A stretch of 64,000 nt of DNA, taken from NCBI GenBank assembly GCA_964608505.1, contig CAZSOV010000005.1, positions 4,114-68,113 on the forward strand, in the 5' to 3' direction. The notes beneath the pieces were generated by a model, which worked only from the letters and a program-made list of their open reading frames with translations, did not search any database and had not been told where the DNA came from. The stretch comes from an uncultured Verrucomicrobiota bacterium (GTDB taxonomy: Bacteria > Verrucomicrobiota > Verrucomicrobiia > Limisphaerales > CAIMTB01). The position numbers and the translations under genes were made by a program. Below are positions 1-64,000 of this stretch, piece after piece. How positions within the stretch are numbered: position 1 is the first letter of the stretch; each line of letters begins with the position of its first letter.

Positions 1-693
1 GGCCTCCCAGGGATGGGCACGGGCCCGCAGGAAGACGCGGCGGGGCGCCCGCGGGTCCCCGAGGCGCACGATCTCGAGGTCCCGGCCCTGGACCGTCCGG
101 CCGATGGTCTCGATGGCTACCCGGGCGTCCGTCCGGAGATCGGCGAGCAGCCGGTCGAGGTCTGAAAGCCGATAGGGTTCGACCCGGGCGACGTGGAGGC
201 GCGGGCCGGGCAGGGAGAGGGAAAGCCGGACGCGGTTCGTGGGCAGCCCGGTGGTTTCGACCGAACGCCAGTCGGTTCCGTTTTCGGAGACGACGAGGGC
301 CTGGAGTTCGCGGGCCACCGAGCCGGGGCGGCCGTTCCAGACGTTGTCGAGGTTGCGGAATTCAAGGACGACCGGGGCGCCGGAGCGACCGTGGAGGAGG
401 AAGTGGATGTGGCCGGCGGCACGATTGGGCGAGGCTCGTTCGTGGTCGTAGTTGAGGAAGATCTGGATCGAGCCATCCGCTGCGGTCTCGTACCAGAGCG
501 GCGACGCGTTCTCGATCGAGCTGTCGATGAACTCGACGGCGGATGGCGGAGCGGGGGCGGGAGCGGAGGCGGCGATGGCGCCCGAATCCAAGCAGGACCA
601 GAAGGCGAGGAGCGGGGCGAACAGGAGACGCACGGTCGAACGGCGGCGCGCTCCGGCGCGTGGGTCCGTACGGAAGTGGGGTCCGGGCCTCAT
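1..693 (-). CDS. M14-family zinc carboxypeptidase-like protein, N-terminal part (gene continues beyond the left edge)
   Basis: Absent from the ORF track because it is open at the window edge. My translation of the minus strand from ATG 693-691 gives MRPGPHFRTDPRAGARRRSTVRLLFAPLLAFWSC (signal-like) ... IETIGRTVQGRDLEIVRLGDPRAPRRVFLRARAHPWEA, in frame down to nt 1. The GRxVxGRxLxxxxLG ... H-P-x-E ending resembles the first zinc-ligand region of M14 peptidases. ATGA overlap with the stop of the upstream gene (690-693). Confidence 0.6.
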   Translation of the reverse strand, partial: MRPGPHFRTDPRAGARRRSTVRLLFAPLLAFWSCLDSGAIAASAPAPAPPSAVEFIDSSIENASPLWYETAADGSIQIFLNYDHERASPNRAAGHIHFLLHGRSGAPVVLEFRNLDNVWNGRPGSVARELQALVVSENGTDWRSVETTGLPTNRVRLSLSLPGPRLHVARVEPYRLSDLDRLLADLRTDARVAIETIGRTVQGRDLEIVRLGDPRAPRRVFLRARAHPWEA

Positions 694-1472
694 GGATGCA
701 CGTCGACGTGCCACTCGCGGGCCGCGGCGTGGAGGTCCATCTCGAACTCGATCTCGAGGACCGGCGGACGGGCAACGTGCCAGCAGACGCCGTGACGTGA
801 GGCGGGGCCGAGCCGGCGTTGGAGCAGGGCGCGCCAGGGTTCGTCGAGCACGTGCGCGGTATAGACGTTGGAGGCGGTCACCTTCGACCAGTCCACCCCC
901 AAGCCATGGAGTCGCTCCGCCATGACCTCCAGCACATGGCTCGCCTTGGCAAGGAGCCCCGCGGCGGAGGTGTCGCCCCGGTGCACGATGCGTTCGGATT
1001 CGAGGATCCCCTCCCGCAGTTCGCCGGCGCCGGCCACGACGAAGGTGGGCGCGGGCGATTCGGACGCGGCGCGGGTTGCGGGGATGGGACGGACAAAGGA
1101 GAAGGCGTGCAGCGAGGGAACCGACGGCGGGGCGTCGACGGGTGCGACGTTCGTCCGGGCGAGGGGGTTCAGGCCGTCCACGAGCAGCCCCCAGCCTTCG
1201 AGGACGGCACAGTAGCCGCGATTGAACCCGATGAAACCGGACATCGACCACGGGGCCGGGGAGCGGAGTTCGAGGGCACAGAGGTCGGTGCGGGCACGGC
1301 CTTCGCGGCGAAGAAAAAAATCGATGAACTCGAATCCGTCGCGCCAAGGGAAGGGTTGGCGGGGGACGACGCGAACGATCTCGTGCCCGGCGGCGGCAAT
1401 GACGCCGCAGGAGTAGGGCGCGATGCCGCGGAGGAAGCGGTAATGGCCAAGAGGATGTGGCAGCGGGGGCAA
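690..1472 (-). CDS. Hypothetical protein with a RidA/YjgF-like (L-PSP fold) C-terminal region; start uncertain (TTG 1472 proposed)
   Basis: The 3' part of track ORF 690..1886 has normal protein composition (GHYRFLRGIAPYSCGVIAAAGHEIV ... KVTASNVYTAHVLDEPWRALLQRRLG ... PPVLEIEFEMDLHA). Its 5' part is R/H/P-rich junk that overlaps the AI-2E gene, whose stop is at 1493. The C-terminal pattern resembles RidA-family proteins. The function call is weak. Confidence 0.55.
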   Translation of the reverse strand: MPPLPHPLGHYRFLRGIAPYSCGVIAAAGHEIVRVVPRQPFPWRDGFEFIDFFLRREGRARTDLCALELRSPAPWSMSGFIGFNRGYCAVLEGWGLLVDGLNPLARTNVAPVDAPPSVPSLHAFSFVRPIPATRAASESPAPTFVVAGAGELREGILESERIVHRGDTSAAGLLAKASHVLEVMAERLHGLGVDWSKVTASNVYTAHVLDEPWRALLQRRLGPASRHGVCWHVARPPVLEIEFEMDLHAAAREWHVDVHP

Positions 1473-1492
1473 GGACGGGCCGGGCGCGGGGG

Positions 1493-2824
1493 TTAGCGGG
1501 AATGCCAGACGTAGCGGAACATGAGGGCGCGGAGCACGGCGGTGGCGGGGATGGCGAGGAGGCCGCCGAGGATGCCGCCCATCAGGGTGGTGCCGACGAG
1601 CAGCGCGATGATGATGGAGACGGGGTGGAGGCCCACGCGGTCGCCAATGATGCGGGGTTGGATGACCCATCCCTCGAGGGTCTGCACCACGGCGAACACC
1701 GCGAGGACCATGAGCGGATGCTGGAGGTCGCCGAACTGGACCAGGGCGATGAGGAGCGCGGTGCCGCAGGTCACGATGGCGCCGAGGAAGGGAACGATGG
1801 TCAGGAGGGTGGCGACGAGCCCGAGCAGCAGCGCGTACGGAAGCCCGATGGCGAGAAAGCCGATGGTGTAGAGCACGCCGTCGCACATGGCGACCAACAC
1901 CTGGCCGCGGAAAAATACGATGAGCGCGTCATTGATGTTCTTCAGCAGCCACACCAGCTCGTCCTTGAACCGGGAATCCGCGACCGGGAGATAATCGGTC
2001 CAGCGTCGCTCGATGCTGCTCTTCTCCAGCAGGAAGTAGAACGCGTAGATCGGGATGAGCGCCAGCCCGGCGAGGACGCCAAACCAAGAGGCCACGCGTC
2101 CGAGTTGGCCGACCATCCAACGGCCCACTTCGGGGAGCACGGTGGCAAGCCAGTCGCCTGCGGTGCGCAGGGACCTGGGATCAAGAGCCTTCCACCAGAG
2201 CGGCGCGTCCGCGGGTGCGGGTGGCAGCTCGAAAATCGGAAGGTTCGTGGCGGTGTGGGTTTGGGTGCCCGCCGCGGGGAACCGGTCGGCTGACGCGAGG
2301 GCCGGGCCGTTGGTGGCCGGCACCGCCGCGGGGCCGAGCGTGGTGACCAGTTGGCCGGGAGGCGAATTGGTTTTCCAGCCGGCGAGGCGTTTGCGAAGGG
2401 CTTCCGGCAGCAGGCTGACCAGGGGGGCGGGGGGATGCTCGATCCAGGTGTCGATCCGCTTCCGCGCCCGGGGCACGTAGTCATGAGTGATCCGGGTGGC
2501 GAGGTCGCGGGCCTCCGCGACCGCCCGGGGGACGAGGCTGCCGAAGACTCCGAGCACCAGCAGGGCGGCGGCACCAAACACGAGCAGGATGGCACGCAGG
2601 CGGGGAACACGATGGTGGTCGAGCCATTCAACCACGGGATCGAGCAGGAATGCGATGATGCCGGCCACCGCCAGGGGCCAAAGGACGGGGGACAGGACGA
2701 CCAGAATCTGGCCCATGCCCCAGAACAGCATGCCGATGATGGCCACGGTGAGCGTGACCGCGAGCGTGGTCAGCGCGAACCAGATCACCCTGGCCTGCCG
2801 ATCGCTGGGGGGAGGAAACGACAT
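1493..2824 (-). CDS. AI-2E family transporter (PerM/UPF0118-type membrane protein)
   Basis: 443-aa polytopic membrane protein. Family-typical C-terminal half: LIPIYAFYFLLEK ... IVFFRGQVLVAMCDGVLYTIGFLAIGLPYALLLGLVATLLTIVPFLGAIV ... EGWVIQPRIIGDRVGLHPVSIIIALLVG. Confidence 0.9.
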   Translation of the reverse strand: MSFPPPSDRQARVIWFALTTLAVTLTVAIIGMLFWGMGQILVVLSPVLWPLAVAGIIAFLLDPVVEWLDHHRVPRLRAILLVFGAAALLVLGVFGSLVPRAVAEARDLATRITHDYVPRARKRIDTWIEHPPAPLVSLLPEALRKRLAGWKTNSPPGQLVTTLGPAAVPATNGPALASADRFPAAGTQTHTATNLPIFELPPAPADAPLWWKALDPRSLRTAGDWLATVLPEVGRWMVGQLGRVASWFGVLAGLALIPIYAFYFLLEKSSIERRWTDYLPVADSRFKDELVWLLKNINDALIVFFRGQVLVAMCDGVLYTIGFLAIGLPYALLLGLVATLLTIVPFLGAIVTCGTALLIALVQFGDLQHPLMVLAVFAVVQTLEGWVIQPRIIGDRVGLHPVSIIIALLVGTTLMGGILGGLLAIPATAVLRALMFRYVWHSR

Positions 2825-2831
2825 GACGCCT

Positions 2832-3644
2832 TCAGCCCCCGCCCAACCTTCGCGATTTGTCCGCGGCGGCGCGGACGGCGTTGATAAGACCGGCGCGGAC
2901 GCCGGCCTTCTCCAGTTCGTGGAGTCCGTCGATGGTGGTTCCGCCGGGGCTGGTGACCTGATCCTTGAGGGCGCCCGGATGCTGGCCGGTCTCCAGAACC
3001 ATGCGGGCGGCGCCCAGCAGCGTCTGGGCGGCCAGTCGCGTGGCGATGTCGCGGGGCAAACCCGCGGCCACCCCGCCGTCGCTGAGCGCCTCGATCATCA
3101 GGTAGCCGTAGGCCGGTCCGCTTCCGCTCAGCCCCGTGACGGCATCCAGAAGGGGTTCCTTCACCGCGAAGGCCACGCCCACGGATTCGAATAGTTGCTG
3201 AACCCAGGCGGCGTCCTCCGGCCGACTGTGGGAGCCCAGGGCGAAGGCGGTGGCGGAGCAACCCACGAGGGCCGGGGTGTTAGGCATGACCCGGACAACT
3301 CGGGCGCCCGGGGCCAGAGCCGCCTGAAGTCTGGCGAGCGTGACGCCGGCCGCAATGGAGACCACGAGCGGACGGGTGCCCAAAGCCTCCCGGAGGTCGC
3401 CGATCACGCCGTCGACCTGCTGGGGTTTGACCGCGATGAAGACCGTCGCGGCGGCGGTCACCTCGGAATTGTCTCCGCTCGTGCGGGCGCCGGTGAGGCG
3501 TCCGAATTGTTCGCGCGCGGCCGGCTCGACATCGCTGGCGACGAGGTCGGAGGGGGTGACGAGCCCCGCCCGCAGGAACCCCTGGGCGAGGGCGGTGGCC
3601 ATGCGTCCGGCTCCGAGAAAGCCGATCTTCAATTCCGCGGACAT
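2832..3644 (-). CDS. proC: Pyrroline-5-carboxylate reductase
   Basis: MSAELKIGFLGAGRMATALAQGF (Rossmann GxGxxG) ... VMPNTPALVG ... LSGSGPAYGYLMIEALSDGGVAAGLPRDIATRLAAQTLLGAA ... VTSPGGTTIDGLHELEKAG. I chose the internal ATG at 3644 rather than the track start at 3728. Confidence 0.93.
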   Translation of the reverse strand: MSAELKIGFLGAGRMATALAQGFLRAGLVTPSDLVASDVEPAAREQFGRLTGARTSGDNSEVTAAATVFIAVKPQQVDGVIGDLREALGTRPLVVSIAAGVTLARLQAALAPGARVVRVMPNTPALVGCSATAFALGSHSRPEDAAWVQQLFESVGVAFAVKEPLLDAVTGLSGSGPAYGYLMIEALSDGGVAAGLPRDIATRLAAQTLLGAARMVLETGQHPGALKDQVTSPGGTTIDGLHELEKAGVRAGLINAVRAAADKSRRLGGG

Positions 3645-3720
3645 CGGAAGTGGTCTACCGGGGCCGGGGGGAATAGCCAAGAGCCGATCCCGGCTTGGGC
3701 GGAATCTCGTTCCGGGGCCC

Positions 3721-4755
3721 CTACCCAAACACCTTCTTCTTCAAGGCCCGGAGAACGAACGCCTCCGCCCCCTCCAACCCCCGCACCCGGCGCGCCCCGC
3801 TCCGCCGCTTCGTGCCGAACCGCTCCCGGTACGCCCCGAAGATCCCTTCCACGTACTCCCGGCTCCCGAACGCCGCGCCCGCCGTGAAATACCTCACCCG
3901 GCACCGCAAATACTCCGCCAACGGCAGCTTCCCGTTCCCCTCCAACACCTCCACCACCGCTTCCCGAGACAACGAGCCCCGCAACGCACGACCATCCTCG
4001 CCCACCCCCGCCCGCCGCTCGTCCCCTTCCCGGAACACCCACTCCCGATACACCTCCAAAGATCTGCCCGGCGACTCCTCCCGACCTCGTTGCAGCGCCG
4101 TGACGAGGCAACGAATCCCGTCCTTCGCCCGTTTCCTCCCCGCCACCGCCTCCCCGTACCCGCTCCACCGGTAATCCTTGGGATCCGTCGCCAGCCCCGC
4201 CCGCACCGGGTTCAAATCGATGTACGCCGCCATCGTCGCCAGCGCCCGTCCCTGACCCTCCACCAACACGCTCTTGAACCGTTCTTCCCATAGCGTCCCC
4301 TTCCGATCCGCCCGCAGATTGTACCACAGCGTGAATCGTTGCTTCAGCAGCTTCATGAACTGGCTCAGATCCCACAGCCGGGCGTGGAACGTGGCCAAAT
4401 ACTCGGCCAATCCCTTCTCATCCTTCGCCTGGCGATACATCTCAAAGCGCTGGCGGACCGCCCCGACATTCTGGTGCCCGGAGAGCCTGGCCAACTTGGC
4501 CAGCATGCGTTCCGGCGAGGGGCGCAGATGCGGTTCGGGCGGCTTCGGGACCTCGACCAGGACATGGAAATGATTGGACATGAGGCAGTAGGTCAGGACG
4601 CGAACCTCGCAGAATTCCTCGGCCTCGCGGAGGAGTCGGACGAAGTACTCCTTCTCCGCCCCGTTGAAGATGAAACGACGATCCACGACGCGGGACACGC
4701 AATGATACACCGCCGAAGCGTGTTCGGGCGGGGCAAGCAATCGACCGGTGGACAT
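3721..4755 (-). CDS. IS200/IS605-like Y1 (HUH) transposase family protein, RAYT-like, copy 1
   Basis: HUH motif in LTYCLMSNHFHVLVEVP. Tyr region AAYIDLNPVRAGLATDPKDYRWSGY is typical of REP-associated tyrosine transposases. Long C-terminal extension. About 88% aa identity by eye to the copy at 19164..20198. Start taken at MSTGRLL (ATG 4755). Confidence 0.85.
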   Translation of the reverse strand: MSTGRLLAPPEHASAVYHCVSRVVDRRFIFNGAEKEYFVRLLREAEEFCEVRVLTYCLMSNHFHVLVEVPKPPEPHLRPSPERMLAKLARLSGHQNVGAVRQRFEMYRQAKDEKGLAEYLATFHARLWDLSQFMKLLKQRFTLWYNLRADRKGTLWEERFKSVLVEGQGRALATMAAYIDLNPVRAGLATDPKDYRWSGYGEAVAGRKRAKDGIRCLVTALQRGREESPGRSLEVYREWVFREGDERRAGVGEDGRALRGSLSREAVVEVLEGNGKLPLAEYLRCRVRYFTAGAAFGSREYVEGIFGAYRERFGTKRRSGARRVRGLEGAEAFVLRALKKKVFG

Positions 4756-5120
4756 GCCGCCAACGCTGTCGGACCACCCCTTCGCTTGTAAATAAAAATC
4801 CAGCAAATGAGCGAGTCAGGGCGTTTGGAATGGAATGTCGCGGGGCTGCGGCGACCCCTCATCCACCCGGCGGGCGGGTTCGCCGGACAGGGACAGGACG
4901 GATCTGGAGCAGGGCGGCATCCGGTCCGTGCGCGCCGCCGGAAGCGCGGGAACGCCGCGGACGGGCAATGGTTTGGACGCGCACCCGGCACCGCGGCGTG
5001 CCGTTGGACCGCAATTGGGGGTTGCGTTGGCGGGAGCGGGTTCGGTTAGCTGGGTGGCCCCGCGGGAGTCGCGCGGGGGTTCGGTGCGTTTTTCAACCCT
5101 GGTTCAAACCGCGGATTGTC

Positions 5121-5432
5121 ATGTCGAGCATTGGAAAACTGATGAAGCAGGCGGCCCGCATCCAGCGGCAGCTTGAAACGAAACAGTCGGAGCTGGCGGC
5201 GCGAACGGTCGAAGCCACGAGCGGCGGTGGCGCGGTCAAGGTCCTGGCGCGCTGCGATGGGACCCTGGCCTCGATCAAGATCGATCCGCAGGCGGCGAAC
5301 CCGGCGGATGTGACGCTGCTCGAGGATCTGGTGCTGACGGCGGCGAACAACGCCCTGACCCAGGCGAAGGAGATCCAGAATTCGGAGATGAGCTCGGTGG
5401 CCGGCGGTCTGCAGCTGCCCGGCCTTATGTGA
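5121..5432 (+). CDS. ybaB: Nucleoid-associated protein YbaB/EbfC
   Basis: MSSIGKLMKQAARIQRQLETKQSELAARTVEATSGGGAVKVLARCDGTLASIKIDPQA...LLEDLVLTAANNALTQAKE. It has the typical ~100-aa length and sits directly upstream of recR, which is conserved synteny. The upstream part of track ORF 4830..5432 is junk. Confidence 0.92.
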   Translation: MSSIGKLMKQAARIQRQLETKQSELAARTVEATSGGGAVKVLARCDGTLASIKIDPQAANPADVTLLEDLVLTAANNALTQAKEIQNSEMSSVAGGLQLPGLM

Positions 5433-5553
5433 CCGGTCCGGGGCGGAGGTTCGTGCGGTCGGGTCGTCCCCTTCGGGACGGACGACCGGCGCCGTCCGGC
5501 CCCGTCCGAATCCTTCCGGGCGGCGCCCGGACCGTCCCTGTGAACCGTTCCTC

Positions 5554-6156
5554 GTGACACGCCTGCCCGAACCGTTGTCGGCGTTGGTGGCCGTTCTGGG
5601 CAAGTTGCCCGGGATCGGGCCGCGCTCGGCGGAACGGATCGGCCTGCACCTGGTGCAGACCGACCCGGCGCAGGTGGAACATCTGGCGCACGCGCTGGTG
5701 GAGGCGCGACGGCGGGTCCGGTCGTGCGAGCGCTGCGGGGCATTGACGGAAGCGTCCCCATGCGACCTGTGCACGAGTCCTTCCCGGGACGAGGGGATGG
5801 TCTGCGTCGTGGAGCGCGCGACGGACGTGCTTTCGCTGGAACGGGCGGGCGCATTTCGGGGACGGTATCACGTGCTCGGTGGCCGGCTCTCGCCGGTGAA
5901 CGGGGTTGGACCGGAGGACCTGCGGATCGCGGAACTCGAGGCGCGGGTGAGCGGGGGAATCACGCGGGAGGTGGTGCTGGCGCTGGGGACGGACGTGGAA
6001 GGGGACGCGACGGCGAGTTACCTGGCCCGGCGCCTGGGCGGGAAGGGGGTGCAGGTGACGCGTTTGGCGGCGGGCCTGCCAGCGGGGAGCGGATTGGATT
6101 TTGCGGACGAGGTGACATTGGCGCGGGCCCTGGAAGGGCGGCGTCCGTTGGGTTGA
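5554..6156 (+). CDS. recR: Recombination protein RecR
   Basis: HhH region LGKLPGIGPRSAERIGLHL, zinc finger CERCGALTEASPCDLC, Toprim region MVCVVERATDVLSLERAGAFRGRYHVLGGRLSP ... EVVLALGTDVEGDATASYL. GTG start. Confidence 0.95.
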   Translation: MTRLPEPLSALVAVLGKLPGIGPRSAERIGLHLVQTDPAQVEHLAHALVEARRRVRSCERCGALTEASPCDLCTSPSRDEGMVCVVERATDVLSLERAGAFRGRYHVLGGRLSPVNGVGPEDLRIAELEARVSGGITREVVLALGTDVEGDATASYLARRLGGKGVQVTRLAAGLPAGSGLDFADEVTLARALEGRRPLG

Positions 6157-6164
6157 ACTCGACT

Positions 6165-6779
6165 ATGAAAAACCCCGCGGCGGTGGTCTTTGATCTGGGG
6201 AAGGTGCTGCTGGACTTCGATTACTCCATCGTGGTCCGGCGGGTGGCGGCGATGAGCGACCGCATGGGGGTGCCCGAGATCGGTCAGTTGCTCGTGCACT
6301 CGCCCCTCCTGCCGGCCTACGAGCGCGGCGAGCTCACATCGCGTGAGTTCTTCGAGGTGGTCCGGCGGGAGACGGGATTCACCGGGGGCTACGAGCGGTT
6401 CGTGGATTATTTCTCCGACGTGTTCGCCGAGATTCCGCCCATGGTGGCGGCCCAGGCGGCACTGCGCGGGGCGGGGGTGCCGACCTATATCTTCTCCAAC
6501 ACGAACGACCTGGCCATCGACCACATCCGGGCGCGATTCCCGTTTTTCGCGAACTTCGACGGGTACGTGCTCTCGTACGAGCTGGGCTGCATGAAACCGG
6601 ACGCGCCGATCTACGAGGCGGTGGAGCGGATGACGGGGATGCAGGGACCGGATCTGATCTACTTGGATGACCGGCCCGAGAACGTGGAGGCGGGCGCCGC
6701 GCGGGGATGGCAGGCGGTGCTGCACCACGATCCGGAGGTCTCGTTGGGACGCCTTCGGGCGGCGGGCTTCGTGGTGTAG
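6165..6779 (+). CDS. HAD-superfamily hydrolase (subfamily IA-like)
   Basis: Motif I VVFDLGKVLLDF, later IFSNTN, and MKPDAPIYE ... LIYLDDRPENVEAG (motifs III/IV). Internal ATG at 6165 is in frame with track ORF 5724..6779, whose 5' part overlaps recR. Confidence 0.88.
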   Translation: MKNPAAVVFDLGKVLLDFDYSIVVRRVAAMSDRMGVPEIGQLLVHSPLLPAYERGELTSREFFEVVRRETGFTGGYERFVDYFSDVFAEIPPMVAAQAALRGAGVPTYIFSNTNDLAIDHIRARFPFFANFDGYVLSYELGCMKPDAPIYEAVERMTGMQGPDLIYLDDRPENVEAGAARGWQAVLHHDPEVSLGRLRAAGFVV

Positions 6780-6825
6780 AACCCCGAGGTAGCCGCCGGG
6801 GCGACCGGGGCCGGAGCATTGGTCC

Positions 6826-8286
6826 TCACGCGAGGATGTCGCGGAGGACGTGGCCGTGGACGTCGGTCAGGCGGCGATCGGCACCGTTGTGCCGAAAGGT
6901 CAGGCGTTCGTGGTCGAGGCCGAGCAGGTGAAGGAGGGTGGCGTGGACGTCGTAGGTGGTGGTCTTGTCATGCGCGGCCTTCCAAGACCAGGGATCGCTT
7001 TCCCCGTAGGCGATGCCGGGTCGGATTCCCGCGCCGGCCAGCCAGCCGATGGAGGTGCCGCCGTTGTGATCGCGTCCGGTGGCGCCCTGGGTGAAGGGCA
7101 TGCGCCCGAATTCGGTGCTCCACACGACGAGGGTGTCGGCGAGGAGCCCGCGGGATTCGAGGTCGCGGAGCAGGGCGGCGATGGGACGGTCGGTGGCAGA
7201 GGCGACCTTCGGCAGTTCGGTGATGATGTCGGTGTGGTTGTCCCAGTTGTTTTTGGGGCCACCGGCTCCGCTCCAGACCTGGACGAAGCGGACCCCGCGC
7301 TCGACAAGTCGGCGGGCGAGCAGGCAGCGGCGACCGAAGTCCTCGGTGACGGGATCCTCGAGGCCGTAGAGTTGGCGGGTGGCCGGGGATTCGCGGCGGA
7401 GGTCGAAGGCCTCGGGGGCGGCGAGTTGCATGCGGGCGGCGAGTTCGTAGCTGCGGATGCGGGCATCGAGGCGGGTGTCTTCGGGATGCTCGGCGCGATG
7501 ACGTTCGTTGAGTTGGTGCAGGAGGGCGAGACCCGCGGGCTCGGGGTCAGGACGGGAGGCGGGACCGGCGGGAGGATGGAGGTAGGGGATGGGTTCGGGG
7601 GCGGCGGCGTGGAGGAGGGTTCCGGCGTGGGTGGCGGGCAGGAAGCCGGCGGAGAAGTTGCCGCGCTGGTTGTAGGGAAGTCCGCGCGGATCGGGGAGAA
7701 CCACGAACGTGGGGAGATTGTCGGCGAGATGGCCGAGGGCATGGGAGACCCAGGCGCCGAGGCAGGGGAACCCCGGCAGGAGGAACCCGGTGTTCATGAG
7801 AAAGCTGGCGGGGCCGTGGACGTTGGTGCGGGACTGGATGGCGAGGAGGAACGCGATCCGGTCGACGCAGCCCGCGAGGTGGGGGAACACGGAGGAGACC
7901 CAGCGTCCGCATTGGCCGTGCCGGCGGAAGGCGAACGGGGATTTCATGACCAGGCCGGGTTCGCTGGTGGCGGCCTCGACGCGGGAACCATCGCCGGGAT
8001 CGAATTTCATGCCGTGCCGGCGCTCGAGCTCGGGCTTGTAGTCGAACGTGTCCATCTGGCTCGCGCCGCCGTTCATGAAGAGCTGGATGACGCGCTTCAC
8101 CCGGGGCGGGAAATGCGCGCCGACGGCCTCGTTCGGGGACGGGGCGGAGGCGGGCGTGGCGGCGAGGAGTTCGCCCGGGCGGGAAAGCAGGCTGGCGAGG
8201 GCCACGTGGCCGAAGCTCGCGAGGAATCCGCGGCGGGTTGGGGCTTGGGGCGGAAACCGCGGTGGAATGGGAGGCCTCGGGAGCAT
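6826..8286 (-). CDS. DUF1501 domain protein (sulfatase-fold, twin-arginine-like leader)
   Basis: TRRGFLASFGHVALASLL leader. FMNGGASQMDTFDYKPEL ... VVWSTEFGRMPFTQG ... GRDHNGGT ... TYDVHATLLHLLGLDHERLTF are hallmarks of planctomycete-type DUF1501 proteins. It lies immediately downstream of its usual PSCyt/DUF1549/DUF1553 partner. Confidence 0.9.
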   Translation of the reverse strand: MLPRPPIPPRFPPQAPTRRGFLASFGHVALASLLSRPGELLAATPASAPSPNEAVGAHFPPRVKRVIQLFMNGGASQMDTFDYKPELERRHGMKFDPGDGSRVEAATSEPGLVMKSPFAFRRHGQCGRWVSSVFPHLAGCVDRIAFLLAIQSRTNVHGPASFLMNTGFLLPGFPCLGAWVSHALGHLADNLPTFVVLPDPRGLPYNQRGNFSAGFLPATHAGTLLHAAAPEPIPYLHPPAGPASRPDPEPAGLALLHQLNERHRAEHPEDTRLDARIRSYELAARMQLAAPEAFDLRRESPATRQLYGLEDPVTEDFGRRCLLARRLVERGVRFVQVWSGAGGPKNNWDNHTDIITELPKVASATDRPIAALLRDLESRGLLADTLVVWSTEFGRMPFTQGATGRDHNGGTSIGWLAGAGIRPGIAYGESDPWSWKAAHDKTTTYDVHATLLHLLGLDHERLTFRHNGADRRLTDVHGHVLRDILA

Positions 8287-8316
8287 GGGAGACCGGGGTG
8301 ACCGGGGTGGGGTGGA

Positions 8317-11300
8317 TCAGTCGAGAAAATGGAATTCGTTGCTGTTCCAGAGCATCCGGCAGAGCTCCGGCAGCCCGTGGGTCCGCGCGTATGCGACGGC
8401 GGCGGAACGCTCGGTGGGTTCGGCCCGGCGTTGGAAGGCATCCGCGAAGGCCGCCTGTACTTGCGAATCGAGGTCCGGCCCGGTGGCGGCGAGCCGGGCG
8501 GCCCAGGCTTCGGCCTGATGGAAAACGAAGGGGTGATGGAGCAACGCGAACGCCTGGAGCGCGGTGAACGATTCCGGGCGTTGGGGAGTGGATTGGTCGC
8601 CCGACGGACTGTCCATGGCATCCATGAGCGGGTCGGGCAGCGTGCGGAAGAGAAAGCGATAGATGGACCGCCGGTAGTTGGCGGGAGCGGCGAGGTCGAA
8701 TCGGGCGTAGTCGACGTTCGGGGTGACGTGGATGCCGTCGGTCATGATGAACTGCCGTGCCGAAGGGCCGCCCATCGCGAGGTCCAGCCGTCCGTCGATC
8801 CGGAGCACGGAATCGCGAAACGTCTCGGCGTCGAGTCGTTGGCGCACGGGTTGCAGCGGATGCGCACGGAGGGGATCGGCGGAGGGTTGCTGCCAGGTGC
8901 GACTGGTCAGGACGAGCCGATGGAGGCTTTTCAACGAACCCGCAAAGTCATCGCGAAACGTCGCGGCGAGCCAGTCGAGCAGGGCGGGATGCGACGGTGC
9001 GCTGCCCATCCGTCCGAAGTCGTTCGGGGTCGCGACGAGACCCTGGCCGAAGTGATGGAGCCACACGCGGTTGACGATGACGCGCCAGAAGAACGGGTTG
9101 TCATGGTGCGTCATCCAGATCGCGAAGCGTCCCCGGCGCAGGGCCTCGTCCGCGTCCGCGGCGAACCGGGCGGGCAGCGCGGTCACGCAGCTCAGGGCAC
9201 CGGGGACCGCTTCCTCGAGGGGTTGGGTGATCTCGCCCCTGCGCAGGCGGTGGATCGGTCGGGGGCGACCGAACGGCTTCTGGTTGCCGTTGGGCGGAAA
9301 GAGCGAGGCGCCCGCATAGACGCGCCGGGGCTCGGGCAGGGCATCCAATTCGCGCCGCACCCGGGGACCCAGGAAAGCCGTCGCGACCTCGAGCTTCTGG
9401 GCGGGGGTGCGGTCCGTCGCCGGGGTGCGCAGGGCCTCCACCAGCGTCGGGGCCAGGGGTGACACCCGCACCGGCGGGGGCTGGCGGGTGGTCGAGAGTC
9501 GGAATCGCCCGAGGGTGTGCTGCCGCCCGTGTTCCTGGGCCAGCACGACGTGCAGCACCACTCCGGTCCGGCCCGCCAGCGCGGGCGGCGGGTCGAGCTC
9601 GAACACCGCCTGGTGGGCCGAACCTTCCCGCGGATGAATGCCCCAGGCCGTCTCGGGTCTGCCGTCCACGGCCTGTGCGATGTTCCACGCCTCCTGGTTG
9701 AAATCGGCGGAGGGATTTCGCAGGGGAACGCGAACCTCGCCGGTGCCGGGCGTTGCGGACGGGTCGCGGGCGAAGACCTGGATCTCCGTCAGGTGCAGAT
9801 TGCCGTTCTCCGCGCGTCCCGGGCCCTGGCGGGGCAGGGAGGCGTCGGGCAGAACCTCCAGGCGCAAGGCGGTGAGGCCCGCCAACGCGGTCCGGGTCCG
9901 GGCCTCGATGACCTCGGTCGGCGGCGAGGCGCCGGACGCGAGCCACGAACCATCGGGCAGGGCGGTGAAACGCGTGCCGTGGCGGGTGGTCACCTGGTCG
10001 GGCGTCAGGGTGTCCCAGGCGACCGGACGGTCGATGGCACCGGCTTCCCAGGCGGCTTGCGCGGCGCGCAGTTCGGGGACGAGCGCGGCTTCGAGCAATT
10101 CGAGATCCTGGCGGTCCAGCGCGACCTGCAGGCGCATCCAGTATTGGCGGGAGTGATGGAGGGTCGGGGACTCGTGATAGAGCCGCTCGGCCTTCTCGGT
10201 CCCGGCGAAGACGGCCTGAAGGGCGTAGTAATCCTGCTGGGAGATCGGATCGAACTTGTGGTCATGGCACCGGGCGCAGTGCGCGGTGACGCCGGCGAAC
10301 GTCGACATGACGTTCGCCACGATGTCGTCGCGGTCGAGGTAACGCCCGATCTCGCGGTCCAGCGTGTCCTCGCGGATGTCGCGGAGCGAACTTTCGTCCC
10401 ACGGACCCGCGGCGAGAAATCCCAGCGCCGGCGTGAGCTCGGGCCGCTGTGGGAACAGGGCGTCGGCGGCGATCTGTTCCGCGGCGAAGACGGAATATGG
10501 CCTGTCGGTGTTGAACGCCTCGATGACGTAGTCGCGGTACGGCCACGCGTGGTCGCGGGGACGGTCCTGATCATGGCCATGCGTCTCGGCGAAGTGCACG
10601 ACGTCGAGCCAGTGCCGGGCCCAGCGTTCGCCGTAGCGGGGCGAGGCCAGCCAGCGGTCCACCCGCCGCTCCCACGCGTCGGGCGCGGGGTCGGCCTCGA
10701 AGTCCGCGACCTCCTCCGGCGTGGGCAGGAGCCCGTGCAACGTCACCGACAGCCGCCGCAGCAGGACCCGCCGGGGCGCCGGAGACGGAAGGCTCCCGCT
10801 CCGGCCCTGATCGTGCAGCCAGATGGCGGCGAAGGCATCGATGGGATGGGCAAAGGGGGCGCTCGGAACCGAGGGCGCCAGCACCGCCTGCGCCGCCCAC
10901 CAACCCGGATTCCGTCCCGGGCCGGGCGCGCGCGACAACGTGCGGGGATCCGGGGCGCCCTCCCGGACCCAATTCTCGAGTGTCCGGACTTCATCCGCGG
11001 ACAGGGGCGTCTTCGGGGGCATCGCCGCTTCGGGATCCACGCGGCGCACGGCGCGCACGAGCAGGCTCCCCTCCGGATCGCCGGGAACGACGGCCGGGCC
11101 GTGCTCGCCCCCGGTTTCCCAGCCGCTTCGTGAATCGAGCGTGAGTCCGCCCTTCATCTTGCCGGCGTCGTGGCTGTGGCATTCGTAGCAATGCCGGCGG
11201 AGGACGGGCTCGACCCGGTCCCGAAAAAAGTCCTCCCCCGAATCCGGCGTCACGTCCGCGGCCCGCGCGAACGGAGAAACGAACAGCGCCGCGAGTCCCA

Positions 11301-11355
11301 GCCACGCGACCAGGCGCGGGCGCGCGCGGGCGCGTGGCATGCGGGGCTGGGGCAT
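8317..11355 (-). CDS. PSCyt1/DUF1549/DUF1553 (PSD) domain protein, planctomycete cytochrome-c-type
   Basis: Signal peptide MPQPRMPRARARPRLVAWLGLAALFVSPFARA. Heme motif CYECHS within FFRDRVEPVLRRHCYECHS. DUF1549-like RLSVTLHGLLPTPEEV ... SPRYGERWARHWLDVVHFAETHG. Second CARCHDHKFDP. C-terminal DUF1553-like ending ...MLWNSNEFHFLD. The track ORF extends to 12087, but that 5' part overlaps the next gene. Confidence 0.9.
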   Translation of the reverse strand: MPQPRMPRARARPRLVAWLGLAALFVSPFARAADVTPDSGEDFFRDRVEPVLRRHCYECHSHDAGKMKGGLTLDSRSGWETGGEHGPAVVPGDPEGSLLVRAVRRVDPEAAMPPKTPLSADEVRTLENWVREGAPDPRTLSRAPGPGRNPGWWAAQAVLAPSVPSAPFAHPIDAFAAIWLHDQGRSGSLPSPAPRRVLLRRLSVTLHGLLPTPEEVADFEADPAPDAWERRVDRWLASPRYGERWARHWLDVVHFAETHGHDQDRPRDHAWPYRDYVIEAFNTDRPYSVFAAEQIAADALFPQRPELTPALGFLAAGPWDESSLRDIREDTLDREIGRYLDRDDIVANVMSTFAGVTAHCARCHDHKFDPISQQDYYALQAVFAGTEKAERLYHESPTLHHSRQYWMRLQVALDRQDLELLEAALVPELRAAQAAWEAGAIDRPVAWDTLTPDQVTTRHGTRFTALPDGSWLASGASPPTEVIEARTRTALAGLTALRLEVLPDASLPRQGPGRAENGNLHLTEIQVFARDPSATPGTGEVRVPLRNPSADFNQEAWNIAQAVDGRPETAWGIHPREGSAHQAVFELDPPPALAGRTGVVLHVVLAQEHGRQHTLGRFRLSTTRQPPPVRVSPLAPTLVEALRTPATDRTPAQKLEVATAFLGPRVRRELDALPEPRRVYAGASLFPPNGNQKPFGRPRPIHRLRRGEITQPLEEAVPGALSCVTALPARFAADADEALRRGRFAIWMTHHDNPFFWRVIVNRVWLHHFGQGLVATPNDFGRMGSAPSHPALLDWLAATFRDDFAGSLKSLHRLVLTSRTWQQPSADPLRAHPLQPVRQRLDAETFRDSVLRIDGRLDLAMGGPSARQFIMTDGIHVTPNVDYARFDLAAPANYRRSIYRFLFRTLPDPLMDAMDSPSGDQSTPQRPESFTALQAFALLHHPFVFHQAEAWAARLAATGPDLDSQVQAAFADAFQRRAEPTERSAAVAYARTHGLPELCRMLWNSNEFHFLD

Positions 11356-11426
11356 GCGCGGAGGATGGGCCGACCGCACGCCGGGTCGTCGAGCCCGGAA
11401 TCCAGGTTGAAGAGGCCGGACCGGAT

Positions 11427-12734
11427 TCAGCGGGTGGCGACGGAGGGGGCCCAGGACCAAGCCGAAACGCCGTTCTGCTCGCGGACCACCAGGTCGGAGC
11501 CCGCCACGGCCAGGTGCGCCCAGGATTCGGCGTCGGTGAGCTGGCGTCGTCCGGCGGGGGTGTAGGCGTCCGGGCGGGCCTCGAAGAGCAGCAGTTCGCC
11601 GCGCTGATCCAGGGCGAGCACCCGCGCATCGCGCGCGACGAGGCTCATGTACTTGCCGAACTTCTCGTCGGTTTCCCACTGCCGGCGTCCGGTGGCCATC
11701 TCGATGCCGACCAGTTTCTGGGCCCGCGTGTGCAGGTAGGCGGTGCCTTCGATGACCACGGGCGTGGACATGTAGCCTTCCACTTTGAGGTGCCACGCCT
11801 CCCGCACCTTCCAAGCCTCGCCCTCCCGGGAGACCGTCCAACCCTGGGTTTGCCCGCCGTATGCCGAGGTCAGGATGCGGTCGCCGTCCACGACGGGCGT
11901 CAGGATGTTCATGCCCCGGAAGGCCTTGATGCTCTGGCTCCAGAGCACCCGGCCGTCCGCGGGCCGGAGACCCGCCAGTTGGTCGCGGGTTTGGACGACG
12001 AGTTGTTCCTCGCCCGCGAACCGGGCCAGGACCGGGGAGCTGAAGGCGCTGCCCCACATGCCTCCGCCATCCTGCAACGAGTGCCACACGATCCTACCGG
12101 TCGCGGCCTCGAGTCGTGCCACGCCCGCCCCGGCCTGGACGAAGACCGCGTCGTCAGTCGCGAGCGGGGAACAGACCAGGCCGAAATCGGGCAGGGGCTT
12201 GCCGGTCTGCTTCGGGAAATCGACGCGCCACAATTCCTTCCCCGTGCCCGCCTCGAGAGCCACCACGACGTCGCGCATGCCTCCCACGAACAACCGCCCG
12301 GCGGCGAAGGCCGGGGTGGAACGAATCCAATCGCCGTTGGCCTTCGCGAAGAAGGGAACCTTCAGGTAGCCCTCCCACTCCCGCCGCCACACTTCCGTGC
12401 CGGTCGCCCGGTCCAGGGCGAGAACCGCCTCCGAGGCCTGGTGCCGGGCCTCGGTCACGAAGACGCGGTCTCCCACGATCAGCGGCCCGGAATAGCTCGG
12501 CCCGAGCGGTACGTGCCACCGCCGAACGAGCGAACTCTCCTCCAGCCGGGCCGGCCAGGGTGCCGTGTCCTGAGCCTTGCCGTCGCGGTGCGGACCCCGC
12601 CACTGAGGCCAATCGGCACCGGCAACGGGGAGCGTCCAGGCGGCGAGCAGGCCGCCGAGAACCAGGGAAGGAAAAACGCGCGGTGTGGCGCGGGAACCAA
12701 ACGTCGGGATGGGCATGGGCAAAGCGCGGGACAC
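11427..12734 (-). CDS. PQQ-like beta-propeller repeat protein (BamB/PQQ-enzyme-repeat family)
   Basis: Signal peptide followed by DWPQWRGPHRDGK. Repeated GDRVFV / GRLFVGG / DAVFVQAG / GDRILTSAYGG / GTAYLHT blade motifs. Confidence 0.85.
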   Translation of the reverse strand: MSRALPMPIPTFGSRATPRVFPSLVLGGLLAAWTLPVAGADWPQWRGPHRDGKAQDTAPWPARLEESSLVRRWHVPLGPSYSGPLIVGDRVFVTEARHQASEAVLALDRATGTEVWRREWEGYLKVPFFAKANGDWIRSTPAFAAGRLFVGGMRDVVVALEAGTGKELWRVDFPKQTGKPLPDFGLVCSPLATDDAVFVQAGAGVARLEAATGRIVWHSLQDGGGMWGSAFSSPVLARFAGEEQLVVQTRDQLAGLRPADGRVLWSQSIKAFRGMNILTPVVDGDRILTSAYGGQTQGWTVSREGEAWKVREAWHLKVEGYMSTPVVIEGTAYLHTRAQKLVGIEMATGRRQWETDEKFGKYMSLVARDARVLALDQRGELLLFEARPDAYTPAGRRQLTDAESWAHLAVAGSDLVVREQNGVSAWSWAPSVATR

Positions 12735-12774
12735 CCGCGAAGTGCACCGAGCATGCCCGGGCTCCCGGATTTGT

Positions 12775-14178
12775 CTAATGTTTGTTTAGTATTTGTTTAT
12801 GTGTCTCGGCCCAGGCGCGCAGGTCGAGGATGGCTTGCCCGAGCACGCCGGCTGAGCCCCGGAATTGTCCGGAGCCCCGGGGTTGGTTGTCGCGGGTCCA
12901 CCATTCGAAGAAGCCCTGGTGTTGCAGCACGCGGCGGGTCATGGGCTGGAGTTCGTGGTAGGCCTCCTCGACCAGGCCGTGGCGGATCAACTGTTGGATG
13001 AGGCGTCCGCCGAACCAGCACCAGTCCCCGCCGTTCTGGTAGGACCAGGCGCGCATGCTCTTGTTCTTGAAGAAACCGTCCGGGTACGGCGGGTGGACGG
13101 TCAGGCCGAGGGAGGCGGCGCCGGCGGTTCGCACGTTGGCACGCAGGGCTTCGAGGGAACGGCGGACCTCCCCGGGCGAGAGGAGACCGGCCTCCATCGC
13201 GACCGCCGTCCCGCCGTGATACCAGACGGCGCGTTCGTCGAAGTCGGCGGGGAACGGCGAAGAATCGAGGTAGAGGTGAGGAACGAACTTGGCGCGTTCG
13301 GCGTCCCAGAGGTGTTTGCGGGTGGCCAGACGGAGCTGGCGGGCGCGCTCGGTCCAGCGCTGGCGGGTCGGGGCCGGGGTGTGGGCGGGGGCGAACTCGA
13401 GATAGGCTTGGATGGCGGAGAGATAGAGGGCGTTGTCGTAGACATCGATGGCGCGATGGGAGCTCGCGTCGAGTTCGACGCCCCATTCGTGTTCGGGTTG
13501 CACGTCCCCCCAGTCGACGGTGGTGGCGCCCCAAATCAGGCCGTGCGCGGGGGAGAAGCGGTGCTGCCACGGGTACTCGAGCGCCCTGTCCAGGCGGTCG
13601 AGGACCGACCGTCCGCCGATGGTTTCGTCGAGCAGGGTCGAGTCCCCGGTCCCGCGCAGGTAACGGGCGACGGCGAGCACGAGGGAGGATTCCTGGTCGG
13701 TTTCGACGGTGTTTTTGTGGGCGAGCAGGGCGGGGGCCAGATCCGACTTCCGGTACTTGTATCCGACGCCGGCCTTGGCGGCGGGGATGTAACCATCGAC
13801 GATGTTGCCGTCGGCCTCCTGAAACTTGAAGAAGGTCAGGAGGGCGCCGCGGAGCCGGGCCGGATTGTCGGGGCTGGCGCCGAGGGCGAGGTCGAGGAAC
13901 GTGTTCAGATCCCGGATCCAAACCTCGCCGTACCCATCGCCGGCGTTGAGGCCGGTCGCGAGCAGGGCGCGGGCCCGGGACAGAACCTCGGTCAGGTTCG
14001 TGTCGGCCAGAATCGTCCGGGCGAGGGACGGCGATGCGGGCACCGGTGCCGGTGCCGGTGCGGGTGCGGCGAGGCCGTGGCGACCCGAAAGCGCGAGGTG
14101 CGAAACCGCGAGGCCCAGAACGAGGAGGCACCGGGCACGGAGGCAACGACCGGGCCGGCGGGGCGTGGCGGCAGGCAT
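12775..14178 (-). CDS. Secreted (alpha/alpha)6-barrel glycoside-hydrolase-like protein (family not assigned)
   Basis: Signal peptide. GYGEVWIRDLNTFLDLAL ... HGLIWGATTVDWGD ... YQNGGDWCWFGGRLIQQLIRHGLVEEAYHEL ... GFFEWW. These motifs resemble six-hairpin glycosidases (GH15/GH63/debranching-enzyme-like). The family call is tentative. Confidence 0.7.
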   Translation of the reverse strand: MPAATPRRPGRCLRARCLLVLGLAVSHLALSGRHGLAAPAPAPAPVPASPSLARTILADTNLTEVLSRARALLATGLNAGDGYGEVWIRDLNTFLDLALGASPDNPARLRGALLTFFKFQEADGNIVDGYIPAAKAGVGYKYRKSDLAPALLAHKNTVETDQESSLVLAVARYLRGTGDSTLLDETIGGRSVLDRLDRALEYPWQHRFSPAHGLIWGATTVDWGDVQPEHEWGVELDASSHRAIDVYDNALYLSAIQAYLEFAPAHTPAPTRQRWTERARQLRLATRKHLWDAERAKFVPHLYLDSSPFPADFDERAVWYHGGTAVAMEAGLLSPGEVRRSLEALRANVRTAGAASLGLTVHPPYPDGFFKNKSMRAWSYQNGGDWCWFGGRLIQQLIRHGLVEEAYHELQPMTRRVLQHQGFFEWWTRDNQPRGSGQFRGSAGVLGQAILDLRAWAETHKQILNKH

Positions 14179-14253
14179 GCGGCAGGCTGGGCCGCGGGCA
14201 TTCCCGCCGCCACAGGAATGGGGCGGGCGCGGGGCGGGCGTGCGGCGCGCGGA

Positions 14254-15714
14254 TCAGTGGGCCGCGACGTCGCGTTGGCCGAAGGCGAGCAGCCGGGTCG
14301 GGGTGCGAAGGTAGAGCCGGTTGCCGGCCAGTGCCGGGGTGGCGGCGGTCTTCTCCCGGAAGTCCGCCTGGTGGAGGATTTCGGGGGCCTGGCCCCCGGC
14401 CCGCACGACGGAGAGTTTGCCGTCGAGCGACAGCAGGTACAGCCGGCCATCGGCGGCGACGGGCGACGCATAGTAGCTGCCGCCGGCGTTCTTGAGGCGT
14501 TCCTGGGCGTAGATCGGGGCCCCGGTCCGCGCGTCGAGCGAGGTCAGCATGCCTCCGTCCCGGATGAGGTAGATCCGTCCGTCGTAGTGCAGCGGACAGG
14601 GAACGTAGGGGAGGCCCCGGGTGTATTTCCACGCGGCATGGGAGTCGGTGATGTCGCCGGAACCCCCGGGACGGACGGCGACGAGCACGTTTTCGCCGCG
14701 CTTCATCAGGCCCAGAATCGTCTCCCAATCGTGTTGTTCGAGCTTCCCGTTCCCGTCGAGGTCCTGCGCCTTGAACCAGGCCGGGCCGTCCGTGAACTCA
14801 TCCGGCGTGATCACGCCGTCCCGGTTCCTGTCCTGCCGCTCCGCCGTGCTCGCCCAGGTCGGGAACGGGGAGTCGGCTTTTCCGGGGGACCAGCCCGCGA
14901 AGAAGATCAGGCCATCGCCGAGCACGGGGGTGGTGCAGGTGTAGGAAGGCAGCCCGCGGAACTTCCAGCGCTCGGCGCCGGTGACGGGGTCGTATCCGCG
15001 CATCACCAGCGAGCCCGCCATCACGATCTCCACGGTGCCGTCCTGCTCGCGAACGATGGGCGTGCCGTAGCTGGTCACGACCTCCGCGCGCGGCGTCTCC
15101 CACAGAAGTTTGCCGGTGCGGAGGTCCAGTCCCAAGGTCGAGGAGCTGGGAGCCAGATCGCGGTTCAGAATCACCCGCTCGCCCACGATGAGCGGCGAGG
15201 TCCCGGACCCGAAATTACCGGCGGTCTGCGCCCTGGGCAGCGGATGCCGCCAAAGTTCCCTGCCCTCCGGATCATGGCAGAGCAGCCCGAAGGACCCGAA
15301 ATAGCTCACCACGTGCCGACCGTCCGTCGCCGGCGTGGAGGCCGCCGGGCTGCCTTCTGTCTGGTGGAATTCCTCGAGGCCCGCCGCGGGCGCCACCGCG
15401 GACCAGAGCTGTCGTCCGTCGCGTCCGTCATAGGCCCGGGTCTCGAGTCGACCGTCGGCGAACGTGGTCAGGAAGATGCGATCCCCCCAGACGCAGGGCG
15501 ACGAGGGCGAATTCGGCACGGGCGTGGACCACAGCAGGTTCTCCTCCGGACCCAGCCTGGCGGGCGGACGGGCCTGCGGCGCGATGCCCGACGCGTTGGG
15601 CCCGCGGAACATGGGCCAGGCCGCGGGCGCTTCCGCGCACAGGCCGCCGAACGGCATTCCGGCGGCGAGGAACAGGGTGGCGGCGCGGGCGCGAAGGGAT
15701 GGGGCTGGATTCAT
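14254..15714 (-). CDS. PQQ-like beta-propeller repeat protein with an internal EF-hand pair
   Basis: Signal peptide followed by WPMFRGPNASG. Blade motifs GDRIFLTT, GRHVVSYFG, GERVILN, GLIFFAG, GRIYLIRDGG, GRLYLLS, GNRLYLRT. Inserted Ca-loop-like DRNRDGVITPDEF and DLDGNGKLEQHDW. Confidence 0.85.
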   Translation of the reverse strand: MNPAPSLRARAATLFLAAGMPFGGLCAEAPAAWPMFRGPNASGIAPQARPPARLGPEENLLWSTPVPNSPSSPCVWGDRIFLTTFADGRLETRAYDGRDGRQLWSAVAPAAGLEEFHQTEGSPAASTPATDGRHVVSYFGSFGLLCHDPEGRELWRHPLPRAQTAGNFGSGTSPLIVGERVILNRDLAPSSSTLGLDLRTGKLLWETPRAEVVTSYGTPIVREQDGTVEIVMAGSLVMRGYDPVTGAERWKFRGLPSYTCTTPVLGDGLIFFAGWSPGKADSPFPTWASTAERQDRNRDGVITPDEFTDGPAWFKAQDLDGNGKLEQHDWETILGLMKRGENVLVAVRPGGSGDITDSHAAWKYTRGLPYVPCPLHYDGRIYLIRDGGMLTSLDARTGAPIYAQERLKNAGGSYYASPVAADGRLYLLSLDGKLSVVRAGGQAPEILHQADFREKTAATPALAGNRLYLRTPTRLLAFGQRDVAAH

Positions 15715-15961
15715 GAGCGCCGCAGCATGCCCGGAAACCGACGGCGCTCAAGCTGTCAGGCGCCGGGCCGGGCGTATCACCAGGGCGATTGACCAAGTCG
15801 ATTGGGGCCAGCGACCGGCTCCCCGCCATAGCGTCTGCGCGACGGCGGGCCGGGTCGCGGGGCGATCGAAGCAGGCGAATCGAGAGGCGAAGCCTGCGAC
15901 TCGGCAGTCGCCGGCCCCACATCGCAGCTCCACGCAGGACTTTGTCAACGGCCCTGGCGCA

Positions 15962-17785
15962 TTACCGCGCCGGATCGGTGGCGAAGCGGGCGACGAACTT
16001 ATCGACCGTGAGGCCGCTCTCGTTGAGGTGGGTGACCTTGGTCCAGGGCGCGCCCTCGACGCCGCGGGCGAGGGTGGCGAAGTCGTCGGCGACCTGTTTG
16101 CGGGATTCGGTGAGGGGCCAGACGGCGCCGGCCTTGCCGCATTCCTCACGCAGCGGTTCCCAGCGCGCGAGCCAGACGTACCGCAGCGGGAGGCGCGCGA
16201 CCCGCACCCGCTGGACGCGATCCGGACCTTCGCCCGCGCCGGCGGCCTCTGCCTGCTTCCAGAGCTCCTCGGCGGCGGCGAGCGTGGCGAACTTGTGGAA
16301 CGGAGTGTCCGTCTTGGAGAAGCAGCCGAGTTTGTAACCGGCGGAGGCCTCGTGCAGGAGGTCGAAGTACCGGAGCACGAACGGCGCGGCGGCCTCGCCA
16401 TAGTAGCCGTGCACGAACTCGCGAATCAGCGCGCGATCGTCCTGGAACGGATTCCAGAGCAGCTGCGCGAGGACCCACGCGCGGAGTTCGGCCATCTCGG
16501 AGCCATGGGACTGGTAGGCTCCCTGCTCGAACATCCCGCGCACGCCGTTCTGGTGGAAGAACCGGAGATTGGGGCCGAGCACATACCAGTTGGGATGCGG
16601 CTGGACGTAATGCGCGAAGTCGGTCGTGTAGTCCCAGATGTAAAGCCGTTGGCAGATCTTCGACCAGCCGCGGATGTCGTCGGCGAACGCGGCGTTGGAG
16701 GGGTGGTCGAGCGGTTCACGGAAGTTGCACTCGATGGAGCAGAGGCGGACGACGACGTTGGGCCGGGGCCGGAGGGTCTTGGGCGGCTTCCGGGTGTATT
16801 GGTAGGCCAGGGTGTCGAAGGCGACTTGGGGAAACTCCGCCTCGAGCTTCGCCGCGATGAAGTTGACGGTGTCGAGCATCGTCCCGGCGTGAGTTCCCTC
16901 GGCGTCGTCGAGGGCCTTGCATGTCTCGCATTCGCAGGCGCCATACCAGTCGTTCTGGGAGATCGAAATAATCCGCGCCTCGGGCGACTCCCTGAGCCAC
17001 TCGCGCACGCGCCCCACGAGAAAGTCGCGCAGCCGGGGATTGGTCAGGCAGAGCTGCGCCTTGTCATGGGTGCGTTTGCCCCGGATGAGGCTGTACCACT
17101 CCGGGTGCGTGGCGAAGTGCTGCTCCGGCGGAACCAGCGGATAAAACGTGTGGACGAACCCCTTGTACCGGATGTCGCCGCCCCACTCGCCCGGGATGCG
17201 GGCGCTCTGGCTGTTCGAGAAATTGCGGACGGCCCATGCCCGGTCGAAGGCGGCGAACCAGAAAGGGTCCCGGGATTCGAACGCGGGTTTGGCGTGGACC
17301 TTCAGTCGCGGAATCCGGAGATCCGGATCGGAGGGAATGTCCGTGGCCCAGGGCGTCCACCAGCGGACCCCGCAGTAGTCCTGCAGGAACCGGCTCACGG
17401 CGTACAGCGTGCCGCGCGGACGCCCTCCCGCGATGAGCACATGGTTGCGATCCGTGCGCAGCACGACGTCCTCCTCCCCCAACCGCTCCCAGGGCACATC
17501 CGGAAAAAGCCGGCGCGCCGTCGGCCCGCCCCCGACCAGGATCGCCTTGCGCTGCACCACGGCCCCCGGCGCGAGGATCGGGAACTGGCTGCCGACGATC
17601 GTGTGGAGGTGGGCGGCCAGTTCGCGCGCGGCATGGGCTTCCGGCTCGGGGGCCGTCGTTTCGCGCAGAATCACGAAATCGGTCAGGCCATCCCGGGCCA
17701 GACGAACCGCGGCGGAGGCGCGAGGCATCCCGGCGACGATCACCGAGACCAGAACCAGCGGGAGGAGCAGGGAGGTAGGTTTCAT
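15962..17785 (-). CDS. DUF4838 domain protein (GH20-like N-terminal fold; putative glycan-active enzyme)
   Basis: Signal peptide MKPTSLLLPLVLVSVIVAG. RGTLYAVSRFLQDYCGVRWWTPW and CLTNP ... ISISQNDWYGACECETCKALD match the DUF4838 pattern as I remember it. Confidence 0.8.
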   Translation of the reverse strand: MKPTSLLLPLVLVSVIVAGMPRASAAVRLARDGLTDFVILRETTAPEPEAHAARELAAHLHTIVGSQFPILAPGAVVQRKAILVGGGPTARRLFPDVPWERLGEEDVVLRTDRNHVLIAGGRPRGTLYAVSRFLQDYCGVRWWTPWATDIPSDPDLRIPRLKVHAKPAFESRDPFWFAAFDRAWAVRNFSNSQSARIPGEWGGDIRYKGFVHTFYPLVPPEQHFATHPEWYSLIRGKRTHDKAQLCLTNPRLRDFLVGRVREWLRESPEARIISISQNDWYGACECETCKALDDAEGTHAGTMLDTVNFIAAKLEAEFPQVAFDTLAYQYTRKPPKTLRPRPNVVVRLCSIECNFREPLDHPSNAAFADDIRGWSKICQRLYIWDYTTDFAHYVQPHPNWYVLGPNLRFFHQNGVRGMFEQGAYQSHGSEMAELRAWVLAQLLWNPFQDDRALIREFVHGYYGEAAAPFVLRYFDLLHEASAGYKLGCFSKTDTPFHKFATLAAAEELWKQAEAAGAGEGPDRVQRVRVARLPLRYVWLARWEPLREECGKAGAVWPLTESRKQVADDFATLARGVEGAPWTKVTHLNESGLTVDKFVARFATDPAR

Positions 17786-18249
17786 GGCGTTCGAAACGGG
17801 GAAGGGCAAGGGATGGAAAGTCGGGCCGGTTGTCGCTATGCGCTATGGGTCGGGCGATGGATCGATGCTCCGGAAGTCCGGCAGGATAGGGATGGGATAG
17901 GACGGCAGGATGTCGTCGGGCGTCCGGTCAGTCATGGGCCCCTTGGGCGCGGGGTGCAAGCGTGGGGTGGCCGGCAGTCGGGCCTGTGGGCCTGCTACGC
18001 CCCTCTACTGCGTGGAAAACAGCGCCATGAAAAGGAAGCCGCATCCCAAAGACCCGGAACCGCGTCCCTGCTCCCCCCGGGGAAGCTCCGCGTCGCCATG
18101 CTTCCCGCTCCACCTCACGGCAAGGGGGACCACGGTTGGCCCTGCCCCCGGCGTCCGAATCGGTCTTCTGGACCCCTCCCAAGTTTCCGCCTGCTGCTGT
18201 GCCGCGTCCGTTCCGTTGACTGGCTCGAACGGTTGAACAGAATCGCGCA

Positions 18250-18990
18250 ATGAAACCCGTGGTCTTGGGCCCCGAGGCGTCATTCAGGATGCGAACATGC
18301 CACGCCTCAAAGACACAGCCCGGCTCGGAACTCAGGTCAGGGCGGACCGCAATCGGCCTCGCCATGGGCTTGGCTGCGAGCCCGAGCCTGCCCGTCTCGT
18401 GCCAGACCCTCTTCACCTCCACCGGCCCGATAGTCATCCGGGATTTCGTAGTCTCTCCCGGGCTGGCGGATCCCTATCCCTCCACCATCGAGGTTTTTGG
18501 CATGCCCACCGTGTTCCAGAGCATCGCCGTTACCCTGACCGGGCTGAGCCACACCTACCCGGATGACATCGACATCCTCCTGGTTGGACCGGGAGGTCAG
18601 ACCGTGGTGCTGATGAGCGACGCCGGCGGCAGCGCGGAAGCCGCCTCGATCTCCCTGACCTTCACCGACTCCGCCGCCGATCCGATTACGGATCTCGGAA
18701 CCCTATCCGGCGGAAGCTATCGGCCGATCAACTATGAAGGACCCGACGCCTTCGGCGCCCCCGCGCCCAGCGGACCGTACGGCACCACCTTGTCCGCGTT
18801 TGCCAGCACCGACCCCAACGGCACCTGGCGCCTCTTCATTTCCGACGACACGCGCGCTGATTCGGGCAGCCTCCAGTCATGGACCCTCGGATTCACGGCC
18901 ATTCCCGAACCCGCGTCCGTGGCCATGGCCGTGGCGATGAGTTTGGCGCCCCTCGCCCTGTTCCGAGCCTGCCGGCGCCGGATCCGGTAG
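18250..18990 (+). CDS. Stand-alone proprotein-convertase P-domain protein with PEP-CTERM anchor; start uncertain
   Basis: P-domain motifs LTGLSHTYPDDIDILLVGPGGQTVVLMSDAGG and GTWRLFISDDTRADSGSLQSWTLGF. C-terminus is IPEPASVAMAVAMSLAPLALFRACRRR (PEP + TM + basic tail). Confidence 0.8.
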   Translation: MKPVVLGPEASFRMRTCHASKTQPGSELRSGRTAIGLAMGLAASPSLPVSCQTLFTSTGPIVIRDFVVSPGLADPYPSTIEVFGMPTVFQSIAVTLTGLSHTYPDDIDILLVGPGGQTVVLMSDAGGSAEAASISLTFTDSAADPITDLGTLSGGSYRPINYEGPDAFGAPAPSGPYGTTLSAFASTDPNGTWRLFISDDTRADSGSLQSWTLGFTAIPEPASVAMAVAMSLAPLALFRACRRRIR

Positions 18991-19163
18991 CTCCGCTTCG
19001 ATCCGTTGAGTTCCACATGACACGAGTACTTCATCAACATCGGATCCGGGACTTTTAACAGCACCGAAGTCGTCGATTGGAGCGCGCAATGGTACTTAAA
19101 ACACAGGGATCTCCGGGAAATTTATTGTTGCGAGCCACAGCAGGGCGCCGCATCATCCACGCC

Positions 19164-20198
19164 ATGCCGACCGGTCGTTTGCTCGCGCCGCCTGATCATC
19201 CTGCCGCGTTCTATCACTGCGTTTCCCGCGTGGTGGATCGCCGCTTCATCTTCGGCGCGGACGAGAAGGAGCACTTTGTCCAACTCCTCCGCGAGGCGGA
19301 GGAGTTCTGCGAGGTTCGCGTTCTCACCTACTGCCTCATGTCCAATCACTTCCATGTTCTGGTGGAGGTTCCGAGACCGCCCGAGCCCGCGCTACGTCCC
19401 TCACCGGAGCGAGTTCTGGCAAAGCTGGCCAGGCTCTCCGGGCATCAGAACGTCGGGTTGGTGCGGCAGCGCTTCGAGATGTATCGCCAGGCCAGAGACG
19501 AGAAGGGATTGGCGGAGTATCTGGCGACGTTCCATGCGCGGCTGTGGGACTTGAGCCAGTTCATGAAGCTGGTGAAGCAGCGGTTCACGCTCTGGTACAA
19601 CCTGCGCGTGGGGCGCACGGGCACGCTTTGGGAGGACCGGTTCAAGAGCGTGCTGGTGGAGGGTCAGGGTCAGGCGTTGGTGACGATGGCGGCGTACATC
19701 GATCTGAACCCGGTGCGGGCGGGGTTGGTGACGGATCCGAAGGACTACCGGTGGAGCGGGTACGGGGAGGCGGTGGCGGGGAAGAAGCGGGCGAAGGAAG
19801 GGATTCGTTCGCTCGTCACGGCGCTGCAACGGGGGCGTGAGGAATCGCCGGGCAAGTCGTTGGAGCTGTATCGGGTGTGGGTGTTCCGGGAGGGGGACGA
19901 GCGGCGGGCGGGGATCGGGGAGGATGGGCGAGCGTTACGGGGTTCGTTGTCGCGGGAGGCGGTGGTGGGGGTGCTGGAGGGTAACGGGCAGCTGCCGTTG
20001 GGAGAGTACTTGCGGTGTCGGGTGCGGTACTTCACGGCGGGGGCGGCCTTCGGAAGCAAGGAGTACGTGGAAGGGATCTTCGGGGCGTACCGGGAGCGGT
20101 TCGGAAAGAAGCGCCGAAGCGGAGCGCGGAAAGTACGGGGCCTGGAGGGTACGGAGGCTTATGTGCTGAGGGACTTGAAGAAGGCGGTGTTCGGGTAG
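19164..20198 (+). CDS. IS200/IS605-like Y1 (HUH) transposase family protein, RAYT-like, copy 2
   Basis: Same architecture and motifs as 3721..4755 (LTYCLMSNHFHVLVEVP; AAYIDLNPVRAGLVTDPKDYRWSGY). Opposite orientation. Start taken at MPTGRLL (ATG 19164). Confidence 0.85.
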   Translation: MPTGRLLAPPDHPAAFYHCVSRVVDRRFIFGADEKEHFVQLLREAEEFCEVRVLTYCLMSNHFHVLVEVPRPPEPALRPSPERVLAKLARLSGHQNVGLVRQRFEMYRQARDEKGLAEYLATFHARLWDLSQFMKLVKQRFTLWYNLRVGRTGTLWEDRFKSVLVEGQGQALVTMAAYIDLNPVRAGLVTDPKDYRWSGYGEAVAGKKRAKEGIRSLVTALQRGREESPGKSLELYRVWVFREGDERRAGIGEDGRALRGSLSREAVVGVLEGNGQLPLGEYLRCRVRYFTAGAAFGSKEYVEGIFGAYRERFGKKRRSGARKVRGLEGTEAYVLRDLKKAVFG

Positions 20199-20518
20199 GG
20201 GCCTTGGGGCGGGAGAGAAACCCCTGCGGCATGGCATGGAGGCGCGCCAGGTGATTCGTGTGGACGCCTTGTCCCTCCCGATTCTCCGAGGCTCCGTGGA
20301 ACTCCGTTCCGGCGGTCCGCGCCATGCGGGGAAAGGGGATTCCGCCCGGGGGTTGACGGGCCCGGCACCGACTGCCACGGTCCGCGCGTCGGTTCCAAGA
20401 ACACACGGTGACGGTGTCGGTAGTAGACAGGCTGTCGGTTGAGTTTCCTCGGCCGCAATTGGCGACGCTGCGAGTGCAGCACCCCCTCCACTGGGTTCCT
20501 GGGCAGGACACGCGCAAC

Positions 20519-20887
20519 ATGAACGCTGCACGCCTTTTCGTGGGCAATCTGTCGTACAACACGGCGGAAAACGATCTCGTCGAACACTTCTCCCAAGCCG
20601 GCGTCGTCCGCTCCGCGGACATCGTCATCGACAAGTTCACGGGCAAGTCCCGCGGGTTCGCCTTCGTCGAAATGTCTTCCTCCGAGGAAGCGAACAAGGC
20701 GGTCGAAATGTTCCACAACAAGGAGCTCCAAGGCCGGGCACTCACCGTCAACGTGGCCCGTCCGAAGGAGGAACGCGGCCCCCGCGAAGGCGGCGGCGGC
20801 GGGGGGTACCGTGGCGGTCGCGGCGGCGGCGGTGAACGCAGCGCCGGCGGTGGCGGCGGCGGTGGCGGTGGCGGGGACTGGCAATAA
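20519..20887 (+). CDS. Glycine-rich RNA-binding protein (single RRM)
   Basis: RNP-2 LFVGNL and RNP-1 KSRGFAFVEM. C-terminal RGG/poly-Gly tail. Followed by a strong intrinsic terminator. Confidence 0.92.
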   Translation: MNAARLFVGNLSYNTAENDLVEHFSQAGVVRSADIVIDKFTGKSRGFAFVEMSSSEEANKAVEMFHNKELQGRALTVNVARPKEERGPREGGGGGGYRGGRGGGGERSAGGGGGGGGGGDWQ

Positions 20888-20938
20888 GCTCCGGTCGCCC
20901 CGTTCGCGACCGTCCCCCCCGAAATCCCGTTTGATCCA

Positions 20939-20970
20939 AGACCGGCCACGCCTGCGTGGCCGGTCTTTTG
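20939..20970 (+). terminator. Rho-independent terminator of the RRM gene
   Basis: Perfect 12-bp stem AGACCGGCCACG / CGTGGCCGGTCT with loop CCTG, followed by TTTT, about 50 nt after the stop codon. Confidence 0.75.
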
Positions 20971-21048
20971 TCATGGAAACCCGGCGTTGCATTCGTCCCC
21001 CATTGCGCAAGCCTCCGACCTCGACGCCCCTTCCTTCGCCTTCAACCC

Positions 21049-22959
21049 ATGCCGATTTTACCCTTGATCCCCCGTGGCCGCTCGACCCTGGCGGCTCTGT
21101 TCCTCGGAGTGCTCGCCGCCGCCGGCGCGCCGGTCGGCTCGGCCTCCAGCCCCGGCGGCGCCGTCGTGGTTCTCGATACCCGTGCCACCCTCCCCGCCGA
21201 GACCCTCCCCGCGGATCGCGCCACCTGGACCGTCGTGCCTTCCGACCTCCTCGCCCTCGAGGCGGATCCACCCAAGGCGTCCTCCGATCCTGGGTATTAC
21301 GGACGCGAATACCGCTTCCAGGGCGACGCCGTGGTCGAGAATTCCCGTCTCGCCGCGGTCTTTTCATCCCGACGCGGGCGCGTCCTCCTCTACGCCAAGG
21401 ACCTTCCCGGACCCGTGTCCGATCCCGCGCCCCGCCCAGGCTCCCTCGGCAGACTGGTCGCCGAGTGCCGTCTCCTGGACCCCCCGGAGACGCCGTCCGG
21501 TCCTTCCCCGGCCCTGGCCCGGGTCGAACTGCTCCGCAACGCCGCGGATGAAGTCGTGGTCTCCGTCTCCTCTGCCTCCGGCCCCGGGCGTGCCGCGGCC
21601 CCGGCACCCGTCGTCTTCGCCTTCGGACGCACCGAAATCGTCGAGGTCCATCCGCCGAAGTCGGCGCGTGGCCTGCGTCTCCATGCGCTTCTCGACTACG
21701 GGATCGTCCCGGGGTTCGTTGCCGACGACCTGCTGTTCGCGGCGGATCAGTTCGAGGAAGCGCCGGTGCTCCACCTTCCTGCCGAGGGGATGTTCATGGG
21801 CCTCGGCGGCGCCGGACGGCAGCAACTGGTCGTCACTTGGCCGCCGGGCCCCCGCCGCCAGCTTCGGGTCCAACTCGCCGGCGACGATTCCGGCAAACGG
21901 GTCATCACGTCGGTCGACCTCGAGACCGACGGGCAACCCATCTACCTGGCCCCGCAAGCCGCCGCGGGCCTCTGGCATCGCCGCGCCGTTTCCGCCCGGA
22001 ATCTCGAGACCGATCTGCGGCTCGAGTGGCAGCCGCCCTTCCCCGCCCGATGGAAGACCCTCCTGTCTGAAGGCGACGTGAAGACCATGTTCGCCTTCCG
22101 GGAGGCGCGCGGACAGATCTGGCGCGGCGTTCCCGGTTCCTACTCCTATCCGGCCTGGTTCGAGAACGGCGAGGCCTTCCTCCGCTTCGGCAAGAAGGTC
22201 CCGCCCCGCGACGAGTGCGTCGTCTACGCCCTCGAACCCCAGAACACCCCGTCCCACGTCCTCACCCCGGTCGACATCCTGAAGTCCACCTTGGGACGGG
22301 CCGCCGCCGAGACCATCGTGGATCGCGCCGGGCGCAAGCTCCGCACCCACCACCGCCGGGGCGGCGAGGGGGTCCGACGCGCCTGTACCTGCGGCTGCAC
22401 CGAGGCCATCCAGGCCGTGTTCGAATCCGGCGAGGAAGTCGACCGCCGCGGTTTCGTGAAGGACGCCCTCGACGACATGATCTACTTCGTCGCCCGGCAC
22501 GTGGAACGGATCGGCGAATACCAGGCCTTCGCGGACGAACTGCTGCGCTTTTTGAGACAGGCCGGCCAGGCCTCGCCCGAGCTCGCGCCGTACCTGGATT
22601 CCCTGGCGGAGATCGCCAATCAGATTCCGCAGGAATGCACGGTGCAGAAGGACAACATGAAATCGCCGCAGCACGCCGAGGACCTCGCCCGTCGCACGCT
22701 GGCCCTGACGCAACGCCACGACCCTTCCAACCTGAAGACCTACCTCGAGCTCCTGAAAGCCTGGCGCGACATGGGCGGAGCCCAGGACTATGTCGTCGCG
22801 CAATGCCACACCGTGACCCGCAAACTCGCCCAGGAAGCCGGCTACGCCGCGGCCACGCTGACCCATCCCGAGGCCACCCGGCTCGCCACGGAAATCCGCC
22901 AACGCTGCCGCGGCGTCCTCCGTCATCCGGACGGCTACGAGATCTGGGCTGAATACTGA
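21049..22959 (+). CDS. Secreted hypothetical protein (636 aa), no family recognised
   Basis: Signal peptide MPILPLIPRGRSTLAALFLGVLAAAGAP. Normal amino-acid composition throughout. Cys cluster RRACTCGCTEAIQ. Helical C-terminal third. Its stop overlaps by 1 nt an ATG of the next ORF. Confidence 0.75.
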   Translation: MPILPLIPRGRSTLAALFLGVLAAAGAPVGSASSPGGAVVVLDTRATLPAETLPADRATWTVVPSDLLALEADPPKASSDPGYYGREYRFQGDAVVENSRLAAVFSSRRGRVLLYAKDLPGPVSDPAPRPGSLGRLVAECRLLDPPETPSGPSPALARVELLRNAADEVVVSVSSASGPGRAAAPAPVVFAFGRTEIVEVHPPKSARGLRLHALLDYGIVPGFVADDLLFAADQFEEAPVLHLPAEGMFMGLGGAGRQQLVVTWPPGPRRQLRVQLAGDDSGKRVITSVDLETDGQPIYLAPQAAAGLWHRRAVSARNLETDLRLEWQPPFPARWKTLLSEGDVKTMFAFREARGQIWRGVPGSYSYPAWFENGEAFLRFGKKVPPRDECVVYALEPQNTPSHVLTPVDILKSTLGRAAAETIVDRAGRKLRTHHRRGGEGVRRACTCGCTEAIQAVFESGEEVDRRGFVKDALDDMIYFVARHVERIGEYQAFADELLRFLRQAGQASPELAPYLDSLAEIANQIPQECTVQKDNMKSPQHAEDLARRTLALTQRHDPSNLKTYLELLKAWRDMGGAQDYVVAQCHTVTRKLAQEAGYAAATLTHPEATRLATEIRQRCRGVLRHPDGYEIWAEY

Positions 22960-23021
22960 TGGAGTGCGTCCCGCACCCCGACGATCGTCCACCCGAGTCA
23001 CCCCGAGTCCCCGCCGCTCCC

Positions 23022-23861
23022 ATGAAACGAATCCTCTGGTTCCAGTCCGCTCTTGTCCTGTCCGTCGGTCTTGCCCTCGGCGCGCCGGCACCCACCGCGA
23101 CCTCCGCTCCCACCCCTGCCCCGTCCGATGCGATGGTGGCAATTCCCGCCGGAAAGTTCGTCATGGGTGACAAGGACGAGGCCGACGCGCCGCCCCATGA
23201 AGTGACGGTCAGCGCGTTCCTCATGGACCGGACGTTGGTCACCCAGGAGCACTTCCAGCGGGTGATGGGCGACAATCCCTCCCGCTGGAAGGGCCCCAGG
23301 AATCCCGTCGAGCAGATCCGCTGGTCCGATGCCGTCCGATTCTGCAACCGCCGCTCCGAGCTCGAAGGCCTGAAGCCCTGCTACGACCTGAAGACCTGGA
23401 CCTGCGATTTCTCGTCCGACGGTTACCGCCTCCCCACCGAGGCCGAGTGGGAGTATGCCTGCCGCGCCGGCACCACCACCCCATATTACTTCGGCGCCGC
23501 CCCCGGAAAGATCCTCGGCAACCACGCCTGGTACGACAAGAACTCCGGCGGTCGACCCCGTCCCGTCGGGCAGAAGCAGCCGAATCCGTGGGGACTCCTC
23601 GACATGTGCGGCAACGTCTGGCAGTGGTGCCACGACTTCTACCAGGTCGATTACTACGCCCAATCCCCGAAACAGGATCCGCGGGGGCCCGCCAAGGGCG
23701 AGAACAAGGTCGTGCGCGGCGGCGCCTGGCGGTTTGGAGCCGAGTCCTGCCGCTCCGGCTACCGCTACAACGAAAGCCCCGGCTACGCGGACGTCTGCTT
23801 CGGCTACGACATCTATGGTTTCCGCTGCGTCCGATCCGCCCCGGGCGGCGCCCGTCCGTGA
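23022..23861 (+). CDS. FGE-sulfatase (SUMF1/EgtB/PvdO) family protein
   Basis: Signal peptide MKRILWFQSALVLSVGLALGAPA. MVAIPAGKFVMGD ... HEVTVSAFLMDRTLVTQEHF ... YRLPTEAEWEYACRAGT ... NPWGLLDMCGNVWQWCHD ... VVRGGAW ... GFRCVR. The alternative start at 22959 (TGATG overlap) is less likely. Confidence 0.9.
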   Translation: MKRILWFQSALVLSVGLALGAPAPTATSAPTPAPSDAMVAIPAGKFVMGDKDEADAPPHEVTVSAFLMDRTLVTQEHFQRVMGDNPSRWKGPRNPVEQIRWSDAVRFCNRRSELEGLKPCYDLKTWTCDFSSDGYRLPTEAEWEYACRAGTTTPYYFGAAPGKILGNHAWYDKNSGGRPRPVGQKQPNPWGLLDMCGNVWQWCHDFYQVDYYAQSPKQDPRGPAKGENKVVRGGAWRFGAESCRSGYRYNESPGYADVCFGYDIYGFRCVRSAPGGARP

Positions 23862-23864
23862 GCC

Positions 23865-24656
23865 TCACGGTCGCGGCACGTCGTTCAGGGTCCAGTCGTA
23901 CTCCGTGAATCGGACCTTCGGTTCCCCCCATTCCTCGAGCCGGCGCCGGTCCGCCTCTCCCAGATACCGACTCACGAACGCCGCCACGCTCCTCCCCCCC
24001 CGCCGGAAATCCTCCGCGAACCAGTCGAAGATCGGCGACACCCACAACGTCCGCGTCGCGATCTCGAGCCGGTTCCTGGCCGGGTCCGCCAGGAACCGCC
24101 GGCCCTGATCCTCCAGTTGCTCCTCCAGCCGCGCCGCCGTGTAGGGTTCGTCCCGGAGCGGGGGACATCCCCTGGCCGCGCAGACCAACGCGAAATGCAC
24201 CCGCGGTTCGTCGTACTCCTTCCGCAGGATCCCGTGCTCCAGATCGTCGAGGGAGAACACCCGCCCGCCGAACCGCACGATCTTCCGCTTCCACGCCGCG
24301 CCCGGGATCAGCCCGATGTCGCGGATGCTGCCGACCGGATAATTCTCGGCGATCAGGCGGAGCGTCCGGGCATTGTACAGGTTGATCAGCAGCGCCAACC
24401 GGTCCGCGCGCGGCCATTCCGCGAACTCCGCCTCCGGCACCGTCGCGATGCGCTCCAGGTACGCGTCCAGCTCGCCGGGGGCCGCCTTGAGCCGGGCATA
24501 GTCCACGCGGGCATCCCGCACCACCTGGCGGAGCACCTTCCCGTACGGCGCGTGATCGAAGCGCGGGGAGACTCCGGCGGGGCGGGTCGCGGCGGGCAGC
24601 GCCATCCACGCCCAGCCGAGAGCGACGCCAAGAAGAACGGCCCGGATCGGATACAT
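23865..24656 (-). CDS. DUF547 domain protein
   Basis: Signal/anchor MYPIRAVLLGVALGWAWMAL. DYARLKAAPGELDAYL ... LALLINLYNARTLRLI ... HFALVCAARGCPPLRDEPY ... VSPIFDWFAEDF are DUF547 signatures. The track ORF extends to 25751, but that part is junk overlapping the cytochrome gene. Confidence 0.88.
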   Translation of the reverse strand: MYPIRAVLLGVALGWAWMALPAATRPAGVSPRFDHAPYGKVLRQVVRDARVDYARLKAAPGELDAYLERIATVPEAEFAEWPRADRLALLINLYNARTLRLIAENYPVGSIRDIGLIPGAAWKRKIVRFGGRVFSLDDLEHGILRKEYDEPRVHFALVCAARGCPPLRDEPYTAARLEEQLEDQGRRFLADPARNRLEIATRTLWVSPIFDWFAEDFRRGGRSVAAFVSRYLGEADRRRLEEWGEPKVRFTEYDWTLNDVPRP

Positions 24657-24856
24657 CGCACGCCACCCCGCCACGAAACCGCAGCGATGGCCAGCCGGGA
24701 TTGATCTTCCGGGAATCCTCCGGTGCGCCTCGCCAGCGCCAGCCCCCCTGCCCTCGGCATGCTGAAGGGCTGACTTGGCCCCTCCTGGTGGAAGTTGAAA
24801 CCAAGGCCAGGGAAGTGGCCCTCCGATCAACGGAACGGAAGGCGCATCGGGGGCCC

Positions 24857-27289
24857 TCACTCGACCCGGCGCAGGCGGAAGTACTGCTGCTTGCCGAGGG
24901 TGGCCACGTCCGCGCTGAAGGTCGTCGGGGTGGCATGGACGGCGTTGGTCGCCGTCTGCCAGCCCGCCGCCTCCAGCGTGGTGGAGGTTTCCAGCACGGC
25001 GTCCGCGGGGGTTCGAGACCACCGGACCCGGGTGACCGTTCCCGCGAGGATGCTCAGGCCCGGCTCGCCGCCGATGGTGATCGACCCGCGGGTGCTGGCC
25101 ATTGCCGTTCCGGCACGAACGTTCAGCGACCACGCATAGTTGCCGGGTGTGGCATACGCATGCGTGGCGTGGCGCTGGGTGTCGAGCGCCGAGCCATCGC
25201 CGAAGTTCCACTCGTACCCGACCGTCGCCAGGGTGTTGCTCACCGTCGTCACGGCGCCGAAGGGCGCCGACCAGCCCACCGGATACTCCAGCGGCACCAG
25301 CGCCTTGACCGCGATGGAGTACGGCCCTTCCGCGACCACCACCGTCGCGATGGCGAGCGATGAATTCTTGGATCCATCCCAGGCAGCAAAGGAGAAGGTG
25401 TCGATGCCCACGAAGCCCGGGTCGGGGTGATAGGTCGCGCGCGATGCGCTCAGAGCCACGGAACCGTGCACGGGTTGCGCGATGATGCGAGCCGCGGCAT
25501 TGATCCCACTCACCGGCAGCTCCAACGGGACGGCGAGGCCGCTCACGGTCTGGGCGGCAACGTCGCGCACCACCGGCGCGACCCGGGTGTTGAGGCCCTC
25601 GCTGCTGGGCCCGTTGTGGCAGTTGTAGCAGCCGACCATGGCACCCCGGAAGAGGTTCAGGACCACCGTGCCCCCTTCCAGCCTCGCGGTGAGGGTGCGT
25701 GGGCCGAAGGCCTGGGAGAGGACGCTCCCGCGGTAGTCCGCCCCGTGGCACGTCGCGCAGGCGGGGAGACCGGGGGACCGTTCCGCGATATCGGGATGGT
25801 TATCGACCCAGGCCTGCCCCAGCGGGTGCATGCCGTGCGGACCGCCGACCGCCGTCGAGGCGTTGTTCGGCATTGAGACGTGGCACGCGGTGCACTCGGC
25901 AGTCACGCCCGCGTGGCCTTGGACACCCACGTTCCGCAGATTGTCATTGCCGTGGGTCGCCGGGAACTCGGCGTGCGTGGAACCATGGCAGGCCGAGCAT
26001 TGGAGCCCGCCGTGCCCGACCGAGAAGCGATAGAGTGAAAGGCCCGCGGCGGGGGTGTTGGACTGCGTGGCGAAGATCCGGTTCCCCGGAACGCGCACGC
26101 TCCCGTCGCTGTTGAAGACCGAGGTGAAACGAATCTGCCCGCCATGACTCGTGGCATGGCCGGAGTGGCAGCTCTGGCAGTTGGGTTCCATGAACCAGCC
26201 CACCCGATTCAGCGAGCCCACCTGGCTCATGCTTCCGTGGCAGCCCTGGCACTGCATCAACTTCGATCCGTCGGCCGCCACCGCGCTGCCCATGGCGCCA
26301 CGCAGGCACTTCGTGGCTGAACCGGGATGGCAGCGGTAGCAGGCGTCGCGGTGTGACGAGTCGTCCAGCCGAACCCCCAGGTCCGGATCCAGAACCGTCG
26401 CATGGGTGGCGTGCACCGACGCGGTGAGCGGCGGGATGCCATCGAAACTGCCGGTGCCCAGAGCCTCGGAGGCATGGCACGCGGCGCACAACACCGGCTT
26501 GGCCCCGGCGACGACCCCGCGGTAGAGCCCCCCGGAGTCGAACCCGCGAGCCGCAAGCGCCGCCGCGTACACCTCGGAGTGGTTGGCGAACTGGTGCTCG
26601 TCGTGCATCCGAAGAATGTTCAGCCGGAAATCGCGCTCGGGCTTCCCGCTCCACACCCAGCCTGCCGCCGGTCGGGCCACCTCGTGCGTGCCCGAGGCGT
26701 GGCACGCCCGACAATCCATCTCATCCGACACCGGGAGCACGATGTCGTTCGTGGCGAGCGGGGTGCCGCTGCCGTCGCGGGCGATGAGGCGCATCAATGG
26801 ATAGGGGTTCTTTCGCCCTGCATCATCGTACGGTGAGATCGGGATTCCCTCGGCTCGAAACCAGTTCACCTTCAGCGCCGCACCTGGCGCCGGGTGGTTC
26901 GTCGATTCAAAGACCATGAGCTGGGGCACGTTCCCCGGGCCGGGCATCCCCCAGCCGGCAAGCCCCGCTTCCGGCGCGAGAGCGGTGCCGAACAGCCCCG
27001 CGGCGAAGGTGTAGAAGTTCCCCTTGCCCATCGCCGTGGAGTTGAGCGAGCCGTCCGGGTCGGCCACGGCCTGGTAGGAGACCGTGTAGCCGACCCCGTT
27101 GGTGACCAGCTTCCCGGACACGATCAACTGCCCCTCGATGGTGTTGTACGGGGGCAGCACGCTGAACACCGAGTAGTCGCTGTCCATGCAGTGCATGCCC
27201 AGGTTGTTCCAGCTGAGCAGCTGGCTGCCCGCCGCTGGCGAGGCGGGTGCCACGGCCATCAGGAATAGCCCGAGGAGGGTTGTCTTCAC
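24857..27289 (-). CDS. Secreted multiheme c-type cytochrome (9 CxxCH) with PKD-like domain and C-terminal YFRL module
   Basis: Signal peptide MKTTLLGLFLMAVAPASPAAG. Heme motifs CRACH, CAACH, CYRCH, CQGCH, CQSCH, CSACH, CTACH, CATCH, CYNCH. PKD-like YEWNFGDGSALDTQRHATHAYATPGNYAWSLNV. Ends ...LETSTTLEAAGWQTA...GKQQYFRLRRVE. Confidence 0.9.
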   Translation of the reverse strand: MKTTLLGLFLMAVAPASPAAGSQLLSWNNLGMHCMDSDYSVFSVLPPYNTIEGQLIVSGKLVTNGVGYTVSYQAVADPDGSLNSTAMGKGNFYTFAAGLFGTALAPEAGLAGWGMPGPGNVPQLMVFESTNHPAPGAALKVNWFRAEGIPISPYDDAGRKNPYPLMRLIARDGSGTPLATNDIVLPVSDEMDCRACHASGTHEVARPAAGWVWSGKPERDFRLNILRMHDEHQFANHSEVYAAALAARGFDSGGLYRGVVAGAKPVLCAACHASEALGTGSFDGIPPLTASVHATHATVLDPDLGVRLDDSSHRDACYRCHPGSATKCLRGAMGSAVAADGSKLMQCQGCHGSMSQVGSLNRVGWFMEPNCQSCHSGHATSHGGQIRFTSVFNSDGSVRVPGNRIFATQSNTPAAGLSLYRFSVGHGGLQCSACHGSTHAEFPATHGNDNLRNVGVQGHAGVTAECTACHVSMPNNASTAVGGPHGMHPLGQAWVDNHPDIAERSPGLPACATCHGADYRGSVLSQAFGPRTLTARLEGGTVVLNLFRGAMVGCYNCHNGPSSEGLNTRVAPVVRDVAAQTVSGLAVPLELPVSGINAAARIIAQPVHGSVALSASRATYHPDPGFVGIDTFSFAAWDGSKNSSLAIATVVVAEGPYSIAVKALVPLEYPVGWSAPFGAVTTVSNTLATVGYEWNFGDGSALDTQRHATHAYATPGNYAWSLNVRAGTAMASTRGSITIGGEPGLSILAGTVTRVRWSRTPADAVLETSTTLEAAGWQTATNAVHATPTTFSADVATLGKQQYFRLRRVE

Positions 27290-27510
27290 GTTGACCTCAA
27301 CCTAGCACCGCGATGGAAGGTCCACGGAGCCGTCGCGCGGAAATTCCTCGTCAATTCTTGCACTCGCCTGCTGGAAATCAGGTCGTGTCCGCGGGATGGG
27401 TTCACTCGGATGCCCGCAAACCAGCGCCTTTGCTCGTTCCCAGCGGCCACCGCTGCCGACAAACCCGCCCCCGAAACCCGCAGTCCCACCCGCCCTATCC
27501 GGATCCGGGG

Positions 27511-27537
27511 GAGCGTGAGCGTGAGCGTGTGACGCTC
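27511..27537. repeat. (GAGCGT)x3 tandem hexamer followed by its inverted copy (ACGCTC)
   Basis: GAGCGTGAGCGTGAGCGT-GTG-ACGCTC read directly from the sequence. It lies in the ~0.7-kb gene-free region between the cytochrome gene and the sulfur cluster. Confidence 0.6.
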
Positions 27538-28056
27538 CAGGAGAGTCCGGGAGCCACGGTAGGGTTAAACCCCATGGAAGCGGAACAACCGTCATACCCA
27601 GAATTCCCGGCAAGGAACGCCACCCGACGCACGGGGAACTCGGACGCCTGGAAAGAACGATATGGCCCTGTTATTCGCTCCGCCTCGAAGCGACGGCATC
27701 GCCGCCCTCTCCGACCTGGTCGGCGTCGTTTCCGAAGGCGTGGCTGCCGGGTTTGATCCACGCCCCGACGTGGAATGCTACCCACGGCTCGCCCGCCGGA
27801 AGCAGGCTTCCATCACGCACACCTTACTGCGGTTTCAGGATGTGCAGAGCGTCGCCGACTACGCGCTCTCCACCGCGCCTCCCGTCCTGGCCTACCCTCC
27901 GCGGATGAAGAAACTCAACGCGCAAGGCCCGAAGGTGCTCGGCCACCTGCCCCGGGTGACCGGTCCTCCTCCCCGGTGCTACAAGGAGGCCACACGCGAA
28001 AGCTTCACATTCTCATCGGCCAGCTGCTCCTCCAGGACTGGACGGTCGCGAGGCTC

Positions 28057-28458
28057 ATGCTCACCGCGATCATCGTGGGCATGCGCGGCCCGTTTGCGCT
28101 GCACCACTTCGCCAAGGTGAACCTGCACGTGAAGCCCACCAGGATCGCTTCGATCATCATCGGCGGACTCCTCTGCGGTGCAGGCTTCGCCCTGATCGGT
28201 TATTGCCCCGGCAACCCAACGGCGGCGCTCGGCCCGGGAAGCAGGGATGCACTCTTCGCCATGGTTGGACTGGTTGCAGGCTCCTGGATCCTCGCCGAGT
28301 TCTCCGCGACCCTGGGAGGCACCGTCGACCAGTGGGGCGACCTGGGGAAAGGGCTGCTGCCGGAGTTGCTGCGCGTCCGGCGAGGAGTTTTCGTGGTCCT
28401 CTTCGCACTGCCGCTTGCCGTGGGTTTGGTCATCCCTGAAGGGGCCTTTCCACGATGA
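28057..28458 (+). CDS. YeeE/YedE-family (DUF395-like) sulfur-compound transporter component, 4-TM half-size form; true start may lie upstream (27985-28057)
   Basis: LLLQDWTVARLMLTAIIVGM ... IIIGGLLCGAGFALIGYCPGNPTAALG ... LFAMVGLVAGSWILAEF ... VFVVLFALPLAVGLVI. The GxCPG motif and glycine-rich TM helices are family-typical. No ATG/GTG lies close to the AAGGAGG at 27983-27989, so the start is unresolved. ATGA overlap with the next gene. Confidence 0.6.
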   Translation: MLTAIIVGMRGPFALHHFAKVNLHVKPTRIASIIIGGLLCGAGFALIGYCPGNPTAALGPGSRDALFAMVGLVAGSWILAEFSATLGGTVDQWGDLGKGLLPELLRVRRGVFVVLFALPLAVGLVIPEGAFPR

Positions 28459-29564
28459 CGGTCCGCGGAACATCGGGGCCGGACGTCCGGGGCTCTTCGC
28501 CCGAAGGGATGATCGTGCGCGAAAGGGATCCGCTGAATCTCGAAATGCCCTTCGGCTCTTCGGACGAGTTCATTACGCCGGTCGACCGCTTCTTCGTTCG
28601 CTGCCACTTCCCGATTCCCGGGATCGACGTTCAGTCGTGGCGACTGAGGATCGAGGGCGAGGTCGAGAGGCCGCTGGAGCTGCGCTATGCTGAACTGGCC
28701 GCCATGCAGTCCCGCACCGTCGCCGTAACGATGGAATGCGCGGGCAATGGGCGCGCCTACCTGACGCCCCAGGCCAGCGGTGCTCAATGGGAGCGCGGCG
28801 CGGTGGGCAATGCCGAATGGACGGGCGTCCTGCTGAGCGACCTCCTGAACCGAGCGGGCCTGAAGCCGTCGGCGCGGGAGGTCGTCTTCGAGGGCGCGGA
28901 CAGAGGGGAGATTCGCGAACCAGGAGGACCGGTGGGTACCACCTCATACGCACGCGGCATGCCGCTGCGGAAGGCGAACCAGGATGTGCTGCTGGCACTC
29001 GGAATGAACGGGCAGCCGCTCACGCCCGCCCATGGCTCACCGCTCCGCGTCATCGTACCCGGCTGGTATGGCATGGCTTCGGTGAAGTGGCTCACCCGGA
29101 TCATCGCCTGCGCGCTGCCCTTCCACGGCTACTTCCAAACCATCGACTACGCCTACTGGGAGCCCGGTCCGGCCGCGCCGACGCTTGTCCCTGTCACCGG
29201 GATGCAACTCAAGGCCCAGATCGCCCGGCCCGGCTTCGCCGAGGCCGTGCGCGGCGGTACGATCTATCACGTGCGAGGTGCCGCGTGGACGGGCGAGGCG
29301 GAGGTTGCACGCGTGGAGATCAGCACCGACGCCGGGGACACGTGGCATGAGGCGCATCTGGAGGCAGACCCCATCCGCGGCACCTGGCGACGTTGGAGCT
29401 ATGAGTGGCGGGTGCCGACGCGCCCCGGAAGGGCCACGCTCATGGCTCGCGGCACGGACTCGCAAGGCCGCACGCAACCGACGCGTCGCGATGAGAACCG
29501 CCGCGGTTACATCGTCAACCACCTCGTCCCGATCGAGGTCGACGTGCAGACACCCGCTTCCTGA
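28455..29564 (+). CDS. Sulfite-oxidase-family molybdopterin oxidoreductase (SUOX/SorA-like, no heme domain, no obvious signal peptide)
   Basis: PLNLEMPF ... ITPVDRFFVRCHFPIP ... WRLRIEGEVERPLELRYAEL ... TMECAGNGR (Mo-ligand Cys context) ... GAVGNAEWTGVLLSDLL ... LLALGMNGQPLTPAHGSPLRVIVPGWYGMASVKWLTRI. A dimerisation-domain-like C-terminus follows. Confidence 0.9.
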   Translation: MTVRGTSGPDVRGSSPEGMIVRERDPLNLEMPFGSSDEFITPVDRFFVRCHFPIPGIDVQSWRLRIEGEVERPLELRYAELAAMQSRTVAVTMECAGNGRAYLTPQASGAQWERGAVGNAEWTGVLLSDLLNRAGLKPSAREVVFEGADRGEIREPGGPVGTTSYARGMPLRKANQDVLLALGMNGQPLTPAHGSPLRVIVPGWYGMASVKWLTRIIACALPFHGYFQTIDYAYWEPGPAAPTLVPVTGMQLKAQIARPGFAEAVRGGTIYHVRGAAWTGEAEVARVEISTDAGDTWHEAHLEADPIRGTWRRWSYEWRVPTRPGRATLMARGTDSQGRTQPTRRDENRRGYIVNHLVPIEVDVQTPAS

Positions 29565-29602
29565 CGGCATCTCCACACCGAGCAAACGCAAACCAACCCA
29601 TC

Positions 29603-30061
29603 ATGCATGCCATTCTGCGCGCACTCGCCATCGCGGCACTCCTCGCCCTGGCCCTCCCCGGTTCGACTGCCGAGCCCAGCAAGCTGCCCATCAGCCGGGT
29701 ACACAAAGTCGTCTTCGAACTCGCCGCCGACGGTGCGGAGAAGTGGATGGCGACCCTGCGCAATCTGGAGAACGTCCAGGAATCCCTCGGAACCAAAGCG
29801 ACGACGATCGAGTTGGTCGCGCATGGGAAGGGGATCGGACTCCTTCTGGTCCGGACAGCCGCGGCGAATCCGGAAATGAAGACGGCGCTCCAGAAACTCC
29901 ACGAGAGCGGGGTGGTGTTCGCCGTTTGCGAGAACACCATGAAAAAGCAGGGGATAACGAGGAAGGAACTCCTCCCACTCGCAACCACCGTGGACTCAGG
30001 CGTCGGGGAAGTCATTCGCAAACAGGAACTTGGGTACGTGTACATCAAGAGCGGTGGCTGA
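29603..30061 (+). CDS. DsrE/DsrF-like family protein (COG1416-type), with signal peptide
   Basis: MHAILRALAIAALLALALPGSTA. KVVFELAADGAEKWMATLRNLENVQESLG ... IELVAHGKGIGLLL ... GVVFAVCENTMKKQGI ... VDSGVGEVIRKQELGYVYIK matches the COG1416 pattern as I remember it. Confidence 0.8.
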   Translation: MHAILRALAIAALLALALPGSTAEPSKLPISRVHKVVFELAADGAEKWMATLRNLENVQESLGTKATTIELVAHGKGIGLLLVRTAAANPEMKTALQKLHESGVVFAVCENTMKKQGITRKELLPLATTVDSGVGEVIRKQELGYVYIKSGG

Positions 30062-30263
30062 CGGGAGATGCCGCGTTCATGCCATTCGAACGCCGTGGTC
30101 CAGCGTTCGTTGCACATCGGTGCGAATCCCGTGCTTCCCTCCACACGGGAATCCTCTCAAAGGCTCGCATCTCCATGCCCCAGGCCGATGCCCGACTCCG
30201 TCGGTCCGGGATTCGATTTCGCGCCGCTGACAAACCGAGGAATCCACTCCACCCCGAGAAGTG

Positions 30264-31709
30264 ATGAACCGCACGCCACTTACATTGCTTCAGATCAACG
30301 ATACTCACGGATATCTGGAGCCTCATCCCGAGCTGTTCTGGCGTGGTGACGAGCCTGAATACCGATCCATGGGCGGCTATGCCCGGCTGCTCACGATCTT
30401 CGACCGCGTGCGCGTGGAGTGCAATCGGTCGGTCGTGGCGCTGGATAACGGCGACACCCTCCATGGAACGTTTCACGCGGTTCAATCGAAAGGCGAGGCG
30501 CTGATCGAACCGCTGAACCTGCTCGGGCTGGATGCCTGGACGGTGCACTGGGATTTTGCCTATGGCCCCGACCGCCTGCGCGAACTCGCCGCCAGACTGA
30601 ACCATCCTCTTCTCGCCTGTAATTGCTATGTCGCGGAAACCGGAGAGCTCGCCCATCCCGCCTTCACAGTCATCGAACGCGGGGGCGTGCGCGTCGGCGT
30701 CATCGGCGTCGCCGCGACCATCCTGGACAAGACGATGCCGCCCATGTTCAGCAAGGGGCTGCGCTTCACGACCGGGAACGAGGAACTCCCGGGCCACATC
30801 CACACGCTCCGCGATGGGCAGGGCGTGGATCTCGTGGTGGTGCTTTCGCACCTGGGCTTCCCGCAGGATGTGAAGCTCGCGTCGGAGGTTGCGGGAATCG
30901 ACATACTCCTGAGCGGTCACACGCATAATCGGATGCACAGGCCTCTCGTGGTGAACGGTGCAGTGATCATCCAGTCGGGCTGTCATGGATCATTCGTCGG
31001 GCGGCTGGATCTGGAACTCCACCAGGGCAGGGTCGAGCTTCTACGCCACCGGTTGATCCCCGTGGACGACTCGGTTCCCGGGGATGCCGCGATGCAGCGG
31101 GTCGTGGAAGGAATCGTCGCGCCGCACCGGGAGGCGCTGTCCCGCATCGTGGGCCGGACCGAGACCGCGCTGAACCGAAACACGATGTTCGAGGCCACCA
31201 TGGACAATCTGCTGCTGCAGGCCGTGGCCGAGGCCGCCGGCACGCGGATCGCGTTCTCGAATGGCTGGCGCTATGGCGCACCGGTCCCCATCGGGCCGGT
31301 CACCGTCAACGACCTCTGGAACATGATCCCTCCGAATCCACCGATCTCGACGGTGGAACTCACCGGGCGCGAGATGTGGGACATGCTGGAGGAAGGCCTC
31401 GAGCGAGCCGTGTCGTCGGATCCCTATCAGCAGATGGGTGGCTACTTCAAACGCTGCATCGGCATCAGGATCCTCGTGAAACTCGAGAATCCCCATGGTT
31501 CACGCATTCAACAACTGTTCGTCGGCTCGCAGGAGCTGGAACCCGACGCGGTGCACACGGTCGCCTTCGTAACCGACCAGGGCGTGCCCCGGAGGTTCGG
31601 GGTCAACCGACGGGACCTGACGACCCATGCCATCGACGCCCTCCGGCAGTACCTGTCGAGGCACCGCAGCGTGAATGCCGGCCTTCGGGGAGCGGTGGTC
31701 GCGGTGTGA
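30264..31709 (+). CDS. Calcineurin-like metallophosphoesterase of the 5'-nucleotidase/UshA/SoxB superfamily (atypical motif III)
   Basis: LLQINDTHGYL (DxH), LDNGDTLHG (GD), VVVLSHLG, ILLSGHTHNRM (GH). The canonical GNHEF position reads VHWDFAYG. A 5'-nucleotidase C-terminal-like region follows. No signal peptide seen. Confidence 0.8.
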   Translation: MNRTPLTLLQINDTHGYLEPHPELFWRGDEPEYRSMGGYARLLTIFDRVRVECNRSVVALDNGDTLHGTFHAVQSKGEALIEPLNLLGLDAWTVHWDFAYGPDRLRELAARLNHPLLACNCYVAETGELAHPAFTVIERGGVRVGVIGVAATILDKTMPPMFSKGLRFTTGNEELPGHIHTLRDGQGVDLVVVLSHLGFPQDVKLASEVAGIDILLSGHTHNRMHRPLVVNGAVIIQSGCHGSFVGRLDLELHQGRVELLRHRLIPVDDSVPGDAAMQRVVEGIVAPHREALSRIVGRTETALNRNTMFEATMDNLLLQAVAEAAGTRIAFSNGWRYGAPVPIGPVTVNDLWNMIPPNPPISTVELTGREMWDMLEEGLERAVSSDPYQQMGGYFKRCIGIRILVKLENPHGSRIQQLFVGSQELEPDAVHTVAFVTDQGVPRRFGVNRRDLTTHAIDALRQYLSRHRSVNAGLRGAVVAV

Positions 31710-31727
31710 AGGAGAGGCCTCCAGCCA

Positions 31728-32120
31728 ATGAACCCACCCCTGCCCGCCCACCACAAGTGCACCGAGCATCTCGCCGTCGAGCGCACGTTTCTGGCATGGG
31801 TGCGAACCAGCATTGCCATCATCAGTCTCGGATTCGTCGTGGCCAAGTTTGGCGTCTGGCTGCGGAGCATGCTGTCCCGCCTCGACATTCAACCACAGGT
31901 CCATGAAGCGGACATGTCACTGCCGATGGGGATCGGACTGATGGCCTTCGGAGGAATCCTGACGGTTCTGGCAGCCTGGCACTGTCATGCCGTCCATCGG
32001 GCAATTGAACGCGGGGAGTCGAGATCGAGTGGGGCGCTGATTGCCGCGGTGACCATCGCGATATTCCTGCTGGCGGCACTGTTGATTGCTCATATGCTAT
32101 GGACGTCAAGGAGTCTGTGA
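31728..32120 (+). CDS. DUF202 (YidH-like) membrane protein
   Basis: EHLAVERTFLAWVRTSIAIISLGFVVAKF followed by two further TM helices. Typical ~130-aa size. Confidence 0.85.
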   Translation: MNPPLPAHHKCTEHLAVERTFLAWVRTSIAIISLGFVVAKFGVWLRSMLSRLDIQPQVHEADMSLPMGIGLMAFGGILTVLAAWHCHAVHRAIERGESRSSGALIAAVTIAIFLLAALLIAHMLWTSRSL

Positions 32121-32316
32121 GCGCTGCGATTTACCATGGCGTTCCCGCCTCCCATCGTTCGGAGGAGCCGGGATTGTCCCTGCATGCCCACGCTCCGTCC
32201 GTTGCCGCACGCGCGGTCCGGGGATACGAAGTGCAGAGAGCCTTGATGGAGTGACGGTCCGACGCCGGCGTGCCCGTGGTCATGTCCGGCCTCCGTCGCG
32301 GGAAGGTTCGTGGATT

Positions 32317-32844
32317 ATGCTATCAATGATGGTCAGTGTTCTGGTTGGAGGCGGTCTCGGAGCGATCCTTGGCTATTTCGGGAAATGCTCCTCCGGTGCC
32401 TGCCTCCTGACGGCGAACCCCTGGCGCGGCGCGATGGTCGGCGCGGCACTCGGGCTGGTCATGCACCTTGCCTCGGGCCGCGGGGGTTCGGCTGCCGTCA
32501 ACGTTTCCACGCTGCATGTAAGCCGCATCCAGGAAGGGCAGTTCCAAGCGGAGGTCCTGGAAGCCACCATGCCCGTGGTGGCGGACTTCTACGCTTCATG
32601 GTGTGGCCCGTGCAGGGTTCTTTCGCCGATGCTGGACGAGCTGGCGGGCCCGCTCACCAATCGCATCAAGTTCGTCAAGATCAACGTGGACGAAGCGGCC
32701 GCGCTCTCACGGCGAATGGACGTTCAAGCGCTTCCGACGCTGGTCTTTTTCAGCAACGGCAAGGTCGTGGACCGGCTGGTAGGATTACCCTCACGTGACG
32801 CGCTACAGCAGCGTCTGGAGTCGCTCGCCACAGCCCACCGCTGA
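32317..32844 (+). CDS. Thioredoxin fused to an N-terminal glycine-rich CxxxxC membrane hairpin (DUF6132-like)
   Basis: N-terminus MLSMMVSVLVGGGLGAILGYFGKCSSGACLLTANPWRGAMVGAALGLVMHL. Thioredoxin domain VVADFYASWCGPCRVLSPMLDEL ... VKINVDE ... VQALPTLVFFSNGKVVDRLVG. Confidence 0.88.
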   Translation: MLSMMVSVLVGGGLGAILGYFGKCSSGACLLTANPWRGAMVGAALGLVMHLASGRGGSAAVNVSTLHVSRIQEGQFQAEVLEATMPVVADFYASWCGPCRVLSPMLDELAGPLTNRIKFVKINVDEAAALSRRMDVQALPTLVFFSNGKVVDRLVGLPSRDALQQRLESLATAHR

Positions 32845-32915
32845 TGATGGTGGCGTGCTCACCGATTTCCCGAGGGGAGAAGGTAGACGCGACCGCCTCT
32901 CTTTCCGTTGCCGCC

Positions 32916-34400
32916 TTACGCCGGTCCCTGGACCGAGCCGAGCGTCTGCCTTCGCTCGTCGCCTCGCGACGTCGGGGTCGGGTCGGGGCCGCCGCGCGGC
33001 AGTTCGACGACGAAGGTGCTGCCAGCGCCGAGTTCGCTGCGGACCTCGACGCGTCCGCCGTGGGCCTCCACGAGGGCCTTGACCATCGCCAGCCCGAGAC
33101 CGGCACCGCCGGCGGCCCGGTTACGGGCCGAATCGACGCGGTAAAACCGGTCGAACAGGCGGGGGAGATGTTCGGGGGCGATGCCGGGGCCCTGATCCTC
33201 GACCTCGACGACGACGGGGCCGGTCCCGCCGTCGGATCGGACGCGGAGGATGACGGCGTCCCCGTCGGTGGAATGGCGGATGGCGTTCTCGGCGAGGTTG
33301 ACGAGGACGCGTTCGAGGGCGACGGGATCGCCGACGAGCGCGGCGTGGGAAGGGGCCTCGCAACGGAGGAGGACCCCGGACTTCTCCGCGACGGGCTGCA
33401 GTTTGCGGGCGAGGTCGCGGCAGAGGGCGGCAAGACAGCAAGGCTGAAGGGAGGCGAGCACCTCGCCGGCATCGGCCCGGGCGAGGGCGAGAAGACCGTC
33501 GGTGAGCCGGGCCAGGCGCAGCACTTCCTCGAGGTTGCTGCGAAGGATCGCGCGGTAGCGGTCGGGTTCTCGATCCTTGCGCAGGGCGACCTGGATTTCG
33601 CCTCGGAGGATGGTGAGGGGCGTTCGCAGTTCGTGCGCGGCATCGGCGAGGAACCGCTGCTGGGAGGCGTGGAGACGGTGCAAACGGTCCAGGAGGGCAT
33701 TGAAGGCGGCCACCAACCGGCGGAGTTCGCCGTCGCCGCGGGGCATGGCGAGCTGGGTGAAGCCGAGGTCGCCCCGGCCCAGCTGCTCCGCGGCCTCCGC
33801 GGCCAGGGTGAGGGAGCGGGTCCAGACTCCCACCAGGAGATAGGTGACGAGGATCGCGGCTCCGGTCAGGGAGAGGAGCCGGATGCGCATGGCGGACTTG
33901 AGTTCCAAGGCGCGTTGCTGGAGGTCGGCGAGTCGTACGGCGGCGACGGTCCAACCCGCGGGGGGGCGGGCGATGTGGGCGCCATGGCCGAGGGGATACC
34001 AGGCGGCGGCAAAGCTCTCCTGGTTGGGACCGGTGACGAGAGCGGCATGCGGCTCGCGCCAGGGGTCAGCATTCGTGAGGTAGGCCGCGGGAACCGAGAA
34101 GTCGCCCTCCGGGAAATAGCGGGAGGCCTGGCGGCGGTCGAATCGCCCGTCGGCCGCGAGCACCGCGCCGTGAAAGCCCTGCACCTCCTCGCGGAAGGTG
34201 GCGCGCAGGGGTTCGTCGAACTCGGCGCGGTCCACCGGCACCCAGCGACCGAGGCGGATGGTCTTGTCCTTGGCCATCTCGAGGGCGTTCTGGCGGGTCC
34301 AGTCGAGGGTGACGGAGTAGTAGCGGACGGCGAAGGCCAGAAGGCAGCCGAAGACCAGGAGCCCAACGCCCAGCGCGACCTGTGCCCGGACGCTGGTCAT
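32916..34400 (-). CDS. Sensor histidine kinase (2 TM, periplasmic domain, HAMP, HisKA, HATPase_c)
   Basis: H-box FLADAAHELRTPLTILRGEIQVAL. N/G boxes VLVNLAENAIRHS ... VEVEDQGPGIAPEHLPRLFDRFYRVD ... GGAGLGLAMVKALVEAHGGRVEV. Confidence 0.92.
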   Translation of the reverse strand: MTSVRAQVALGVGLLVFGCLLAFAVRYYSVTLDWTRQNALEMAKDKTIRLGRWVPVDRAEFDEPLRATFREEVQGFHGAVLAADGRFDRRQASRYFPEGDFSVPAAYLTNADPWREPHAALVTGPNQESFAAAWYPLGHGAHIARPPAGWTVAAVRLADLQQRALELKSAMRIRLLSLTGAAILVTYLLVGVWTRSLTLAAEAAEQLGRGDLGFTQLAMPRGDGELRRLVAAFNALLDRLHRLHASQQRFLADAAHELRTPLTILRGEIQVALRKDREPDRYRAILRSNLEEVLRLARLTDGLLALARADAGEVLASLQPCCLAALCRDLARKLQPVAEKSGVLLRCEAPSHAALVGDPVALERVLVNLAENAIRHSTDGDAVILRVRSDGGTGPVVVEVEDQGPGIAPEHLPRLFDRFYRVDSARNRAAGGAGLGLAMVKALVEAHGGRVEVRSELGAGSTFVVELPRGGPDPTPTSRGDERRQTLGSVQGPA

Positions 34401-34533
34401 GGGAGGAGACCTCTCCGCTCGAACCGTGCGTGGGGACCACCCACGGCGGACCGCACGTCGCCGCGTGAGGGCACGCGGCCTACAGCGACCTGGCCCGGTG
34501 CCCTCGCCGGGCGGTGCGGTGGTCGTGGGCGGT

Positions 34534-35229
34534 TCATGGCGAGCCCGGGGTTCCGTCGTTGCCTTCGCGGAGCAGGTAACCCACGCCGCGGACGGTGTGG
34601 AGCAGGCGCGTCGGGTGGCCCTTGTCGATCCGCGCGCGGAGGTGATGGACGGTCACGTCGATGACATTGCTCAGGGGGTCCAGATCCTCGTCCCAGGCGT
34701 GCTCGGCGAGTTCGGCACGTCCGACCACCTGGTTTTTGCGGAGGAGCAGGTATTCGAGGACGGCGAATTGCTTTCCGGAGACCTCGATGCGCCGTCCCGC
34801 GCGCTCCACGACGCGCGTTCGCCGATGCACGACGAGGTCGCCGCAGCACAACTCGTCGCTGACCATCGCCTGCGGACGACGCAGCAGGGCGGCGATGCGG
34901 GCCAGCAATTCGTCGAAGTCGAAGGGTTTGGCCAGGTAATCGTCCGCCCCGCCGTTCAAGCCCGTCAGGCGATCCGCGACGGCGTCGCGCGCGGTCAGCA
35001 TCAGCACGCGGGCGGTGCAGCCGCGGGCGCGAAGGGCACGAAGCACGGCAAACCCGTCGCGCTTGGGCAGCATCACGTCGAGCAGGATCACGTCGTAGGC
35101 GGTGTTCAACGCGCGGTACTCCCCTTCCTCGCCGTCGCGCGCGATGTCGACGGCGAACGACTGTTCGCGCAGGCCTTCCGCGAGAAAGGCCGCCACCTTG
35201 TCCTCGTCCTCGACCACCAGAATACGCAC
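34534..35229 (-). CDS. OmpR/PhoB-family response regulator
   Basis: GTG start giving VRILVVEDEDKV ... VILLDVMLPKRDG ... VLMLTARD ... GADDYLAKPF. Winged-helix part LSGKQFAVLEYLLLR ... TVRGVGYLL. The track ORF extends to 35511, but the giant gene stop is at 35348. Confidence 0.9.
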   Translation of the reverse strand: MRILVVEDEDKVAAFLAEGLREQSFAVDIARDGEEGEYRALNTAYDVILLDVMLPKRDGFAVLRALRARGCTARVLMLTARDAVADRLTGLNGGADDYLAKPFDFDELLARIAALLRRPQAMVSDELCCGDLVVHRRTRVVERAGRRIEVSGKQFAVLEYLLLRKNQVVGRAELAEHAWDEDLDPLSNVIDVTVHHLRARIDKGHPTRLLHTVRGVGYLLREGNDGTPGSP

Positions 35230-35347
35230 CGCGTCCCGAGCATCCCCCGCGCAGGCGCGGGGATCAACCGCGGCAAGCCGGGGCGTTTCGGAGCCCGAAC
35301 GCGCCGGCGTGGGAAAGGCCTCGCACACGTGGAAAGCGTTCCTTGCA

Positions 35348-38300
35348 TCACCAATCGGTTTCGCGGAACCGGAAGAACGCCGCGCCGCCGGATGGCCACC
35401 GGATCCGCAATCGATGCACCCGGGTGCGGCCCTCGCCATCCCCGGCGACCGCGGTCTCGGAGGCGTCCGCCTCCACGGGCTGCCAATCCCGCAGGTCGGT
35501 GCTCGCTTCAATTCGGAACCGGACGCCGGCGGCGCTGGACCATTCCAGCTCGAACTCGGGGAAGTCGACAGAACCGGCCTCCGGCCCGGGCATGGCCGCC
35601 GGTTTCAGGGCGCGGACGCCGGAGCCCGGGCCGGGCCGGACACCGAGGGGCGTCGAGGGCGGGATCACGTCGGGCGGCGGGCCGGTGACGGTGCCGCCGA
35701 GCACCGGGAAGGCGCGGACGCGGATGTTGCTTCGGCTCTGGCCGTCGAGGCGCCCGCGGTTGACGAGCGTCGCGCCGGCCTCGAGGAAGAGCGTGTCGTC
35801 GACGCGCAGCACGGTGTTCGGGCCGACCTCCAGGCGACCGCGGACACGGACGGAACCTTCGACGTCCTGCCGGAACCCGGACCATTCAAGACTCCCCCCG
35901 GGGCCGGACACGATGGGGAACTCGCCGCGGATGCCGAGGGAGGAGGCGGCAAAGAGGACGTCGAGATCGCCGAAGTCGACGGGCCCGAGCAGGAGGATTT
36001 CGTCGCCGCGATACCAGTGCAGCGTGCCCTCACCGAGGAAGCGCGCGTCGGCGGCGATGGTGTTCGTGGCGCCCTCGAAGCGAGCCTCGGCCCCGTCGGC
36101 CACCGTCCAGGCCCCGGCCAGGGTCACGGGTCCACCGAGGTCGAGACGCCCGCCGAGGATGTCCCAGTTCCCGCTGCCGGAGGATTCGAGATCGAAATCG
36201 GCGACCTCGGCGCCTTCCTTGCGCAGGGTGCCGTCGTTGCGCAGGCGCCCGTAGCCGCCGGACGTCCAGGCGTAGGTGGTATCGTCGAGCGCGAGGAGAC
36301 CGCCGGAGAGGATGCGAAGCGTCCCGTCATCGAAGGTGAGGCGGGCCGAGTTGGTCATGGCGAACGTGCCAGCGATGTCGAGCGTGCCGGCGAGTCGCAT
36401 GCCGTTGAAACCGGAGGCCCTCGCGGTGGCGGTCGCGTCCACGGTCACCGGCCCGGCGCCGGCGACATCGCCCCCGGCCCAGACGAAGGATCGACCGATC
36501 CCGACGCGATCCCCGGCGTTCAGGGTGCCGAAGGTCATCCGCAGATCGCGGAGCCGCGAGGGGCGGAGCAATTCGAGCGTGCCGGCACGGATTTCGGTGA
36601 GACCGAGGTTGGTGAGGCTCTGACCGACGCGCACGTTGCCGCCGGACACGACCAGTGTCCCCTCCGGGGTGAACGCGCCGTCGACGACATGTTCCCCGGA
36701 GTGGAACTCGATGGCGCCCTCGCCGCCGAGGAGGCTGCCGGGAAGGTGGCGGAAGGAATTCTGGAAGTACGCGGTGCCGCCGGACGGCACCCGCAGCTGG
36801 GTCGCGTTGGTCCCGCCGTCGAACCAGATGTCGGTCGCCCCGAGTTCCTGGCGTCCGTGGGCGGCGAACGCGACGCCGCCGAACCGGACGTAGTTGGTCC
36901 CGGCCACAAAGGTGCCCTCGTTGAGGAACAGGTTTGTCGTGGAGTTCCCGGACAGCGTCGTATAGCCGCTGAACCGCACCTCGCCACGGTTGATCCAGCG
37001 CGCCGCGTCGAACGTCACGAACACGAAGGGATCGACCTCGATCCGTCCCTCGTTGGTCAGGTCCACGCCCAACTGAAGACCGCCGCCCCCGATGTGCCCG
37101 ACGAGGTTGGTGCCGAGGAGGAGTCTTCCGCCGCCGGAGAAGGTGCTGCTGCCGAGTTCGAGGGTGCGGTTGACCCGAAGGTCGGCCCGGAGCACCCACT
37201 CCGTGGACTGCACGTCCAGCGCGTCGAGGACATGGGGCACGTCGAGGATGACCTGTCCACCCTGCGACTGGACGGTGCCACCGGGCGGCAGAGGTCGCCG
37301 GACGCGGACCATGGCGCCGCGATTGGCCCAGGCGCCGAGCGGCTCGAAGGCCCCGAGCAGGTCATGCGTGCCCGCGTCAAAGCGGATCTCGCCCGGCCCG
37401 CCGAGGAAGGAACCGGGGGCATAAAGGATGGTCGAAGCCAGTTCGAGCGCGGCGCCGTCCGCCACGCGGAGCTCACCGTCATGGGTGGACTCGGACTGGA
37501 TCTGAAGGGTGCCCTCGCGGACGTCGACCACGCCGCGGTTGTGGAGCACGAGCCACCAGAGGAAGGCGCGGTCCTCGCCGAGTTTGACGAGTGTGCCGGT
37601 ATTTTCGATGACGGCACCGTCGACGGGGAGGGCTCCCGTGAGCGTGACGGCGCCATGCAGCTCGGTGCGTCCGGAAAGAAGCAGCGTCGCGCGCTGGAGA
37701 CGCAGGGTGGCGTTGGTGTCGAAGATCGCGTTGCCCGCCACGCGCGTCGGGCGCTCGAGCACGAGCTGCCGGAAGGGCGGGATCCGCAGTTCGGCCCCCG
37801 CCGGGATGTCGAGCGAGCCCTGCCCGGAGAGGGTGCCGTACTCGGATTCGAGCAGCTTCGTCACGGTGACGGGACCGGGACCGTCGAGTTCGCCGGAGGC
37901 CAGCCGGAGTTGGTTCCAGGTCTGGGCGACGGCATTGGTGACCGAGGTGGAGGCGAGGAGGATGCCGGAGGCAAACTCGAGCGGGGCATCGATCCGTCCG
38001 ACGACACTTTCGAGGGCGAGTTCGCCGACCCCGCGGTTGGTGGAGCCGGGGGCGAATTCGACGGTGCCCGACTGCAGGGTGAGAGGTCCCTGCTCGGCCC
38101 GCAGCAGTCCGGCCTGGCGGAATCGGAACCCGACGATCGGATGCTCGTTGGTGCCGCGCTTCACCCATTCGCCGCGGTTTTCGAGGACGGGCCGACCGAA
38201 CTGGGACCGGATCTGGGCGCGATCCTGAACGACGCGTCCGCCGGCCTCGTTCGTGAATCCCGGCCCGCCGAACAACCAGGTCATGTTGGTGGAGATCAAA

Positions 38301-41300
38301 ACGGACCCGAGGTTGATCAGGGGCGCCTCGAAACGCGCGGTGCCGCCGAGCGCGGAACCGACAACCTCGAGACGTCCGGTCGGCTGCACGTGGACCGATC
38401 CGGGGCCGGAGACGTTGGCGGTGGAGAGGCGCAGGGTGCCCGCGACGTCGAGGCGGCCCTGGCCCTGGAGCGTGGCTCCGCCTTCCAGGAGGAGCAGGCC
38501 CGTGGCGGGCACGGTGCTGGGTCCGTTGATGCCCAGCGAACCGCCCGAAAGCCGGAGGGTCTGGATGCCGCTCCCGGCACCGCCGACGGTCAGCGACTCG
38601 ACGAAGACATTGCCGCTCAACCGCACCGCGTAGGTGCCCGGCAGATCGATGACCGCGTTGGTGCCGATGCCCGGCACGCCCGCGGTCCAGTTGGTGCGAT
38701 TGGCCCAATCGCCGTCGACGGGACGGGCCCAGCGGGTGAACCGCGAGTTGGCGCGGTCCTCGACCACGACGGGGATGGCGATGTTGGAGGTGATGAGCGA
38801 GAACGCGCGCCGGGCCGTGACCTGGAAGGTGACGACATGCGTGCCGGCGTCCTGGAACGACGGCCGGAGCAACACCCGACGCACGATGGGATTCGTCCCC
38901 GTGTGCCAGAAGTCCGCGAACCCGACGAAGGCCGGTCGCGGCAGGTCCGGCGCGAAATCGAGCGATACCAGGGTGAGGCCCGTTGCCGTCGCTGTCACCG
39001 CATTCGTCACGGACTCGCCCTCGCCCACCGTCATGGACGCGGGCGCGAGCACGAGCGCCTCGCCGGCGGCGCAGGGGGCGAGATCGTCGCCGTCCGGAAT
39101 CCCGTCGTCATCGGAGTCCGGATCGAGCGGACTCGGGCAGCCGCCGGTTCCTGGTTCGTCGCCATCGACGACGCGGTCGCCGTCGGTGTCGCTGTCGAAG
39201 GGATCGGTGCCGGCGAGGAACTCGGCGCGGTTGGGAAGCCGGTCGAAATCGAAATCCTCCGAGGCGTCCGCGGCAAGGAAGGGATCGAAGCGCCGGAGGC
39301 CGTGGACGAAGGAACGATCCGCCTCCCAGGCGTTGGGCAGGCCGTCGCCGTCGTCGTCGCCGTCGCGGCTCCGCAGGTCCAGCGCGACCTCGGGCAGGAC
39401 GAACTCCGTTCGCCCGGAGCGCACGGAGCGCGCGAGGAGACGGACGGACGGAGCGTTCGTCGGCACGACGACGCGGAACCGGGTACCGTCGGCGGGGAAG
39501 GTGTACACGTTGGCAGCCACTCCGTTCACGGCGAGTTGCCAGCCGCCGAACACGGAGTGATGCCGGACATCGATCTCGAGCGTCTGCCCCGGCACGGCGG
39601 GGACGCCGTTCGCCACGGACAGGCCCTGGACGTCCGCGACCCGGAACGTCTCGGAGCGGCCTTCGGCGGGCCAGGCCGCCCCGTCGGCGAGGTTGACGGC
39701 GTTGCCGTCGAGCCCGACCCAGCCGGGGAGCAGCCGCAACCGGACCTCCGTGCCCGGCGGCAAGGCGGGTCCGGTGGGCTGCACCGCCACCGAGGTTCCC
39801 GAAATGGTGACCCGGCGGGGGAGCGAACGGCCGTCCGCGGACAGGATCTCGAGCAGGTTGGTGTCGCAACGCCGGGCATCGAGGCTGGCATCGAAGTCCA
39901 CGTAGAGCGTGGACCACGGCGAGATGGGCTCGTCGTGGGGCGCGACCCAGACGTAGCCGAGATCCGCGGCGGCGATGCGGGCCAGGCGGGGTCCGACCAC
40001 GGAGCGCAGTCGGTAGGAGCGGGAAGTCCGCACCTCGTTGCCGGCGTCGTCGCTGGCGGTCAGATTGAGGACCACATTGCCGCCGCGCAGTCCGTCCGCG
40101 AGGGAGATCGGGAGTTCCTCGCGCCGGGGCACGTTGGGTTCCACGTCGAAGTCGAACCGGCGTTCGAAGATCACCGTCCCGGTCGCCGCGACGTTCCAAC
40201 GCAAGCGCCGCGAATTGTCGGACAATGTCGCGACGACCCGCAGCGGTTCGCGCGGGTCCAGCTCCGCGCGGTCCAGGGGCAACTCCGGCGTCATCCGGGG
40301 CGGCGTCGCGTCGCGGGTCGCGTACGTCAGCCGCGCGAGGTCCGACGCGGCGCCCGAATCGTCGTAGGCGGTCGCCTGCACCTCCACGGTGCCGCCGGCC
40401 AACGCCGCGGAGGGGAAGTCGAACACGAGATTCGTCGCGACGCCGTTCGGCGGCAGGAACAACTCGCGCGTCGCCGTGACCGCGCCGCGCAGTTCCACGC
40501 GCACCGCCGCCACCGTGGCATCGTCACGGGCGAGGACGGCGAAGCCGAAGCGGCGCCCGGTCTCGAGCGGACCGGACGGCGGCTCGACGCGCATCAGCTC
40601 CACGACCGGACGTTCGTTCGGTCCGACGCGGAGTTCGAGGACGGCGGCTTCGCCCGGATTGCCGGCGCGATCCACGCCGGTGGCCAGGAGGCGCACCGAA
40701 CCTTCCGCCGGCAGACGCACGGCGAACGAGTAGACCGGCCCGTCGGTGGCGACCCCCAGCTCCGTACCGTTGCGTGACCAACGCACCACGGCATCCGTCT
40801 CGGACGACTCGAGCAGCGCCTCGACCATGACGGTGGCGTTCGCGACGGGTCGCTGCCCTTCCCGCAACCGCAGGACGGCCACCCGCGGCCCCCGCGTGTC
40901 GAGCGTCGAGAAGCGGTTCGTCGTCGGCAACGCCACGTTCCCCGACAGGTCCTCGACGCCCCGCAGCTCGACGCGATAGGCGGTATCCGGAAGCAACGGG
41001 CGCGCCGGCACCCAGGCCAGAACCCGACCGTTCGGATTCAGTCCGGCGGCGCCGTCGACGCGCACCGTCCCGGCCCAGAGCGCCACGTCGATGCGGTTCG
41101 TGCGGATCGGTTCATCGAATTCCCAGCGCAATCCGGCCATGGGCTCCACCTCGGCGGCCTCGGGACCGGGGAAGGCGAGCAAGGTCACCGGCGGCAGGTA
41201 GTCGCGCACGGTGAAGGAAAGGAGTTCCGTGCGGGCCAACGGGCGTCGCTCGAGATCCTCCGGCCCGCGGGACACCGGGCGGCCCGAGGCATCGACGTCA

Positions 41301-44300
41301 TCGGCGCCGGAGATCACCAGCGTGTAGCTCGTCGCGCTGGCGAGGTTGGTGCGCGGCAGAGCGGCCAGCACGGTCGCCGGACCCTCGGGGCCATCCTCGA
41401 GAGCCAGATCCAATGCCTCTTCCCGCCCCGCGCCGCGCAGCACGATGCCCGCGGCCCGGATGCTCTCGGGTCGGAGTGCCTCGGAAAACCCGAGGATGAT
41501 CCGGGGGCGGGGTTCGACGCCCGCCGCGCCCGCCGCGGGCGTCGTCGAGCGGATCCGCGGCGCCTGCTGATCCAGCCGGAGCCGCCCGAGATCGACGACC
41601 TCGCCGTTCGCCGCGATGCGCGCGACGACGGTGCGCCGCCCGTCGAGGGCCGGCACCGCGATCCGGACCTCGATGGGCGTGGCGACGGGCAATCCCTGCG
41701 CTTCGAACGCGCCGAGCCCGTCGGCCAGCGCGCGGACGAATCCGGCCTGCCCGTTCTGCGCCGTGAAGAAGAAGCCCACCTCGACGGCGCGCAGTTCATT
41801 GCCGTCCTCGTCCTCGATCCGTCCCCGCACCGAGCCGCTGCCGCCCAACCGGAGATCGACGAGTGCCGTGGCATTCGGTGCCGCGAGGGTTCCGCCGCCG
41901 AAGGCCGCGAGGGCTCCCGACACCGCCCGGACCGTCAACGCCCCCAGCCGCACTGCGTCGAGCACGAAGGTCCCGTCCGCCTCGGTCAACGTCCGACGCG
42001 TCGTCTCGCCGAATCCGGGGTCGAGGGATTCCACGACCACCAGCGCGTTCCCTACGAGGGCGCCGCCGGCGCTCCGGACCGTGCCCGTGACGCGGCCCGA
42101 CCCCGGCAGGCGCACGGTCGTCCGCACCACCTCGCCGGCGACCCGCAAGGTGACGTTCGTCGCCGCCACGTTGACGCCCTGGCCGACCCCTCGCGGCAGG
42201 GTTTCGATCAGGATGCTTCCCAGGTCGAGCCTCTCGAAGGTGGCCAGGCCCGCCGCGTCGGTGTCCGTCACCATGCCTTCACGCCCGCCGCGGGCCCGCA
42301 CCGGCACCCCGGCGGCCGGAGTCGTGCCGTCGGGTTCCAGAACGCGCACCTCGACGGTACCCCACCCGGGCAACGCGAGGTCCACCCGCACCCGGCTCTC
42401 GCCCGCCACGAAGGTGCCCCGCGCCGACGCGTAGCCCCCGGCGACCGGGTCCGTTGCGGTCAGGGCAAATTCACCGCGGGGCACGCCCTGGAACCGGAAG
42501 TCGCCCGCGGGTCCCGTGGTCACCGTTCTCGGAGGAGTCAGACCGCGCCCGTCCGCGTAATTCACCTCGACCCCCGACACGCCCGGTCCGTCGGCGGCGG
42601 TCACGAAGCCCTCGACATCGCCGAGGGGTTCCTCGACCAGAGTCACGCGGACCCGCTCGTTCGCGGTTGCGAGGCGGGCGGTTTGCACGGCCACGCGTCC
42701 GTCCGTGGGATTGCGGGCCGTCAGATGGTAGGACCCCAGGGGCACGCCCGGGATGGCGAAGTTCCCATCCGCACCGGTCGGAGCCGTGGCGATCAACACC
42801 CCGTTGCCCGAGCCGGACCGGGCAAAGACCTGGGCACCCGGGATCGGCCTGCCGGTGCCTTCCTCGAGGAACACGCCGGAAATCGTTCCCGAAGCACCCA
42901 GCGTCACCGTCCGTTCCACGACGTCCCGGGGAGCGACCCGCACGCCGTCGAGGGCGGTGGCCCGCGTCGCGCCCTCGAGGGCCTCGGCACGCAGCATCCA
43001 CTCGCCCTGCCACAAGCCTTCCACCGTGGCCCGGCCTTCGTCATCCGTGACCGCCTGTTCCCCGGTGGATTCCGGGAAGGACGAGCGCGTCAGCGTGACC
43101 ACCGCGTTCGTCGCGGGACGTCCGTCCGCCCGGAGCACGCGGACGCGGACGGCGCCGCGGTCGAGGAGCCGGACGGTGGTGAAGTTGGTGATGCCGCCGA
43201 CGATCCTCACCGAACTGGCGCCGACGAGGCCGGTGACGAGATTCGTCGCGAGCACCGAATAGTCCAACGCCGGCAGCCGGATCTGGGTGTCGAAACGGCC
43301 CTGGTCGTCGACCCCGATCACGTAGTCCGACGTGAAGGAAATGTGGACGGCGCCGTTGGTGACCGGTGAACCATCCGGGTTGAGGACCAGGCCGGTCAGG
43401 CGACCCGTGACGTCGGTCTGCGAGGGGAAGCGCAGGACCACGTTGGTTCGCGTCGGCGCATCGGCGCGCAGCACCCCCTCCACCTGCGCCTGGCCGACGA
43501 GCAGGGGCGACTTCGCCGTGACCGTGAAGGGGCCGACGATGAAGCCGCTCGCCGACCACTCGCCGGTCGAGGGATCGCTGAGGAACGGACCGAGCTCGAC
43601 CACGCCGGCACCGCCGGACTTGCTGGGGCCGACGGCCGACACGCTGACCTGGGCTCCGACGGGCACGCCCTGCGGGTTCACCACCGTGCCCGAGAGGCGC
43701 CCCGAAGGCAGGTAACGGATGTCATGGACGACGGTCTGGCCGTCGAAATCCAGGGTCGCCGAGGTGAACCCCCAATTCGCCGGCACGAACGGCGTGGTGG
43801 TGAGCCGGCCCATGCTGCCCTGCGCGTAGAGGTTGGCGAGTTCGCCCACGAGCGCCGCCGCCGCATCGGCGTCCCCACCGCCCGCCGCCGACCCGATGGC
43901 CTCCAGCGCCTCCGCCGCCAGTTCATCCGCCTTCTTCTTCACCGGAGGCGCGGGCGCGCTGATCGTGTACCCGCCCAGGCCCAGCCCGTTGAACTCGTAT
44001 TCGCCGTTGGCATTGGCATCCACCCAGAGGAACCCGGCCGTCACCGGGATCGCCACCCGCACCCGCGGCACCCGGGTCACGCCCGTCCCGTCGTACACCA
44101 CCCCCCGGATCCGTCCCCGCGCCGGCAGACGCAATTCGACCAGATCGTTCAGCCCGGGTTTCACGACGATCTGAACGGTCGCGGTGCGGGTCACGCCGTC
44201 CGATGTGTCGGGGCCGTCGAGTCCCGCGAGAATGTTCCCCACGCCCACCGGGACCCCGGTGAGTTCGAACCGGCCCTGGGCGTCCGTCGTCACCACGCGG

Positions 44301-47300
44301 TCGCCGCCCCCGACCCGGGCCCCGGCCGCGGGGGTGCCGTCCCAGCGTCGCACGATTCCCCGCACCACCGCCCGGGGCGGGAAGGCCAGCCCGAGGGATA
44401 CCGTCGTTCCGTCCACGACCAGGAGATTCCGCACCTCGGTCTTCCGCGTGCCATCCGCGGAGACGGCGACGATCTGCCAGTTCCCCACGGGGATGCGCGT
44501 CAACCGGAAGGCGCCGTCGGCATCCGCCTCCGCCGACCCCGCGACCCCCGCGGCCGATTCGCCGGCGATGTGTTCCGCCAGGTACACGCGCGCCCCGGGA
44601 TGCGGTGCCCCTCCTTCCTCCGCGACCCAACCGGTGACCGTGCCCGTCCGTTCCCGCACGTCCGGCACCCGTACTTCCATCGTGGCGGTCGAGCCGGGTT
44701 CCGCCAAGCGCCCGGACACGCGTCGCGCGCGACCGTCCGACGTGGTGGCCTCGAGGCCGAATTCGCCCAGCGGCACGCCCGTGAACCGGAACCCGCCTTC
44801 GTCGTCCGCGAACACGCCGCGTCCGAGCTCCCGCGAATCCAGGGCCGGGAACAGGTTCACCGCCGCGCCCGGCAAAGGCGCGCCGTTCGCCCCGAGCACG
44901 CGACCCTCCACCGTGCCGCGCCCCCGAAACCGCAACACGACGGCCAGTTCGCTGCCCATCCGTCCATCCCCGACCCCGATGTAGTCCGAATAGGTCGCCC
45001 GATCCACGCCTTCCGCCGCCGCGATGGCCGCCCCGATCTCGCCGGCCCTGAACGCGCGCAGCATCGCCTCCCGCACCTGGGCGCCAGCCAGCAACCCGGC
45101 AATGCGCTCCCGGGACTCGGGATCGCCCCCCACCACTTCCTCCAGCACGCCTAGAATCGTCCGCGCGTCCTCGTCGGTCATCCGGGAGGTGTCGATGGCC
45201 GCAATCGTGAAGCCCACGTCGGCGAGGACGAAATCCAGCGCGAAATAGCCCGCGGCATCCGTGAACACTTGACCCGCCCGGTATTCCGCCGGCAGGCAGC
45301 GGTCCCCCACCCGGTCCGACATCGTCAACGTCACCGGCGCGCCCGCGACCGGGTTTCCGTCCAACCCCAGCACCCGCCCCCGCACCGAGGTCCCCTGGCC
45401 GTCCGCCATCAGGACGTCCAGGTCCTGCGGGGACGACAAATGCCCCCGGGGATCCGGGAGCGAAGCCACTTCGAGCCGGTAGGAACGGGGCCGCACCGCG
45501 AAGGAACCCACGCCCCGGTGTAGTTGCAGCAGACACACCCGCCCGCCCTCCTGCAGCTTCACGGTGCGGGCCCCGTTGTCCCCCCCGACCAATCGATAAG
45601 CGCCCGGCGTCTCGACGTCCCCCGGCGCCATGGGCTTGTTGAACAACACCGCCAACACCGTCCCCCAGTTGGCGTACTCCCGGATCGGACAGCGCAGGTA
45701 GGCGCGATCCGACAGGATGGAAATGTCCTGCCGCGCGCTCAGCACCCGCGGCGCTTCCTCCTCGAAGACGGACCTGCGTGGCTCGAAGGGTCCCGCGGGC
45801 GTGCCCTGCACCCTCCGCAACCCGGCGTCCACGCCCGGCCGGAATGCGAACACGTCCCCGACCGACACCGGGCCCGTCGTCCATTGCCAGCGTTCCACCG
45901 TCCCGTTCGTCCGCACCGCGAGGAAGCCGATCTCGCCCCCGCCGCCCGCCGCGGTGGCGGTCCAGCGCAATTCCCGATCCGCGACCGCCGGGCCCGCGTA
46001 CCAGGCCCCGCGGCGGCCCTCGTACACGAGGCCGCGGTCGAGGACGGCTCCGGCAATCCCGGTCGCGTCGTTCGTCGCGTTTGCGGTCGGGACGGAATCA
46101 GGCACGGGCTGAACCGACAGCGCGAATCCGGACTGCGGCGCCGTCGCGAGGTGCCAGGCCTGGCCCAACCCCGCCAGGCTCGGGCCCAGGCCCGCGATCC
46201 GCGCCGCCGCGTCCTCGGTGTCGAGCCCCTCCAGCGCCGCGACGATGGCCTCGCGCCATTCCCGCCCGGCATCCGACTCGCGCAGAATCTGGTCGAACCC
46301 GGGATCGACCCGGCGTCCGCCCTGCCAGTCGAGCAGCAGATCGAAAAGCACGCGGCGCGGGTCGTCGCCGTAGCGCAGGCGCTGGCCGGCCTCGGCCAAC
46401 TCGACGCCGCGGGCCGTGACGACATCGCGGGTCAACGGCCGGATGCGGGCGGGCAGGCGCCCCGCGGTGGCCACGCCCAGGGCCTGGCCCATCACCCGGT
46501 TCGCGGCATCGAACACCTCCTTGGGCAGGGCCTGGACCCAGTCCGGGTACACGAGGGTGTCCGGGCTGAGCGGCACGCCGCGCGAATCGACGCCCAGCGT
46601 CAGGTTCAACCGGCCCGCCACGGCGTCGTCCCCCGTGGTCAGGTTCGAGAAGATCACGCTGCCGGTGCGCTGGGACCGCAGCCGGAACGTCGCGGTCGCG
46701 GATTCGCCGGGGGCGAGGTTGCCCAGTTCCACCGTCTCCTCGCTCAACAGGACGGCGCCGCTGATCGACAGCCGGTTGAGCGTGACGCGTGTCAGGTTCG
46801 CCTCGACCTCGCCCGTGTTGAGGAGCGTGACGCTCGCCTCGTAGGGCTCGCCGACGCGCACGGTGCGCGGATGGGAGAACGTCATCGAGAAGTTCGCGTT
46901 CCGCACCAGGACCGAGCCCACGGCCCGGCCGCGCACCCGCGTCACGCCCGCGGCAAGCCCGTGCAGTTCCGCCTCCAGATCCATCTCGAGCACGTGCAAT
47001 CCCTCGCGCAGGCCCTCGACCAGGAACTCCGCCGCCCCGGTCTCGCCGGGCCGCAGCCGGCTGACGTCGTCCTCCGTGCCCGTCCGGCCATCCGCGCCGG
47101 CCAGCATCACCGGCAGGTTGGTCTGGATGAGGCGGTCGGGCCCGAGCCGCGCCATGCGCAGCGGGTCGTCCCCGGGCTGGTCGTAGGCCCGCGCCGGCAC
47201 GCCGTCCTTGCCCACCGGCAGCCGGATCGTCGCGCGCACCTGGTCGACCGCGAGGTTCGAGCCGGACGGAGCCGCGTTCTCGGTGAACAGCTGCACGCTG

Positions 47301-48217
47301 AAGAACTGGTTGAGGAACCCGATGTTGCCCGGGATCGCCAGGAGCCCCGTGATCGGAATCCCGCCCTTCGGTTCCCCCTCGCCCTCCAGCACCTCCTCGA
47401 AGTGGATCGGGCGCAGGGTGAACTCCGGCATCGCGGCCTGGATCTCGGGAGGCAGCACGACGGAGCGCGCCAGTTCGTCGTTGATCCGCTCCGCCTCCAC
47501 CGTCCGGTCCTCGAGCTCCGCGACCGGGATGATCTCCGTGGCCAGCCGCGCCCGGGGCGCGACCACCGGCATCCGTACCGCGAACGACTTCCCCTGCAAC
47601 ACCAGCGTCACGTCGAACTCGACGACCCGGAAGTTCGTGGCGTCGATGACGATCCCCTTGTCGCGGATCTCCTCGAGCGACAACGGACGACTGGTCACAC
47701 GGGAGACGAGGACCTCGTCGAACACCTTCACCGGAACGCTGGCCGGCGTCGCACGGACCACCGTGCCCCCGGACTGCACCCATTTCACGTCGTCGAGCTG
47801 GTACTCCCCCGCCACCCGCAGCGCGGGCAGCATCAGCGGTCGCCCGGGCTCGCCCACCAGCCGTTGGGCCGGGAACGACGGCCCGCGCAGCGTGGCCTCC
47901 AGCCGGCCTCCCTGGAAACCCGCCGCCGCCGACTCCGCCACCGCCCCGTCCCCGCGCACCACTTCCACCAGCACCGATCCCGGCACGTTGCGCGGCACCG
48001 TGACGACTTCCGGCTGCACCCGCAGCCGGCTCCCGAGCACCCGGTACTCCAGCGTCGTCAGCGGCCCGGGCGCGCCCGGCGCCGCCGGATTCCCGCACAG
48101 CCCCAGCAGCAGCCACAACCAGGCCCGAAGCGGGCCGGGGCCCGCGTTCCGGAACGCGGCGTTCGCGCAACTTCCGCCCGACACCGTGCCGCGGTGGATC
48201 TTCGCTTCTTTCCTCAT
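35348..48217 (-). CDS. Giant secreted repeat protein (4289 aa): unrecognised ~700-aa N-terminal region, carboxypeptidase-regulatory-like and Ig-like (SbsA/Big-type) beta-sandwich arrays, thrombospondin-type-3-like Ca repeats, long parallel beta-helix region, C-terminal FFRF module
   Basis: Signal peptide LRAWLWLLLGLCGNPAAPGAPG. About 20 units of the type GRVLGANGAPLPGAAVNL...DDEGGFRFTGVPLGEF (roughly 41.7-45.4 kb). SbsA-like PRIRSTTPAAGAAGVEPRPRIILGFSEAL. Asp-rich DGDDDGDGLPNAWE...DSDTDGDRVVDG...DPDSDDDGIPDGDD (about 39065-39375). G/T/L-rich beta-helix repeats (about 35.7-38.7 kb). Ends STDLRDWQPV...AAFFRFRETDW. Normal coding composition over 12.9 kb. Confidence 0.9.
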   Translation of the reverse strand: MRKEAKIHRGTVSGGSCANAAFRNAGPGPLRAWLWLLLGLCGNPAAPGAPGPLTTLEYRVLGSRLRVQPEVVTVPRNVPGSVLVEVVRGDGAVAESAAAGFQGGRLEATLRGPSFPAQRLVGEPGRPLMLPALRVAGEYQLDDVKWVQSGGTVVRATPASVPVKVFDEVLVSRVTSRPLSLEEIRDKGIVIDATNFRVVEFDVTLVLQGKSFAVRMPVVAPRARLATEIIPVAELEDRTVEAERINDELARSVVLPPEIQAAMPEFTLRPIHFEEVLEGEGEPKGGIPITGLLAIPGNIGFLNQFFSVQLFTENAAPSGSNLAVDQVRATIRLPVGKDGVPARAYDQPGDDPLRMARLGPDRLIQTNLPVMLAGADGRTGTEDDVSRLRPGETGAAEFLVEGLREGLHVLEMDLEAELHGLAAGVTRVRGRAVGSVLVRNANFSMTFSHPRTVRVGEPYEASVTLLNTGEVEANLTRVTLNRLSISGAVLLSEETVELGNLAPGESATATFRLRSQRTGSVIFSNLTTGDDAVAGRLNLTLGVDSRGVPLSPDTLVYPDWVQALPKEVFDAANRVMGQALGVATAGRLPARIRPLTRDVVTARGVELAEAGQRLRYGDDPRRVLFDLLLDWQGGRRVDPGFDQILRESDAGREWREAIVAALEGLDTEDAAARIAGLGPSLAGLGQAWHLATAPQSGFALSVQPVPDSVPTANATNDATGIAGAVLDRGLVYEGRRGAWYAGPAVADRELRWTATAAGGGGEIGFLAVRTNGTVERWQWTTGPVSVGDVFAFRPGVDAGLRRVQGTPAGPFEPRRSVFEEEAPRVLSARQDISILSDRAYLRCPIREYANWGTVLAVLFNKPMAPGDVETPGAYRLVGGDNGARTVKLQEGGRVCLLQLHRGVGSFAVRPRSYRLEVASLPDPRGHLSSPQDLDVLMADGQGTSVRGRVLGLDGNPVAGAPVTLTMSDRVGDRCLPAEYRAGQVFTDAAGYFALDFVLADVGFTIAAIDTSRMTDEDARTILGVLEEVVGGDPESRERIAGLLAGAQVREAMLRAFRAGEIGAAIAAAEGVDRATYSDYIGVGDGRMGSELAVVLRFRGRGTVEGRVLGANGAPLPGAAVNLFPALDSRELGRGVFADDEGGFRFTGVPLGEFGLEATTSDGRARRVSGRLAEPGSTATMEVRVPDVRERTGTVTGWVAEEGGAPHPGARVYLAEHIAGESAAGVAGSAEADADGAFRLTRIPVGNWQIVAVSADGTRKTEVRNLLVVDGTTVSLGLAFPPRAVVRGIVRRWDGTPAAGARVGGGDRVVTTDAQGRFELTGVPVGVGNILAGLDGPDTSDGVTRTATVQIVVKPGLNDLVELRLPARGRIRGVVYDGTGVTRVPRVRVAIPVTAGFLWVDANANGEYEFNGLGLGGYTISAPAPPVKKKADELAAEALEAIGSAAGGGDADAAAALVGELANLYAQGSMGRLTTTPFVPANWGFTSATLDFDGQTVVHDIRYLPSGRLSGTVVNPQGVPVGAQVSVSAVGPSKSGGAGVVELGPFLSDPSTGEWSASGFIVGPFTVTAKSPLLVGQAQVEGVLRADAPTRTNVVLRFPSQTDVTGRLTGLVLNPDGSPVTNGAVHISFTSDYVIGVDDQGRFDTQIRLPALDYSVLATNLVTGLVGASSVRIVGGITNFTTVRLLDRGAVRVRVLRADGRPATNAVVTLTRSSFPESTGEQAVTDDEGRATVEGLWQGEWMLRAEALEGATRATALDGVRVAPRDVVERTVTLGASGTISGVFLEEGTGRPIPGAQVFARSGSGNGVLIATAPTGADGNFAIPGVPLGSYHLTARNPTDGRVAVQTARLATANERVRVTLVEEPLGDVEGFVTAADGPGVSGVEVNYADGRGLTPPRTVTTGPAGDFRFQGVPRGEFALTATDPVAGGYASARGTFVAGESRVRVDLALPGWGTVEVRVLEPDGTTPAAGVPVRARGGREGMVTDTDAAGLATFERLDLGSILIETLPRGVGQGVNVAATNVTLRVAGEVVRTTVRLPGSGRVTGTVRSAGGALVGNALVVVESLDPGFGETTRRTLTEADGTFVLDAVRLGALTVRAVSGALAAFGGGTLAAPNATALVDLRLGGSGSVRGRIEDEDGNELRAVEVGFFFTAQNGQAGFVRALADGLGAFEAQGLPVATPIEVRIAVPALDGRRTVVARIAANGEVVDLGRLRLDQQAPRIRSTTPAAGAAGVEPRPRIILGFSEALRPESIRAAGIVLRGAGREEALDLALEDGPEGPATVLAALPRTNLASATSYTLVISGADDVDASGRPVSRGPEDLERRPLARTELLSFTVRDYLPPVTLLAFPGPEAAEVEPMAGLRWEFDEPIRTNRIDVALWAGTVRVDGAAGLNPNGRVLAWVPARPLLPDTAYRVELRGVEDLSGNVALPTTNRFSTLDTRGPRVAVLRLREGQRPVANATVMVEALLESSETDAVVRWSRNGTELGVATDGPVYSFAVRLPAEGSVRLLATGVDRAGNPGEAAVLELRVGPNERPVVELMRVEPPSGPLETGRRFGFAVLARDDATVAAVRVELRGAVTATRELFLPPNGVATNLVFDFPSAALAGGTVEVQATAYDDSGAASDLARLTYATRDATPPRMTPELPLDRAELDPREPLRVVATLSDNSRRLRWNVAATGTVIFERRFDFDVEPNVPRREELPISLADGLRGGNVVLNLTASDDAGNEVRTSRSYRLRSVVGPRLARIAAADLGYVWVAPHDEPISPWSTLYVDFDASLDARRCDTNLLEILSADGRSLPRRVTISGTSVAVQPTGPALPPGTEVRLRLLPGWVGLDGNAVNLADGAAWPAEGRSETFRVADVQGLSVANGVPAVPGQTLEIDVRHHSVFGGWQLAVNGVAANVYTFPADGTRFRVVVPTNAPSVRLLARSVRSGRTEFVLPEVALDLRSRDGDDDGDGLPNAWEADRSFVHGLRRFDPFLAADASEDFDFDRLPNRAEFLAGTDPFDSDTDGDRVVDGDEPGTGGCPSPLDPDSDDDGIPDGDDLAPCAAGEALVLAPASMTVGEGESVTNAVTATATGLTLVSLDFAPDLPRPAFVGFADFWHTGTNPIVRRVLLRPSFQDAGTHVVTFQVTARRAFSLITSNIAIPVVVEDRANSRFTRWARPVDGDWANRTNWTAGVPGIGTNAVIDLPGTYAVRLSGNVFVESLTVGGAGSGIQTLRLSGGSLGINGPSTVPATGLLLLEGGATLQGQGRLDVAGTLRLSTANVSGPGSVHVQPTGRLEVVGSALGGTARFEAPLINLGSVLISTNMTWLFGGPGFTNEAGGRVVQDRAQIRSQFGRPVLENRGEWVKRGTNEHPIVGFRFRQAGLLRAEQGPLTLQSGTVEFAPGSTNRGVGELALESVVGRIDAPLEFASGILLASTSVTNAVAQTWNQLRLASGELDGPGPVTVTKLLESEYGTLSGQGSLDIPAGAELRIPPFRQLVLERPTRVAGNAIFDTNATLRLQRATLLLSGRTELHGAVTLTGALPVDGAVIENTGTLVKLGEDRAFLWWLVLHNRGVVDVREGTLQIQSESTHDGELRVADGAALELASTILYAPGSFLGGPGEIRFDAGTHDLLGAFEPLGAWANRGAMVRVRRPLPPGGTVQSQGGQVILDVPHVLDALDVQSTEWVLRADLRVNRTLELGSSTFSGGGRLLLGTNLVGHIGGGGLQLGVDLTNEGRIEVDPFVFVTFDAARWINRGEVRFSGYTTLSGNSTTNLFLNEGTFVAGTNYVRFGGVAFAAHGRQELGATDIWFDGGTNATQLRVPSGGTAYFQNSFRHLPGSLLGGEGAIEFHSGEHVVDGAFTPEGTLVVSGGNVRVGQSLTNLGLTEIRAGTLELLRPSRLRDLRMTFGTLNAGDRVGIGRSFVWAGGDVAGAGPVTVDATATARASGFNGMRLAGTLDIAGTFAMTNSARLTFDDGTLRILSGGLLALDDTTYAWTSGGYGRLRNDGTLRKEGAEVADFDLESSGSGNWDILGGRLDLGGPVTLAGAWTVADGAEARFEGATNTIAADARFLGEGTLHWYRGDEILLLGPVDFGDLDVLFAASSLGIRGEFPIVSGPGGSLEWSGFRQDVEGSVRVRGRLEVGPNTVLRVDDTLFLEAGATLVNRGRLDGQSRSNIRVRAFPVLGGTVTGPPPDVIPPSTPLGVRPGPGSGVRALKPAAMPGPEAGSVDFPEFELEWSSAAGVRFRIEASTDLRDWQPVEADASETAVAGDGEGRTRVHRLRIRWPSGGAAFFRFRETDW

Positions 48218-51200
48218 CGGAACAGGTCCTTTCCGGTGCCAATCAGTTCACCCAGCCGGCGGGCCAGGTCCGGATTCTCGGTCGCGATCCGGCGCAACAG
48301 CACGTCCTCGACCTCGAGATTCAGAAACATGGGACGCGACATGCCCGCCTTCTCGAACGACCGGATGGCCCGGTCGGCGACCTCGTGGATCAACTCCCGC
48401 CGCAGCACGTCCGTGGCCCGGAACGTGCCCTCGGCCTTGCTCCCGGTGGCGGCGATGTCCGCCCCGTTCTGGGCCGCCGCCACCAGGTCGTCGTGCACCA
48501 GGATGATCTTGTCGTAGAGGATCCGGGCCGGATTCGCCGCCGACAGCGGCTTGCCCAGCCGCAGCGACTCGGCGTGCCCGATCACGCCCACACCGATGTC
48601 CTGCAACCGGTGCATGGCCGAGCCCATGAGGCGCTCGGGGAGGTCGAGGATCTTCGCCACGTCGGGAAGGGCCTTGGCCGCCACCAGCTCCGCCTGGCTC
48701 ATGACCTTCGTCACGGGATCGAAGAGATGGGTCAGGATCGGACCGTCGAACCGCACCCGGGGCACGACCTCGGTCAACACCTCGTCCGACCGCAGCGTGC
48801 GCCCGATCCAGGTGTCCGCGATCCCGGTCACCGCCCCCAGCCGGCTCGCGTCGTCCACGAGCCCCGCCGGCGACAGCAACGCCCGCGCCGCCTCGGCCCG
48901 GTCCGCGGAACCGCTCACCACCGACTGAATGGCCGTGCGCGCCTCCCGGACGCGCGAGGCACGGGCGACGTTCGCGAGCGCGCCGCCGACGGTCCCGCCG
49001 ATCTGCATCACGTCCGCGCCGGCGGCGAGATAGTCCCAGCCGGAGGGTGCCACGCCGGTGGTGTCCTCGACGGCGAGTTTGCCGCTGAGGGTGCCGAGGC
49101 CGGAGCCGACGTTGAGGGCGCCGCCGACGTACTGGCCCACGGCCTTGACGACGCCCGCGGCCACGGCCTGGGCCCAGCCGGGGTCGTCGCCCGCCGTCGC
49201 CACCATGTCCGCCAGTTGATCCGTGAAGTACTGCAGTTTGTCGCCCGAACCGCCCGTCGCCACGAGGGCTTCGAGCTGCTTGACCTTCGCCATGCTCGCC
49301 CGCGCCTCGGCCTGGCCACGCTCGACGCTCCATTCCAGGTAGGCCTCGTTGTATTTGTCCGCCCGATCCAGGCTCTGTTCGAGCTCCCGAATCGCCTGGG
49401 CCGCTGCTTCCTTCGCCTCCTTGCGCGCCTCGGCGATGACCTTCCGGTCCGACCACCAGGGCACGTAATGCTCGCCCGTCTCCGAATCGATGACGGTGTT
49501 GCGCAGCGACGGATCGACGTCCTTGTCGCTCCTGCCCTTCTTCGTCCCCGTATCCTCCCGGATCGAGTCGTCCCCGCCCCCGCCCCCACCCTTGCCGCCG
49601 CCCGCGTCGGCCTTCTCGTTCGCGTACCCGGTCGGGTCCACCCACGCCAGGGGATTGCCGAACGCGTACAGGTACCGATGCAGGCTCGCCGGGGTCCCGG
49701 CCTCGCCCGGGAACGCGTCCTGGCCGAGGAACCGCCCCTGCTCGTCGTCGTAATATCGTGCCCCGAAATAGTGCAGTCCGGTTTCCGCGTCCCGATAGTG
49801 CCCCGTGAACTGGCGTTCGTTGGCGACCGTCGACGCGCTGGCGGTCAGTCGTCCCCAGGCATCGTACCGGTACTCCGCCTCGCGCGCTCCCGACGCGGCG
49901 GTGAGGTGCACCGTGCTGCCCAGCGCGTCGGTCAGGTAGAAATGCCGGTCCAGGCCCGCGGCTCCTGCCGCCCGCGGCGTGCCCATCGCCAGCAGGCTGC
50001 CCCCCTGGTCGTACGTGCGCAGCGTCACGTGTCCCGCCGCCGCCGGACCGTACTCCAGCGCCACCGCCGCCTGATCGTAGAGATACCGCGTCTCCCCGGC
50101 GGCGGAGATCTTCTTCACCCGCATCCGGTCGGCCCCGTAGTCGAAGCGCGTCCAGGCTTCGGCCTCGCCGGTTTCGATCATCCGGTCCCGGATGTCGTGC
50201 CGGAACCGGCGCGCGATCCCGTCCTGTTCCCGAGAGACCTGGTTCAGGTTGGAGTCGTACCGGTACGTGATGGTTCGCGCCGCCGACAAGAGATCCTCGA
50301 TGCGCGTCAGGGCGTTCATGCCGTCGAAGGTTCCCGTCACGCCCGGCAACGCGCCGTACCGGAACACCCGATCCATCGGTTGGCCGGTCACGAAGTCGGT
50401 GCCGCGTTCCGTCAGGCGATTGCCGTTCGGCGCGTAGGTGTATCGCACACTGGCTCCGGCCCCGTTCGTCACCGCCGTCAACCGGTTCAGACCGTCGTAC
50501 CCGTACCGCGTGGTCTCCGGCACCGGGCCCAGGCCCGGGTTGAACTCCACCTGTTCCAGGCGGTTTCCGTTCGCGTCGTAGCGGTACCCGAACGAGGACA
50601 ACACCGTGCCACCTCCGGCCGCGGCGTTGGTGATCGAGAGGAGGCGGTCCGCCGCGTCGTAGGCCCGGGACGCGGACACGCCGCCCGGATAGTCCACGCG
50701 CCGCAACAGGCCGTCGGTTTCCCACCCGTATCCCACGGTCAGGGCGCCCGCACCCGTGCCTGCATCGAGGGTCACGGTCTCCAGCCGGTTGCGGTCGTCG
50801 TAGGCATACCGCGTCACCCGGCCGTCGGCGTCCGTCGATTCCGTCCGGTTGCCCGCGACGTCGTACCGGAAGCCCAACCGGCGGCCCGCCACGTCGTCGT
50901 GGTCGTGCCGCGTCCGTTCCATCAACCGGTCCAGCGCGTCGAACGCCTGGACGGTCCGTTCGGTGACCGCCGCCGCCCCCAGTTGCTTGGTTTCGCGAAT
51001 CTCGAGTTCGTTCCCGTTCCCGTCCCGCACCCACTCGATCCGCAGGGGCTGGAACTCCGCCGGATTCCCCGCCGTCCGCTCGGCGTGGCCCGTGTAGATC
51101 CGTTGCACCACGCGGTTCAGGTGGTCGTGGGAGGTTTCGATCCGCTGGCCGCGGGGGTCGACCAGCAGCGCGGGGTTGCCGTTGCCGTCGTACCCGTAGG

Positions 51201-54200
51201 TCCAGCGGAAGGCCGTCGCCGCGTTCCCCCCGGGTCCGGCACCCCGGTTTGCCGTCGCGCCGAGCGTGCCCGGCGCCGCGTGCTGGAGCACGGCCGTCAT
51301 CCGGTTCAAGCCGTCGAACTCCCGCGTCACGAGGTTGCCGTCGGGATCCTGCTGCGCCACCCGGTTGCGGGTCGCGTCGTACCGGAACCGGGTCACGCCG
51401 GCGTCCGCCGCGGTGCCGCGTGCCGACTCGTCCACCGCCAGCAGGGCGTTCAACTCGTCGTACTCGTAGCGGGTTCGGCCACCGCGCGGATCGATCCGTT
51501 CCACCACGTTGTTCGCGGCGTCGTAATGCTGGCGCGTCGTTTCCCCGAGCGCGTTGGAGGTCGCGATGCGCCGGTTCCGCGCGTCGTACTCGTGGCGCAC
51601 GTCGTGTGCCGCCCCGTGCGCGCGCGGGTCCTTGGCCGAGACGACGTTCCCCACGGCGTCGAACTCGAACCGCGTCGTGGCCGCCACCGCCGTTCCCGCG
51701 CCCTCGGTCGACGCCGTCCGCCGGTCCGCGGCGTCGTACTCGTGCGTCACCACCCGCCCGTCGCCGTCCTCCGTGCGCACCAGGTTCGAGTTCCCGTCGT
51801 ACTCGGTCCGCGACAGACGCAACGGATCCGCCCCGTACCGCGCCGCGAGGTTGCCCCCGCTCCGCCACACGCCGGTCTCCCGCCCCAGCGCGTCGACCTC
51901 CACCACGGTGGTCCGGCCATTGCGATCCGTCATCTCCCGCCGCCGGGCGGAGTCCCGGTAGACGTTGGTGATCGAGCTCCGCTCCACCCCCGCCGCGTCG
52001 AACTCCCGCACCACGAGCGGACGATTCAACCCGTCGTACACCGTCGTCGTCCGCTGCCCCCGTCCGTCCACGCGCACCGTCGGGTTCACCCCGTCGTAGG
52101 TCGTCGACAACGTCCGGCCCACGGGATCCCGCACCGACCGGGGCCGCCCGAGGCCATCGAACTCGATCCGCGCCCGGTTTCGGGCGGCGTCGTACGTGTC
52201 CTGCGCGTTCGCGGCGTCGTCGTACACGGTTTCCGCCAGCACCAGCCATGCCCCGTTCCCGCTCACGGACTCCCGCAGTTCCTGGGTTCGGGGCCGGCCG
52301 AGATTGTCGAAGGTGGCCCGGTGCTCGAAGCCGCGGCGATCCCGGCGCCACACGGCCTGGCCCGCGCCATCGTACGCCAGTTCCTCCGTCACCGGGCGGC
52401 CCTGGTCGTCGGGGGTCGCGACCCAGCGCGTCGACAACCGCCGCCCCAACTCGTCGTAGGCATGGACGAGGTCCACGTCGCCGTTCCGGGCGTCCACGAC
52501 TTCCAGCACGTTGCCCGCGGCGTCGTGCGTCATCCGGTTGGTGAGGTCGAGCACGCCCTCCGCCACGACCTGTTCCACCAGCCGGTCCAGGCCATCCTTC
52601 CGCACGCGCGAGGCGAAGCCGCGGGCGTTGGTGACCCGGATCTCGTTGCGCGCGTCGTCGTACCGCGTCCGCGTCACGTAACCCGGCACGCCGGGCCCGT
52701 TCAACACCGCCAGCGTCGGGCGCCCGATGCGGTCGAACGCGTTCGTGGTGACCAGACCCGAGGCATGATCGTGCTGGAGCGTCCGGTTGCCCGCCGCGTC
52801 GTACCCGAACTCGGTGGCGTTGCCCTCGGGATCGGTCCGCCGCACGAGCCGATGCAGGCGATCGTACTGGAACCCGGTGGCCCGTCCGTTGGCATCGGTC
52901 GACCGGAGGACGTTCCCGATCCGGTCGCGGCGGGTCTCGAGCCTCGCACCCGCGACGGGCAGATGGTGGGCCGACTGCCGGTGGAAACCGTCGTACTCGT
53001 AGCGGTTCGTCAGCCCGTGCCGGTTGATCTCGGACAGGGTGTTGTTCACGCGGTCGAACGTGACCGCGGAAACCAGTCCCCCCCCTGCGCCCGGCCCGCC
53101 ATGCGGTCCCGACACGACCGTCCGCTCGCGGCGGCTCAGGGCGTCGTAGGCGTGGGTGCGCGTCACGCCCCGTGCGTCCGTTTCGCGAAGGACGTTCCCG
53201 ACCACGTCGTGCTGCCACGAATTCGTGTAGCTGACCCGAGAACCGTCGACCTGGCGGACGTCCCGCTGCACCGAGCGCACGCGCCGGCCCAGGGCGTCGT
53301 ACTCGTGGGCCGTGACCAGACCAAGGGCGTTGGTCTGGAACCGCACCAACCCGCCCGCCAGATAGCTCGTCCCCGTCCGGGCGTCGGGCCCGCCGCCCAG
53401 CCCGCTGAGGTCGTTCAACCGGACTTCCGAGATGACCCGATCCAGGCCGTCGTACTCGATGCGGCGGTGATGGGTGAACGTGTCCCGGGACTCGCGCAGG
53501 CGGCTTCGTTCGTCGTACGTCTGCTCGACCTGGTTGCCCTCGGGATCCACCACCACCTCGGCATTCCCGTACGCATCGTAACGGGTGAACCGTGTCTCGT
53601 GCCCGCGCGGGTCCCGGCGCACCCGGACGTCCCCGCCCGGTTGGTACTCGAACGTCGTGACGTTCCCCGCCGCGTCCTCGCTCCGCACGAGGTTCCCCGT
53701 CGCGTCGTCCACCGCGAACGTCGTGGTGCTGCCTTCCGCGTCGACGACCGACAGCGGGACGTTGAACACGGGATGATAAACCTGGACCAGTTCCGACGTC
53801 GTCGTCGCCGCCCCGGTTCTGTCGAACACCGGCGTCTTTCCGGGTGCCACGCGCGTCGTCTCCCGCGTCACGTTGCCCCGACCGTCGTGATACTCGAACC
53901 GGGTCTCCAACCCCTCCGCGTCGACCTTCCGCGTCAACAGGACGTCCCGGACCGGTTGACCGGCCTCGTCCCGCACCGAGCCGTCCAGGTGATCCGTCGC
54001 CCACTCCATCGTCGTCGTCTGACCGAGCGGCGCCTCGATGCGCAGGGTCGCGCCATAGGCATTGAGGACATAGACCGTGTCCGGGACGCCCGCCGCGGCC
54101 CGCGGGTCCGACACCCGCCGCGTGCCGCCCGCGAAATCGTAGGTGAACCGCGTCACGGCATCGGCGGCGGCCTCGAACCCGGGCCGCGCCGCGCCCACGC

Positions 54201-57200
54201 GCGTCACCGTACGCACCATCTCGTGCGGCGGCACGCCGTCCAGCACGCCGGCCAGCGCATAGTACCCCGCGGCGCCCGTCGGAAAATACTCGTACCGGGT
54301 GACCATGCCGTTCGGATCGGTCCACTCGACCAGGTTGTGCGCGTTCGGTCCGCCTTGCTCGGGGGTGTACACGTATCGGTCGGTGCGGGTCTCTGCCGCC
54401 GACGCCCCGACCCGCGTGACGTTCGTGAGATGACCGACGTCGTCGTAGGCGTACCGGATTTCGAGACCCAACAGATCGGGACTGCCCTGCCGGTTGAACC
54501 CGCGCAGGGCCACCATCCGGTCCGCGCCCGCGATCCTCCGGTACTCGAACCGGAACCCGCGCTTGGGCAGGCCCGTCGGGTCGAACTCGGTCACCGTGTC
54601 GAGCGTCTCGCGGTTGGCATCCCCGTCCTCGTACGCCAGGCGCAGCTCGTTCCCGTTGGGTTCGCGGACGGACTGCAACGGGAAGACGCGTCCGGACGAG
54701 GTGCCGCGGGAGCCGTCGACGAGGAAGTGGTAACGCACGGCGGATTTCGTGAAGTACCACGCCTCCGCCGGGCGTCCGGTGTCCCGCGCCAGCACGGAGT
54801 GGTAACCGACCTGGGCGCGGAAGAACTCCCAGCGCCCGCTGGCCGCGGGCAGGAAGCGCGCGTAACGCGCCTCGCGGACGGGGTCGGGGACGGGATCGAC
54901 GAACGCGTGTCCGGTTCCCTCGCCGCCGACCACGGTGAACACGCCGCAACGTTCCTCGAGACGTATGTGATGGTTGTGGGTCCAACCCGCGCCGAGCGGT
55001 CCCGCCGAACCGTTGCCACTGCTCGAGTACGTGCGCGAGAAGTCGAGGGCCAGCTTCCGGCCCGGCACCGCCACGTCCTGGCGCGCGTGGGTCAGGTGCC
55101 CGTCCCACAGGTCCACGCCCTGGATCACCGCGTGGCCGATGGGGAAGGAGTGGTTCATCTCCACCTCGTGCTCGATCATCCCGGACACCGTCAGCGTCCG
55201 GTCCGGAGCCAATCCCGCGAACCGCGTGCCGACCGCTTCCACCGGGAACTCGCCGGCGCGCGGCAGATGCGCCGCGTCCACCAGCACCCGGTGCGAACCC
55301 GCCGTGAACGCGACGTTGGTGAAGACCGGAATGGAACGTCCCAGTTCGTCCAGCCCGCCGGTCAACGGACGCCCGTCCAGGAGGATCGTGATCTCGGCGT
55401 CCGGGTTCACCTCGAACTCGAGCCACGCGCTTCCCGGGCACGCGCGCTGGTTGACCCGGTCCACCGTGGTCCGCACCACGACCGGCGTTTCCAGGTTCAA
55501 CGACGGCGACAGGACGGACACGGGGCGGGCGACGCTCGCGCCCAGTCGCACCGGGGCCGCGTTGGGCGGCGGGTTCGCGACCAGGGTGCCCAGGCCCGAA
55601 AAGGGCCCGAGCACCGGGTTCGGGGCCATGCTCTCCGGGATGCCCACGCGCACCCGGCTGCCCGCCCGCAGAACCACCTGGACCCCGCGCGCGGGTTGCA
55701 GGTCCGCCGCTCCGGACGCGTCGTCCGCCAGCGACAACGGTCCCGACACGTAGGCGTTGAACGCCGGGGACAGGGCGTCGTGGCTCAACCGGTGCAGCAC
55801 CACCGCATCGTCGAACGACGCGAGCAGCGAGTTCGTCCCGGCCGCCAGCGTGCCGTCCGGTCCCAGGCTCATGACCGCCAGCCGGATCGTGCTCCCGGCA
55901 CCGCCGGGCGCCTCCACCATCACGTGCCAGCGGAATGCCGGGTCCGTCGCGGGCAACGCCGCGTTCGTGCCCTGCCCGATGACCGGAAGTTGCGGCGGCT
56001 CGACCAGGGCCCGCAGCGCGGCGAAGCGCTCCTCGGGATCGATCACGGCCATCGCCTCCGCCGTCGCGCGGCCCGCGGGCAGCAGCCGCACCCAGGGCGC
56101 GCTCTGGCTCACGACGTTCAGGTTGCGCAGGCTGGCCGCGGTCACGCCGCTGCCCAGCACCGCGAACGGCGTCACCCCCGCGCCCGCCCCCGAGATGCGG
56201 CCCAGGATCGCCGGGTGCACCCCGGACGCCCCGACGGGCGCGAGCAGTTTCGCGACGTCCAGGAACACCAGGTCCATGCCCGACGGGCGCGCGAGGGAAA
56301 GCGCGACGCGACCGCGGTCATCCAGCTCGGCGCCCTGCAACAGACCGTACTCCGAGACGGGCAACGGAATCTCGCCCGCTTCCACGAGGAAGTCCGGGCG
56401 CGACGCGTCGATGATGCGCAGCGAATTGGTCGCGTTGTCCGCGCTGATGAGGTTCACGAGGACCAACCGCCGCAACGCCGAGGGCACCGGGAGCAGGCGC
56501 TTCGGGTACCATCCGGGGAACTCAAGCACGTAGCCGTTCGGGATGGCTGGTGGCAGCGCGGTGTCGGGCGATGCCCCTCCGATCACGTAGGCCCGCAGCG
56601 CCGCCGGACGGTTCCAGGTGTTCGTCCGCACCGGGCGCCAGTCCACTTCCATCACCTGATCGATCCCGGAGGTGGTCAGCAGCAGGGCCAGGGAGCCCGC
56701 CCCGTCCGCCACGGCGTCGGTGATGTACCGCCCCGAGCGCACGAGATGATACGCCCCCGCGTCGGTGGTCCGGTTCGGCGCCAGCGACAACACGGCCTCC
56801 TCGCCCACCACGAGTTCCAGCGTGTCCTGTCCCTGCACCGGCAATGCCTCGCCCGCGTCGACGAAGTCGCCGTCGAGGTTCAGGTCCCGTCCCGGCTGGT
56901 ACCGCGGTGGCAGGGTGTCGAGCACGTCCCGGGGCACCTCCCGATAGGCGTCACCGAGCAGGAGGGATTGGAGGTTGAGCACGTGGACCTGCGGCGCGAA
57001 CGCCGAGTTCTCGGTGAGCAGCAGGTAGGGAGCCGACCACGAGAGCCGCGTGAGCAGCGCCGTCTCGTCCATGCTGATCGGGCCCCCGGCCACGTGAGGC
57101 GCGACCGCGAAGTTCTCGCCGAGTTCGTAGACCCGGATGTAGCCCCAGGCCGCCCCCTGGGTCTGGCCCGCGACGACGATCAGGTCCCCGCGCTTCACGG

Positions 57201-60200
57201 CGCCCGGTCTCGAACCCGGCACCCCGGGTTGCTCGAAGGCGAGGGTGTATTGGTAATCGGGCACCAGCACCATCGCCCGTGCCGGACCCGGCAGCGCTCG
57301 GGCATCGAGCCGCACCGGGCGCGCCGGAATCGAGACGTCGTACCGGTTCAACGTCTGTTCCCTCCGATCCAGAACGTACGCGTACGCCCCCCGCACCGCC
57401 ACGCCGCCGCCCTCGGTCACGCCGGACAAGGCCCCCAGCACCGCCGGCGCCGTCCGGAACCGCAGCACGAACGGCTCGTTCGTCGGTGCCGACGTCGTCG
57501 GGTCCTGATCCAGATATTGTCCCGTCAAATCCTGCACCCCCGCCACGTTCAACACGTACTCGCGGCCGTTCTCGAGCGCGGGAAATCGCAAGGTGACCTC
57601 CCTCGGGTCCGCGAGCATCGACGCCTGCACCGGACCGCCCGCCGGACTCAGCGTCACGTATTGCGACGGGTTGCGCGCCAGGTCCGGACTCACCCATTCG
57701 CTGAACCGCAGCCGGAATTCCGCCAGCGGATCCACGCCCATCGCGCCTTCGTCCGGCTGGGAGTACAGCACGCGCGGCCCGAGCGGATCGTTGACCGGGG
57801 CCAGCGGCGCCGGCGGGTCCCCCACCCGCACCACGTGCAGCGTCTCCCCGGAATTGCCGAACGCATCCGTCGCCCGCGCCCGCAGCACGACCTTGGCCTT
57901 CGCGTTCGCGGTCACCTCCCACGCCCCCGGCAATCCCGCCACCAACGTCACCAACGCCGTCGCCGGTTCCACCGATTCCACCGTCAACGTCGAGCTCGCC
58001 GGCCCGCTCTCGTCCACCGCCTCCACCCGCACCCCGACCCGGTCGCCCGGCGCCGGTTGCACCGGACGATGCAGCACCGTGATCGACGGCGGCGTCGTGT
58101 CCGGGGTCGCCTCCCGGTTGAACCGGATCTTGCCGCCGCCGAACGGGTGGATGGGATCGAACCGCGTGCCCGCCGAGCTCGTCGCGAATTGCCGGGGAAA
58201 CGACGGATGCGTCGCCGTCAGGACGTGCCCCTGCCCCGGGCTTCCCTGCCCCGTCTGCTCCGGCACGAGAAACGCGAATCTTCCGTCCCCGCCGCTGGTC
58301 ACCACCAGTTCCCCGCCCTGCAGGCTGAACGGTCGCGAGTTCAACGCCGACAACGCCCGCGCCCGCACCACCGCTCCGCCCAGCGGCACGTCGGTGTCCG
58401 GATCAGCGTCCAGGCCGCCGCGGAACAACGCCGACGTGGTCTGCCCGATCAGCTCCGTGTTCGAGTAGTACACGTTGCCCACGAGCATCACCCGCGCCGC
58501 CGCCGGATCGACGAAGGCGTAGAAGCCCGCAAACAACGCCGCCGGCTCCCGCCGCCCCGCCAACGCCAACGACAGGGCCCGCGCCGCCCCACCCGCACCC
58601 GCACCCGCCGGTGTCAGCACCGACAAATACTCGTACACCGGCACCGTCCGCTCTGCCCCGTCCGCGAATTCCGTGATCTCGCGGAACGCCGTCGCCATGA
58701 GCGTCAGGTCGTCCAGCGTCCGCCCCGGCGGCGGCACCCACCGGCCCGGCTCCGGACGTACCTCAATCCGGACCTTCCCCTGCACCGCATCCCCCTCCAC
58801 CGCCAGATCGAACCCGCCGAACAACGTCGCGTCCTCCGGTGCCGTGCCCTGCGTCGCCGCACCCAGCTCCTCCGCGCGCAGCGGCGTCAGCCGGAAGCGC
58901 GTCCGCCCCAACACCGCCCCCGCCGGCACGTCCAACACGATCTGGAGATCGTCGTTCCGGTTGGTCACCCGCCCGCCCTCGCTGAACAACGCCACGCTCC
59001 CGTCCGGGAACAACTGGCGCCCCACCGGATACGTCGACCGCGTGCCGTCCGGATGCACGAGGACCACGCTCAACCGATCCCCCTCGTCCGCCGCCAGGCG
59101 CTGCGCGAAACTCCCGTCCGGCTCCGTGAAACCCGACGAGGTCCGACCGGTCGTCCCGTTCACGAACAGGATCGGCTGGCGCGGCAGGCCCATGCCCGGA
59201 CTTCCCCGCACCCACGCCTCCCCGTTCGCATCCGGCGCCTCGCTGACCAGTTGCGCCCCCGCCGCCCGCTCGAACTTCCGCGCCACCGTCGTGAACCCGA
59301 ACTCCCGCGCGCCGATCAACCGGTTCCCGCGCGCGTCCTCCACCGTCGCCCCCACCCGCACGACGTGCGCCGTCGCCTCGGCCAGTTCGTTCGACGCGAT
59401 CAACCGCGCGACCCGGCCCTCGTCCTCCCACTCCAACCGCGCCGGCACCGCGTTGGAACGCGCGTCCAGCAGTTCCACCCCGGGTCCGCCGCCCCCCACC
59501 CGCACCGCCTTGCTGAACCGGACCACGACCGGCGTCAGCAAGCCCACGTCCACCGCCCCCGCCGCCGGAACGACCTCCGCCACGAACGGAGCCGCCGCCG
59601 CCGTCGTCATTGCCACCGCCTCCGCCACCCGCGTGGCCGGCATCGTGAACGCGCGGCTCGCCGCCTCGCCCGTCACCGGATCCCGCGTCACCAGCATCCC
59701 GTCCCCCACCCCAGCGACCAATCGAAAGCCTCCCGCCGCGTCCGTCCGCGCGCCCCACGGCGTCCCCGCCACCCGCACCTCCGCGCCGCGCACCGCCGCC
59801 CCTGCCGCGTCCCGCAACGTCCCGGCCACGATCCCCACCCCCGAGGTCACCCGCACCAGCACGTACTGCCCGGAACGATCCACGCCCGACAACGCCGCCG
59901 CACCGTCCGTCGTCGACTCCGACACCGTGCCCCCGCCGACGGTCCACGCCGCGACCGGTTCCAGTCCGGTCTCCGCGCCCTCGTACCAGCGCCGGGCCAG
60001 CACGTAGTTCCCGTCCTGCGGCGCCGGATCGAAGCGCACGCGCCACCGGTCGCCCGGACCGCCCATGCCCGCCGCCAGCGCGAACGCCGCGACCCCGTCG
60101 CCCAAGGACGCCGCATTGGTTTCGAACCCCACCTCCACCGCGCGGCCCGGCTGATTCGCCGGCCCCTCCGTCGACACCACCAGGCCCGACACCTTCAGAT

Positions 60201-62010
60201 CGCCGCGCACCCCGCCCACCACCCCGCCCGCGAAGGCGGCCTCCGGCAGAATCTCCGCCGTGATCCGCGCCTCCTCCAACCGCGCCGCCCCCATCAACAG
60301 CCCCGGACGAAGGGGGAACTCCGCGAATGCGCTCGACGCGCCGTCCCGCCCGACCCGCCGACGCAACGTCAACGACGCCTCGTAGCCCATCGGCGCACGC
60401 ACGCTGCCGTCCGCCAGCCGGTACTCCTCCCGGACCCAGGCCCGCAACGCCGTCCCGCTCGGGATCGACCCCAGCCGGTTCGTCACCTCCAACTCCGCCA
60501 TGCCCCGGACCTCCACCACGTTGGTCGAGGCCACCACCGCGCCCGGCCGGACCCGACCCCAGGCCAGCCAACCGGAGACATCGACCACCCGCGCCGCGCG
60601 CTCCGGCAGCACCACCCCCGGCACGGGTATGGGCACGGCCACGGGGACCGCCCCCTGCGTCGCCGCGCCCTCCGCGTCCGCCGACACCACCGCATACGCG
60701 GCGGGTTCCGGCAGCGCGAACTCGATCCAGTCACTTTCCCGCGCCGAACCGTTTTCCACGACGCGCCACGCGAGGTTCGCGGCGTCGAACCGCGCCAGCA
60801 CCACCGGCGCGGGCGTCGCGGGAAACACGTCCTCCGTCCGCACCCCCACCCGTGTCCCCGCCGGCCATGCACCCGGCGCCTCGGCCCACCACGCGCGTTG
60901 CAGCGACCAACCCAGCGGCAGAGGGAACGGCAACGCCTGCGACTCCAGCACCGTCACCTCGACCCCCGACCCCGCCGCCGCGCCGCCCGCGAACGTGCCC
61001 GCGTCGACCCGCAACCGGTTCGTGATCTCGCGCCATCCCCCGCCCGTCGTCGGTCGTATCACCCATCCCGACCGTCGTGTCAGCCGGGGCGTGGACAACT
61101 TCACGACCTCCAACGCCTCGAGCCGCGCCGTCCGCCAGACCGGCAGGTACCCCTCTGCCTCGAATCGCCATCGGTATTCCCCGGGCTTCCCGCCCAGCGA
61201 CACCGCCCCCGCCTCCGGGTCGCTGGTCAGCGTCGCCGCGCCCGCCGGCAACAACGGCGTCACCCGCGCCCCGCCCATCGGACGACCCTCCCCGTCCAGC
61301 ACCCGCGTGAACGCCAGCGGCTCCTCCACCGGCCTCGTCCGCGCCGCCACGTAGACCCGCGTCGACAACACCGGCGCCTCGTTTCCGAGCCTGCCGAGCG
61401 TGATCGACCGCGCCCTCGTGGTTTCCCCCGGGGCCAGCACCCCGTCGCCCGTCCCGCCCGACAGATCCCAGAAGCGCGGTTCCTCCGCCGGACTCCCGGC
61501 CACGTTGTCCGCGTCCCCCGGACCGCTCGTGCCCCGTGACTCCGCCACCGCCAGCAGCAGCGCACCCGTCAACTCGCCCGCTCCGACGTTGGCCACCGTC
61601 ACCTCCGCCTGCCAGGCGCCCACGAACCGGCTCCACCGCATTCCCGCAAACCGCACCCTCACCTGGCCCGTCACGTCGTCGAACTCCGCCGTCCCGCCCG
61701 CCAACCGGAACGTCCGCGACCCCTCCGCCGCCCCCACCCCCAACCCCAACCCCAGCCACATCCACATCCACACCCACACCCCAACCCAAGCCCACCCTCG
61801 GACCAGCGACCCCCACGTTTGGAACTTTGAACTTGGATCTTGGAGCTTCCCCCACCCGTCATGGCACTCCGCCCCCCACCCTCGGTCAGCGCAACCCACC
61901 CCTTGGAACTTTGAGCTTTGATCTTGGAGCTTCCCCACCTCTCCCCACCCCGGACCCCACCCCCGACCTTCCACCCCTTGGAACTTTGAGCTTTGACCTT
62001 GGAGCTTCAT
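48214..62010 (-). CDS. Giant RHS/YD-repeat protein with teneurin-like layout and novel C-terminal payload (4598 aa from ATG 62010, or 4517 aa from ATG 61767)
   Basis: Dozens of YD repeats (YEYDGLDRV, HEYDALGRRV, HAYDALSRRE, FQYDRLHRLV ...) between about 49.6 and 55.1 kb. Shell start GVDLWDGHLTHARQDVAVPGRKLALDFSRTYSS...GAGWTHN. RHS core end FTGHYRDAETGLHYFGARYYDDEQGRFLGQD...YLYAFGNPLAWVDPTGY, then a 469-aa tail. N-terminal ~2200 aa of Ig-like, CarboxypepD_reg-like and beta-propeller-like units. The track ORF runs to 63219, but that 5' part is an R/G/A-rich shadow of the upstream gene. Confidence 0.9.
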   Translation of the reverse strand: MKLQGQSSKFQGVEGRGWGPGWGEVGKLQDQSSKFQGVGCADRGWGAECHDGWGKLQDPSSKFQTWGSLVRGWAWVGVWVWMWMWLGLGLGVGAAEGSRTFRLAGGTAEFDDVTGQVRVRFAGMRWSRFVGAWQAEVTVANVGAGELTGALLLAVAESRGTSGPGDADNVAGSPAEEPRFWDLSGGTGDGVLAPGETTRARSITLGRLGNEAPVLSTRVYVAARTRPVEEPLAFTRVLDGEGRPMGGARVTPLLPAGAATLTSDPEAGAVSLGGKPGEYRWRFEAEGYLPVWRTARLEALEVVKLSTPRLTRRSGWVIRPTTGGGWREITNRLRVDAGTFAGGAAAGSGVEVTVLESQALPFPLPLGWSLQRAWWAEAPGAWPAGTRVGVRTEDVFPATPAPVVLARFDAANLAWRVVENGSARESDWIEFALPEPAAYAVVSADAEGAATQGAVPVAVPIPVPGVVLPERAARVVDVSGWLAWGRVRPGAVVASTNVVEVRGMAELEVTNRLGSIPSGTALRAWVREEYRLADGSVRAPMGYEASLTLRRRVGRDGASSAFAEFPLRPGLLMGAARLEEARITAEILPEAAFAGGVVGGVRGDLKVSGLVVSTEGPANQPGRAVEVGFETNAASLGDGVAAFALAAGMGGPGDRWRVRFDPAPQDGNYVLARRWYEGAETGLEPVAAWTVGGGTVSESTTDGAAALSGVDRSGQYVLVRVTSGVGIVAGTLRDAAGAAVRGAEVRVAGTPWGARTDAAGGFRLVAGVGDGMLVTRDPVTGEAASRAFTMPATRVAEAVAMTTAAAAPFVAEVVPAAGAVDVGLLTPVVVRFSKAVRVGGGGPGVELLDARSNAVPARLEWEDEGRVARLIASNELAEATAHVVRVGATVEDARGNRLIGAREFGFTTVARKFERAAGAQLVSEAPDANGEAWVRGSPGMGLPRQPILFVNGTTGRTSSGFTEPDGSFAQRLAADEGDRLSVVLVHPDGTRSTYPVGRQLFPDGSVALFSEGGRVTNRNDDLQIVLDVPAGAVLGRTRFRLTPLRAEELGAATQGTAPEDATLFGGFDLAVEGDAVQGKVRIEVRPEPGRWVPPPGRTLDDLTLMATAFREITEFADGAERTVPVYEYLSVLTPAGAGAGGAARALSLALAGRREPAALFAGFYAFVDPAAARVMLVGNVYYSNTELIGQTTSALFRGGLDADPDTDVPLGGAVVRARALSALNSRPFSLQGGELVVTSGGDGRFAFLVPEQTGQGSPGQGHVLTATHPSFPRQFATSSAGTRFDPIHPFGGGKIRFNREATPDTTPPSITVLHRPVQPAPGDRVGVRVEAVDESGPASSTLTVESVEPATALVTLVAGLPGAWEVTANAKAKVVLRARATDAFGNSGETLHVVRVGDPPAPLAPVNDPLGPRVLYSQPDEGAMGVDPLAEFRLRFSEWVSPDLARNPSQYVTLSPAGGPVQASMLADPREVTLRFPALENGREYVLNVAGVQDLTGQYLDQDPTTSAPTNEPFVLRFRTAPAVLGALSGVTEGGGVAVRGAYAYVLDRREQTLNRYDVSIPARPVRLDARALPGPARAMVLVPDYQYTLAFEQPGVPGSRPGAVKRGDLIVVAGQTQGAAWGYIRVYELGENFAVAPHVAGGPISMDETALLTRLSWSAPYLLLTENSAFAPQVHVLNLQSLLLGDAYREVPRDVLDTLPPRYQPGRDLNLDGDFVDAGEALPVQGQDTLELVVGEEAVLSLAPNRTTDAGAYHLVRSGRYITDAVADGAGSLALLLTTSGIDQVMEVDWRPVRTNTWNRPAALRAYVIGGASPDTALPPAIPNGYVLEFPGWYPKRLLPVPSALRRLVLVNLISADNATNSLRIIDASRPDFLVEAGEIPLPVSEYGLLQGAELDDRGRVALSLARPSGMDLVFLDVAKLLAPVGASGVHPAILGRISGAGAGVTPFAVLGSGVTAASLRNLNVVSQSAPWVRLLPAGRATAEAMAVIDPEERFAALRALVEPPQLPVIGQGTNAALPATDPAFRWHVMVEAPGGAGSTIRLAVMSLGPDGTLAAGTNSLLASFDDAVVLHRLSHDALSPAFNAYVSGPLSLADDASGAADLQPARGVQVVLRAGSRVRVGIPESMAPNPVLGPFSGLGTLVANPPPNAAPVRLGASVARPVSVLSPSLNLETPVVVRTTVDRVNQRACPGSAWLEFEVNPDAEITILLDGRPLTGGLDELGRSIPVFTNVAFTAGSHRVLVDAAHLPRAGEFPVEAVGTRFAGLAPDRTLTVSGMIEHEVEMNHSFPIGHAVIQGVDLWDGHLTHARQDVAVPGRKLALDFSRTYSSSGNGSAGPLGAGWTHNHHIRLEERCGVFTVVGGEGTGHAFVDPVPDPVREARYARFLPAASGRWEFFRAQVGYHSVLARDTGRPAEAWYFTKSAVRYHFLVDGSRGTSSGRVFPLQSVREPNGNELRLAYEDGDANRETLDTVTEFDPTGLPKRGFRFEYRRIAGADRMVALRGFNRQGSPDLLGLEIRYAYDDVGHLTNVTRVGASAAETRTDRYVYTPEQGGPNAHNLVEWTDPNGMVTRYEYFPTGAAGYYALAGVLDGVPPHEMVRTVTRVGAARPGFEAAADAVTRFTYDFAGGTRRVSDPRAAAGVPDTVYVLNAYGATLRIEAPLGQTTTMEWATDHLDGSVRDEAGQPVRDVLLTRKVDAEGLETRFEYHDGRGNVTRETTRVAPGKTPVFDRTGAATTTSELVQVYHPVFNVPLSVVDAEGSTTTFAVDDATGNLVRSEDAAGNVTTFEYQPGGDVRVRRDPRGHETRFTRYDAYGNAEVVVDPEGNQVEQTYDERSRLRESRDTFTHHRRIEYDGLDRVISEVRLNDLSGLGGGPDARTGTSYLAGGLVRFQTNALGLVTAHEYDALGRRVRSVQRDVRQVDGSRVSYTNSWQHDVVGNVLRETDARGVTRTHAYDALSRRERTVVSGPHGGPGAGGGLVSAVTFDRVNNTLSEINRHGLTNRYEYDGFHRQSAHHLPVAGARLETRRDRIGNVLRSTDANGRATGFQYDRLHRLVRRTDPEGNATEFGYDAAGNRTLQHDHASGLVTTNAFDRIGRPTLAVLNGPGVPGYVTRTRYDDARNEIRVTNARGFASRVRKDGLDRLVEQVVAEGVLDLTNRMTHDAAGNVLEVVDARNGDVDLVHAYDELGRRLSTRWVATPDDQGRPVTEELAYDGAGQAVWRRDRRGFEHRATFDNLGRPRTQELRESVSGNGAWLVLAETVYDDAANAQDTYDAARNRARIEFDGLGRPRSVRDPVGRTLSTTYDGVNPTVRVDGRGQRTTTVYDGLNRPLVVREFDAAGVERSSITNVYRDSARRREMTDRNGRTTVVEVDALGRETGVWRSGGNLAARYGADPLRLSRTEYDGNSNLVRTEDGDGRVVTHEYDAADRRTASTEGAGTAVAATTRFEFDAVGNVVSAKDPRAHGAAHDVRHEYDARNRRIATSNALGETTRQHYDAANNVVERIDPRGGRTRYEYDELNALLAVDESARGTAADAGVTRFRYDATRNRVAQQDPDGNLVTREFDGLNRMTAVLQHAAPGTLGATANRGAGPGGNAATAFRWTYGYDGNGNPALLVDPRGQRIETSHDHLNRVVQRIYTGHAERTAGNPAEFQPLRIEWVRDGNGNELEIRETKQLGAAAVTERTVQAFDALDRLMERTRHDHDDVAGRRLGFRYDVAGNRTESTDADGRVTRYAYDDRNRLETVTLDAGTGAGALTVGYGWETDGLLRRVDYPGGVSASRAYDAADRLLSITNAAAGGGTVLSSFGYRYDANGNRLEQVEFNPGLGPVPETTRYGYDGLNRLTAVTNGAGASVRYTYAPNGNRLTERGTDFVTGQPMDRVFRYGALPGVTGTFDGMNALTRIEDLLSAARTITYRYDSNLNQVSREQDGIARRFRHDIRDRMIETGEAEAWTRFDYGADRMRVKKISAAGETRYLYDQAAVALEYGPAAAGHVTLRTYDQGGSLLAMGTPRAAGAAGLDRHFYLTDALGSTVHLTAASGAREAEYRYDAWGRLTASASTVANERQFTGHYRDAETGLHYFGARYYDDEQGRFLGQDAFPGEAGTPASLHRYLYAFGNPLAWVDPTGYANEKADAGGGKGGGGGGDDSIREDTGTKKGRSDKDVDPSLRNTVIDSETGEHYVPWWSDRKVIAEARKEAKEAAAQAIRELEQSLDRADKYNEAYLEWSVERGQAEARASMAKVKQLEALVATGGSGDKLQYFTDQLADMVATAGDDPGWAQAVAAGVVKAVGQYVGGALNVGSGLGTLSGKLAVEDTTGVAPSGWDYLAAGADVMQIGGTVGGALANVARASRVREARTAIQSVVSGSADRAEAARALLSPAGLVDDASRLGAVTGIADTWIGRTLRSDEVLTEVVPRVRFDGPILTHLFDPVTKVMSQAELVAAKALPDVAKILDLPERLMGSAMHRLQDIGVGVIGHAESLRLGKPLSAANPARILYDKIILVHDDLVAAAQNGADIAATGSKAEGTFRATDVLRRELIHEVADRAIRSFEKAGMSRPMFLNLEVEDVLLRRIATENPDLARRLGELIGTGKDLFR
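61818..62010 (-). repeat. Three copies of a ~33-nt A/T-richer motif (coding-strand consensus GAAGCTCCAAGRTCAAAGCTCAAAGTTCCAAGG) embedded in G-runs
   Basis: Copies at 61818-61850, 61901-61934 and 61976-62010 (plus-strand TTGGAACTTTGAGCTTTGATCTTGGAGCTTCC). Copy-to-copy spacing is 84 and 75 nt. The array lies between the stop of gene 62010..63194 and the hydrophobic N-terminus of the RHS protein. Confidence 0.85.
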
Positions 62011-63194
62011 CACCTCACCCCTCCCTCGTAGTCGATCCACCACTCCTCGCGTTCCCGGCGCACCCCCTTCATCCGCGTTGCGCCGCGCTCCTCCGACTGC
62101 GCGATCCGGAAGAACCGCACCACGTCGCGCCGTGACACCTGGATCGTCTGCCGCGCCGTGTCGAACCGGGCCAACGGCTCGTCCGCGTAGGGCCCGCACG
62201 GTTGGGCGCTCGATTGCAGACTGAACACCCGCGGGCGGTACTCGAACCCCACCCGCCATTCCCCGGGCCCCGCCACGAACGTCGTGATCGCCATCCGCAC
62301 CTCGCCGCCCACCCGCAGGAAACCCGCCCCCGCTCCCGCCGTCGGGTTCGGCGTCCCGTCCGCCCGCGGCACCCGGAACTCGCGCCGCGCCAGGTCCAGC
62401 ACCGCGTTCGTCACCCGCGCGTACGGTCCCTCCGGACGCGACGCCCGTTCCAGGAACGGACGCGGCTGCGGAAACTCGTAATGGAACTGCCAGTCCTCCG
62501 CCGTCGGGCCCGTCATCCGCAGCGTCACCTCCGAATCCGCACGCAACCGGAAGAACCGTGCCACCCCGCCCGCGAGCAGCCGCATCCGTCTCGACTCCTC
62601 CTCGTACCCCACCCCCATCTCCACCGCGTAGGGGCCCGACGGCGACGACGACGTCTCGAGCAGGAAATACCGAGTCCGCGCCGTCACCTGCACCTCCCGC
62701 ACCCAGGCCACCGACCGTTCCCCGTCTCGATTGTCGAACAGATCCACGAACAACGACGTGCAACACCCCTGCCATGCCAGCGGCACCGTCAACGTCACCG
62801 CGAACGACATCTGCATCGGCCACGTCCCGAACTCCGCCGTCGGCCAGGCCGACGACTCGTGCCGCAACCCCGTCAGGCCCGCGTCCCAGCCCTCCGGCGA
62901 TCCCGCCGGAAGCCACGCGGCCCCGTGCACGTCCGTCACCCCCAGCAGCGCCCCGCCATGTTCCCCGTTCGTTTGCAGCGTCAGGCTCAGCGCGTCCCGG
63001 AACCCCTCCGCCTCCGTCCCTTCCCGCGAACCGAACCCCACCAGAAACGACACCCGATCCAGCCCCACGCCGAACGGCAGCTTCAACGCCACCTCCTCCG
63101 AATGCAGCGCGGTCCCCCCATCCGCCTCCAACCGCGTGCTCCCCGCCCCCCACGCCGGGACCCCCACGCCCAGCACCATCCCGAGACACACCAC
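62010..63194 (-). CDS. Secreted hypothetical protein (~394 aa): beta-sandwich-like N-domain plus three tandem 'GPY...FFR[LI]' modules; start uncertain (GTG 63194/63191 or ATG 63179)
   Basis: Frame of track ORF 62010..63749. Protein-like composition starts at VSWVVVCLGMVLGVGVPAWGAGS (signal peptide). Three modules: LLETSSSPSGPYAVE...VARFFRLRAD, LERASRPEGPYARV...AGFLRVGGE, LQSSAQPCGPYADE...VVRFFRIAQS. The upstream part of the ORF is G/R/P-rich and contains a REP-like hairpin. Confidence 0.75.
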   Translation of the reverse strand: MVCLGMVLGVGVPAWGAGSTRLEADGGTALHSEEVALKLPFGVGLDRVSFLVGFGSREGTEAEGFRDALSLTLQTNGEHGGALLGVTDVHGAAWLPAGSPEGWDAGLTGLRHESSAWPTAEFGTWPMQMSFAVTLTVPLAWQGCCTSLFVDLFDNRDGERSVAWVREVQVTARTRYFLLETSSSPSGPYAVEMGVGYEEESRRMRLLAGGVARFFRLRADSEVTLRMTGPTAEDWQFHYEFPQPRPFLERASRPEGPYARVTNAVLDLARREFRVPRADGTPNPTAGAGAGFLRVGGEVRMAITTFVAGPGEWRVGFEYRPRVFSLQSSAQPCGPYADEPLARFDTARQTIQVSRRDVVRFFRIAQSEERGATRMKGVRREREEWWIDYEGGVR

Positions 63195-63245
63195 GACCCA
63201 CGAAACGCCCCTTGCCCAACCGCCGACACCGGCGTCAGGTCGTCC

Positions 63246-63270
63246 CCCTCTCCCGTCCGACGGGAGAGGG
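63246..63270. repeat. REP-like perfect hairpin CCCTCTCCCG-TCCGA-CGGGAGAGGG
   Basis: 10-bp perfect GC-rich stem with a 5-nt loop, read directly. It lies about 50 nt upstream of the proposed start of gene 62010..63194. It has the same style as the GGGAGAGG-type palindromic elements common in GC-rich genomes. Confidence 0.5.
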
Positions 63271-63439
63271 CCGGGGTGAGGGTGACCCGCCCGGCCGTGG
63301 TGCGTCGCCCCAGCCCGGGCCTCGCCCTTCCTGAGCACGCCCTCCGCCCACCACGATCGCCCTGCACCGCGCAACGGCACGCGGCAACCGGGCCAGATTC
63401 GTTCCCCCCACGACATGCCCGCACCGTACCCGGCCAACC

Positions 63440-63454
63440 TTAATCCACCATTAA
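63440..63454. promoter_or_regulatory. Isolated AT-rich palindrome TTAAT-N5-ATTAA upstream of the giant-gene operon (candidate operator)
   Basis: TTAATCCACCATTAA is a perfect 5-N5-5 inverted repeat. It is the only AT-rich patch in the ~250 nt upstream of the first gene of the minus-strand operon. Function is inferred only. Confidence 0.2.
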
Positions 63455-63877
63455 CGCCGCCGCGTGGGGGCACGCGGCCTACCGCCCGATGGGTGCACCG
63501 ACCTGTAAGCCGGGGCCACCGACCCCCTCCCCCGCCCTTCTTTGCGTTCGTCGCGCCGGGGCGGGATCCACTCCCTCCGCGGTCCACCATGGCCGTTCGC
63601 ACGCAACGCCGCCACGACCGCAACGAGGCGCAGCCCAGTTCCCGCGCCCCTGCCGGGGCGCCTCTGCGAGGGGCTGGGGGAACCGGCGGCTGCGCCCACG
63701 CCGCGTGGGCTTGCCGCCGGCTACCTTCCGATGTCCCTCCGGGACCCAATCGATCCAGCGCTCATCACCGAGGCTCGGCCGCGGGACAACTTCCTTCGAA
63801 CTCAGCCTCGGCCGCCTTCCGCGGAATTAGGCCGTCTGAGACCGTCCTCCAAGTCGCGGAGCGACGACCGAAGGTTG

Positions 63878-63904
63878 CCGGGGCCTTCAGGCCCCGGTTT
63901 CGTT
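63878..63904 (+). terminator. Intrinsic-terminator-like hairpin (orphan)
   Basis: CCGGGGCC-TTCA-GGCCCCGG perfect 8-bp stem followed by TTTCGTT. No convincing plus-strand CDS lies upstream. It is flanked by two copies of GTCGCGGAGCGAC (63853-63865, 63922-63934). Confidence 0.35.
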
Positions 63905-64000
63905 CTCCCTCTCTTCCATGCGTCGCGGAGCGACGCTCGACCAGGTCCCCCGGAGCCGAATCCAAAAGACCGGAGCCCAGCCCCGGCATGATCCCCCTGT

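Follow-up and report, generated by a model that had tools for sequence, protein, structure and literature searches.

RHS toxins that rely on a Sec signal alone are already a recognised class (PMC3482391; bacterial teneurin-like proteins, or TLPs, PMC13018210), and Zhang et al. 2012 classed polymorphic toxins that carry only a signal peptide as T2SS/Sec-dependent (PMC3482391). TLPs are defined by an FN-plug, an NHL propeller and a YD-shell, with a TIP domain in 96%, and have been reported from six phyla, Verrucomicrobiota not among them (PMC13018210). An immunity gene typically accompanies both RHS and TLP toxins, and its absence is atypical (PMC8636562, PMC13018210). Consecutive secreted giants are also on record, and the accessible parts of the two reports propose that they are surface weapons or interaction devices (PMC12863079; bioRxiv 10.1101/2023.11.21.568195).

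The locus described here is a run of five consecutive minus-strand genes (SM, G1, G2, RR and HK, in order of transcription; Table 1), lying in a window of 64 kb, the whole stretch of DNA that was analysed. GC3 frame plots and ORF maps agree with an earlier sequence-only reading of the window, which had noted the five genes and two start/stop overlaps among them. At the SM/G1 junction, GGTGATGAAG (TGATG), the SM stop and the G1 ATG have one base in common, and at the G1/G2 junction, CGATGAGG (ATGA), the G1 stop overlaps the G2 ATG. RR starts 118 nt past the G2 stop and HK 133 nt past the RR stop. A longer ORF of 5,001 aa (to 63219) is rejected, as the GC3 frame switches at ~62010. The sequence-only reading had left room for the overlaps to be assembly errors. 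In L172, the closest orthologous locus, an ATGA overlap stands at each of the two junctions, and L003 and L004 have one between SM and G1, so the overlaps are not assembly accidents.

Table 1. Positions of the genes and their parts in the window
Feature	Position	Strand	Description
SM	62010..63194	-	394 aa, GTG start, GC3 frame; putative secreted accessory protein
Three direct repeats	61812..62025	-	~40-55 nt each, spacing 84 + 75 nt (in frame); span SM stop and G1 start
G1	48214..62010	-	4,598 aa; Sec-signal RHS giant, whole gene
G1 N-part ('carrier')	55117..61725	-	residues ~96-2298; Big_5 and CarboxypepD_reg Ig-like domains (Pfam)
G1 RHS cage	49627..55116	-	residues 2299-4128; DUF6531 plug, YD/RHS repeats, Rhs-associated core
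DUF6531 plug	54901-55116	-	Pfam, 49 bits
Rhs-associated core	49627-49866	-	holds ARYYDDEQGRFLGQDA ... NPLAWVDPTGY
G1 C-terminal tail (CT)	48217..49626	-	470 aa after DPTGY; presumed payload
G2	35348..48217	-	4,289 aa; secreted giant partner, whole gene
G2 N-terminal signature module (G2-N)	46418..48217	-	600 aa; signal-like hydrophobic segment and 3 β-sandwich domains
G2 β-sandwich array	41279..44920	-	CarboxypepD_reg (8 stretches), Big_5 (2 stretches), SdrD_B/SpaA-like (Pfam)
G2 C-terminal ~1,690 aa	35351..40420	-	unannotated; Gly-, Leu-, Thr- and Asn-rich; degenerate repeats
RR	34534..35229	-	231 aa, GTG start; OmpR-family (CopR/CusR-like) response regulator
HK	32916..34400	-	494 aa; HAMP/HisKA/HATPase sensor kinase (CusS-like)

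N-terminal signal peptides are present in G1 homologues, G2 and SM. The direct repeats at the G1 start are built of ~4 imperfect heptamers each, and their product in the G1 frame is KLQxQSSKFQ three times over, ahead of the hydrophobic signal segment. The first 70 G1 codons sit in these repeats, and GC3 is low there. Because the repeats are absent from the homologues and from all fetched loci, the mature N-terminus of G1 is uncertain, though MK- is still the conserved start.

G1 opens with an N-terminal region of 2,300 aa, which is followed by DUF6531, YD repeats, an Rhs core that closes with DPTGY, and an orphan tail of 470 aa. Searches of the N-part against the PDB returned matches of Big_5-type Ig only. 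HMM searches of all five proteins, a check that the sequence-only reading had proposed, found RHS and two-component domains and left SM with no Pfam or NCBIfam match. The G1 repeats match PF05593 (RHS_repeat) at E=7.9e-86 in 13 stretches and TIGR01643 at 172 bits, and the core (residues 4049-4128) scores 74.1 bits with TIGR03696, whose cut-off is 32.5. PDB matches of the cage are the Rhs cores 7q97, 8h8a, 8cp6 and 8qj*, as well as TccC3/YenC2. A residue-by-residue comparison of the core with 8h8a and Tse5 places ARYYDxxxGRFxxQD and NPxxWxDPTG[YF] in G1, and the deposited chain 8h8a_A stops exactly at the aligned DPTGF.

The tail begins with a helical charged segment, continues with a Gly/Ala-rich hydrophobic stretch (CT residues ~150-220) and ends in a terminal subdomain of ~240 aa. 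Its Lys content is 4.7%, against <1% elsewhere in G1. It has no Pfam or NCBIfam match, Pfam at E<=5 included, and a search of 1.84 billion representatives gave four matches, the two strong ones being a fragment and a 4,514-aa orthologue. As this orphan was seen only in the G1 family, the window's tail does not belong to the cassettes that known toxin systems exchange.

The second giant begins with the highly conserved G2-N. A search of 5.8 billion proteins returned 90 homologues of G2-N from several phyla at 34-62% identity; the longest match to G2 was 1,041 aa, so matches to G2 are mostly fragments. Alignment A1 of the module has 78 invariant columns. The AF2 model of G2-N has a pLDDT of 67, with generic Ig/MG/transglutaminase-barrel folds as matches (TM<0.2), and neither G2 nor G2-N has a sequence match to any PDB chain. 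The C-terminal region, the putative β-helix of the sequence-only reading, has no Pfam match at E<=5 except a sub-threshold DUF3999, and is alignable with L011-L014 (alignment A2). G1-N and G2-N were compared as possible paralogues, which was ruled out by an hhalign probability of 2.4% and the lack of blastp similarity.

SM consists of a short signal peptide, a β-sandwich of ~150 aa and three small β-modules with RFFR[LI] at their ends. An HMM built from the module has three matches in SM and no other in the window. This agrees with the triple-module protein of the sequence-only reading, the modules coming after a larger N-terminal β-domain, and rules out a module shared with the 'FFRFR' domain at the G2 C-terminus. 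SM has no PDB match, and Pfam is empty at E<=5. Its AF2 model is all-β (pLDDT 84), and a fold search of that model against the PDB gave no match with E<=0.001. SM homologues (n=25) always lie directly upstream of an RHS giant, and those with a source name come from Verrucomicrobiales or Limisphaerales MAGs. A DUF6174 gene that lies upstream of SM in relatives was not found in the window. A role as immunity protein is ruled out for SM by its signal peptide and by the 39 columns that stay invariant among 20 homologues, which are 33-56% identical to the SM of the window. The SM proteins of L011 and L014 are 43-46% identical to that of the window despite different G1 tails.

The gene order SM, G1, G2 recurs with ATGA overlaps in L003-L006, L011-L014 and L172, and SM, an RHS giant and a second giant thus form a syntenic unit, as had been proposed. 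A wider synteny search, also suggested in the sequence-only reading, found G2-N relatives at 276 loci among GTDB species genomes, the best 80 being nearly all from Verrucomicrobiota MAGs. Among Verrucomicrobiota loci with >=5 kb of upstream sequence, a giant homologous to G1-N precedes the G2-like gene on the same strand in 51/57, with tblastn identities of 25-54% (alignments A4 and A5). The G1-type stop mostly lies no more than 100 nt from the G2-type start, with an overlap or small gap in most relatives. Single genomes can hold two paralogous pairs (L031 and L057 in OZ260084; L013 and L037 in JAFLEF01).

The G1 N-part is the region common to every upstream giant paired with a G2-like gene, and what follows it varies: RHS with unrelated tails, an LCAT/PGAP1 lipase, or unassigned sequence. 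At least 26 upstream giants have an Rhs core with a tail of 250-456 aa behind it, and these tails are unrelated to one another. Sister loci keep a cage 51-67% identical while the tail is swapped for unrelated or partly related sequence; the L011 and L014 tails, for example, are 57% identical over their first 256 residues and unrelated beyond. A recognisable toxin domain was absent from 11/11 tails checked. The conserved unit is broader than the sequence-only reading assumed: it pairs a giant of the G1-N type with one of the G2 type, and RHS is one of several payloads. Two distant G2-N relatives (L170, L171) have no G1-like giant alongside, so G2-type proteins can function alone.

The two-component genes behave differently. 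RR has Response_reg and Trans_reg_C domains and scores 228 bits against TIGR01387, under the cut-off of 279. The pair is CusRS-like and lies back to back with a sulfur-metabolism cluster. The sequence-only reading was right in calling it an OmpR-type system, and its suggestion that the pair controls or senses the giants is not supported: no RR/HK lies near G2-like genes in the best 80 of 276 loci, of which those of the closest relatives stop short of the G2 end. In five loci that reach the G2 end, another conserved gene follows it. Of the 80 HK relatives that come closest in metagenomes, none adjoins a G2-like gene; the closest of them match HK over the cytoplasmic half only, at <=53% identity, and the exact HK sequence occurs elsewhere only on 3-kb contigs of the same organism. 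A metagenome scan with the G2 C-terminal alignment gave no match, and a terminator/promoter scan of the G2-RR-HK gaps gave nothing above chance. This two-component system probably does not belong to the SM-G1-G2 cassette beside it.

Known partners are missing from the window. Pfam scans of essentially all its genes found no VgrG, Hcp, PAAR, TpsB, T1SS, T7SS or DUF1795/DUF4123, and features of two-partner secretion or CDI (TPS domain, FHA repeats, TpsB) have no Pfam or NCBIfam match in the window. No outer-membrane export or anchoring component was identified. No immunity ORF fits between G1 and G2, where the stop of one overlaps the ATG of the other. The sequence-only reading was thus correct that the 64 kb hold no known secretion, chaperone or immunity partner. 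The autonomous export that it proposed is not new in itself, because Sec-exported RHS toxins are a recognised class (PMC3482391, PMC13018210).

We give an even chance to the reading that SM-G1-G2 is a Sec-exported, surface-deployed polymorphic-effector cassette in which G2 is the obligate giant partner of G1. The real unit would then be a three-gene cassette of a Verrucomicrobiales/Limisphaerales-type bacterium. G1 is an Ig-rich carrier of ~2,200 aa fused to a complete RHS cage with an aspartyl-protease-type core, its exchangeable 470-aa tail presumably caged and then freed by autoproteolysis after DPTGY. The helical and Gly-rich hydrophobic segments of the tail suggest that the variable terminal subdomain inserts into, or is moved across, a membrane. 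G2, translationally coupled to G1 and pairing with G1-type carriers whatever their payload, may be a common surface scaffold, fibre or targeting partner that deploys the payload giant outside the cell, and SM may be a clade-specific periplasmic or surface accessory of the RHS version. The gene structure, domains, synteny, payload swapping and lack of nearby immunity and known secretion genes are observed, whereas we infer the route beyond Sec, the contact between G1 and G2, the toxicity and the target. Since the variable tails come with no immunity gene, a role against non-kin (prey, competitors or eukaryotes) is more likely for the payload than one in kin discrimination.

A broader claim can be put forward only tentatively: that G1-type and G2-type giants constitute a previously undescribed Sec-dependent effector-deployment apparatus, independent of known secretion systems and widespread in Verrucomicrobiota, in which G1-N presents swappable payloads on or through a G2 fibre and no immunity is needed. 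Verrucomicrobiota are abundant in soil, water and guts, and to our knowledge very little has been learnt about how they interact with other cells. If the cassette works as proposed, the conserved pair of 4-kaa secreted proteins would deliver RHS and lipase effectors by a new architecture, with swappable payloads on one giant, the other giant invariant, and no immunity genes. It would also offer a pool of orphan effector domains. Such an apparatus would be in line with Verrucomicrobiota preying on or antagonising other microbes or eukaryotes, for which the phylum is not known, and gives a testable hint of such behaviour.

It is also conceivable, if somewhat doubtful, that the architecture is not toxic at all, and that G1 and G2 are giant adhesins or envelope-coat proteins for attachment to cells or substrates, the variable C-termini being binding or enzymatic modules for nutrient capture. 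Metazoan teneurins use their YD shell for adhesion. The absent immunity gene, the 11 tails without a known toxin domain, the many adhesin-type Ig-like, CarboxypepD_reg and Big_5 domains, the G2-type proteins standing alone in other phyla, and the other giant LamG or PKD surface proteins encoded at neighbouring loci are all in line with such a role. A complete cage with its core motifs (ARYYD..GRF..QD, NPxxWxDPTG), however, serves polypeptide encapsulation and release. Sharp displacement of the tail at a fixed boundary is a signature of conflict-driven polymorphic effectors, and the alternative payloads, PGAP1/LCAT-type lipases, are a common effector class.

Tc toxins are another comparison, and the sequence-only reading had drawn it. 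Like this locus, they have an RHS cocoon, a C-terminal hypervariable region and adjacent large genes, and they too have no immunity gene. G2 would on this account be a functional TcA analogue that binds the receptor, forms the translocation channel and docks the G1 cocoon, with RR/HK controlling a five-gene operon; the translational coupling, the conserved pairing and the weak sequence similarity of the G1 core to TccC3/YenC2 would agree with it. We consider it improbable, as the analogy fails on the defining parts. The window has no Tc-A component, a TcA-like α-helical pore protein is lacking, TcA is among the PDB chains that G2 and G2-N do not match, and the folds of G2-N are generic β-sandwich only. 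Neither giant has a Pfam match to SpvB, the TcB mid-domain or VRP1. G2 is instead built of β-sandwiches and repeats, and its partners include giants with non-RHS payloads, in which there is no cocoon to dock; the two-component system is linked in no other locus examined.

The idea that G1 is cargo of a canonical T6SS, T5SS, T1SS or T2SS-type system encoded elsewhere and G2 merely a neighbouring surface protein draws on the window being 64 kb of the genome only and on the T2SS/Sec-dependent classing of signal-peptide-only polymorphic toxins (PMC3482391), but is unlikely, given that G1 has a Sec-type N-terminus and no PAAR, VgrG, TPS, RTX or LXG trafficking domain, that no secretion-system components lie within 10 kb in related loci with called genes listed, and that an adjacency with overlapping stop and start, kept in 51/57 loci, would not be expected of chance neighbours.

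Rhs/YD polymorphic toxins (such as 7Q97, 8H8A, Tse5 and WapA) are among the systems that come nearest to this locus. G1 has their DUF6531 plug, YD/RHS repeats and Rhs-associated core, their ARYYD..GRF..QD and DPTG[YF] boundary motifs, and tails displaced between relatives. In contrast to them, it is 3-4x larger with a conserved N-terminal carrier of 2,200 aa, no immunity gene lies downstream, its stop codon is coupled to an obligate partner gene of 4.3 kaa, and G1-type tails match no known toxin family. It also has a Sec signal in place of PAAR/VgrG or LXG, and there is no Eag chaperone. The PAAR/prePAAR or VgrG linkage and the EagR (DUF1795) chaperone of T6SS Rhs effectors were found neither in G1 nor in any other gene of the window.

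Tandem multi-kaa secreted Ig-array proteins occur as well in Apilactobacillus kunkeei (Giant1-5, PMC12863079) and among the PVC/Omnitrophota giants (bioRxiv 10.1101/2023.11.21.568195). Those are different protein families, and the accessible parts of these reports describe neither a G1-N/G2-N pair nor an exchange of payloads.

TLPs (Raoelijaona et al. 2026, PMC13018210) resemble G1, as read here, in being exported by Sec and displayed at the surface, and in joining a YD-shell to an N-terminus of adhesion type and a polymorphic C-terminal domain; Pfam TEN_YD-shell is on record for G1 orthologues. Pfam finds no NHL or TIP in G1, the 800 aa before DUF6531 being judged by Pfam alone. Almost every TLP is followed directly by an immunity gene whereas G1 has none, and no giant partner gene is described for TLPs (PMC13018210). 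Taken together, the locus looks like a known kind of toxin in a seemingly undescribed mode of deployment, RHS/teneurin-like and not a Tc analogue, and it would bring PVC bacteria, with another genetic logic, into the range of the recently described bacterial teneurin-like toxins.

Five consecutive genes on the minus strand encode a secreted accessory protein (SM), an RHS giant (G1), a second giant (G2), and an OmpR-type response regulator (RR) and histidine kinase (HK), an arrangement first proposed by the sequence-only reading and borne out by GC3 frame plots. The plots settled the gene calls because ORF lists were crowded with spurious long frames. One of these, a 5,001-aa ORF reaching 63219, was rejected as an artefact, since the coding frame changes at about 62010. 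The junctions read from the sequence are those claimed, a TGATG joining SM to G1 and an ATGA joining G1 to G2; 118 nt separate the G2 stop from the RR start and 133 nt the RR stop from the HK start. The window has a G+C content of 70% and carries genes typical of PVC bacteria (PSCyt1/PSCyt2/PSD1, DUF1501).

Genes of the giant-protein locus and the neighbouring two-component system
Gene	Position	Strand	Length	Basis of call
SM	62010-63194	minus	394 aa	GC3 frame plot
G1	48214-62010	minus	4,598 aa	GC3 frame plot
G2	35348-48217	minus	4,289 aa	GC3 frame plot
RR (response regulator)	34534-35229	minus	231 aa	GC3 frame plot
HK (histidine kinase)	32916-34400	minus	494 aa	GC3 frame plot

The sequence features that define RHS/YD polymorphic toxins place G1 among proteins of that type. 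Its first 2,300 residues hold Big_5 and CarboxypepD_reg domains (Pfam, NCBIfam), followed by DUF6531 (residues 2299-2370; Pfam/NCBIfam), 13 RHS-repeat stretches (E=7.9e-86) and an Rhs-associated core at residues 4049-4128 that scores 74 bits (cut-off 32.5). This core matches solved T6SS Rhs proteins residue by residue, including ARYYD..GRF..QD and NPLAWVDPTGY, and the deposited PDB chain 8h8a_A stops at the aligned DPTGF. Beyond DPTGY lies a 470-residue tail for which neither Pfam nor NCBIfam gave a match. This tail is an orphan, with four matches among 1.84 billion representative proteins, two of them strong and one of these a 4,514-aa orthologue. Lysine makes up 4.7% of the tail (48217-49626, minus strand) and less than 1% of the remaining G1 and of G2, a compositional break that would fit a separately derived cassette.

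The N-termini of G1 homologues begin with MK and a classical signal peptide, followed by a conserved RTF..F.DV..V.V.Y.GMRWNRS region, and the window protein starts with MK as well. Ahead of the hydrophobic segment, the 5′ end of the G1 gene contains three direct repeats in frame (61812-62025, spaced by 84 and 75 nt). Each consists of some four imperfect heptamers (TCMAAGN), GC3 is low over this stretch, and together the repeats encode KLQxQSSKFQ three times before the signal-peptide core. They occur in none of the homologues or fetched loci, and may have arisen by recent in-frame duplication, act as a regulatory element or form a tract prone to slippage. The N-termini of G2 and of the SM homologues are likewise signal-type, and neither giant contains an internal transmembrane segment.

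Pfam finds eight CarboxypepD_reg and two Big_5 stretches in the middle of G2 and nothing recognisable in its first 600 and last 1,700 residues; the protein has no sequence relative in the PDB. The β-helix assigned to it by the sequence-only reading is accordingly at most putative. SM has no family match in Pfam, NCBIfam or the PDB, and its AF2 model is all-β (pLDDT 84): a sandwich at the N-terminus leads into three small modules, and there is no significant fold match. RR and HK are CusR/CusS-like, with scores under the subfamily cut-offs. Essentially every other gene in the window was scanned, and the claimed absence of T6SS, T5SS, T1SS, T7SS, chaperone or immunity-like components held.

Gene order recurs in the related loci fetched from other genomes and metagenomes (L numbers). 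There are 25 SM homologues, and those with a named source come from Verrucomicrobiales or Limisphaerales MAGs. SM is followed by an RHS giant of 4,514-4,555 aa in all contexts retrieved (L003, L004, L005, L006 and L172), with an ATGA overlap at three of these junctions. A G2 orthologue lies directly 3′ of the RHS giant in L011, L013 and L014 (62-72% identity in the N-terminal module); L012 has the same order, its retrieved upstream ORF lacking the N-terminal carrier part. The closest orthologous locus, L172, has 67% identity in the cage, 73% in the tail and an ATGA overlap at both junctions. The genes are thus co-located in other genomes, and their overlaps recur there rather than reflecting assembly errors. 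Directly upstream of SM lies a DUF6174 gene in L003 (9199-9879), L004 (9134-9847) and L006 (9392-9952); none is present in L172 or in the 800 nt upstream of SM in the window. This apparently non-coding interval of about 800 nt in the window contains an Rfam Acido-Lenti-1 sRNA motif (RF01687; 63852-63897, minus strand; 38.5 bits, gathering score 37). The motif has the orientation of SM and lies some 650 nt 5′ of it, with a second copy of its 3′ hairpin sequence another 69 nt upstream (63922-63940). L003, L004 and L006 showed no such motif upstream of SM.

The pairing of giants extends well beyond this clade. The N-terminal 600 residues of G2 share 34-62% identity with relatives in Verrucomicrobiota, Myxococcota, Acidobacteriota, Chloroflexota and other phyla, and 78 columns of the alignment are invariant. 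When this alignment was scanned against one genome per GTDB species, 276 relatives were found, the best 80 being almost all from Verrucomicrobiota, and some genomes held two copies. Upstream sequence of at least 5 kb was available for 57 G2-like loci. In 51 of them the G2-like gene is preceded on the same strand by a giant ORF homologous to the G1 N-terminal part (25-54% identity), its stop mostly less than 100 nt from the G2-like start or overlapping it. Truncated flanks account for most of the other six. Two distant relatives outside the clade have no upstream giant, so a G2-type gene need not come with a partner giant. In another subfamily (L007, L049, L051, L055, L076) the G1-N-like giant is shorter (about 2,250-2,400 aa), with a conserved, roughly 326-aa ORF (9010-9990 in L007) between it and the G2-like gene.

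What the upstream giant carries in its C-terminal half differs among loci. At least 26 of these giants combine YD repeats with an Rhs core that ends in NPxxxRDP[ST]G, after which come tails of 250-456 aa in many mutually unrelated groups. An LCAT/PGAP1-type α/β-hydrolase is the payload in L008, L016, L031 and L073; some other giants have no recognisable payload, and none of ten further tails had a Pfam match. Tails of the close clade share a helical, Gly-rich hydrophobic segment of about 100 aa and then diverge: L012 matches L014, the window matches L013 and L172, and the L011 and L014 tails are 57% identical over 256 residues and unrelated beyond. As judged from these alignments, the pattern is that of classic C-terminal displacement.

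Neither the window nor most of the related loci leave space for an immunity gene between G1 and G2. SM was rejected as an immunity protein because it varies too little for that role and has a signal peptide.

The two-component system, by contrast with the giants, does not appear to belong to the unit as the sequence-only reading had it. None of the best 80 of the 276 G2-like loci contains an RR or HK match, the loci of the closest relatives stopping short of the G2 3′ flank; the best metagenome relatives of HK match only its cytoplasmic half, and none lies near a G2-like gene. In five loci that reach beyond the G2-like stop (L032, 20283-21515; L033, L038, L066 and L072, same position), the gene directly 3′ of it instead encodes a conserved protein, secreted and Gly-rich, of roughly 410 aa (AQGFN.GS.G.LGDV...), which may be a third component in its subfamily and has no homologue in the window. 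A sulfur-related cluster (27775-32844, plus strand) encodes Sulf_transp, a sulfite-oxidase-like molybdopterin oxidoreductase, DsrE, a possibly SoxB-like 5′-nucleotidase C-domain protein and a DUF6132-thioredoxin. It is convergent with HK, ending 71 nt from the HK 3′ end, and the CusRS-like system may belong with it rather than with the giants. Elsewhere in the window, an 810-aa protein (24857-27289, minus strand) joins PKD and Big_9 domains to multihaem cytochrome c motifs (Cytochrome_C7, paired CXXCH) and may serve in extracellular electron transfer. Two further ORFs (3721-4806, minus; 19077-20198, plus) encode proteins of about 360-370 aa with an IS200-like Y1 transposase domain at the N-terminus; they are far longer than the usual TnpA and may be REP-associated or domesticated Y1 transposase paralogues.

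RHS toxins with a plain Sec signal are a recognised class (PMC3482391), and surface-displayed bacterial teneurin-like YD-shell toxins have lately been characterised, almost always with a downstream immunity gene (PMC13018210). In the literature searched we found no description of an obligate, translationally coupled pair made up of a payload giant and a second conserved giant, of interchangeable payloads on a common 2,200-aa carrier, or of a systematic lack of immunity. These recognised classes and undescribed features together lead us to read the cassette as what would be a Sec-exported effector system deployed extracellularly, with G1 as carrier plus caged payload, G2 as common scaffold or targeting partner and SM as clade-specific accessory. 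We infer export across the outer membrane, an interaction between G1 and G2 and an activity of the tail; the payload targets are probably non-kin cells. A purely adhesive or structural role is a serious rival to this effector system, because the locus has no recognisable toxin and no immunity gene. The proposed analogy to Tc toxins is not supported: no element resembling TcA is present, and G2 has non-RHS giants among its partners as well.

Of the original proposal, then, the observations, the syntenic unit and the absent partners stand, and the two-component membership and Tc likeness are not supported. G1 differs from RHS/YD polymorphic toxins in having no immunity gene, and from T6SS, two-partner secretion and Tc toxins in carrying none of their trafficking modules. 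Teneurin-like YD-shell toxins have been reported in six phyla, Verrucomicrobiota not among them (PMC13018210). We read the cassette as an RHS/teneurin-like polymorphic effector housed in a two-giant architecture that is widely conserved and apparently undescribed.

Follow-up and report, generated by a model that had tools for sequence, protein, structure and literature searches.

The 64,000-nt window analyzed here, the whole stretch of DNA under study, carries on its minus strand a genuine RHS/YD gene, one unbroken open reading frame (ORF) that runs to a stop codon at 48214-48216. Its product of ~4,517 aa is probably a Sec-exported RHS/YD cocoon protein with no T6SS link, a member of a family whose named and genome-scan members come almost exclusively from Verrucomicrobiota, with a tail that would serve as a polymorphic effector. 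The first-pass annotation had already placed an RHS giant at 48214-62010, and most of its domain map holds (Table 1): the TTR-like and Big_5 units, the propeller, the Ig-like domain with a DUF6531 plug, the shell, the core and the tail. It had also proposed that the protein is a membrane-anchored prokaryotic counterpart of the full teneurin architecture. Here, the same kind of parts list is present, but the domains are different, they stand in a different order and no type II membrane anchor is predicted.

Table 1. Coordinates of the RHS gene features and of the flanking genes. Residues are counted from the ATG at 62010, as in the first-pass annotation.
Feature	Position	Strand	Residues	Evidence and remarks
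Upstream cassette gene, ~393 aa	62010..63191	-		GC3 frame analysis; signal-peptide-like N-terminus
~55-nt repeat, three copies	61812..62025	-		Core GAAGCTCCAAGrTCAAAGCTCAAAGTTCCAAGG; spacing 75 and 84 nt
Hydrophobic W/G/L stretch, WAWVGVWVWMWMWLGLGLGVGAAEG	61720..61794	-		Read as Sec signal peptide h- and c-regions
Family-specific conserved N-terminal region	59851..61716	-	99-720	Family members align collinearly, E 1e-50 to 1e-160
CarboxypepD_reg (TTR-like)	59716..59829	-	728-765	Pfam PF13620, E 3.2e-9, 37.4 bits, over curated cut-off
Big_5 (SbsA-type) Ig-like domain	59287..59595	-	806-908	Pfam PF13205
Second Big_5 Ig-like domain	57502..57780	-	~1411-1503	Pfam PF13205, E 4.1e-9; directly precedes propeller
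Beta-propeller	56074..57453	-	1520-1979	AlphaFold2 model; Foldseek; LVIVD matches to first blade
Conserved alpha/beta domain	55642..56070	-	~1981-2123	AlphaFold2 secondary structure, pLDDT mostly 80-96; conserved motifs in family consensus
Ig-like beta-sandwich	55153..55536	-	~2159-2286	AlphaFold2 model; just before plug
DUF6531 plug, Rhs/Tc cork type	54901..55116	-	2299-2370	Pfam PF20148, E 6.4e-13
YD/RHS repeat shell	49867..54900	-		Pfam RHS_repeat, E 7.9e-86; TIGR01643; all solved-structure matches fall here
RHS-associated core (aspartyl autoprotease motif)	49624..49866	-	4049-4129	TIGR03696, E 9.5e-21, 74 bits vs cut-off 32.5; Rhs_assc_core match 4049-4128
Variable tail, presumed encapsulated payload	48217..49623	-		469 aa after core
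Downstream secreted giant, 4,289 aa	35348..48217	-		Start codon overlaps RHS stop (ATGA)

The choice of start codon is ambiguous. ATG 61767, ATG 61761 and GTG 61779 are rated likely, and ATG 62010, which would give a protein of 4,598 aa, is kept as an alternative because it overlaps the stop codon of the upstream gene as ATGA. The Lys-containing N-terminal repeat described earlier (residues 1-72) does exist, as a threefold ~55-nt DNA repeat, but its codon usage looks non-coding: it scores -0.19 per codon, lower than all 122 true coding windows (minimum, 0.34), and GC3 across the region is low, at 0.5-0.7 in the GC3 frame analysis. No Rfam, promoter or terminator match was obtained for the repeat region, and the element was not found in JGI metagenomes. 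This stretch is probably an untranslated or non-coding spacer or a recent insertion; if translation begins at ATG 62010, it would probably be an inserted extension of the signal peptide n-region.

The W/G/L stretch that follows is a real hydrophobic segment, with an in-frame codon-usage score of +0.27. In ~30 homologues its position is occupied by a classical Sec signal peptide, directly ahead of a conserved mature N-terminus ("RTFxLxG..DVT..V.V.F..MR.NR") that starts immediately after the W/G/L segment. This alignment with cleavable signal peptides argues against a type II membrane anchor, and the segment is read as a predicted Sec signal peptide. The proposed membrane-anchored (type II) topology thus has to be given up; the first-pass annotation had itself named a cleaved signal peptide here as a refuting outcome.

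Upstream of the propeller, ~1,400 aa had been assigned to Ig-like and TTR-like units. Pfam recognizes just one TTR-like and two Big_5 units within the first ~1,500 aa; the remainder is conserved but specific to the protein's own family. Residues 99-720 contain one weak CarboxypepD_reg-like unit (E 0.0013, under the Pfam cut-off). A profile search of solved structures links the region of the first Big_5 domain to the Ig-like domain of TssM and to Sap, an S-layer protein.

The LVIVD/beta-propeller-like region at ~56.1-57.4 kb folds as a beta-propeller in the AlphaFold2 model, which was built from a 31-sequence alignment (mean pLDDT 82, pTM 0.75; most of the propeller >90). The model has 28-31 strands in groups of four, or 7-8 blades, a number counted from the strand pattern rather than from coordinates. 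Foldseek returns propellers, among them integrin alpha-V (1e-10), DDB1, the Cdc4 WD40 domain and the clathrin NTD; teneurins and TLPs are absent from the top 50 matches and TcB from the top matches. The first blade is LVIVD-like, since LVIVD-repeat proteins repeatedly match residues 2-70 of the propeller region, and the domain contains an Asp-rich loop with the family consensus DxNGDGDYVDxGD. No Pfam model, NHL included, matches the region even at E<=10. The propeller, as modeled, is LVIVD-like with 7-8 blades and not of the six-bladed NHL type.

An alpha/beta domain and an Ig-like domain, both modeled confidently like the propeller, separate it from the plug and shell. What had been called an Ig-like plug proved to be an Ig-like domain, correctly placed, in front of a plug of the DUF6531 cork type rather than an FN-plug. 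This Ig-plus-DUF6531 module by itself occurs in RHS proteins of many phyla. The plug was modeled at low confidence by AlphaFold2, and the family profile of the plug region had a sole solved-structure match, to residues 260-301 of RhsA (7q97; E 0.005). The YD shell of ~1830 aa at ~49.6-55.1 kb was confirmed by Pfam RHS_repeat and TIGR01643; plug, shell and core together span ~1,830 aa, which is unusually long for a single chain and close to what TcB and TcC form jointly as a shell. The core also stands as annotated: an Rhs_assc_core match covers it, its motif is intact and ends ...NPLAWVDPTGY, and this autoprotease core is conserved.

When the family profile of the shell was compared with solved structures, T6SS RhsA scored highest (234 bits), followed by the bacterial TLP structures 9pt5 and 9ifo (145-151), TcB-TcC fusions (~84, mainly at the core) and metazoan teneurins (42-70). 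T6SS Rhs effectors (RhsA of P. protegens, Tse5, Tse15, Tre23) have the greatest shell and core similarity to the giant and share its DUF6531 plug type, that of the RhsA plug region, and its C-terminal autoprotease motif. The reading of the protein as an ordinary T6SS Rhs effector is nevertheless contradicted by its remaining features, and we give it next to no credence. Homologues carry Sec signal peptides, and the giant has a predicted one in place of PAAR, prePAAR and VgrG or VgrG-binding features, all of which are absent. Ahead of the plug it has ~2,200 extra residues of beta-sandwich, propeller and unassigned family-specific modules. As the earlier annotation held, it is much larger than typical T6SS Rhs effectors, three to four times the size of the characterized ones; its plug-to-core span far exceeds the whole RhsA chain in 7q97 (1,426 aa). 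Moreover, a scan of 19 predicted proteins across the window detected no PAAR, VgrG or T6SS gene, and there is no adjacent immunity gene.

A teneurin reading has some points in its favor. In metazoan teneurins (e.g., Ten2, 6fb3), too, plug and propeller cap a YD shell and TTR-like or Ig-like modules lie upstream; the C-terminal payload completes a comparable parts list, the TLP structures match the shell profile at 145-151 bits, and TEN_YD-shell is listed in precomputed Pfam for some family members. The protein could then be a genuine membrane-anchored bacterial teneurin-like protein with the full superfold (TTR, FN-plug, NHL, YD shell), close to the ancestor of animal teneurins. However, the FN-plug, NHL and TEN_YD-shell models do not match the giant even at E<=10, and a profile of its N-terminal half matched no TLP, teneurin or TcB chain. 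Plug and propeller folds both differ from those of metazoan teneurins, and the order FN-plug, NHL, shell is replaced by one in which the propeller lies ahead of the plug. EGF repeats, an ABD or Tox-GHH domain and a type II anchor are lacking, whereas the autoprotease core, lost in metazoan teneurins, is intact. The shell itself shows no special teneurin affinity: T6SS Rhs outscores TLPs and teneurins, and metazoan teneurins have the lowest similarity among the cocoon classes compared. A shell of this kind was another outcome that the first-pass annotation had listed as refuting its proposal. Verrucomicrobiota, finally, are not among the six phyla of the published TLP survey (PMC13018210). The full-teneurin-homologue reading is largely refuted, and we regard it as very improbable. 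Because the teneurin-resembling parts are different domains in a different order, the giant appears to run parallel to teneurins in its design rather than to be ancestral to them.

A functional parallel is offered by the bacterial TLPs themselves (BiTLP, PDB 9ifo, 9pt5; Raoelijaona et al. 2026, PMC13018210). These too are Sec-type secreted giants without a T6SS link; they have adhesion-type Ig/TTR modules at the N-terminus, a YD shell that a propeller and a plug cap, and an Rhs aspartyl-protease core with a polymorphic C-terminal domain in the shell (for our protein, encapsulation is presumed). In contrast, TLP caps consist of an FN-plug and then a six-bladed NHL propeller, whereas in the giant a 7-8-bladed LVIVD-like propeller comes first, followed by an alpha/beta domain, an Ig domain and finally the DUF6531 cork; no similarity to FN-plug, NHL or TIP was found in it. 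TLP C-terminal domains average ~15 kDa, as against the 469-aa tail of the giant, whose shell measures ~1,830 aa, and almost all TLPs have a downstream immunity gene, which the giant lacks. By this comparison the giant appears to be functionally analogous to bacterial TLPs, built from different cap domains and outside the TLP group.

The propeller region has 229 homologues, dozens of which are proteins of 4,000-4,500 aa that are collinear from the N-terminus to the core. Members with a named source (MAGs) or from the genome scan are almost all from Verrucomicrobiota; the family is a Verrucomicrobiota one, previously uncharacterized. A three-gene cassette of a small secreted protein, the RHS giant and a second giant of ~4,300 aa was kept in all nine loci that reach both neighbors. 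The upstream ~393-aa protein matches no Pfam or NCBIfam family. Its homologues immediately precede the RHS gene in L002, L003, L006, L007, L008, L009 and L014. Distant family members have small PEP-CTERM-like proteins upstream that are homologous to its N-terminal domain, and in the RHS giants P0030, P0040 and P0071 this domain occurs as an N-terminal fusion. Orthologues of the downstream giant directly follow the RHS gene in L001, L002, L006, L007, L008, L009, L014, L053 and L054. This protein contains CarboxypepD_reg repeats in 6 matched stretches, a pair of Big_5 domains, Asp-rich repeats of TSP3-like type and a long region of beta-helix-like repeats. At every locus examined the gene next to the RHS gene on this side is the second giant, with no ORF of immunity-gene size following the RHS gene.

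Such a cassette could encode a Tc-like (ABC) toxin, in which the RHS giant would be a fused BC part whose propeller gates the cocoon, while receptor binding and translocation, the tasks of the A-type component, would fall to the downstream giant. Eukaryotic targets would then explain the absent immunity gene, which Tc BC components (TcdB2-TccC3, YenBC) also lack. They are comparable in cocoon size, enclose a large payload, as the giant presumably does, and combine a propeller with a cork-type plug, a type homologous to the TcB constriction domain (PMC8765631); the strict conservation of the second giant, with its start overlapping the RHS stop, fits as well. We nonetheless consider a Tc-like system improbable. 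SpvB and TcdB_mid domains are absent from the RHS protein, and its similarity to Tc components is low outside the core. Its propeller is N-terminal to the plug in a single chain, whereas the TcB propeller forms an insertion within the shell. A TcA-like gene is missing: the partner giant, of beta-sandwich and beta-helix type, lacks VRP1, TcA_TcB_BD and neuraminidase-like domains, and its only matches are to CarboxypepD_reg, Big_5 and related beta-sandwich domains.

The tail has the 469-aa length first assigned to it. A charged helical segment leads into a mildly hydrophobic one rich in Gly (tail residues ~145-225, by hydropathy) and then an unassigned C-terminal domain; no Pfam, NCBIfam or solved-structure match was found. 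The Gly-rich segment suggests action on, or insertion into, membranes, and many family tails contain similar segments that resemble membrane-active modules. Two homologues, P0001 and P0003, carry the same tail at 71-74% identity. The similarity to P0003 is mosaic: identity is 66-80% from the plug through shell and core to the tail, but only 33-49% in the N-terminal half. Across the family, tails are 185-470 aa long and fall into 16 clusters among 31. Strongly varying tails on an otherwise collinear protein are a signature of polymorphic effectors. Counting against the effector reading are the absence of Pfam matches above cut-off in this tail and in nine other family tails, and that of an immunity gene at the loci examined.

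These same two observations (no known toxin domain in the ten tails, no adjacent immunity gene) would suit a mainly structural or adhesive surface protein, whose cocoon would act as a scaffold in contacts between cells or between cell and substrate, as it does in metazoan teneurins, and whose tail would be no toxin. The long Ig/TTR stalk modules and the LVIVD-type propeller are in keeping with this role, and so is the operon, whose other products are a second adhesin-like giant and a small protein with PEP-CTERM-like relatives. It is, in our judgment, unlikely, given an autoprotease core that is intact and conserved, tails that vary strongly on an otherwise collinear protein, and the resemblance of the Gly-rich segments in many tails to membrane-active modules.

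The polymorphic effector reading places the giant in known company. RHS toxins that depend on Sec and carry beta-propellers form an established class (PMC3482391), and the giant falls in the broad class of Sec/T2SS-dependent RHS polymorphic toxins (Zhang et al. 2012, PMC3482391), whose combination of signal peptide, beta-propeller, RHS repeats and variable C-terminal domain it shares. A conserved 2,200-aa N-terminal architecture, a second-giant cassette and the absence of adjacent immunity genes were not found in the literature searched for this class. We propose that after export the shell would fold around the tail, with the plug closing its other end; the core would cleave after ...DPTG, leaving a ~50-kDa tail enclosed. 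The N-terminal stalk and propeller may tether the cocoon to the cell surface and engage a partner or target, the likely partners being the two conserved neighbors, the small secreted protein and the second giant. The tail would be delivered as a polymorphic effector.

The giant RHS gene is a single minus-strand open reading frame in a window of about 70% GC. Residues are numbered here from ATG 62010, the start codon chosen in the first-pass annotation, which gives a product of 4,598 aa. Pfam and NCBIfam scans of this product bore out most of the domain map drawn in that annotation, namely the CarboxypepD_reg unit, the Big_5 domains, the YD repeats, the core and the tail (see the table). Indeed, the Pfam RHS_repeat model matches at least 13 stretches (E = 7.9e-86), the YD-repeat model TIGR01643 matches at E = 6e-52, and the shell also matches solved Rhs cocoons in a family profile search. 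The Rhs core model TIGR03696 scores 74.1 bits against a cut-off of 32.5, and the PxxxxDPxG autoprotease motif is present as PLAWVDPTGY (residues 4120-4129), where the variable C-terminal domain begins. By these shell-length repeats and the core with its putative autoprotease motif, the protein belongs to the RHS/YD-repeat cocoon proteins of the Rhs superfamily. Residues 1-620 contain no curated model at or above its cut-off and one weak CarboxypepD_reg-like match (E = 0.0013); residues 909-1410 match no curated model. The order from N- to C-terminus is Ig/TTR modules, propeller, alpha/beta domain, Ig domain, cork plug, shell, core and tail. The first-pass observation was largely right, and it is the N-terminal part that needs correcting.

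Features of the RHS gene, its product and the surrounding DNA (window positions unless residues or another locus are given)
Feature	Position	Strand	Length	Basis or content
IS200/Y1 transposase-like gene	3721-4806	minus
DUF1501 gene next to PSCyt1/PSCyt2/PSD1 gene	6826-11400	minus
Multihaem protein gene	24857-27289	minus	810 aa	Cytochrome_C7, paired CXXCH, PKD, Big_9
Molybdopterin sulfite-oxidase-like gene	28455-29564			Pfam-confirmed
Lower-GC stretch	29600-32850			GC 0.63-0.66
HAMP/HisKA histidine kinase gene	32916-34400	minus
OmpR-type response regulator gene	34534-35511	minus
Second giant gene	35348-48217	minus	4,289 aa
RHS stop codon	48214-48216	minus
CarboxypepD_reg	residues 728-765			Pfam
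Big_5	residues 806-908 and ~1411-1503			Pfam
DUF6531	residues 2299-2370			Pfam
RHS/YD repeats	throughout residues 2380-4048			Pfam/NCBIfam
Rhs_assc_core	residues 4049-4128			NCBIfam; end PLAWVDPTGY
Tail	after Rhs core		469 aa	no family match
Threefold tandem repeat	61812-62025	minus
Upstream protein gene	62010-63191	minus	393 aa	secreted-type
Threefold repeat in related locus L002	9760-9990 of L002
Upstream protein gene, distant-clade locus L053	9342-9986 of L053
Upstream protein gene, distant-clade locus L054	9268-9939 of L054

The correction concerns the hydrophobic W/G/L stretch (residues 73-97), which had been proposed as a type II membrane anchor. This stretch has a positive in-frame codon-usage score and coincides exactly with the classical Sec signal peptides of about 30 full-length homologues. 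In these the signal peptide is directly followed by a conserved mature N-terminus, K/RTFxLxG...DVT..V.V.F..MR.NR...W.VEV, the counterpart of which in the RHS protein is SRTFRLAGGTAEFDDVTGQVRVRFAGMRWSR. Judged by this alignment, the segment is a signal peptide, presumably cleaved, and not a type II anchor, whichever start codon applies. Given the signal peptides of the homologues, we also dropped the idea that the whole N-terminal ~100 residues, hydrophobic stretch included, are non-coding.

The first 72 codons from ATG 62010 consist of three copies of a ~55-nt DNA repeat, at spacings of 75 and 84 nt. GC3 is not elevated in any frame across this stretch, and the codon-usage log-likelihood of the 72 codons, -0.19 per codon, lies below that of all 122 true coding windows drawn from the RHS gene and its neighbour (minimum 0.34), which weakens ATG 62010 as the start. 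The likely start codon is ATG 61767 or 61761, or GTG 61779. ATG 62010 is still a possible start because it overlaps the stop codon of the upstream gene as ATGA, because relatives begin 'MK...' immediately after the upstream gene, and because the related locus L002 has an analogous in-frame threefold repeat, of different sequence, at the same spot; the repeat spacings in multiples of three lend it further support. The repeat itself lies between the upstream gene and the RHS signal peptide, and the frame remains open through it. In L002 the spacings are 78 and 78 nt, and there too the frame is open and the ATGA overlap is present. The two repeats are unrelated in sequence, and the codon usage of both is unlike that of coding DNA; at this position other relatives have a short spacer only. 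The intergenic repeat had no Rfam, promoter or terminator match and was absent from the JGI metagenomes. Candidate explanations are a mini-satellite insertion, an array with a regulatory role, or a lengthening of the n-region of the signal peptide.

The propeller-like region noticed in the first-pass annotation does fold as a beta-propeller in the predicted structure. No Pfam model, NHL included, matches residues 1520-2295, even at E<=10. A word-index search for homologues of residues 1520-2300 found none; an exhaustive HMMER search yielded 229, including 83 at E<=1e-10. A single-sequence AlphaFold2 model was unusable (pLDDT 32), and the region was modeled on a 31-sequence family alignment (A1), giving a mean pLDDT of 82 and a pTM of 0.75. 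Model residues 1-460 form 28-31 strands in groups of four, mostly with pLDDT >90, a grouping that indicates a propeller of seven to eight blades; residues 462-604 form an alpha/beta domain and residues 640-767 an Ig-like sandwich. By its predicted blade count, the propeller is not of the NHL type. Foldseek matched the model to solved propellers, among them integrin alpha-V (E = 1e-10), DDB1, Cdc4 WD40 and the clathrin NTD, and no teneurin, TLP (bacterial teneurin-like protein) or TcB chain was among the top 50 matches. The weaker HMMER matches in many proteins fall repeatedly on residues 2-70 of the region, with 5-19 repeats each, and all ten of the shorter such matches scanned with Pfam are LVIVD-repeat proteins. 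The Pfam LVIVD model (PF08309) has no match on the RHS protein at E<=10. The HMMER matches support the earlier remark on LVIVD likeness for the first blade, the only blade with a clear likeness.

C-terminal to this cap lies the plug. Within residues 2141-2400, Pfam at E<=10 returned DUF6531 (E = 6.4e-13) and nothing else; there is no FN-plug match. A family profile of the plug had a sole match among solved structures, a weak one (E = 0.005) to residues 260-301 of the T6SS effector RhsA of P. protegens (7q97); no TLP or teneurin chain was matched by this profile, and the plug region alone matched nothing with phmmer. As expected without the surrounding shell, the DUF6531 plug was modeled with low confidence. 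According to Günther et al. (PMC8765631), plugs of the RhsA type share homology with the constriction domain of TcB and have no relation to the FN-plug of teneurins. These matches point to a cork-type plug of the RhsA kind, as in T6SS Rhs effectors.

Shell affinity was judged by scoring a full-length family profile, made from alignment A2, against solved structures. Almost all matches fall in the shell, with two weak Ig-like matches to TssM in the N-terminal half. The highest score is that of T6SS RhsA (7q97; 234 bits), with other T6SS Rhs proteins at 136-188 bits, the bacterial TLPs 9pt5 and 9ifo at 151 and 145, TcB-TcC fusions, mostly at the core, at ~84, fly Teneurin-m at 70 and vertebrate teneurins at 42-53. 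The Pfam TEN_YD-shell model has no match on the RHS protein and is listed, mostly as weak, for some of its relatives. A profile of the N-terminal half (alignment A5) matched generic Ig-like and CarboxypepD_reg structures only, and no teneurin or TLP. The first-pass annotation had read the protein as a membrane-anchored prokaryotic counterpart of the teneurins. That reading is only partly supported. The parts list is analogous; support is lacking for the membrane anchor, for the teneurin affinity, given the profile scores, and for the teneurin-like order, since the propeller precedes the plug here and teneurins and TLPs run FN-plug, NHL, shell.

RHS/YD cocoons have been sorted into three structural classes by shell cap and delivery route (PMC8765631). 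In teneurins and TLPs an FN-plug seals the shell and a 6-bladed NHL propeller lies between this plug and the YD shell, whereas the RHS protein has a DUF6531 cork plug with a predicted 7-8-bladed propeller N-terminal to it. Metazoan teneurins have a type II transmembrane anchor and an intracellular N-terminal domain, in contrast to the signal-peptide-like N-terminus found here, and almost all TLPs have an immunity gene directly downstream, where the RHS gene has the second giant. T6SS Rhs effectors share the cork-type N-terminal plug with the RHS protein. However, they carry a PAAR, prePAAR or VgrG-interacting N-terminus, none of which was found in the RHS protein with Pfam or NCBIfam, and its homologues have Sec signal peptides. 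Tc BC proteins are marked by SpvB and TcdB_mid and by a TcA partner gene, none of which Pfam matched in the RHS protein or the second giant. Moreover, the TcB order, as read from the published TcdB2 architecture, is plug, shell, inserted propeller, shell, so that the propeller sits within the shell and not before the plug. The RHS protein falls within the broad class, already described, of Sec-dependent RHS polymorphic toxins with beta-propellers (PMC3482391), and would be functionally analogous to the bacterial TLPs, which were described in 2026 from six phyla, Verrucomicrobiota not among them (PMC13018210). It is without the FN-plug, NHL propeller and downstream immunity gene that define TLPs, and without the defining T6SS and Tc features, and is a distinct variant by its cap.

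Region-by-region phmmer searches found dozens of proteins of 4,000-4,500 aa collinear with the RHS protein from the N-terminus to the core, and two distant members at ~30% identity have the same Pfam domains. Those with a named source come from Verrucomicrobiota MAGs, where their annotation goes no further than 'Ig-like domain-containing protein' or 'RHS repeat-associated protein'. When the GTDB species genomes were scanned with five close sequences, propeller and plug were matched in full in seven Verrucomicrobiota MAGs (Limisphaerales and others); the hits are biased, since the search patterns lay in the plug. Identity reached 56% at best, and therefore the source species is not among the GTDB species representatives scanned. 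The Ig-plus-DUF6531 module by itself occurs in RHS proteins of many phyla. One full-length propeller-plus-plug match, on a 3.7-kb contig (L004, JBIKWS010000537.1), is binned as a Cyanophyceae MAG; the region was otherwise seen in Verrucomicrobiota only, and this contig is probably mis-binned. The clade at ~30% identity has an extra insert of ~100-150 A2 consensus columns between the last YD repeats and the Rhs core (consensus ...YDAWGQPxIE..D...P....V......LLVxFSExVLP...), which, from the A2 consensus, the RHS protein of the window appears not to have. In the window, the DUF1501 gene and its PSCyt1/PSCyt2/PSD1 neighbour form a pair typical of the Planctomycetota-Verrucomicrobiota group, which fits the taxonomic assignment.

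Tail length in the family ranges from 185 to 470 aa, and 31 tails form 16 clusters. The tail in the window recurs in the homologues P0001 and P0003 at 71-74% identity, and its Gly-rich N-terminal part is common to P0002. Identity to P0003 is 33-49% in the N-terminal half, 66-80% over plug, shell and core, and 74% in the tail; the corresponding values for P0002 are 42-56%, 53-68% and 32%. The RHS protein (window 48217-61767) is thus closer to P0002 in its N-terminal half and much closer to P0003 from plug to tail, a mosaic that suggests recombination near the plug boundary, exchanging whole shell-plus-tail modules and not tails alone.

The RHS gene is embedded in a conserved cassette. Its stop codon overlaps the start of the second giant gene as ATGA. 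The second giant has a signal peptide and ~850 aa that match no family. It also contains CarboxypepD_reg repeats and two Big_5 domains, TSP3-like repeats rich in Asp, and beta-helix-like repeats over ~1,300 aa; its C-terminal domain ends in FFRFRETDW and has a weak DUF3999 match. The upstream protein, encoded directly 5' of the RHS gene, has no family match; NCBIfam was uninformative on both neighbours, and BLASTP among the three proteins found no shared segments. Both neighbours are kept in all nine sufficiently long related loci (L002, L003, L006, L007, L008, L009, L014, L053 and L054), the last two being distant-clade loci with the same layout as the window. The open frame of the second giant overlaps the RHS stop codon in six of six related loci checked, and its start, placeable in four of these, lies from 4 nt before to ~14 nt after that stop.

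The distant-clade upstream proteins are shorter (214-223 aa) and end in a PEP-CTERM-like motif of VPEP, a hydrophobic helix and then Arg; the Pfam PEP-CTERM matches (E = 0.037 and 0.0073) are below cut-off but sit at the exact C-terminus. Their N-terminal domain is homologous to the upstream protein of the window (E = 1e-15), which differs from these versions in having extra modules ending in FFRL, FLRV and FFRI-type motifs. Three RHS giants (P0030, P0040 and P0071; E = 1e-23 to 1e-37) carry the same domain, with the shared motif GFG[TS].E...F.D.F[ST], as an N-terminal fusion, and this argues that the upstream protein and the RHS protein work together. The response regulator and histidine kinase genes directly downstream of the second giant may regulate the cassette.

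The tail in the window has no Pfam or NCBIfam match and only chance-level matches to solved structures (E>=0.058), and nine other family tails have no Pfam domain above cut-off. The tail in the window has a mildly hydrophobic, Gly-zipper-like segment and, judged by the RHS architecture, may be toxic. No immunity ORF was seen between the RHS gene and the second giant in the window, in six related loci, or in L053 and L054, and the ORFs of the lower-GC region (29.5-32.9 kb) included no immunity candidate. Since no immunity gene adjoins and no toxin domain can be recognised, two other readings stay alive: that the protein is mainly structural or adhesive, which we consider unlikely, and that it is Tc-like and acts against eukaryotes, which we consider very unlikely. 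The predicted proteins scanned in the window included no T6SS, Tc-A or CDI proteins.

From reading of their translations, ORFs in the lower-GC stretch look like small redox/sulfur-type genes, encoding a DsrE-like 152-aa protein, a SoxB/5'-nucleotidase-like metallophosphoesterase, a small membrane protein and a thioredoxin-like protein; the molybdopterin sulfite-oxidase-like gene adjoins them. This stretch is unrelated to the RHS cassette. Farther away are the transposase-like gene and the multihaem cytochrome c protein with its Ig-like domains, probably of the extracellular electron-transfer type.

The best-supported reading is that the RHS cocoon would be exported by Sec, independent of a T6SS. 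The long stalk and the propeller would display it, the upstream protein and the second giant would act with it as conserved partners, and the variable payload would presumably be encapsulated and then released through autoproteolysis. We propose, tentatively and with low confidence in the proposal as a whole, a fourth class of YD cocoon beside Tc BC, teneurin/TLP and T6SS Rhs: a Sec-exported, single-chain shell of BC size, capped by an LVIVD-type propeller, alpha/beta domain, Ig domain and cork plug. It would belong to an undescribed three-protein Verrucomicrobiota surface apparatus (a small PEP-CTERM-like or fused partner, the RHS giant and a second giant of ~4,300 aa) and would deliver variable payloads of up to ~50 kDa without an adjacent immunity gene. 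If this is true, it would point to non-kin or eukaryotic targets, or to a new means by which the producing cell protects itself.

The family represents another route to a propeller-capped cocoon that is secreted, here in a phylum not covered by the TLP survey, with a different cap, a much larger shell and payload, a conserved partner pair and no adjacent immunity gene. If structure confirms the model, the design of propeller, plug and YD shell would have arisen more than once, and domain composition by itself would be an unsafe guide to teneurin ancestry. How cocoons are displayed and opened without a T6SS or a Tc A-component was left unanswered in the TLP paper (PMC13018210), and the confirmed structure would make this a three-gene system in which to study it.

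Follow-up and report, generated by a model that had tools for sequence, protein, structure and literature searches.

An RHS/YD-repeat gene of an uncultured Verrucomicrobiota bacterium, carried on a 64-kb stretch of DNA that was analysed as a whole (the window), encodes a protein that continues for 469 residues beyond its core motif DPTGY, and it is followed directly by the gene of a giant protein. Whether this tail is a toxin payload, which parts it consists of, and where an immunity gene could be are the questions raised by the locus.

The RHS gene and its neighbours

The open reading frame of the RHS gene had been listed at 5,001 aa, which is over-extended: the GC3 frame plot, together with the translation and DNA of the start region, places the beginning of coding near 61767-61779, at either ATG 61767 or GTG 61779, and leaves a protein of about 4,517 aa (Table 1). 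Its N-terminus is hydrophobic and signal-like, and the ortholog P0002 has a clear Sec-type signal peptide; Big_5 and CarboxypepD_reg (transthyretin-like) domains follow, and then the RHS cage. In Pfam searches the N-terminal 2,406 aa contained those two families only and no PAAR/VgrG-linking part, and no PAAR, VgrG or T6SS family was found among the other genes of the window. PF05593 (RHS_repeat) matched in 15 stretches upstream of the Rhs core (E = 9.3e-95; Pfam), and about 1,831 aa span the distance from DUF6531, whose role as a plug is taken from the Tse5 structure (PMC10684867), to DPTGY. The core match (TIGR03696, Rhs_assc_core, NCBIfam; E = 1.6e-21, residues 451-530 of a 1000-aa piece) ends exactly at DPTGY, whose last residue is Tyr in place of the usual Leu. 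Asp stands at both expected catalytic positions, and the motif is intact and, judged from its residues, should be cleavage-competent.

A previous sequence-only reading of this DNA had reported that the next ORF encodes 4,289 aa and begins by an ATGA overlap, and this was confirmed, the giant starting at the ATG of ccgATGAgg and thereby overlapping the RHS stop. The giant has a signal-peptide-like N-terminus, then a widely conserved N-terminal domain of about 450 aa without a Pfam family, and after it eight CarboxypepD_reg, two Big_5 and other beta-sandwich arrays (Pfam). As far as 48.4 kb the frame of the RHS gene has a GC3 of 0.89-0.95, and from 47.8 kb onward that of the giant has 0.84-0.95, while two alternative long ORFs (46098..48242, minus strand, and 45524..48517, plus strand) lie in frames with non-coding GC patterns. 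Since codon-position GC indicates a single coding frame on each side of the junction, no immunity gene is hidden there, and the claim that the arrangement leaves no room for one holds. None adjoins the tail and none was recognisable anywhere in the 64-kb window; the response regulator and the histidine kinase downstream of the giant are not immunity-like. In L002, a gene with a 4-nt overlap at the RHS start encodes a protein 33% identical to the secreted one that is encoded upstream in the window.

Table 1. Features of the RHS locus, in window coordinates.
Feature	Position	Strand	Evidence
OmpR-type response regulator and HAMP/HisKA histidine kinase, directly downstream of the giant	32919..35511	minus	Pfam
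Downstream giant gene, 4,289 aa	35348..48217	minus	ORF list, Pfam, GC3 frame plot
ATGA stop/start overlap of RHS and giant genes	48214..48217	minus	sequence ccgATGAgg
RHS/YD-repeat giant protein gene, ~4,517 aa	48214..~61767	minus	ORF list, GC3 frame plot, start-region translation, Pfam
Post-DPTGY tail, 469 aa, 49.4 kDa, pI 5.3	48217-49623	minus	
Tail residues 301-469, faster-evolving alpha/beta C-terminal domain, candidate effector	48217..48723	minus	dN/dS 0.30, AF2, Foldseek
Tail residues 236-300, conserved connector (ARASRVREARTAIQS...VPRVRFDGPIL)	48724..48918	minus	dN/dS 0.055, alignment to P0001
Tail residues 126-235, helical glycine-zipper module	48919..49248	minus	KD19, GxxxG runs, identity, dN/dS 0.054, P0003/P0004 homology
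Tail residues 20-125, conserved RNTVIDSxTGEHYVPWWSDR segment, then long charged helix	49249..49566	minus	alignment to P0001, dN/dS 0.17
Tail residues 1-19, Gly/Lys-rich linker ANEKADAGGGKGGGGGGDD	49567..49623	minus	sequence
DPTGY	49624-49638	minus	sequence
RHS repeat-associated core, aspartyl autoprotease plug (...GRFLGQDAF...NPLAWVDPTGY)	49627..49866	minus	TIGR03696 and sequence
DUF6531 domain, N-terminal plug of the RHS shell	54901..55116	minus	Pfam PF20148, E = 6.5e-13
Upstream gene, secreted ~400-aa beta-rich protein	62010..63200, start approximate	minus	no Pfam family

Anatomy and conservation of the tail

The translation of 48214-49800 (minus strand) runs through RYLYAFGNPLAWVDPTGY into ANEKADAGGGKGGGGGGDD, and then through the KEAKEAAAQAIRELEQSLDRADKYNEAYLEW stretch, both Gly-rich segments and the C-terminal strings cited in that reading to the end at GKDLFR and the stop codon, so that all that had been described of the tail's sequence proved correct. 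The tail is coding (GC3 0.90-0.95 in the frame plot) and under purifying selection, with dN/dS of 0.15 overall, 0.06-0.13 among the close relatives L001-L003, ~0.05 in the zipper module and ~0.30 in the C-terminal domain of about 170 aa. The charged helix is predicted at tail residues 60-121 (DSSP of a low-confidence AF2 model). Two moderately hydrophobic helices, at about 148-182 and 196-220, make up the glycine-zipper module; they have few charges and KD19 maxima of 1.18 and 1.14, with a hydrophobicity below the classical transmembrane threshold, and their motifs include GQYVG, GSGLG, GTLSG, GGTVG and GTVGG as well as (G/A/S)xxx(G/A/S)xxx(G/A/S) runs at residues 145-181 and 209-217. No other 150-aa segment of the ~4,500-aa protein is as well conserved as this block (83% identity, against 33-50% in the N-terminal half). 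The C-terminal domain has a conserved helix, L(I/L)HE(V/I)(A/G)(D/E)RAIR, which is not an HExxH motif.

Family searches, AF2 and Foldseek yielded neither a toxin fold nor a catalytic motif for any portion of the tail. The tail had no match in the Pfam, NCBIfam, PHROG and PDB-sequence libraries, and for these the previous statement that it bears no recognisable toxin signature was upheld. AF2 models reached pLDDT values of 41.5 and, for the C-terminal domain, 49.5, too poor for a fold search, and the best E value of Foldseek against PDB with the low-confidence model (pLDDT 49.5) was 2.

Relatives of the tail and the RHS–giant operon family

Searched exhaustively against 1.84 billion representatives, the tail retrieved one orthologous lineage at 73% identity, together with two weak matches; hypervariability is thus not seen between the two lineages in which alone the tail occurs. 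These two metagenomic fragments (P0003 and P0004), on which the sharing of the module rests, align only to the helical/glycine-zipper block (E = 1e-5 and 9e-5 in 1.84e9 proteins; z = 14-17 against shuffles) and then diverge: in both, the block is the N-terminal part of another tail, and in P0004 it is followed by a different C-terminal domain, with another gene 4 nt downstream. The zipper module appears to behave like a pre-toxin domain, a class known from polymorphic toxin systems with PT-TG as one example (Zhang et al., 2012, PMC3482391), but it matches no listed Pfam pre-toxin model: the tail, P0003 and P0004 returned noise only at E ≤ 10, and a profile of the module matched nothing in PDB, Pfam or PHROG, including any solved or Pfam pore-former.

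The arrangement of an RHS gene coupled to a giant recurs in L001/L002/L003, L004, L005 and L011, the 4-nt overlap being seen in L001, L002, L004, L005 and L011. The cores are alignable, but the tails of L004, L005 and L011 (about 300-375 aa) are unrelated to that of the window and to one another, which makes four mutually unrelated tails of 301-469 aa among the lineages when L001-L003 are counted with the window. An adjacent immunity candidate was absent at all five loci considered (L001, L002, L004, L005, L011); the missing immunity gene is no accident of the window locus but a trait of the operon family, in which a 4-nt overlap translationally couples the RHS gene to a secreted beta-sandwich giant of >4,000 aa. 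The tail of L011 ends in an ADP-ribosyltransferase (ART) domain of the R/STT/ExE type, homologous, with aligned motifs, to TreX (PDB 8s2m_B, E = 6e-8), the FtsZ-targeting Rhs ART toxin of Xenorhabdus bovienii (PMC11606950), indicating that tails at the same position in this family can be real toxins.

Possible function of the tail

We read the tail as a real two-part RHS payload, a putative membrane-insertion module and a candidate effector domain, within a T6SS-independent operon family without adjacent immunity genes, and would give this reading about an even chance of being right. Speaking against it are the lack of an assignable toxin fold or catalytic motif, the sub-threshold hydrophobicity of the zipper helices, the absence of a recognisable immunity gene from the window, the 73% identity of the tail between its two lineages, its bulk relative to the shell cavity, and the dependence of the module sharing on two metagenomic fragments. 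In this reading a giant RHS/YD-cage protein of a Verrucomicrobiota-like (PVC) genome, Sec-exported and independent of a T6SS, would carry the tail as its cleavable payload at the C-terminus. We infer that cleavage by the aspartyl protease of the Rhs core takes place behind DPTGY, and that the shell of ~1,830 aa carries the payload either inside or attached. It is doubtful that the shell can enclose all of it: the volume of the 49-kDa tail at protein density is about 60,000 Å3, and cavities of ~32,000 Å3 in 1,120-aa T6SS Rhs shells and ~44,000 Å3 in a bacterial teneurin-like shell (PMC10684867; bioRxiv 10.1101/2025.11.11.687626) give only ~67,000 Å3 when roughly scaled by N^1.5 to 1,831 aa. Once at the target, the zipper helices may enter the membrane, where they would either cause depolarisation on their own or bring across the faster-evolving ~170-aa alpha/beta C-terminal domain, here taken as the effector.

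What the sequence-only reading had called a payload thus stands as a genuine one, located after the cleavage site, under selection, and with neither a known toxin signature nor an adjoining immunity gene. Its suggestion of a membrane-active payload is plausible, the two Gly-zipper helices forming the best-conserved block, and needs refinement in that the zipper appears to be a separable module. This module (tail residues ~126-235), presumably a helical hairpin that also stands at the front of polymorphic-toxin tails with different C-terminal domains, is more likely to serve insertion or translocation ahead of a separate effector domain than to be the whole toxin, because P0003 and P0004 share it, the latter with a different C-terminal domain. 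There are published precedents: in the Rhs toxin Tse5, glycine zippers form pores (PMC9637101; PMC10684867), and in Tde1 they serve as a translocation element that is followed by a DNase domain (PMC10240207).

The zipper module could nonetheless be the toxin itself, a pore former resembling Tse5-CT or an ionophore, with the C-terminal ~170 aa as a targeting, receptor-binding or regulatory part and not an enzyme. It is the most constrained part of the tail by identity and dN/dS, the pores of Tse5, Tse4, EsxX and CdzC/D are made by GxxxG helices that are moderately hydrophobic to a similar degree (PMC9637101; PMC10240207; PMC12744356), CDI ionophores likewise consist of two domains, an entry domain and a helical bundle (PMC11630599), and neither Pfam nor Foldseek detected a catalytic motif in the C-terminal domain. 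We regard this as rather unlikely, since a toxic module is normally variable and co-evolves with its immunity protein, whereas the zipper is conserved and common to tails with other C-termini; moreover no solved or Pfam pore-former resembles it in sequence, and a small membrane immunity protein is missing. The tail may instead belong to an ordinary interbacterial Rhs toxin with its cognate immunity gene elsewhere in the genome or among the conserved operon partners, such as the gene of the upstream secreted ~400-aa protein. This would be consistent with the L011 tail, whose homolog, an antibacterial FtsZ-targeting ART, requires an immunity protein in Xenorhabdus (PMC11606950), and with the conservation of the upstream gene, which overlaps the RHS start in L002. 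Between the two lineages, however, that upstream protein has only 33% identity where the tails have 73%, and so it tracks the fast-evolving N-terminal half and not the tail; with nothing immunity-like flanking the operon in the window and the adjacent candidate missing at all five loci, this explanation is distinctly unlikely.

The conserved translational coupling with the giant, the conservation of the tail between its two lineages, its probable excess of size for full encapsulation and the lack of a toxin signature in it would also suit a non-toxic structural or interaction module, which would anchor the RHS cage on the giant or on the cell surface, with a loose analogy in the C-terminal domains that metazoan teneurins carry outside the shell. 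An interaction module for the downstream giant had been offered as an alternative by the earlier reading, and the comparison of loci disfavours it: the N-terminus of the giant in L004, L005 and L011 is 48-54% identical to that in the window, and its N-terminal domain keeps 48-60% identity across loci with wholly unrelated RHS tails, and a partner-binding module should not be so swappable. A bona fide ART toxin domain occupies the tail position in L011 and the core cleavage motif is intact, and we consider a purely tethering role very improbable.

Comparison with known systems

Bacterial teneurin-like proteins (TLPs) resemble the window protein in their Sec-type, T6SS-independent export and in their succession of N-terminal BIG and transthyretin-like (CarboxypepD_reg) adhesion domains, plug, YD shell, Rhs core cleavage motif and polymorphic C-terminal domain, the latter being in some cases membrane-active or an ART (bioRxiv 10.1101/2025.11.11.687626). 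They occur in Myxococcota, Acidobacteriota and Pseudomonadota, where homologs of the giant partner were found too, and the phyla given for TLPs do not include Verrucomicrobiota (bioRxiv 10.1101/2025.11.11.687626). TLP C-terminal domains average ~15 kDa, and directly downstream of almost all is a small immunity gene (bioRxiv 10.1101/2025.11.11.687626), whereas the window has a 49-kDa tail and the 4,289-aa giant. The HMM definition of TLPs combines FN-plug, NHL and YD-shell superfold (bioRxiv 10.1101/2025.11.11.687626); in the window RHS protein neither NHL nor TEN_YD-shell matched at E ≤ 0.01 (Pfam), PF25023 (TEN_YD-shell) being recorded for the ortholog P0002 and, weakly or faintly, for L004 and L011. 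Among solved structures, T6SS Rhs proteins come closest in sequence (E down to 1.6e-27), not teneurins.

Tse5 (PA2684), a T6SS Rhs pore-forming toxin of Pseudomonas aeruginosa, has in common with the window an Rhs shell with DUF6531 plug, a DPxG aspartyl autoproteolysis site and a C-terminal fragment that is helical, rich in Gly and moderately hydrophobic and for which membrane insertion is proposed (PMC9637101; PMC10684867). Tse5-CT, however, has 149 aa (16 kDa), PAAR/T6SS delivery and an immunity gene, tsi5 (PMC9637101; PMC10684867), while the window has no PAAR, VgrG, T6SS or immunity gene, its tail is three times larger with an extra globular domain, and no similarity to Tse5 was detected in the PDB sequence search. 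The bipartite logic proposed for the tail is found in Tde1 of Agrobacterium tumefaciens, where an N-terminal glycine zipper for permeabilisation and translocation precedes a C-terminal toxin domain; Tde1 differs in being a small T6SS effector whose DNase domain is of the Ntox15 type and whose immunity protein is Tdi1, and is not an Rhs protein (PMC10240207). TreX, homologous to the L011 tail and not to that of the window, is T6SS-delivered and its immunity protein TriX is encoded directly downstream (PMC11606950). Tandem GxxxG motifs are shared with the glycine-zipper pore formers (Tse5-CT, Tse4, EsxX-CT, CdzC/D), a motif class and not a homologous family; unlike them, the tail has no adjacent small ORF, and no homology to a characterised member was detected.

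Tc toxins have an RHS cocoon (TcB-TcC) of ~1,800-2,100 aa, a payload (the hypervariable region) of ~30 kDa or larger and co-operonic giant partners; they have no immunity gene, and their targets are eukaryotic. A large RHS cocoon and payload, the lack of an immunity gene and a co-operonic giant partner are common to both, but Pfam found no TcA-type or SpvB/TcdB_toxin_midN domain in the RHS protein or the giant, and the latter, unlike the TcA pore-former, is an Ig-like and transthyretin-like beta-sandwich array with a signal peptide.

The locus can thus be placed neither with T6SS-delivered Rhs effectors nor with Tc toxins, and lacks the ~15-kDa C-terminal domain with small downstream immunity gene of TLPs; of an Rhs polymorphic toxin it has the shell with plug, the core and the polymorphic C-terminal region, the downstream immunity gene being absent. 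On the best reading the tail joins the known Rhs payload pattern, as a variant with a coupled giant in place of an adjoining immunity gene.

RHS gene and its 3' junction

The tail of the RHS protein is an Rhs payload of unassigned fold, and its operon is one of a family whose architecture is unusual and conserved. Upstream of the Rhs core the protein carries 15 RHS-repeat matches (E=9e-95) and a DUF6531 plug; the NCBIfam Rhs-associated core model (E=1.6e-21) stops at DPTGY, the distance from plug to DPTGY being ~1,831 aa, and translation of the 3' end after ...NPLAWVDPTGY reproduced all the tail strings quoted in the sequence-only reading. At its 5' end the ORF as listed is too long by ~480 codons, a Gly/Arg-rich read-through that spans an intergenic region and a separate gene in another frame. 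In the codon-position GC plot the RHS frame was coding only below ~61.6 kb, and the likely start gives a protein of ~4,517 aa (see the table of positions). Three direct repeats that look like tandem regulator-binding sites lie between the gene for the upstream secreted protein and the start of the RHS gene, and the operon has a response regulator of the OmpR type at its 3' end.

At the junction the ATG of the downstream giant secreted protein overlaps the RHS TGA (ccgATGAgg), and up to this point GC3 was 0.89-0.95 for the RHS frame and 0.84-0.95 for that of the giant. Other ORFs here, in alternative frames or antisense, were ruled out as immunity genes by codon-position GC, which showed nothing else encoded at the junction, which confirms the earlier observation that there is no room for an immunity gene.

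Other genes of the window, including PSCyt1/PSCyt2/PSD1 and DUF1501, are typical of the PVC group. Two ORFs with N-terminal IS200-like Y1 transposase domains are much longer than canonical IS200 TnpA, and a protein with multihaem cytochrome c motifs (Cytochrome_C7, paired CXXCH), PKD and Big_9 may be an extracellular electron-transfer protein.

Positions and layout of the features discussed
Feature	Locus	Position (strand)	Description
RHS ORF as listed	Window	48214..63219 (-)	5,001 aa
Read-through of the RHS ORF	Window	61780-63219 (-)	Gly/Arg-rich
Likely RHS start	Window	ATG 61767 or GTG 61779 (-)	
Tail	Window	48217-49623 (-)	469 aa, 49.4 kDa, pI 5.3
Giant gene	Window	35348..48217 (-)	4,289 aa
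Giant N-terminal domain	Window	46868-48217 (-)	first ~450 aa
OmpR-type regulator and histidine kinase	Window		directly after the giant
Direct repeats	Window	61812-62025	three of ~55 nt, core TTGGAACTTTGAGCTTTGATCTTGGAGCTTC, spacing 75-84 nt
Upstream gene	Window	62010-~63200 (-)	secreted, ~400 aa, beta-rich, no Pfam family
Upstream gene, counterpart	L002	3502-4710	as in the window
Y1-domain ORF	Window	3724-4806 (-)	361 aa; PF01797, E=2e-12
Y1-domain ORF	Window	19077-20195 (+)	373 aa; PF01797, E=7e-11
Multihaem cytochrome protein	Window	24860-27289 (-)	810 aa
RHS and giant	L001/L002/L003		tail as in window; 4-nt overlap into giant
RHS and giant	L004		RHS >4,025 aa; tail 309 aa; 4-nt overlap into giant
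RHS and giant	L005		RHS-like C-terminus, gene cut by contig end; tail 375 aa; 4-nt overlap into giant
RHS and giant	L011		RHS 4,101 aa; tail 301 aa; 4-nt overlap into giant
TreX-like tail	L011 (GCA_003576805.1, QEVM01000057.1)	8001-10004	next gene (4-nt overlap) is the giant, not an immunity gene
Giant	L006, L008-L010		no detectable RHS upstream
Giant homolog	L007	400-9962	homolog of non-RHS N-terminal half only, two small genes, giant homolog

Distribution, conservation and predicted structure of the tail

The claim that the tail bears no recognisable toxin signature was borne out, as scans of Pfam, NCBIfam and PHROG and a PDB sequence search gave nothing above noise; the same family and PDB searches gave nothing above noise with its C-terminal half and with a profile of the zipper module (tail residues ~126-235), and matches to EncM and CCDC34 (E 0.06-0.2) were dismissed as composition noise. 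A word-indexed search of 5.8 billion clusters returned one protein, P0001, and an exhaustive phmmer search against 1.84 billion representatives returned four, P0001-P0004. P0001 and P0002 are one lineage (73-74% identity) with the whole tail on a 4,514-aa RHS protein, and, when one genome per GTDB species was scanned, this lineage also turned up in the Verrucomicrobia MAG UWPOB_VERRUCO2 (L003, 72%). The whole tail is carried by two independent lineages only, with no orphan copies within the window. P0003 and P0004 are weaker phmmer matches (E=1.3e-5 and 9e-5), the former being the only protein retrieved with the zipper-module profile in the word-indexed search, and both align solely to tail residues ~100-226, that is, the end of the charged helix and the two Gly-zipper helices, 14-17 SD above composition-preserving shuffles. 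Beyond the zipper region P0004 has ~200 aa unrelated to the window C-terminus, with the next gene 4 nt later; a likeness of this C-terminus to the tail at L004 received no support from BLASTP. The C-domain (residues ~301-469) is an effector-like domain known from one other lineage only, among ~15 billion proteins.

Identity between the window protein and its ortholog P0002 was 33-50% in the N-terminal half and 59-73% in the shell, reached the maximum of the whole protein (83%) in the 150-residue window with the zipper block, and was 63% in the next such window, which holds most of the C-domain. Nei-Gojobori dN/dS values for this pair, approximate because dS was saturated, were 0.53 in the N-terminal half, 0.20 in the shell, 0.05 in the zipper module and the connector behind it and 0.30 in the C-domain; among the close relatives at L001-L003 the tail gave 0.06-0.13.

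In the zipper helices (~148-182 and 196-220) the Kyte-Doolittle maxima over 19 residues are 1.18 and 1.14, charges are few and GxxxG runs occur several times; on sequence grounds these helices are amphipathic or insertion-competent, not classically transmembrane. AlphaFold2 models of the whole tail (3-sequence alignment, pLDDT 41.5) and of residues 280-469 (2-sequence alignment, pLDDT 49.5) were too poor for use, and Foldseek with the latter against the PDB gave a best E of 2. The C-domain model has a zincin-like beta-beta-beta-helix topology whose helix bears a conserved HE, which gives no more than a hint; the motif reads HExx(D/E), not HExxH.

The downstream giant and the operon family

The N-terminal domain of the giant has no Pfam family and is marked by the motifs VIPGNIGFLNQFFSVQLFTEN, GDDPLRFAR and AEFLVEGLxEGLH. 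Homologs of its first 450 aa numbered 79 at E<=1e-33; they come from Verrucomicrobiota, Myxococcota, Acidobacteriota, Chloroflexota, Planctomycetota and Proteobacteria, and the contigs that carry them are nearly all truncated. Eight contexts of giant homologs were inspected and five RHS–giant loci were examined. The layout of L007 suggests a conserved pair of giant surface proteins to which the RHS cage and tail are optionally added at the C-terminus. Of the two small genes at L007, one encodes 121 aa with a signal peptide, the other 150 aa.

The tails at L004, L005 and L011 are unrelated to that of the window and to one another. The giant N-termini at these loci retain 48-54% identity to that of the window; in L003 the figure is 60%. 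At L011 the final 137 aa of the tail are homologous to the Rhs ART toxin TreX (PDB 8s2m_B, E=6e-8), and the Arg, STT and ExE elements of the R-S-E ADP-ribosyltransferase domain line up. This position therefore carries polymorphic tails, of which one at least can be recognised as a toxin. The target of ADP-ribosylation by TreX is FtsZ, and the protein that neutralises TreX, TriX, is encoded immediately downstream (PMC11606950); no adjacent immunity gene was found in the window or at the RHS–giant loci examined.

The upstream protein, with repeated '...SS..GP(Y/F)A....RFFR(L/I)' units, is encoded by a conserved gene, which in L002 shares 4 nt with the start of the RHS gene, and it is therefore a third member of the operon. 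As an immunity protein it is disfavoured, since the window protein and its L002 counterpart share only 33% identity and thus track the fast-evolving N-terminal half of the RHS protein, not the tail conserved at 73%. Similarity between a C-terminal 'FFRFR' motif of the giant and the upstream protein was not significant.

Interpretation of the tail

The reading that we favour for the tail is that of a genuine RHS payload in two functional parts. In the mechanism that we infer, the one would be a conserved membrane-insertion or 'pre-toxin' module and the other a lineage-specific effector domain, and the zipper could be either the killing or the delivery part. Among known toxins, the pore former Tse5-CT is encapsulated by its Rhs shell (PMC9637101, PMC10684867), the N-terminal glycine zipper of Tde1 permeabilises the membrane and lets the C-terminal DNase in (PMC10240207), and CDI ionophores are two-domain toxins (PMC11630599). 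The sequence-only reading had offered, as an alternative, an interaction module for the giant; this is disfavoured because tails can be exchanged while the N-terminus of the giant stays conserved.

A two-part payload of this mass also bears on the cage. Tse5-type shells (~1,120 aa) have a cavity of ~32,000 A^3 for 16-kDa toxins (PMC10684867), and for a bacterial teneurin-like shell, with C-terminal domains of ~15 kDa, the figure is ~44,000 A^3 (bioRxiv 10.1101/2025.11.11.687626). At protein density the tail would take up ~60,000 A^3, and if the cavity is scaled roughly as N^1.5, a shell of 1,831 aa would offer ~67,000 A^3; the cage would be Tc-sized and nearly full, or the tail would lie partly outside it.

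Comparison with known systems

In the current view Rhs toxins, like other polymorphic toxins, come as toxin–immunity pairs with delivery via T6SS, T7SS, CDI or cell-wall anchoring, and cage size is taken to cap their C-terminal domains at ~15 kDa. The cross-phylum operon family breaks both rules, with tails of 33-50 kDa and no immunity gene after them; where that gene is expected, the RHS gene runs by a conserved overlap of 4 nt into the gene for a second giant secreted protein. If this pattern is borne out, it would point to an undescribed way of delivering or presenting Rhs cages in PVC, Myxococcota and Acidobacteriota bacteria and to a different solution to self-protection. In the tail itself, the conserved glycine-zipper 'pre-toxin' module and the effector-like domain make two new entries for the toxin-domain catalogue. 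It is conceivable, though rather improbable, that the RHS protein, the coupled >4,000-aa beta-sandwich giant and the upstream protein form an undescribed Sec-dependent toxin-presentation system across Verrucomicrobiota, Myxococcota, Acidobacteriota and Proteobacteria, with unusually large polymorphic payloads of that size, the orphan bipartite tail of the window among them, deployed without cognate immunity genes. Such genes would be dispensable if the payloads were aimed at non-kin prey or eukaryotes; alternatively, the giant partner would prevent self-delivery.

The window protein has the repeats, plug, core motif and polymorphic tails of the Rhs definition, and of the usual Rhs features lacks the adjacent immunity gene. 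No PAAR, VgrG or T6SS genes were found in the window, a Sec-type signal is present on the ortholog, and judged by these features the protein is not a T6SS Rhs; its nearest PDB relatives are T6SS Rhs structures, not teneurins. No TcA-like partner, as in Tc toxins, was found. The closest published class is that of the bacterial teneurin-like proteins (bioRxiv 10.1101/2025.11.11.687626), whose NHL domain was not detected in the window RHS protein. Common to both are Sec export, BIG and transthyretin-like N-terminal domains, a YD shell and polymorphic C-terminal domains, which in the teneurin-like proteins include membrane-active ones and ARTs. The teneurin-like C-terminal domains, however, average ~15 kDa as compared to 49.4 kDa for the tail, and almost all are followed by a small immunity gene, whereas here a giant gene follows.
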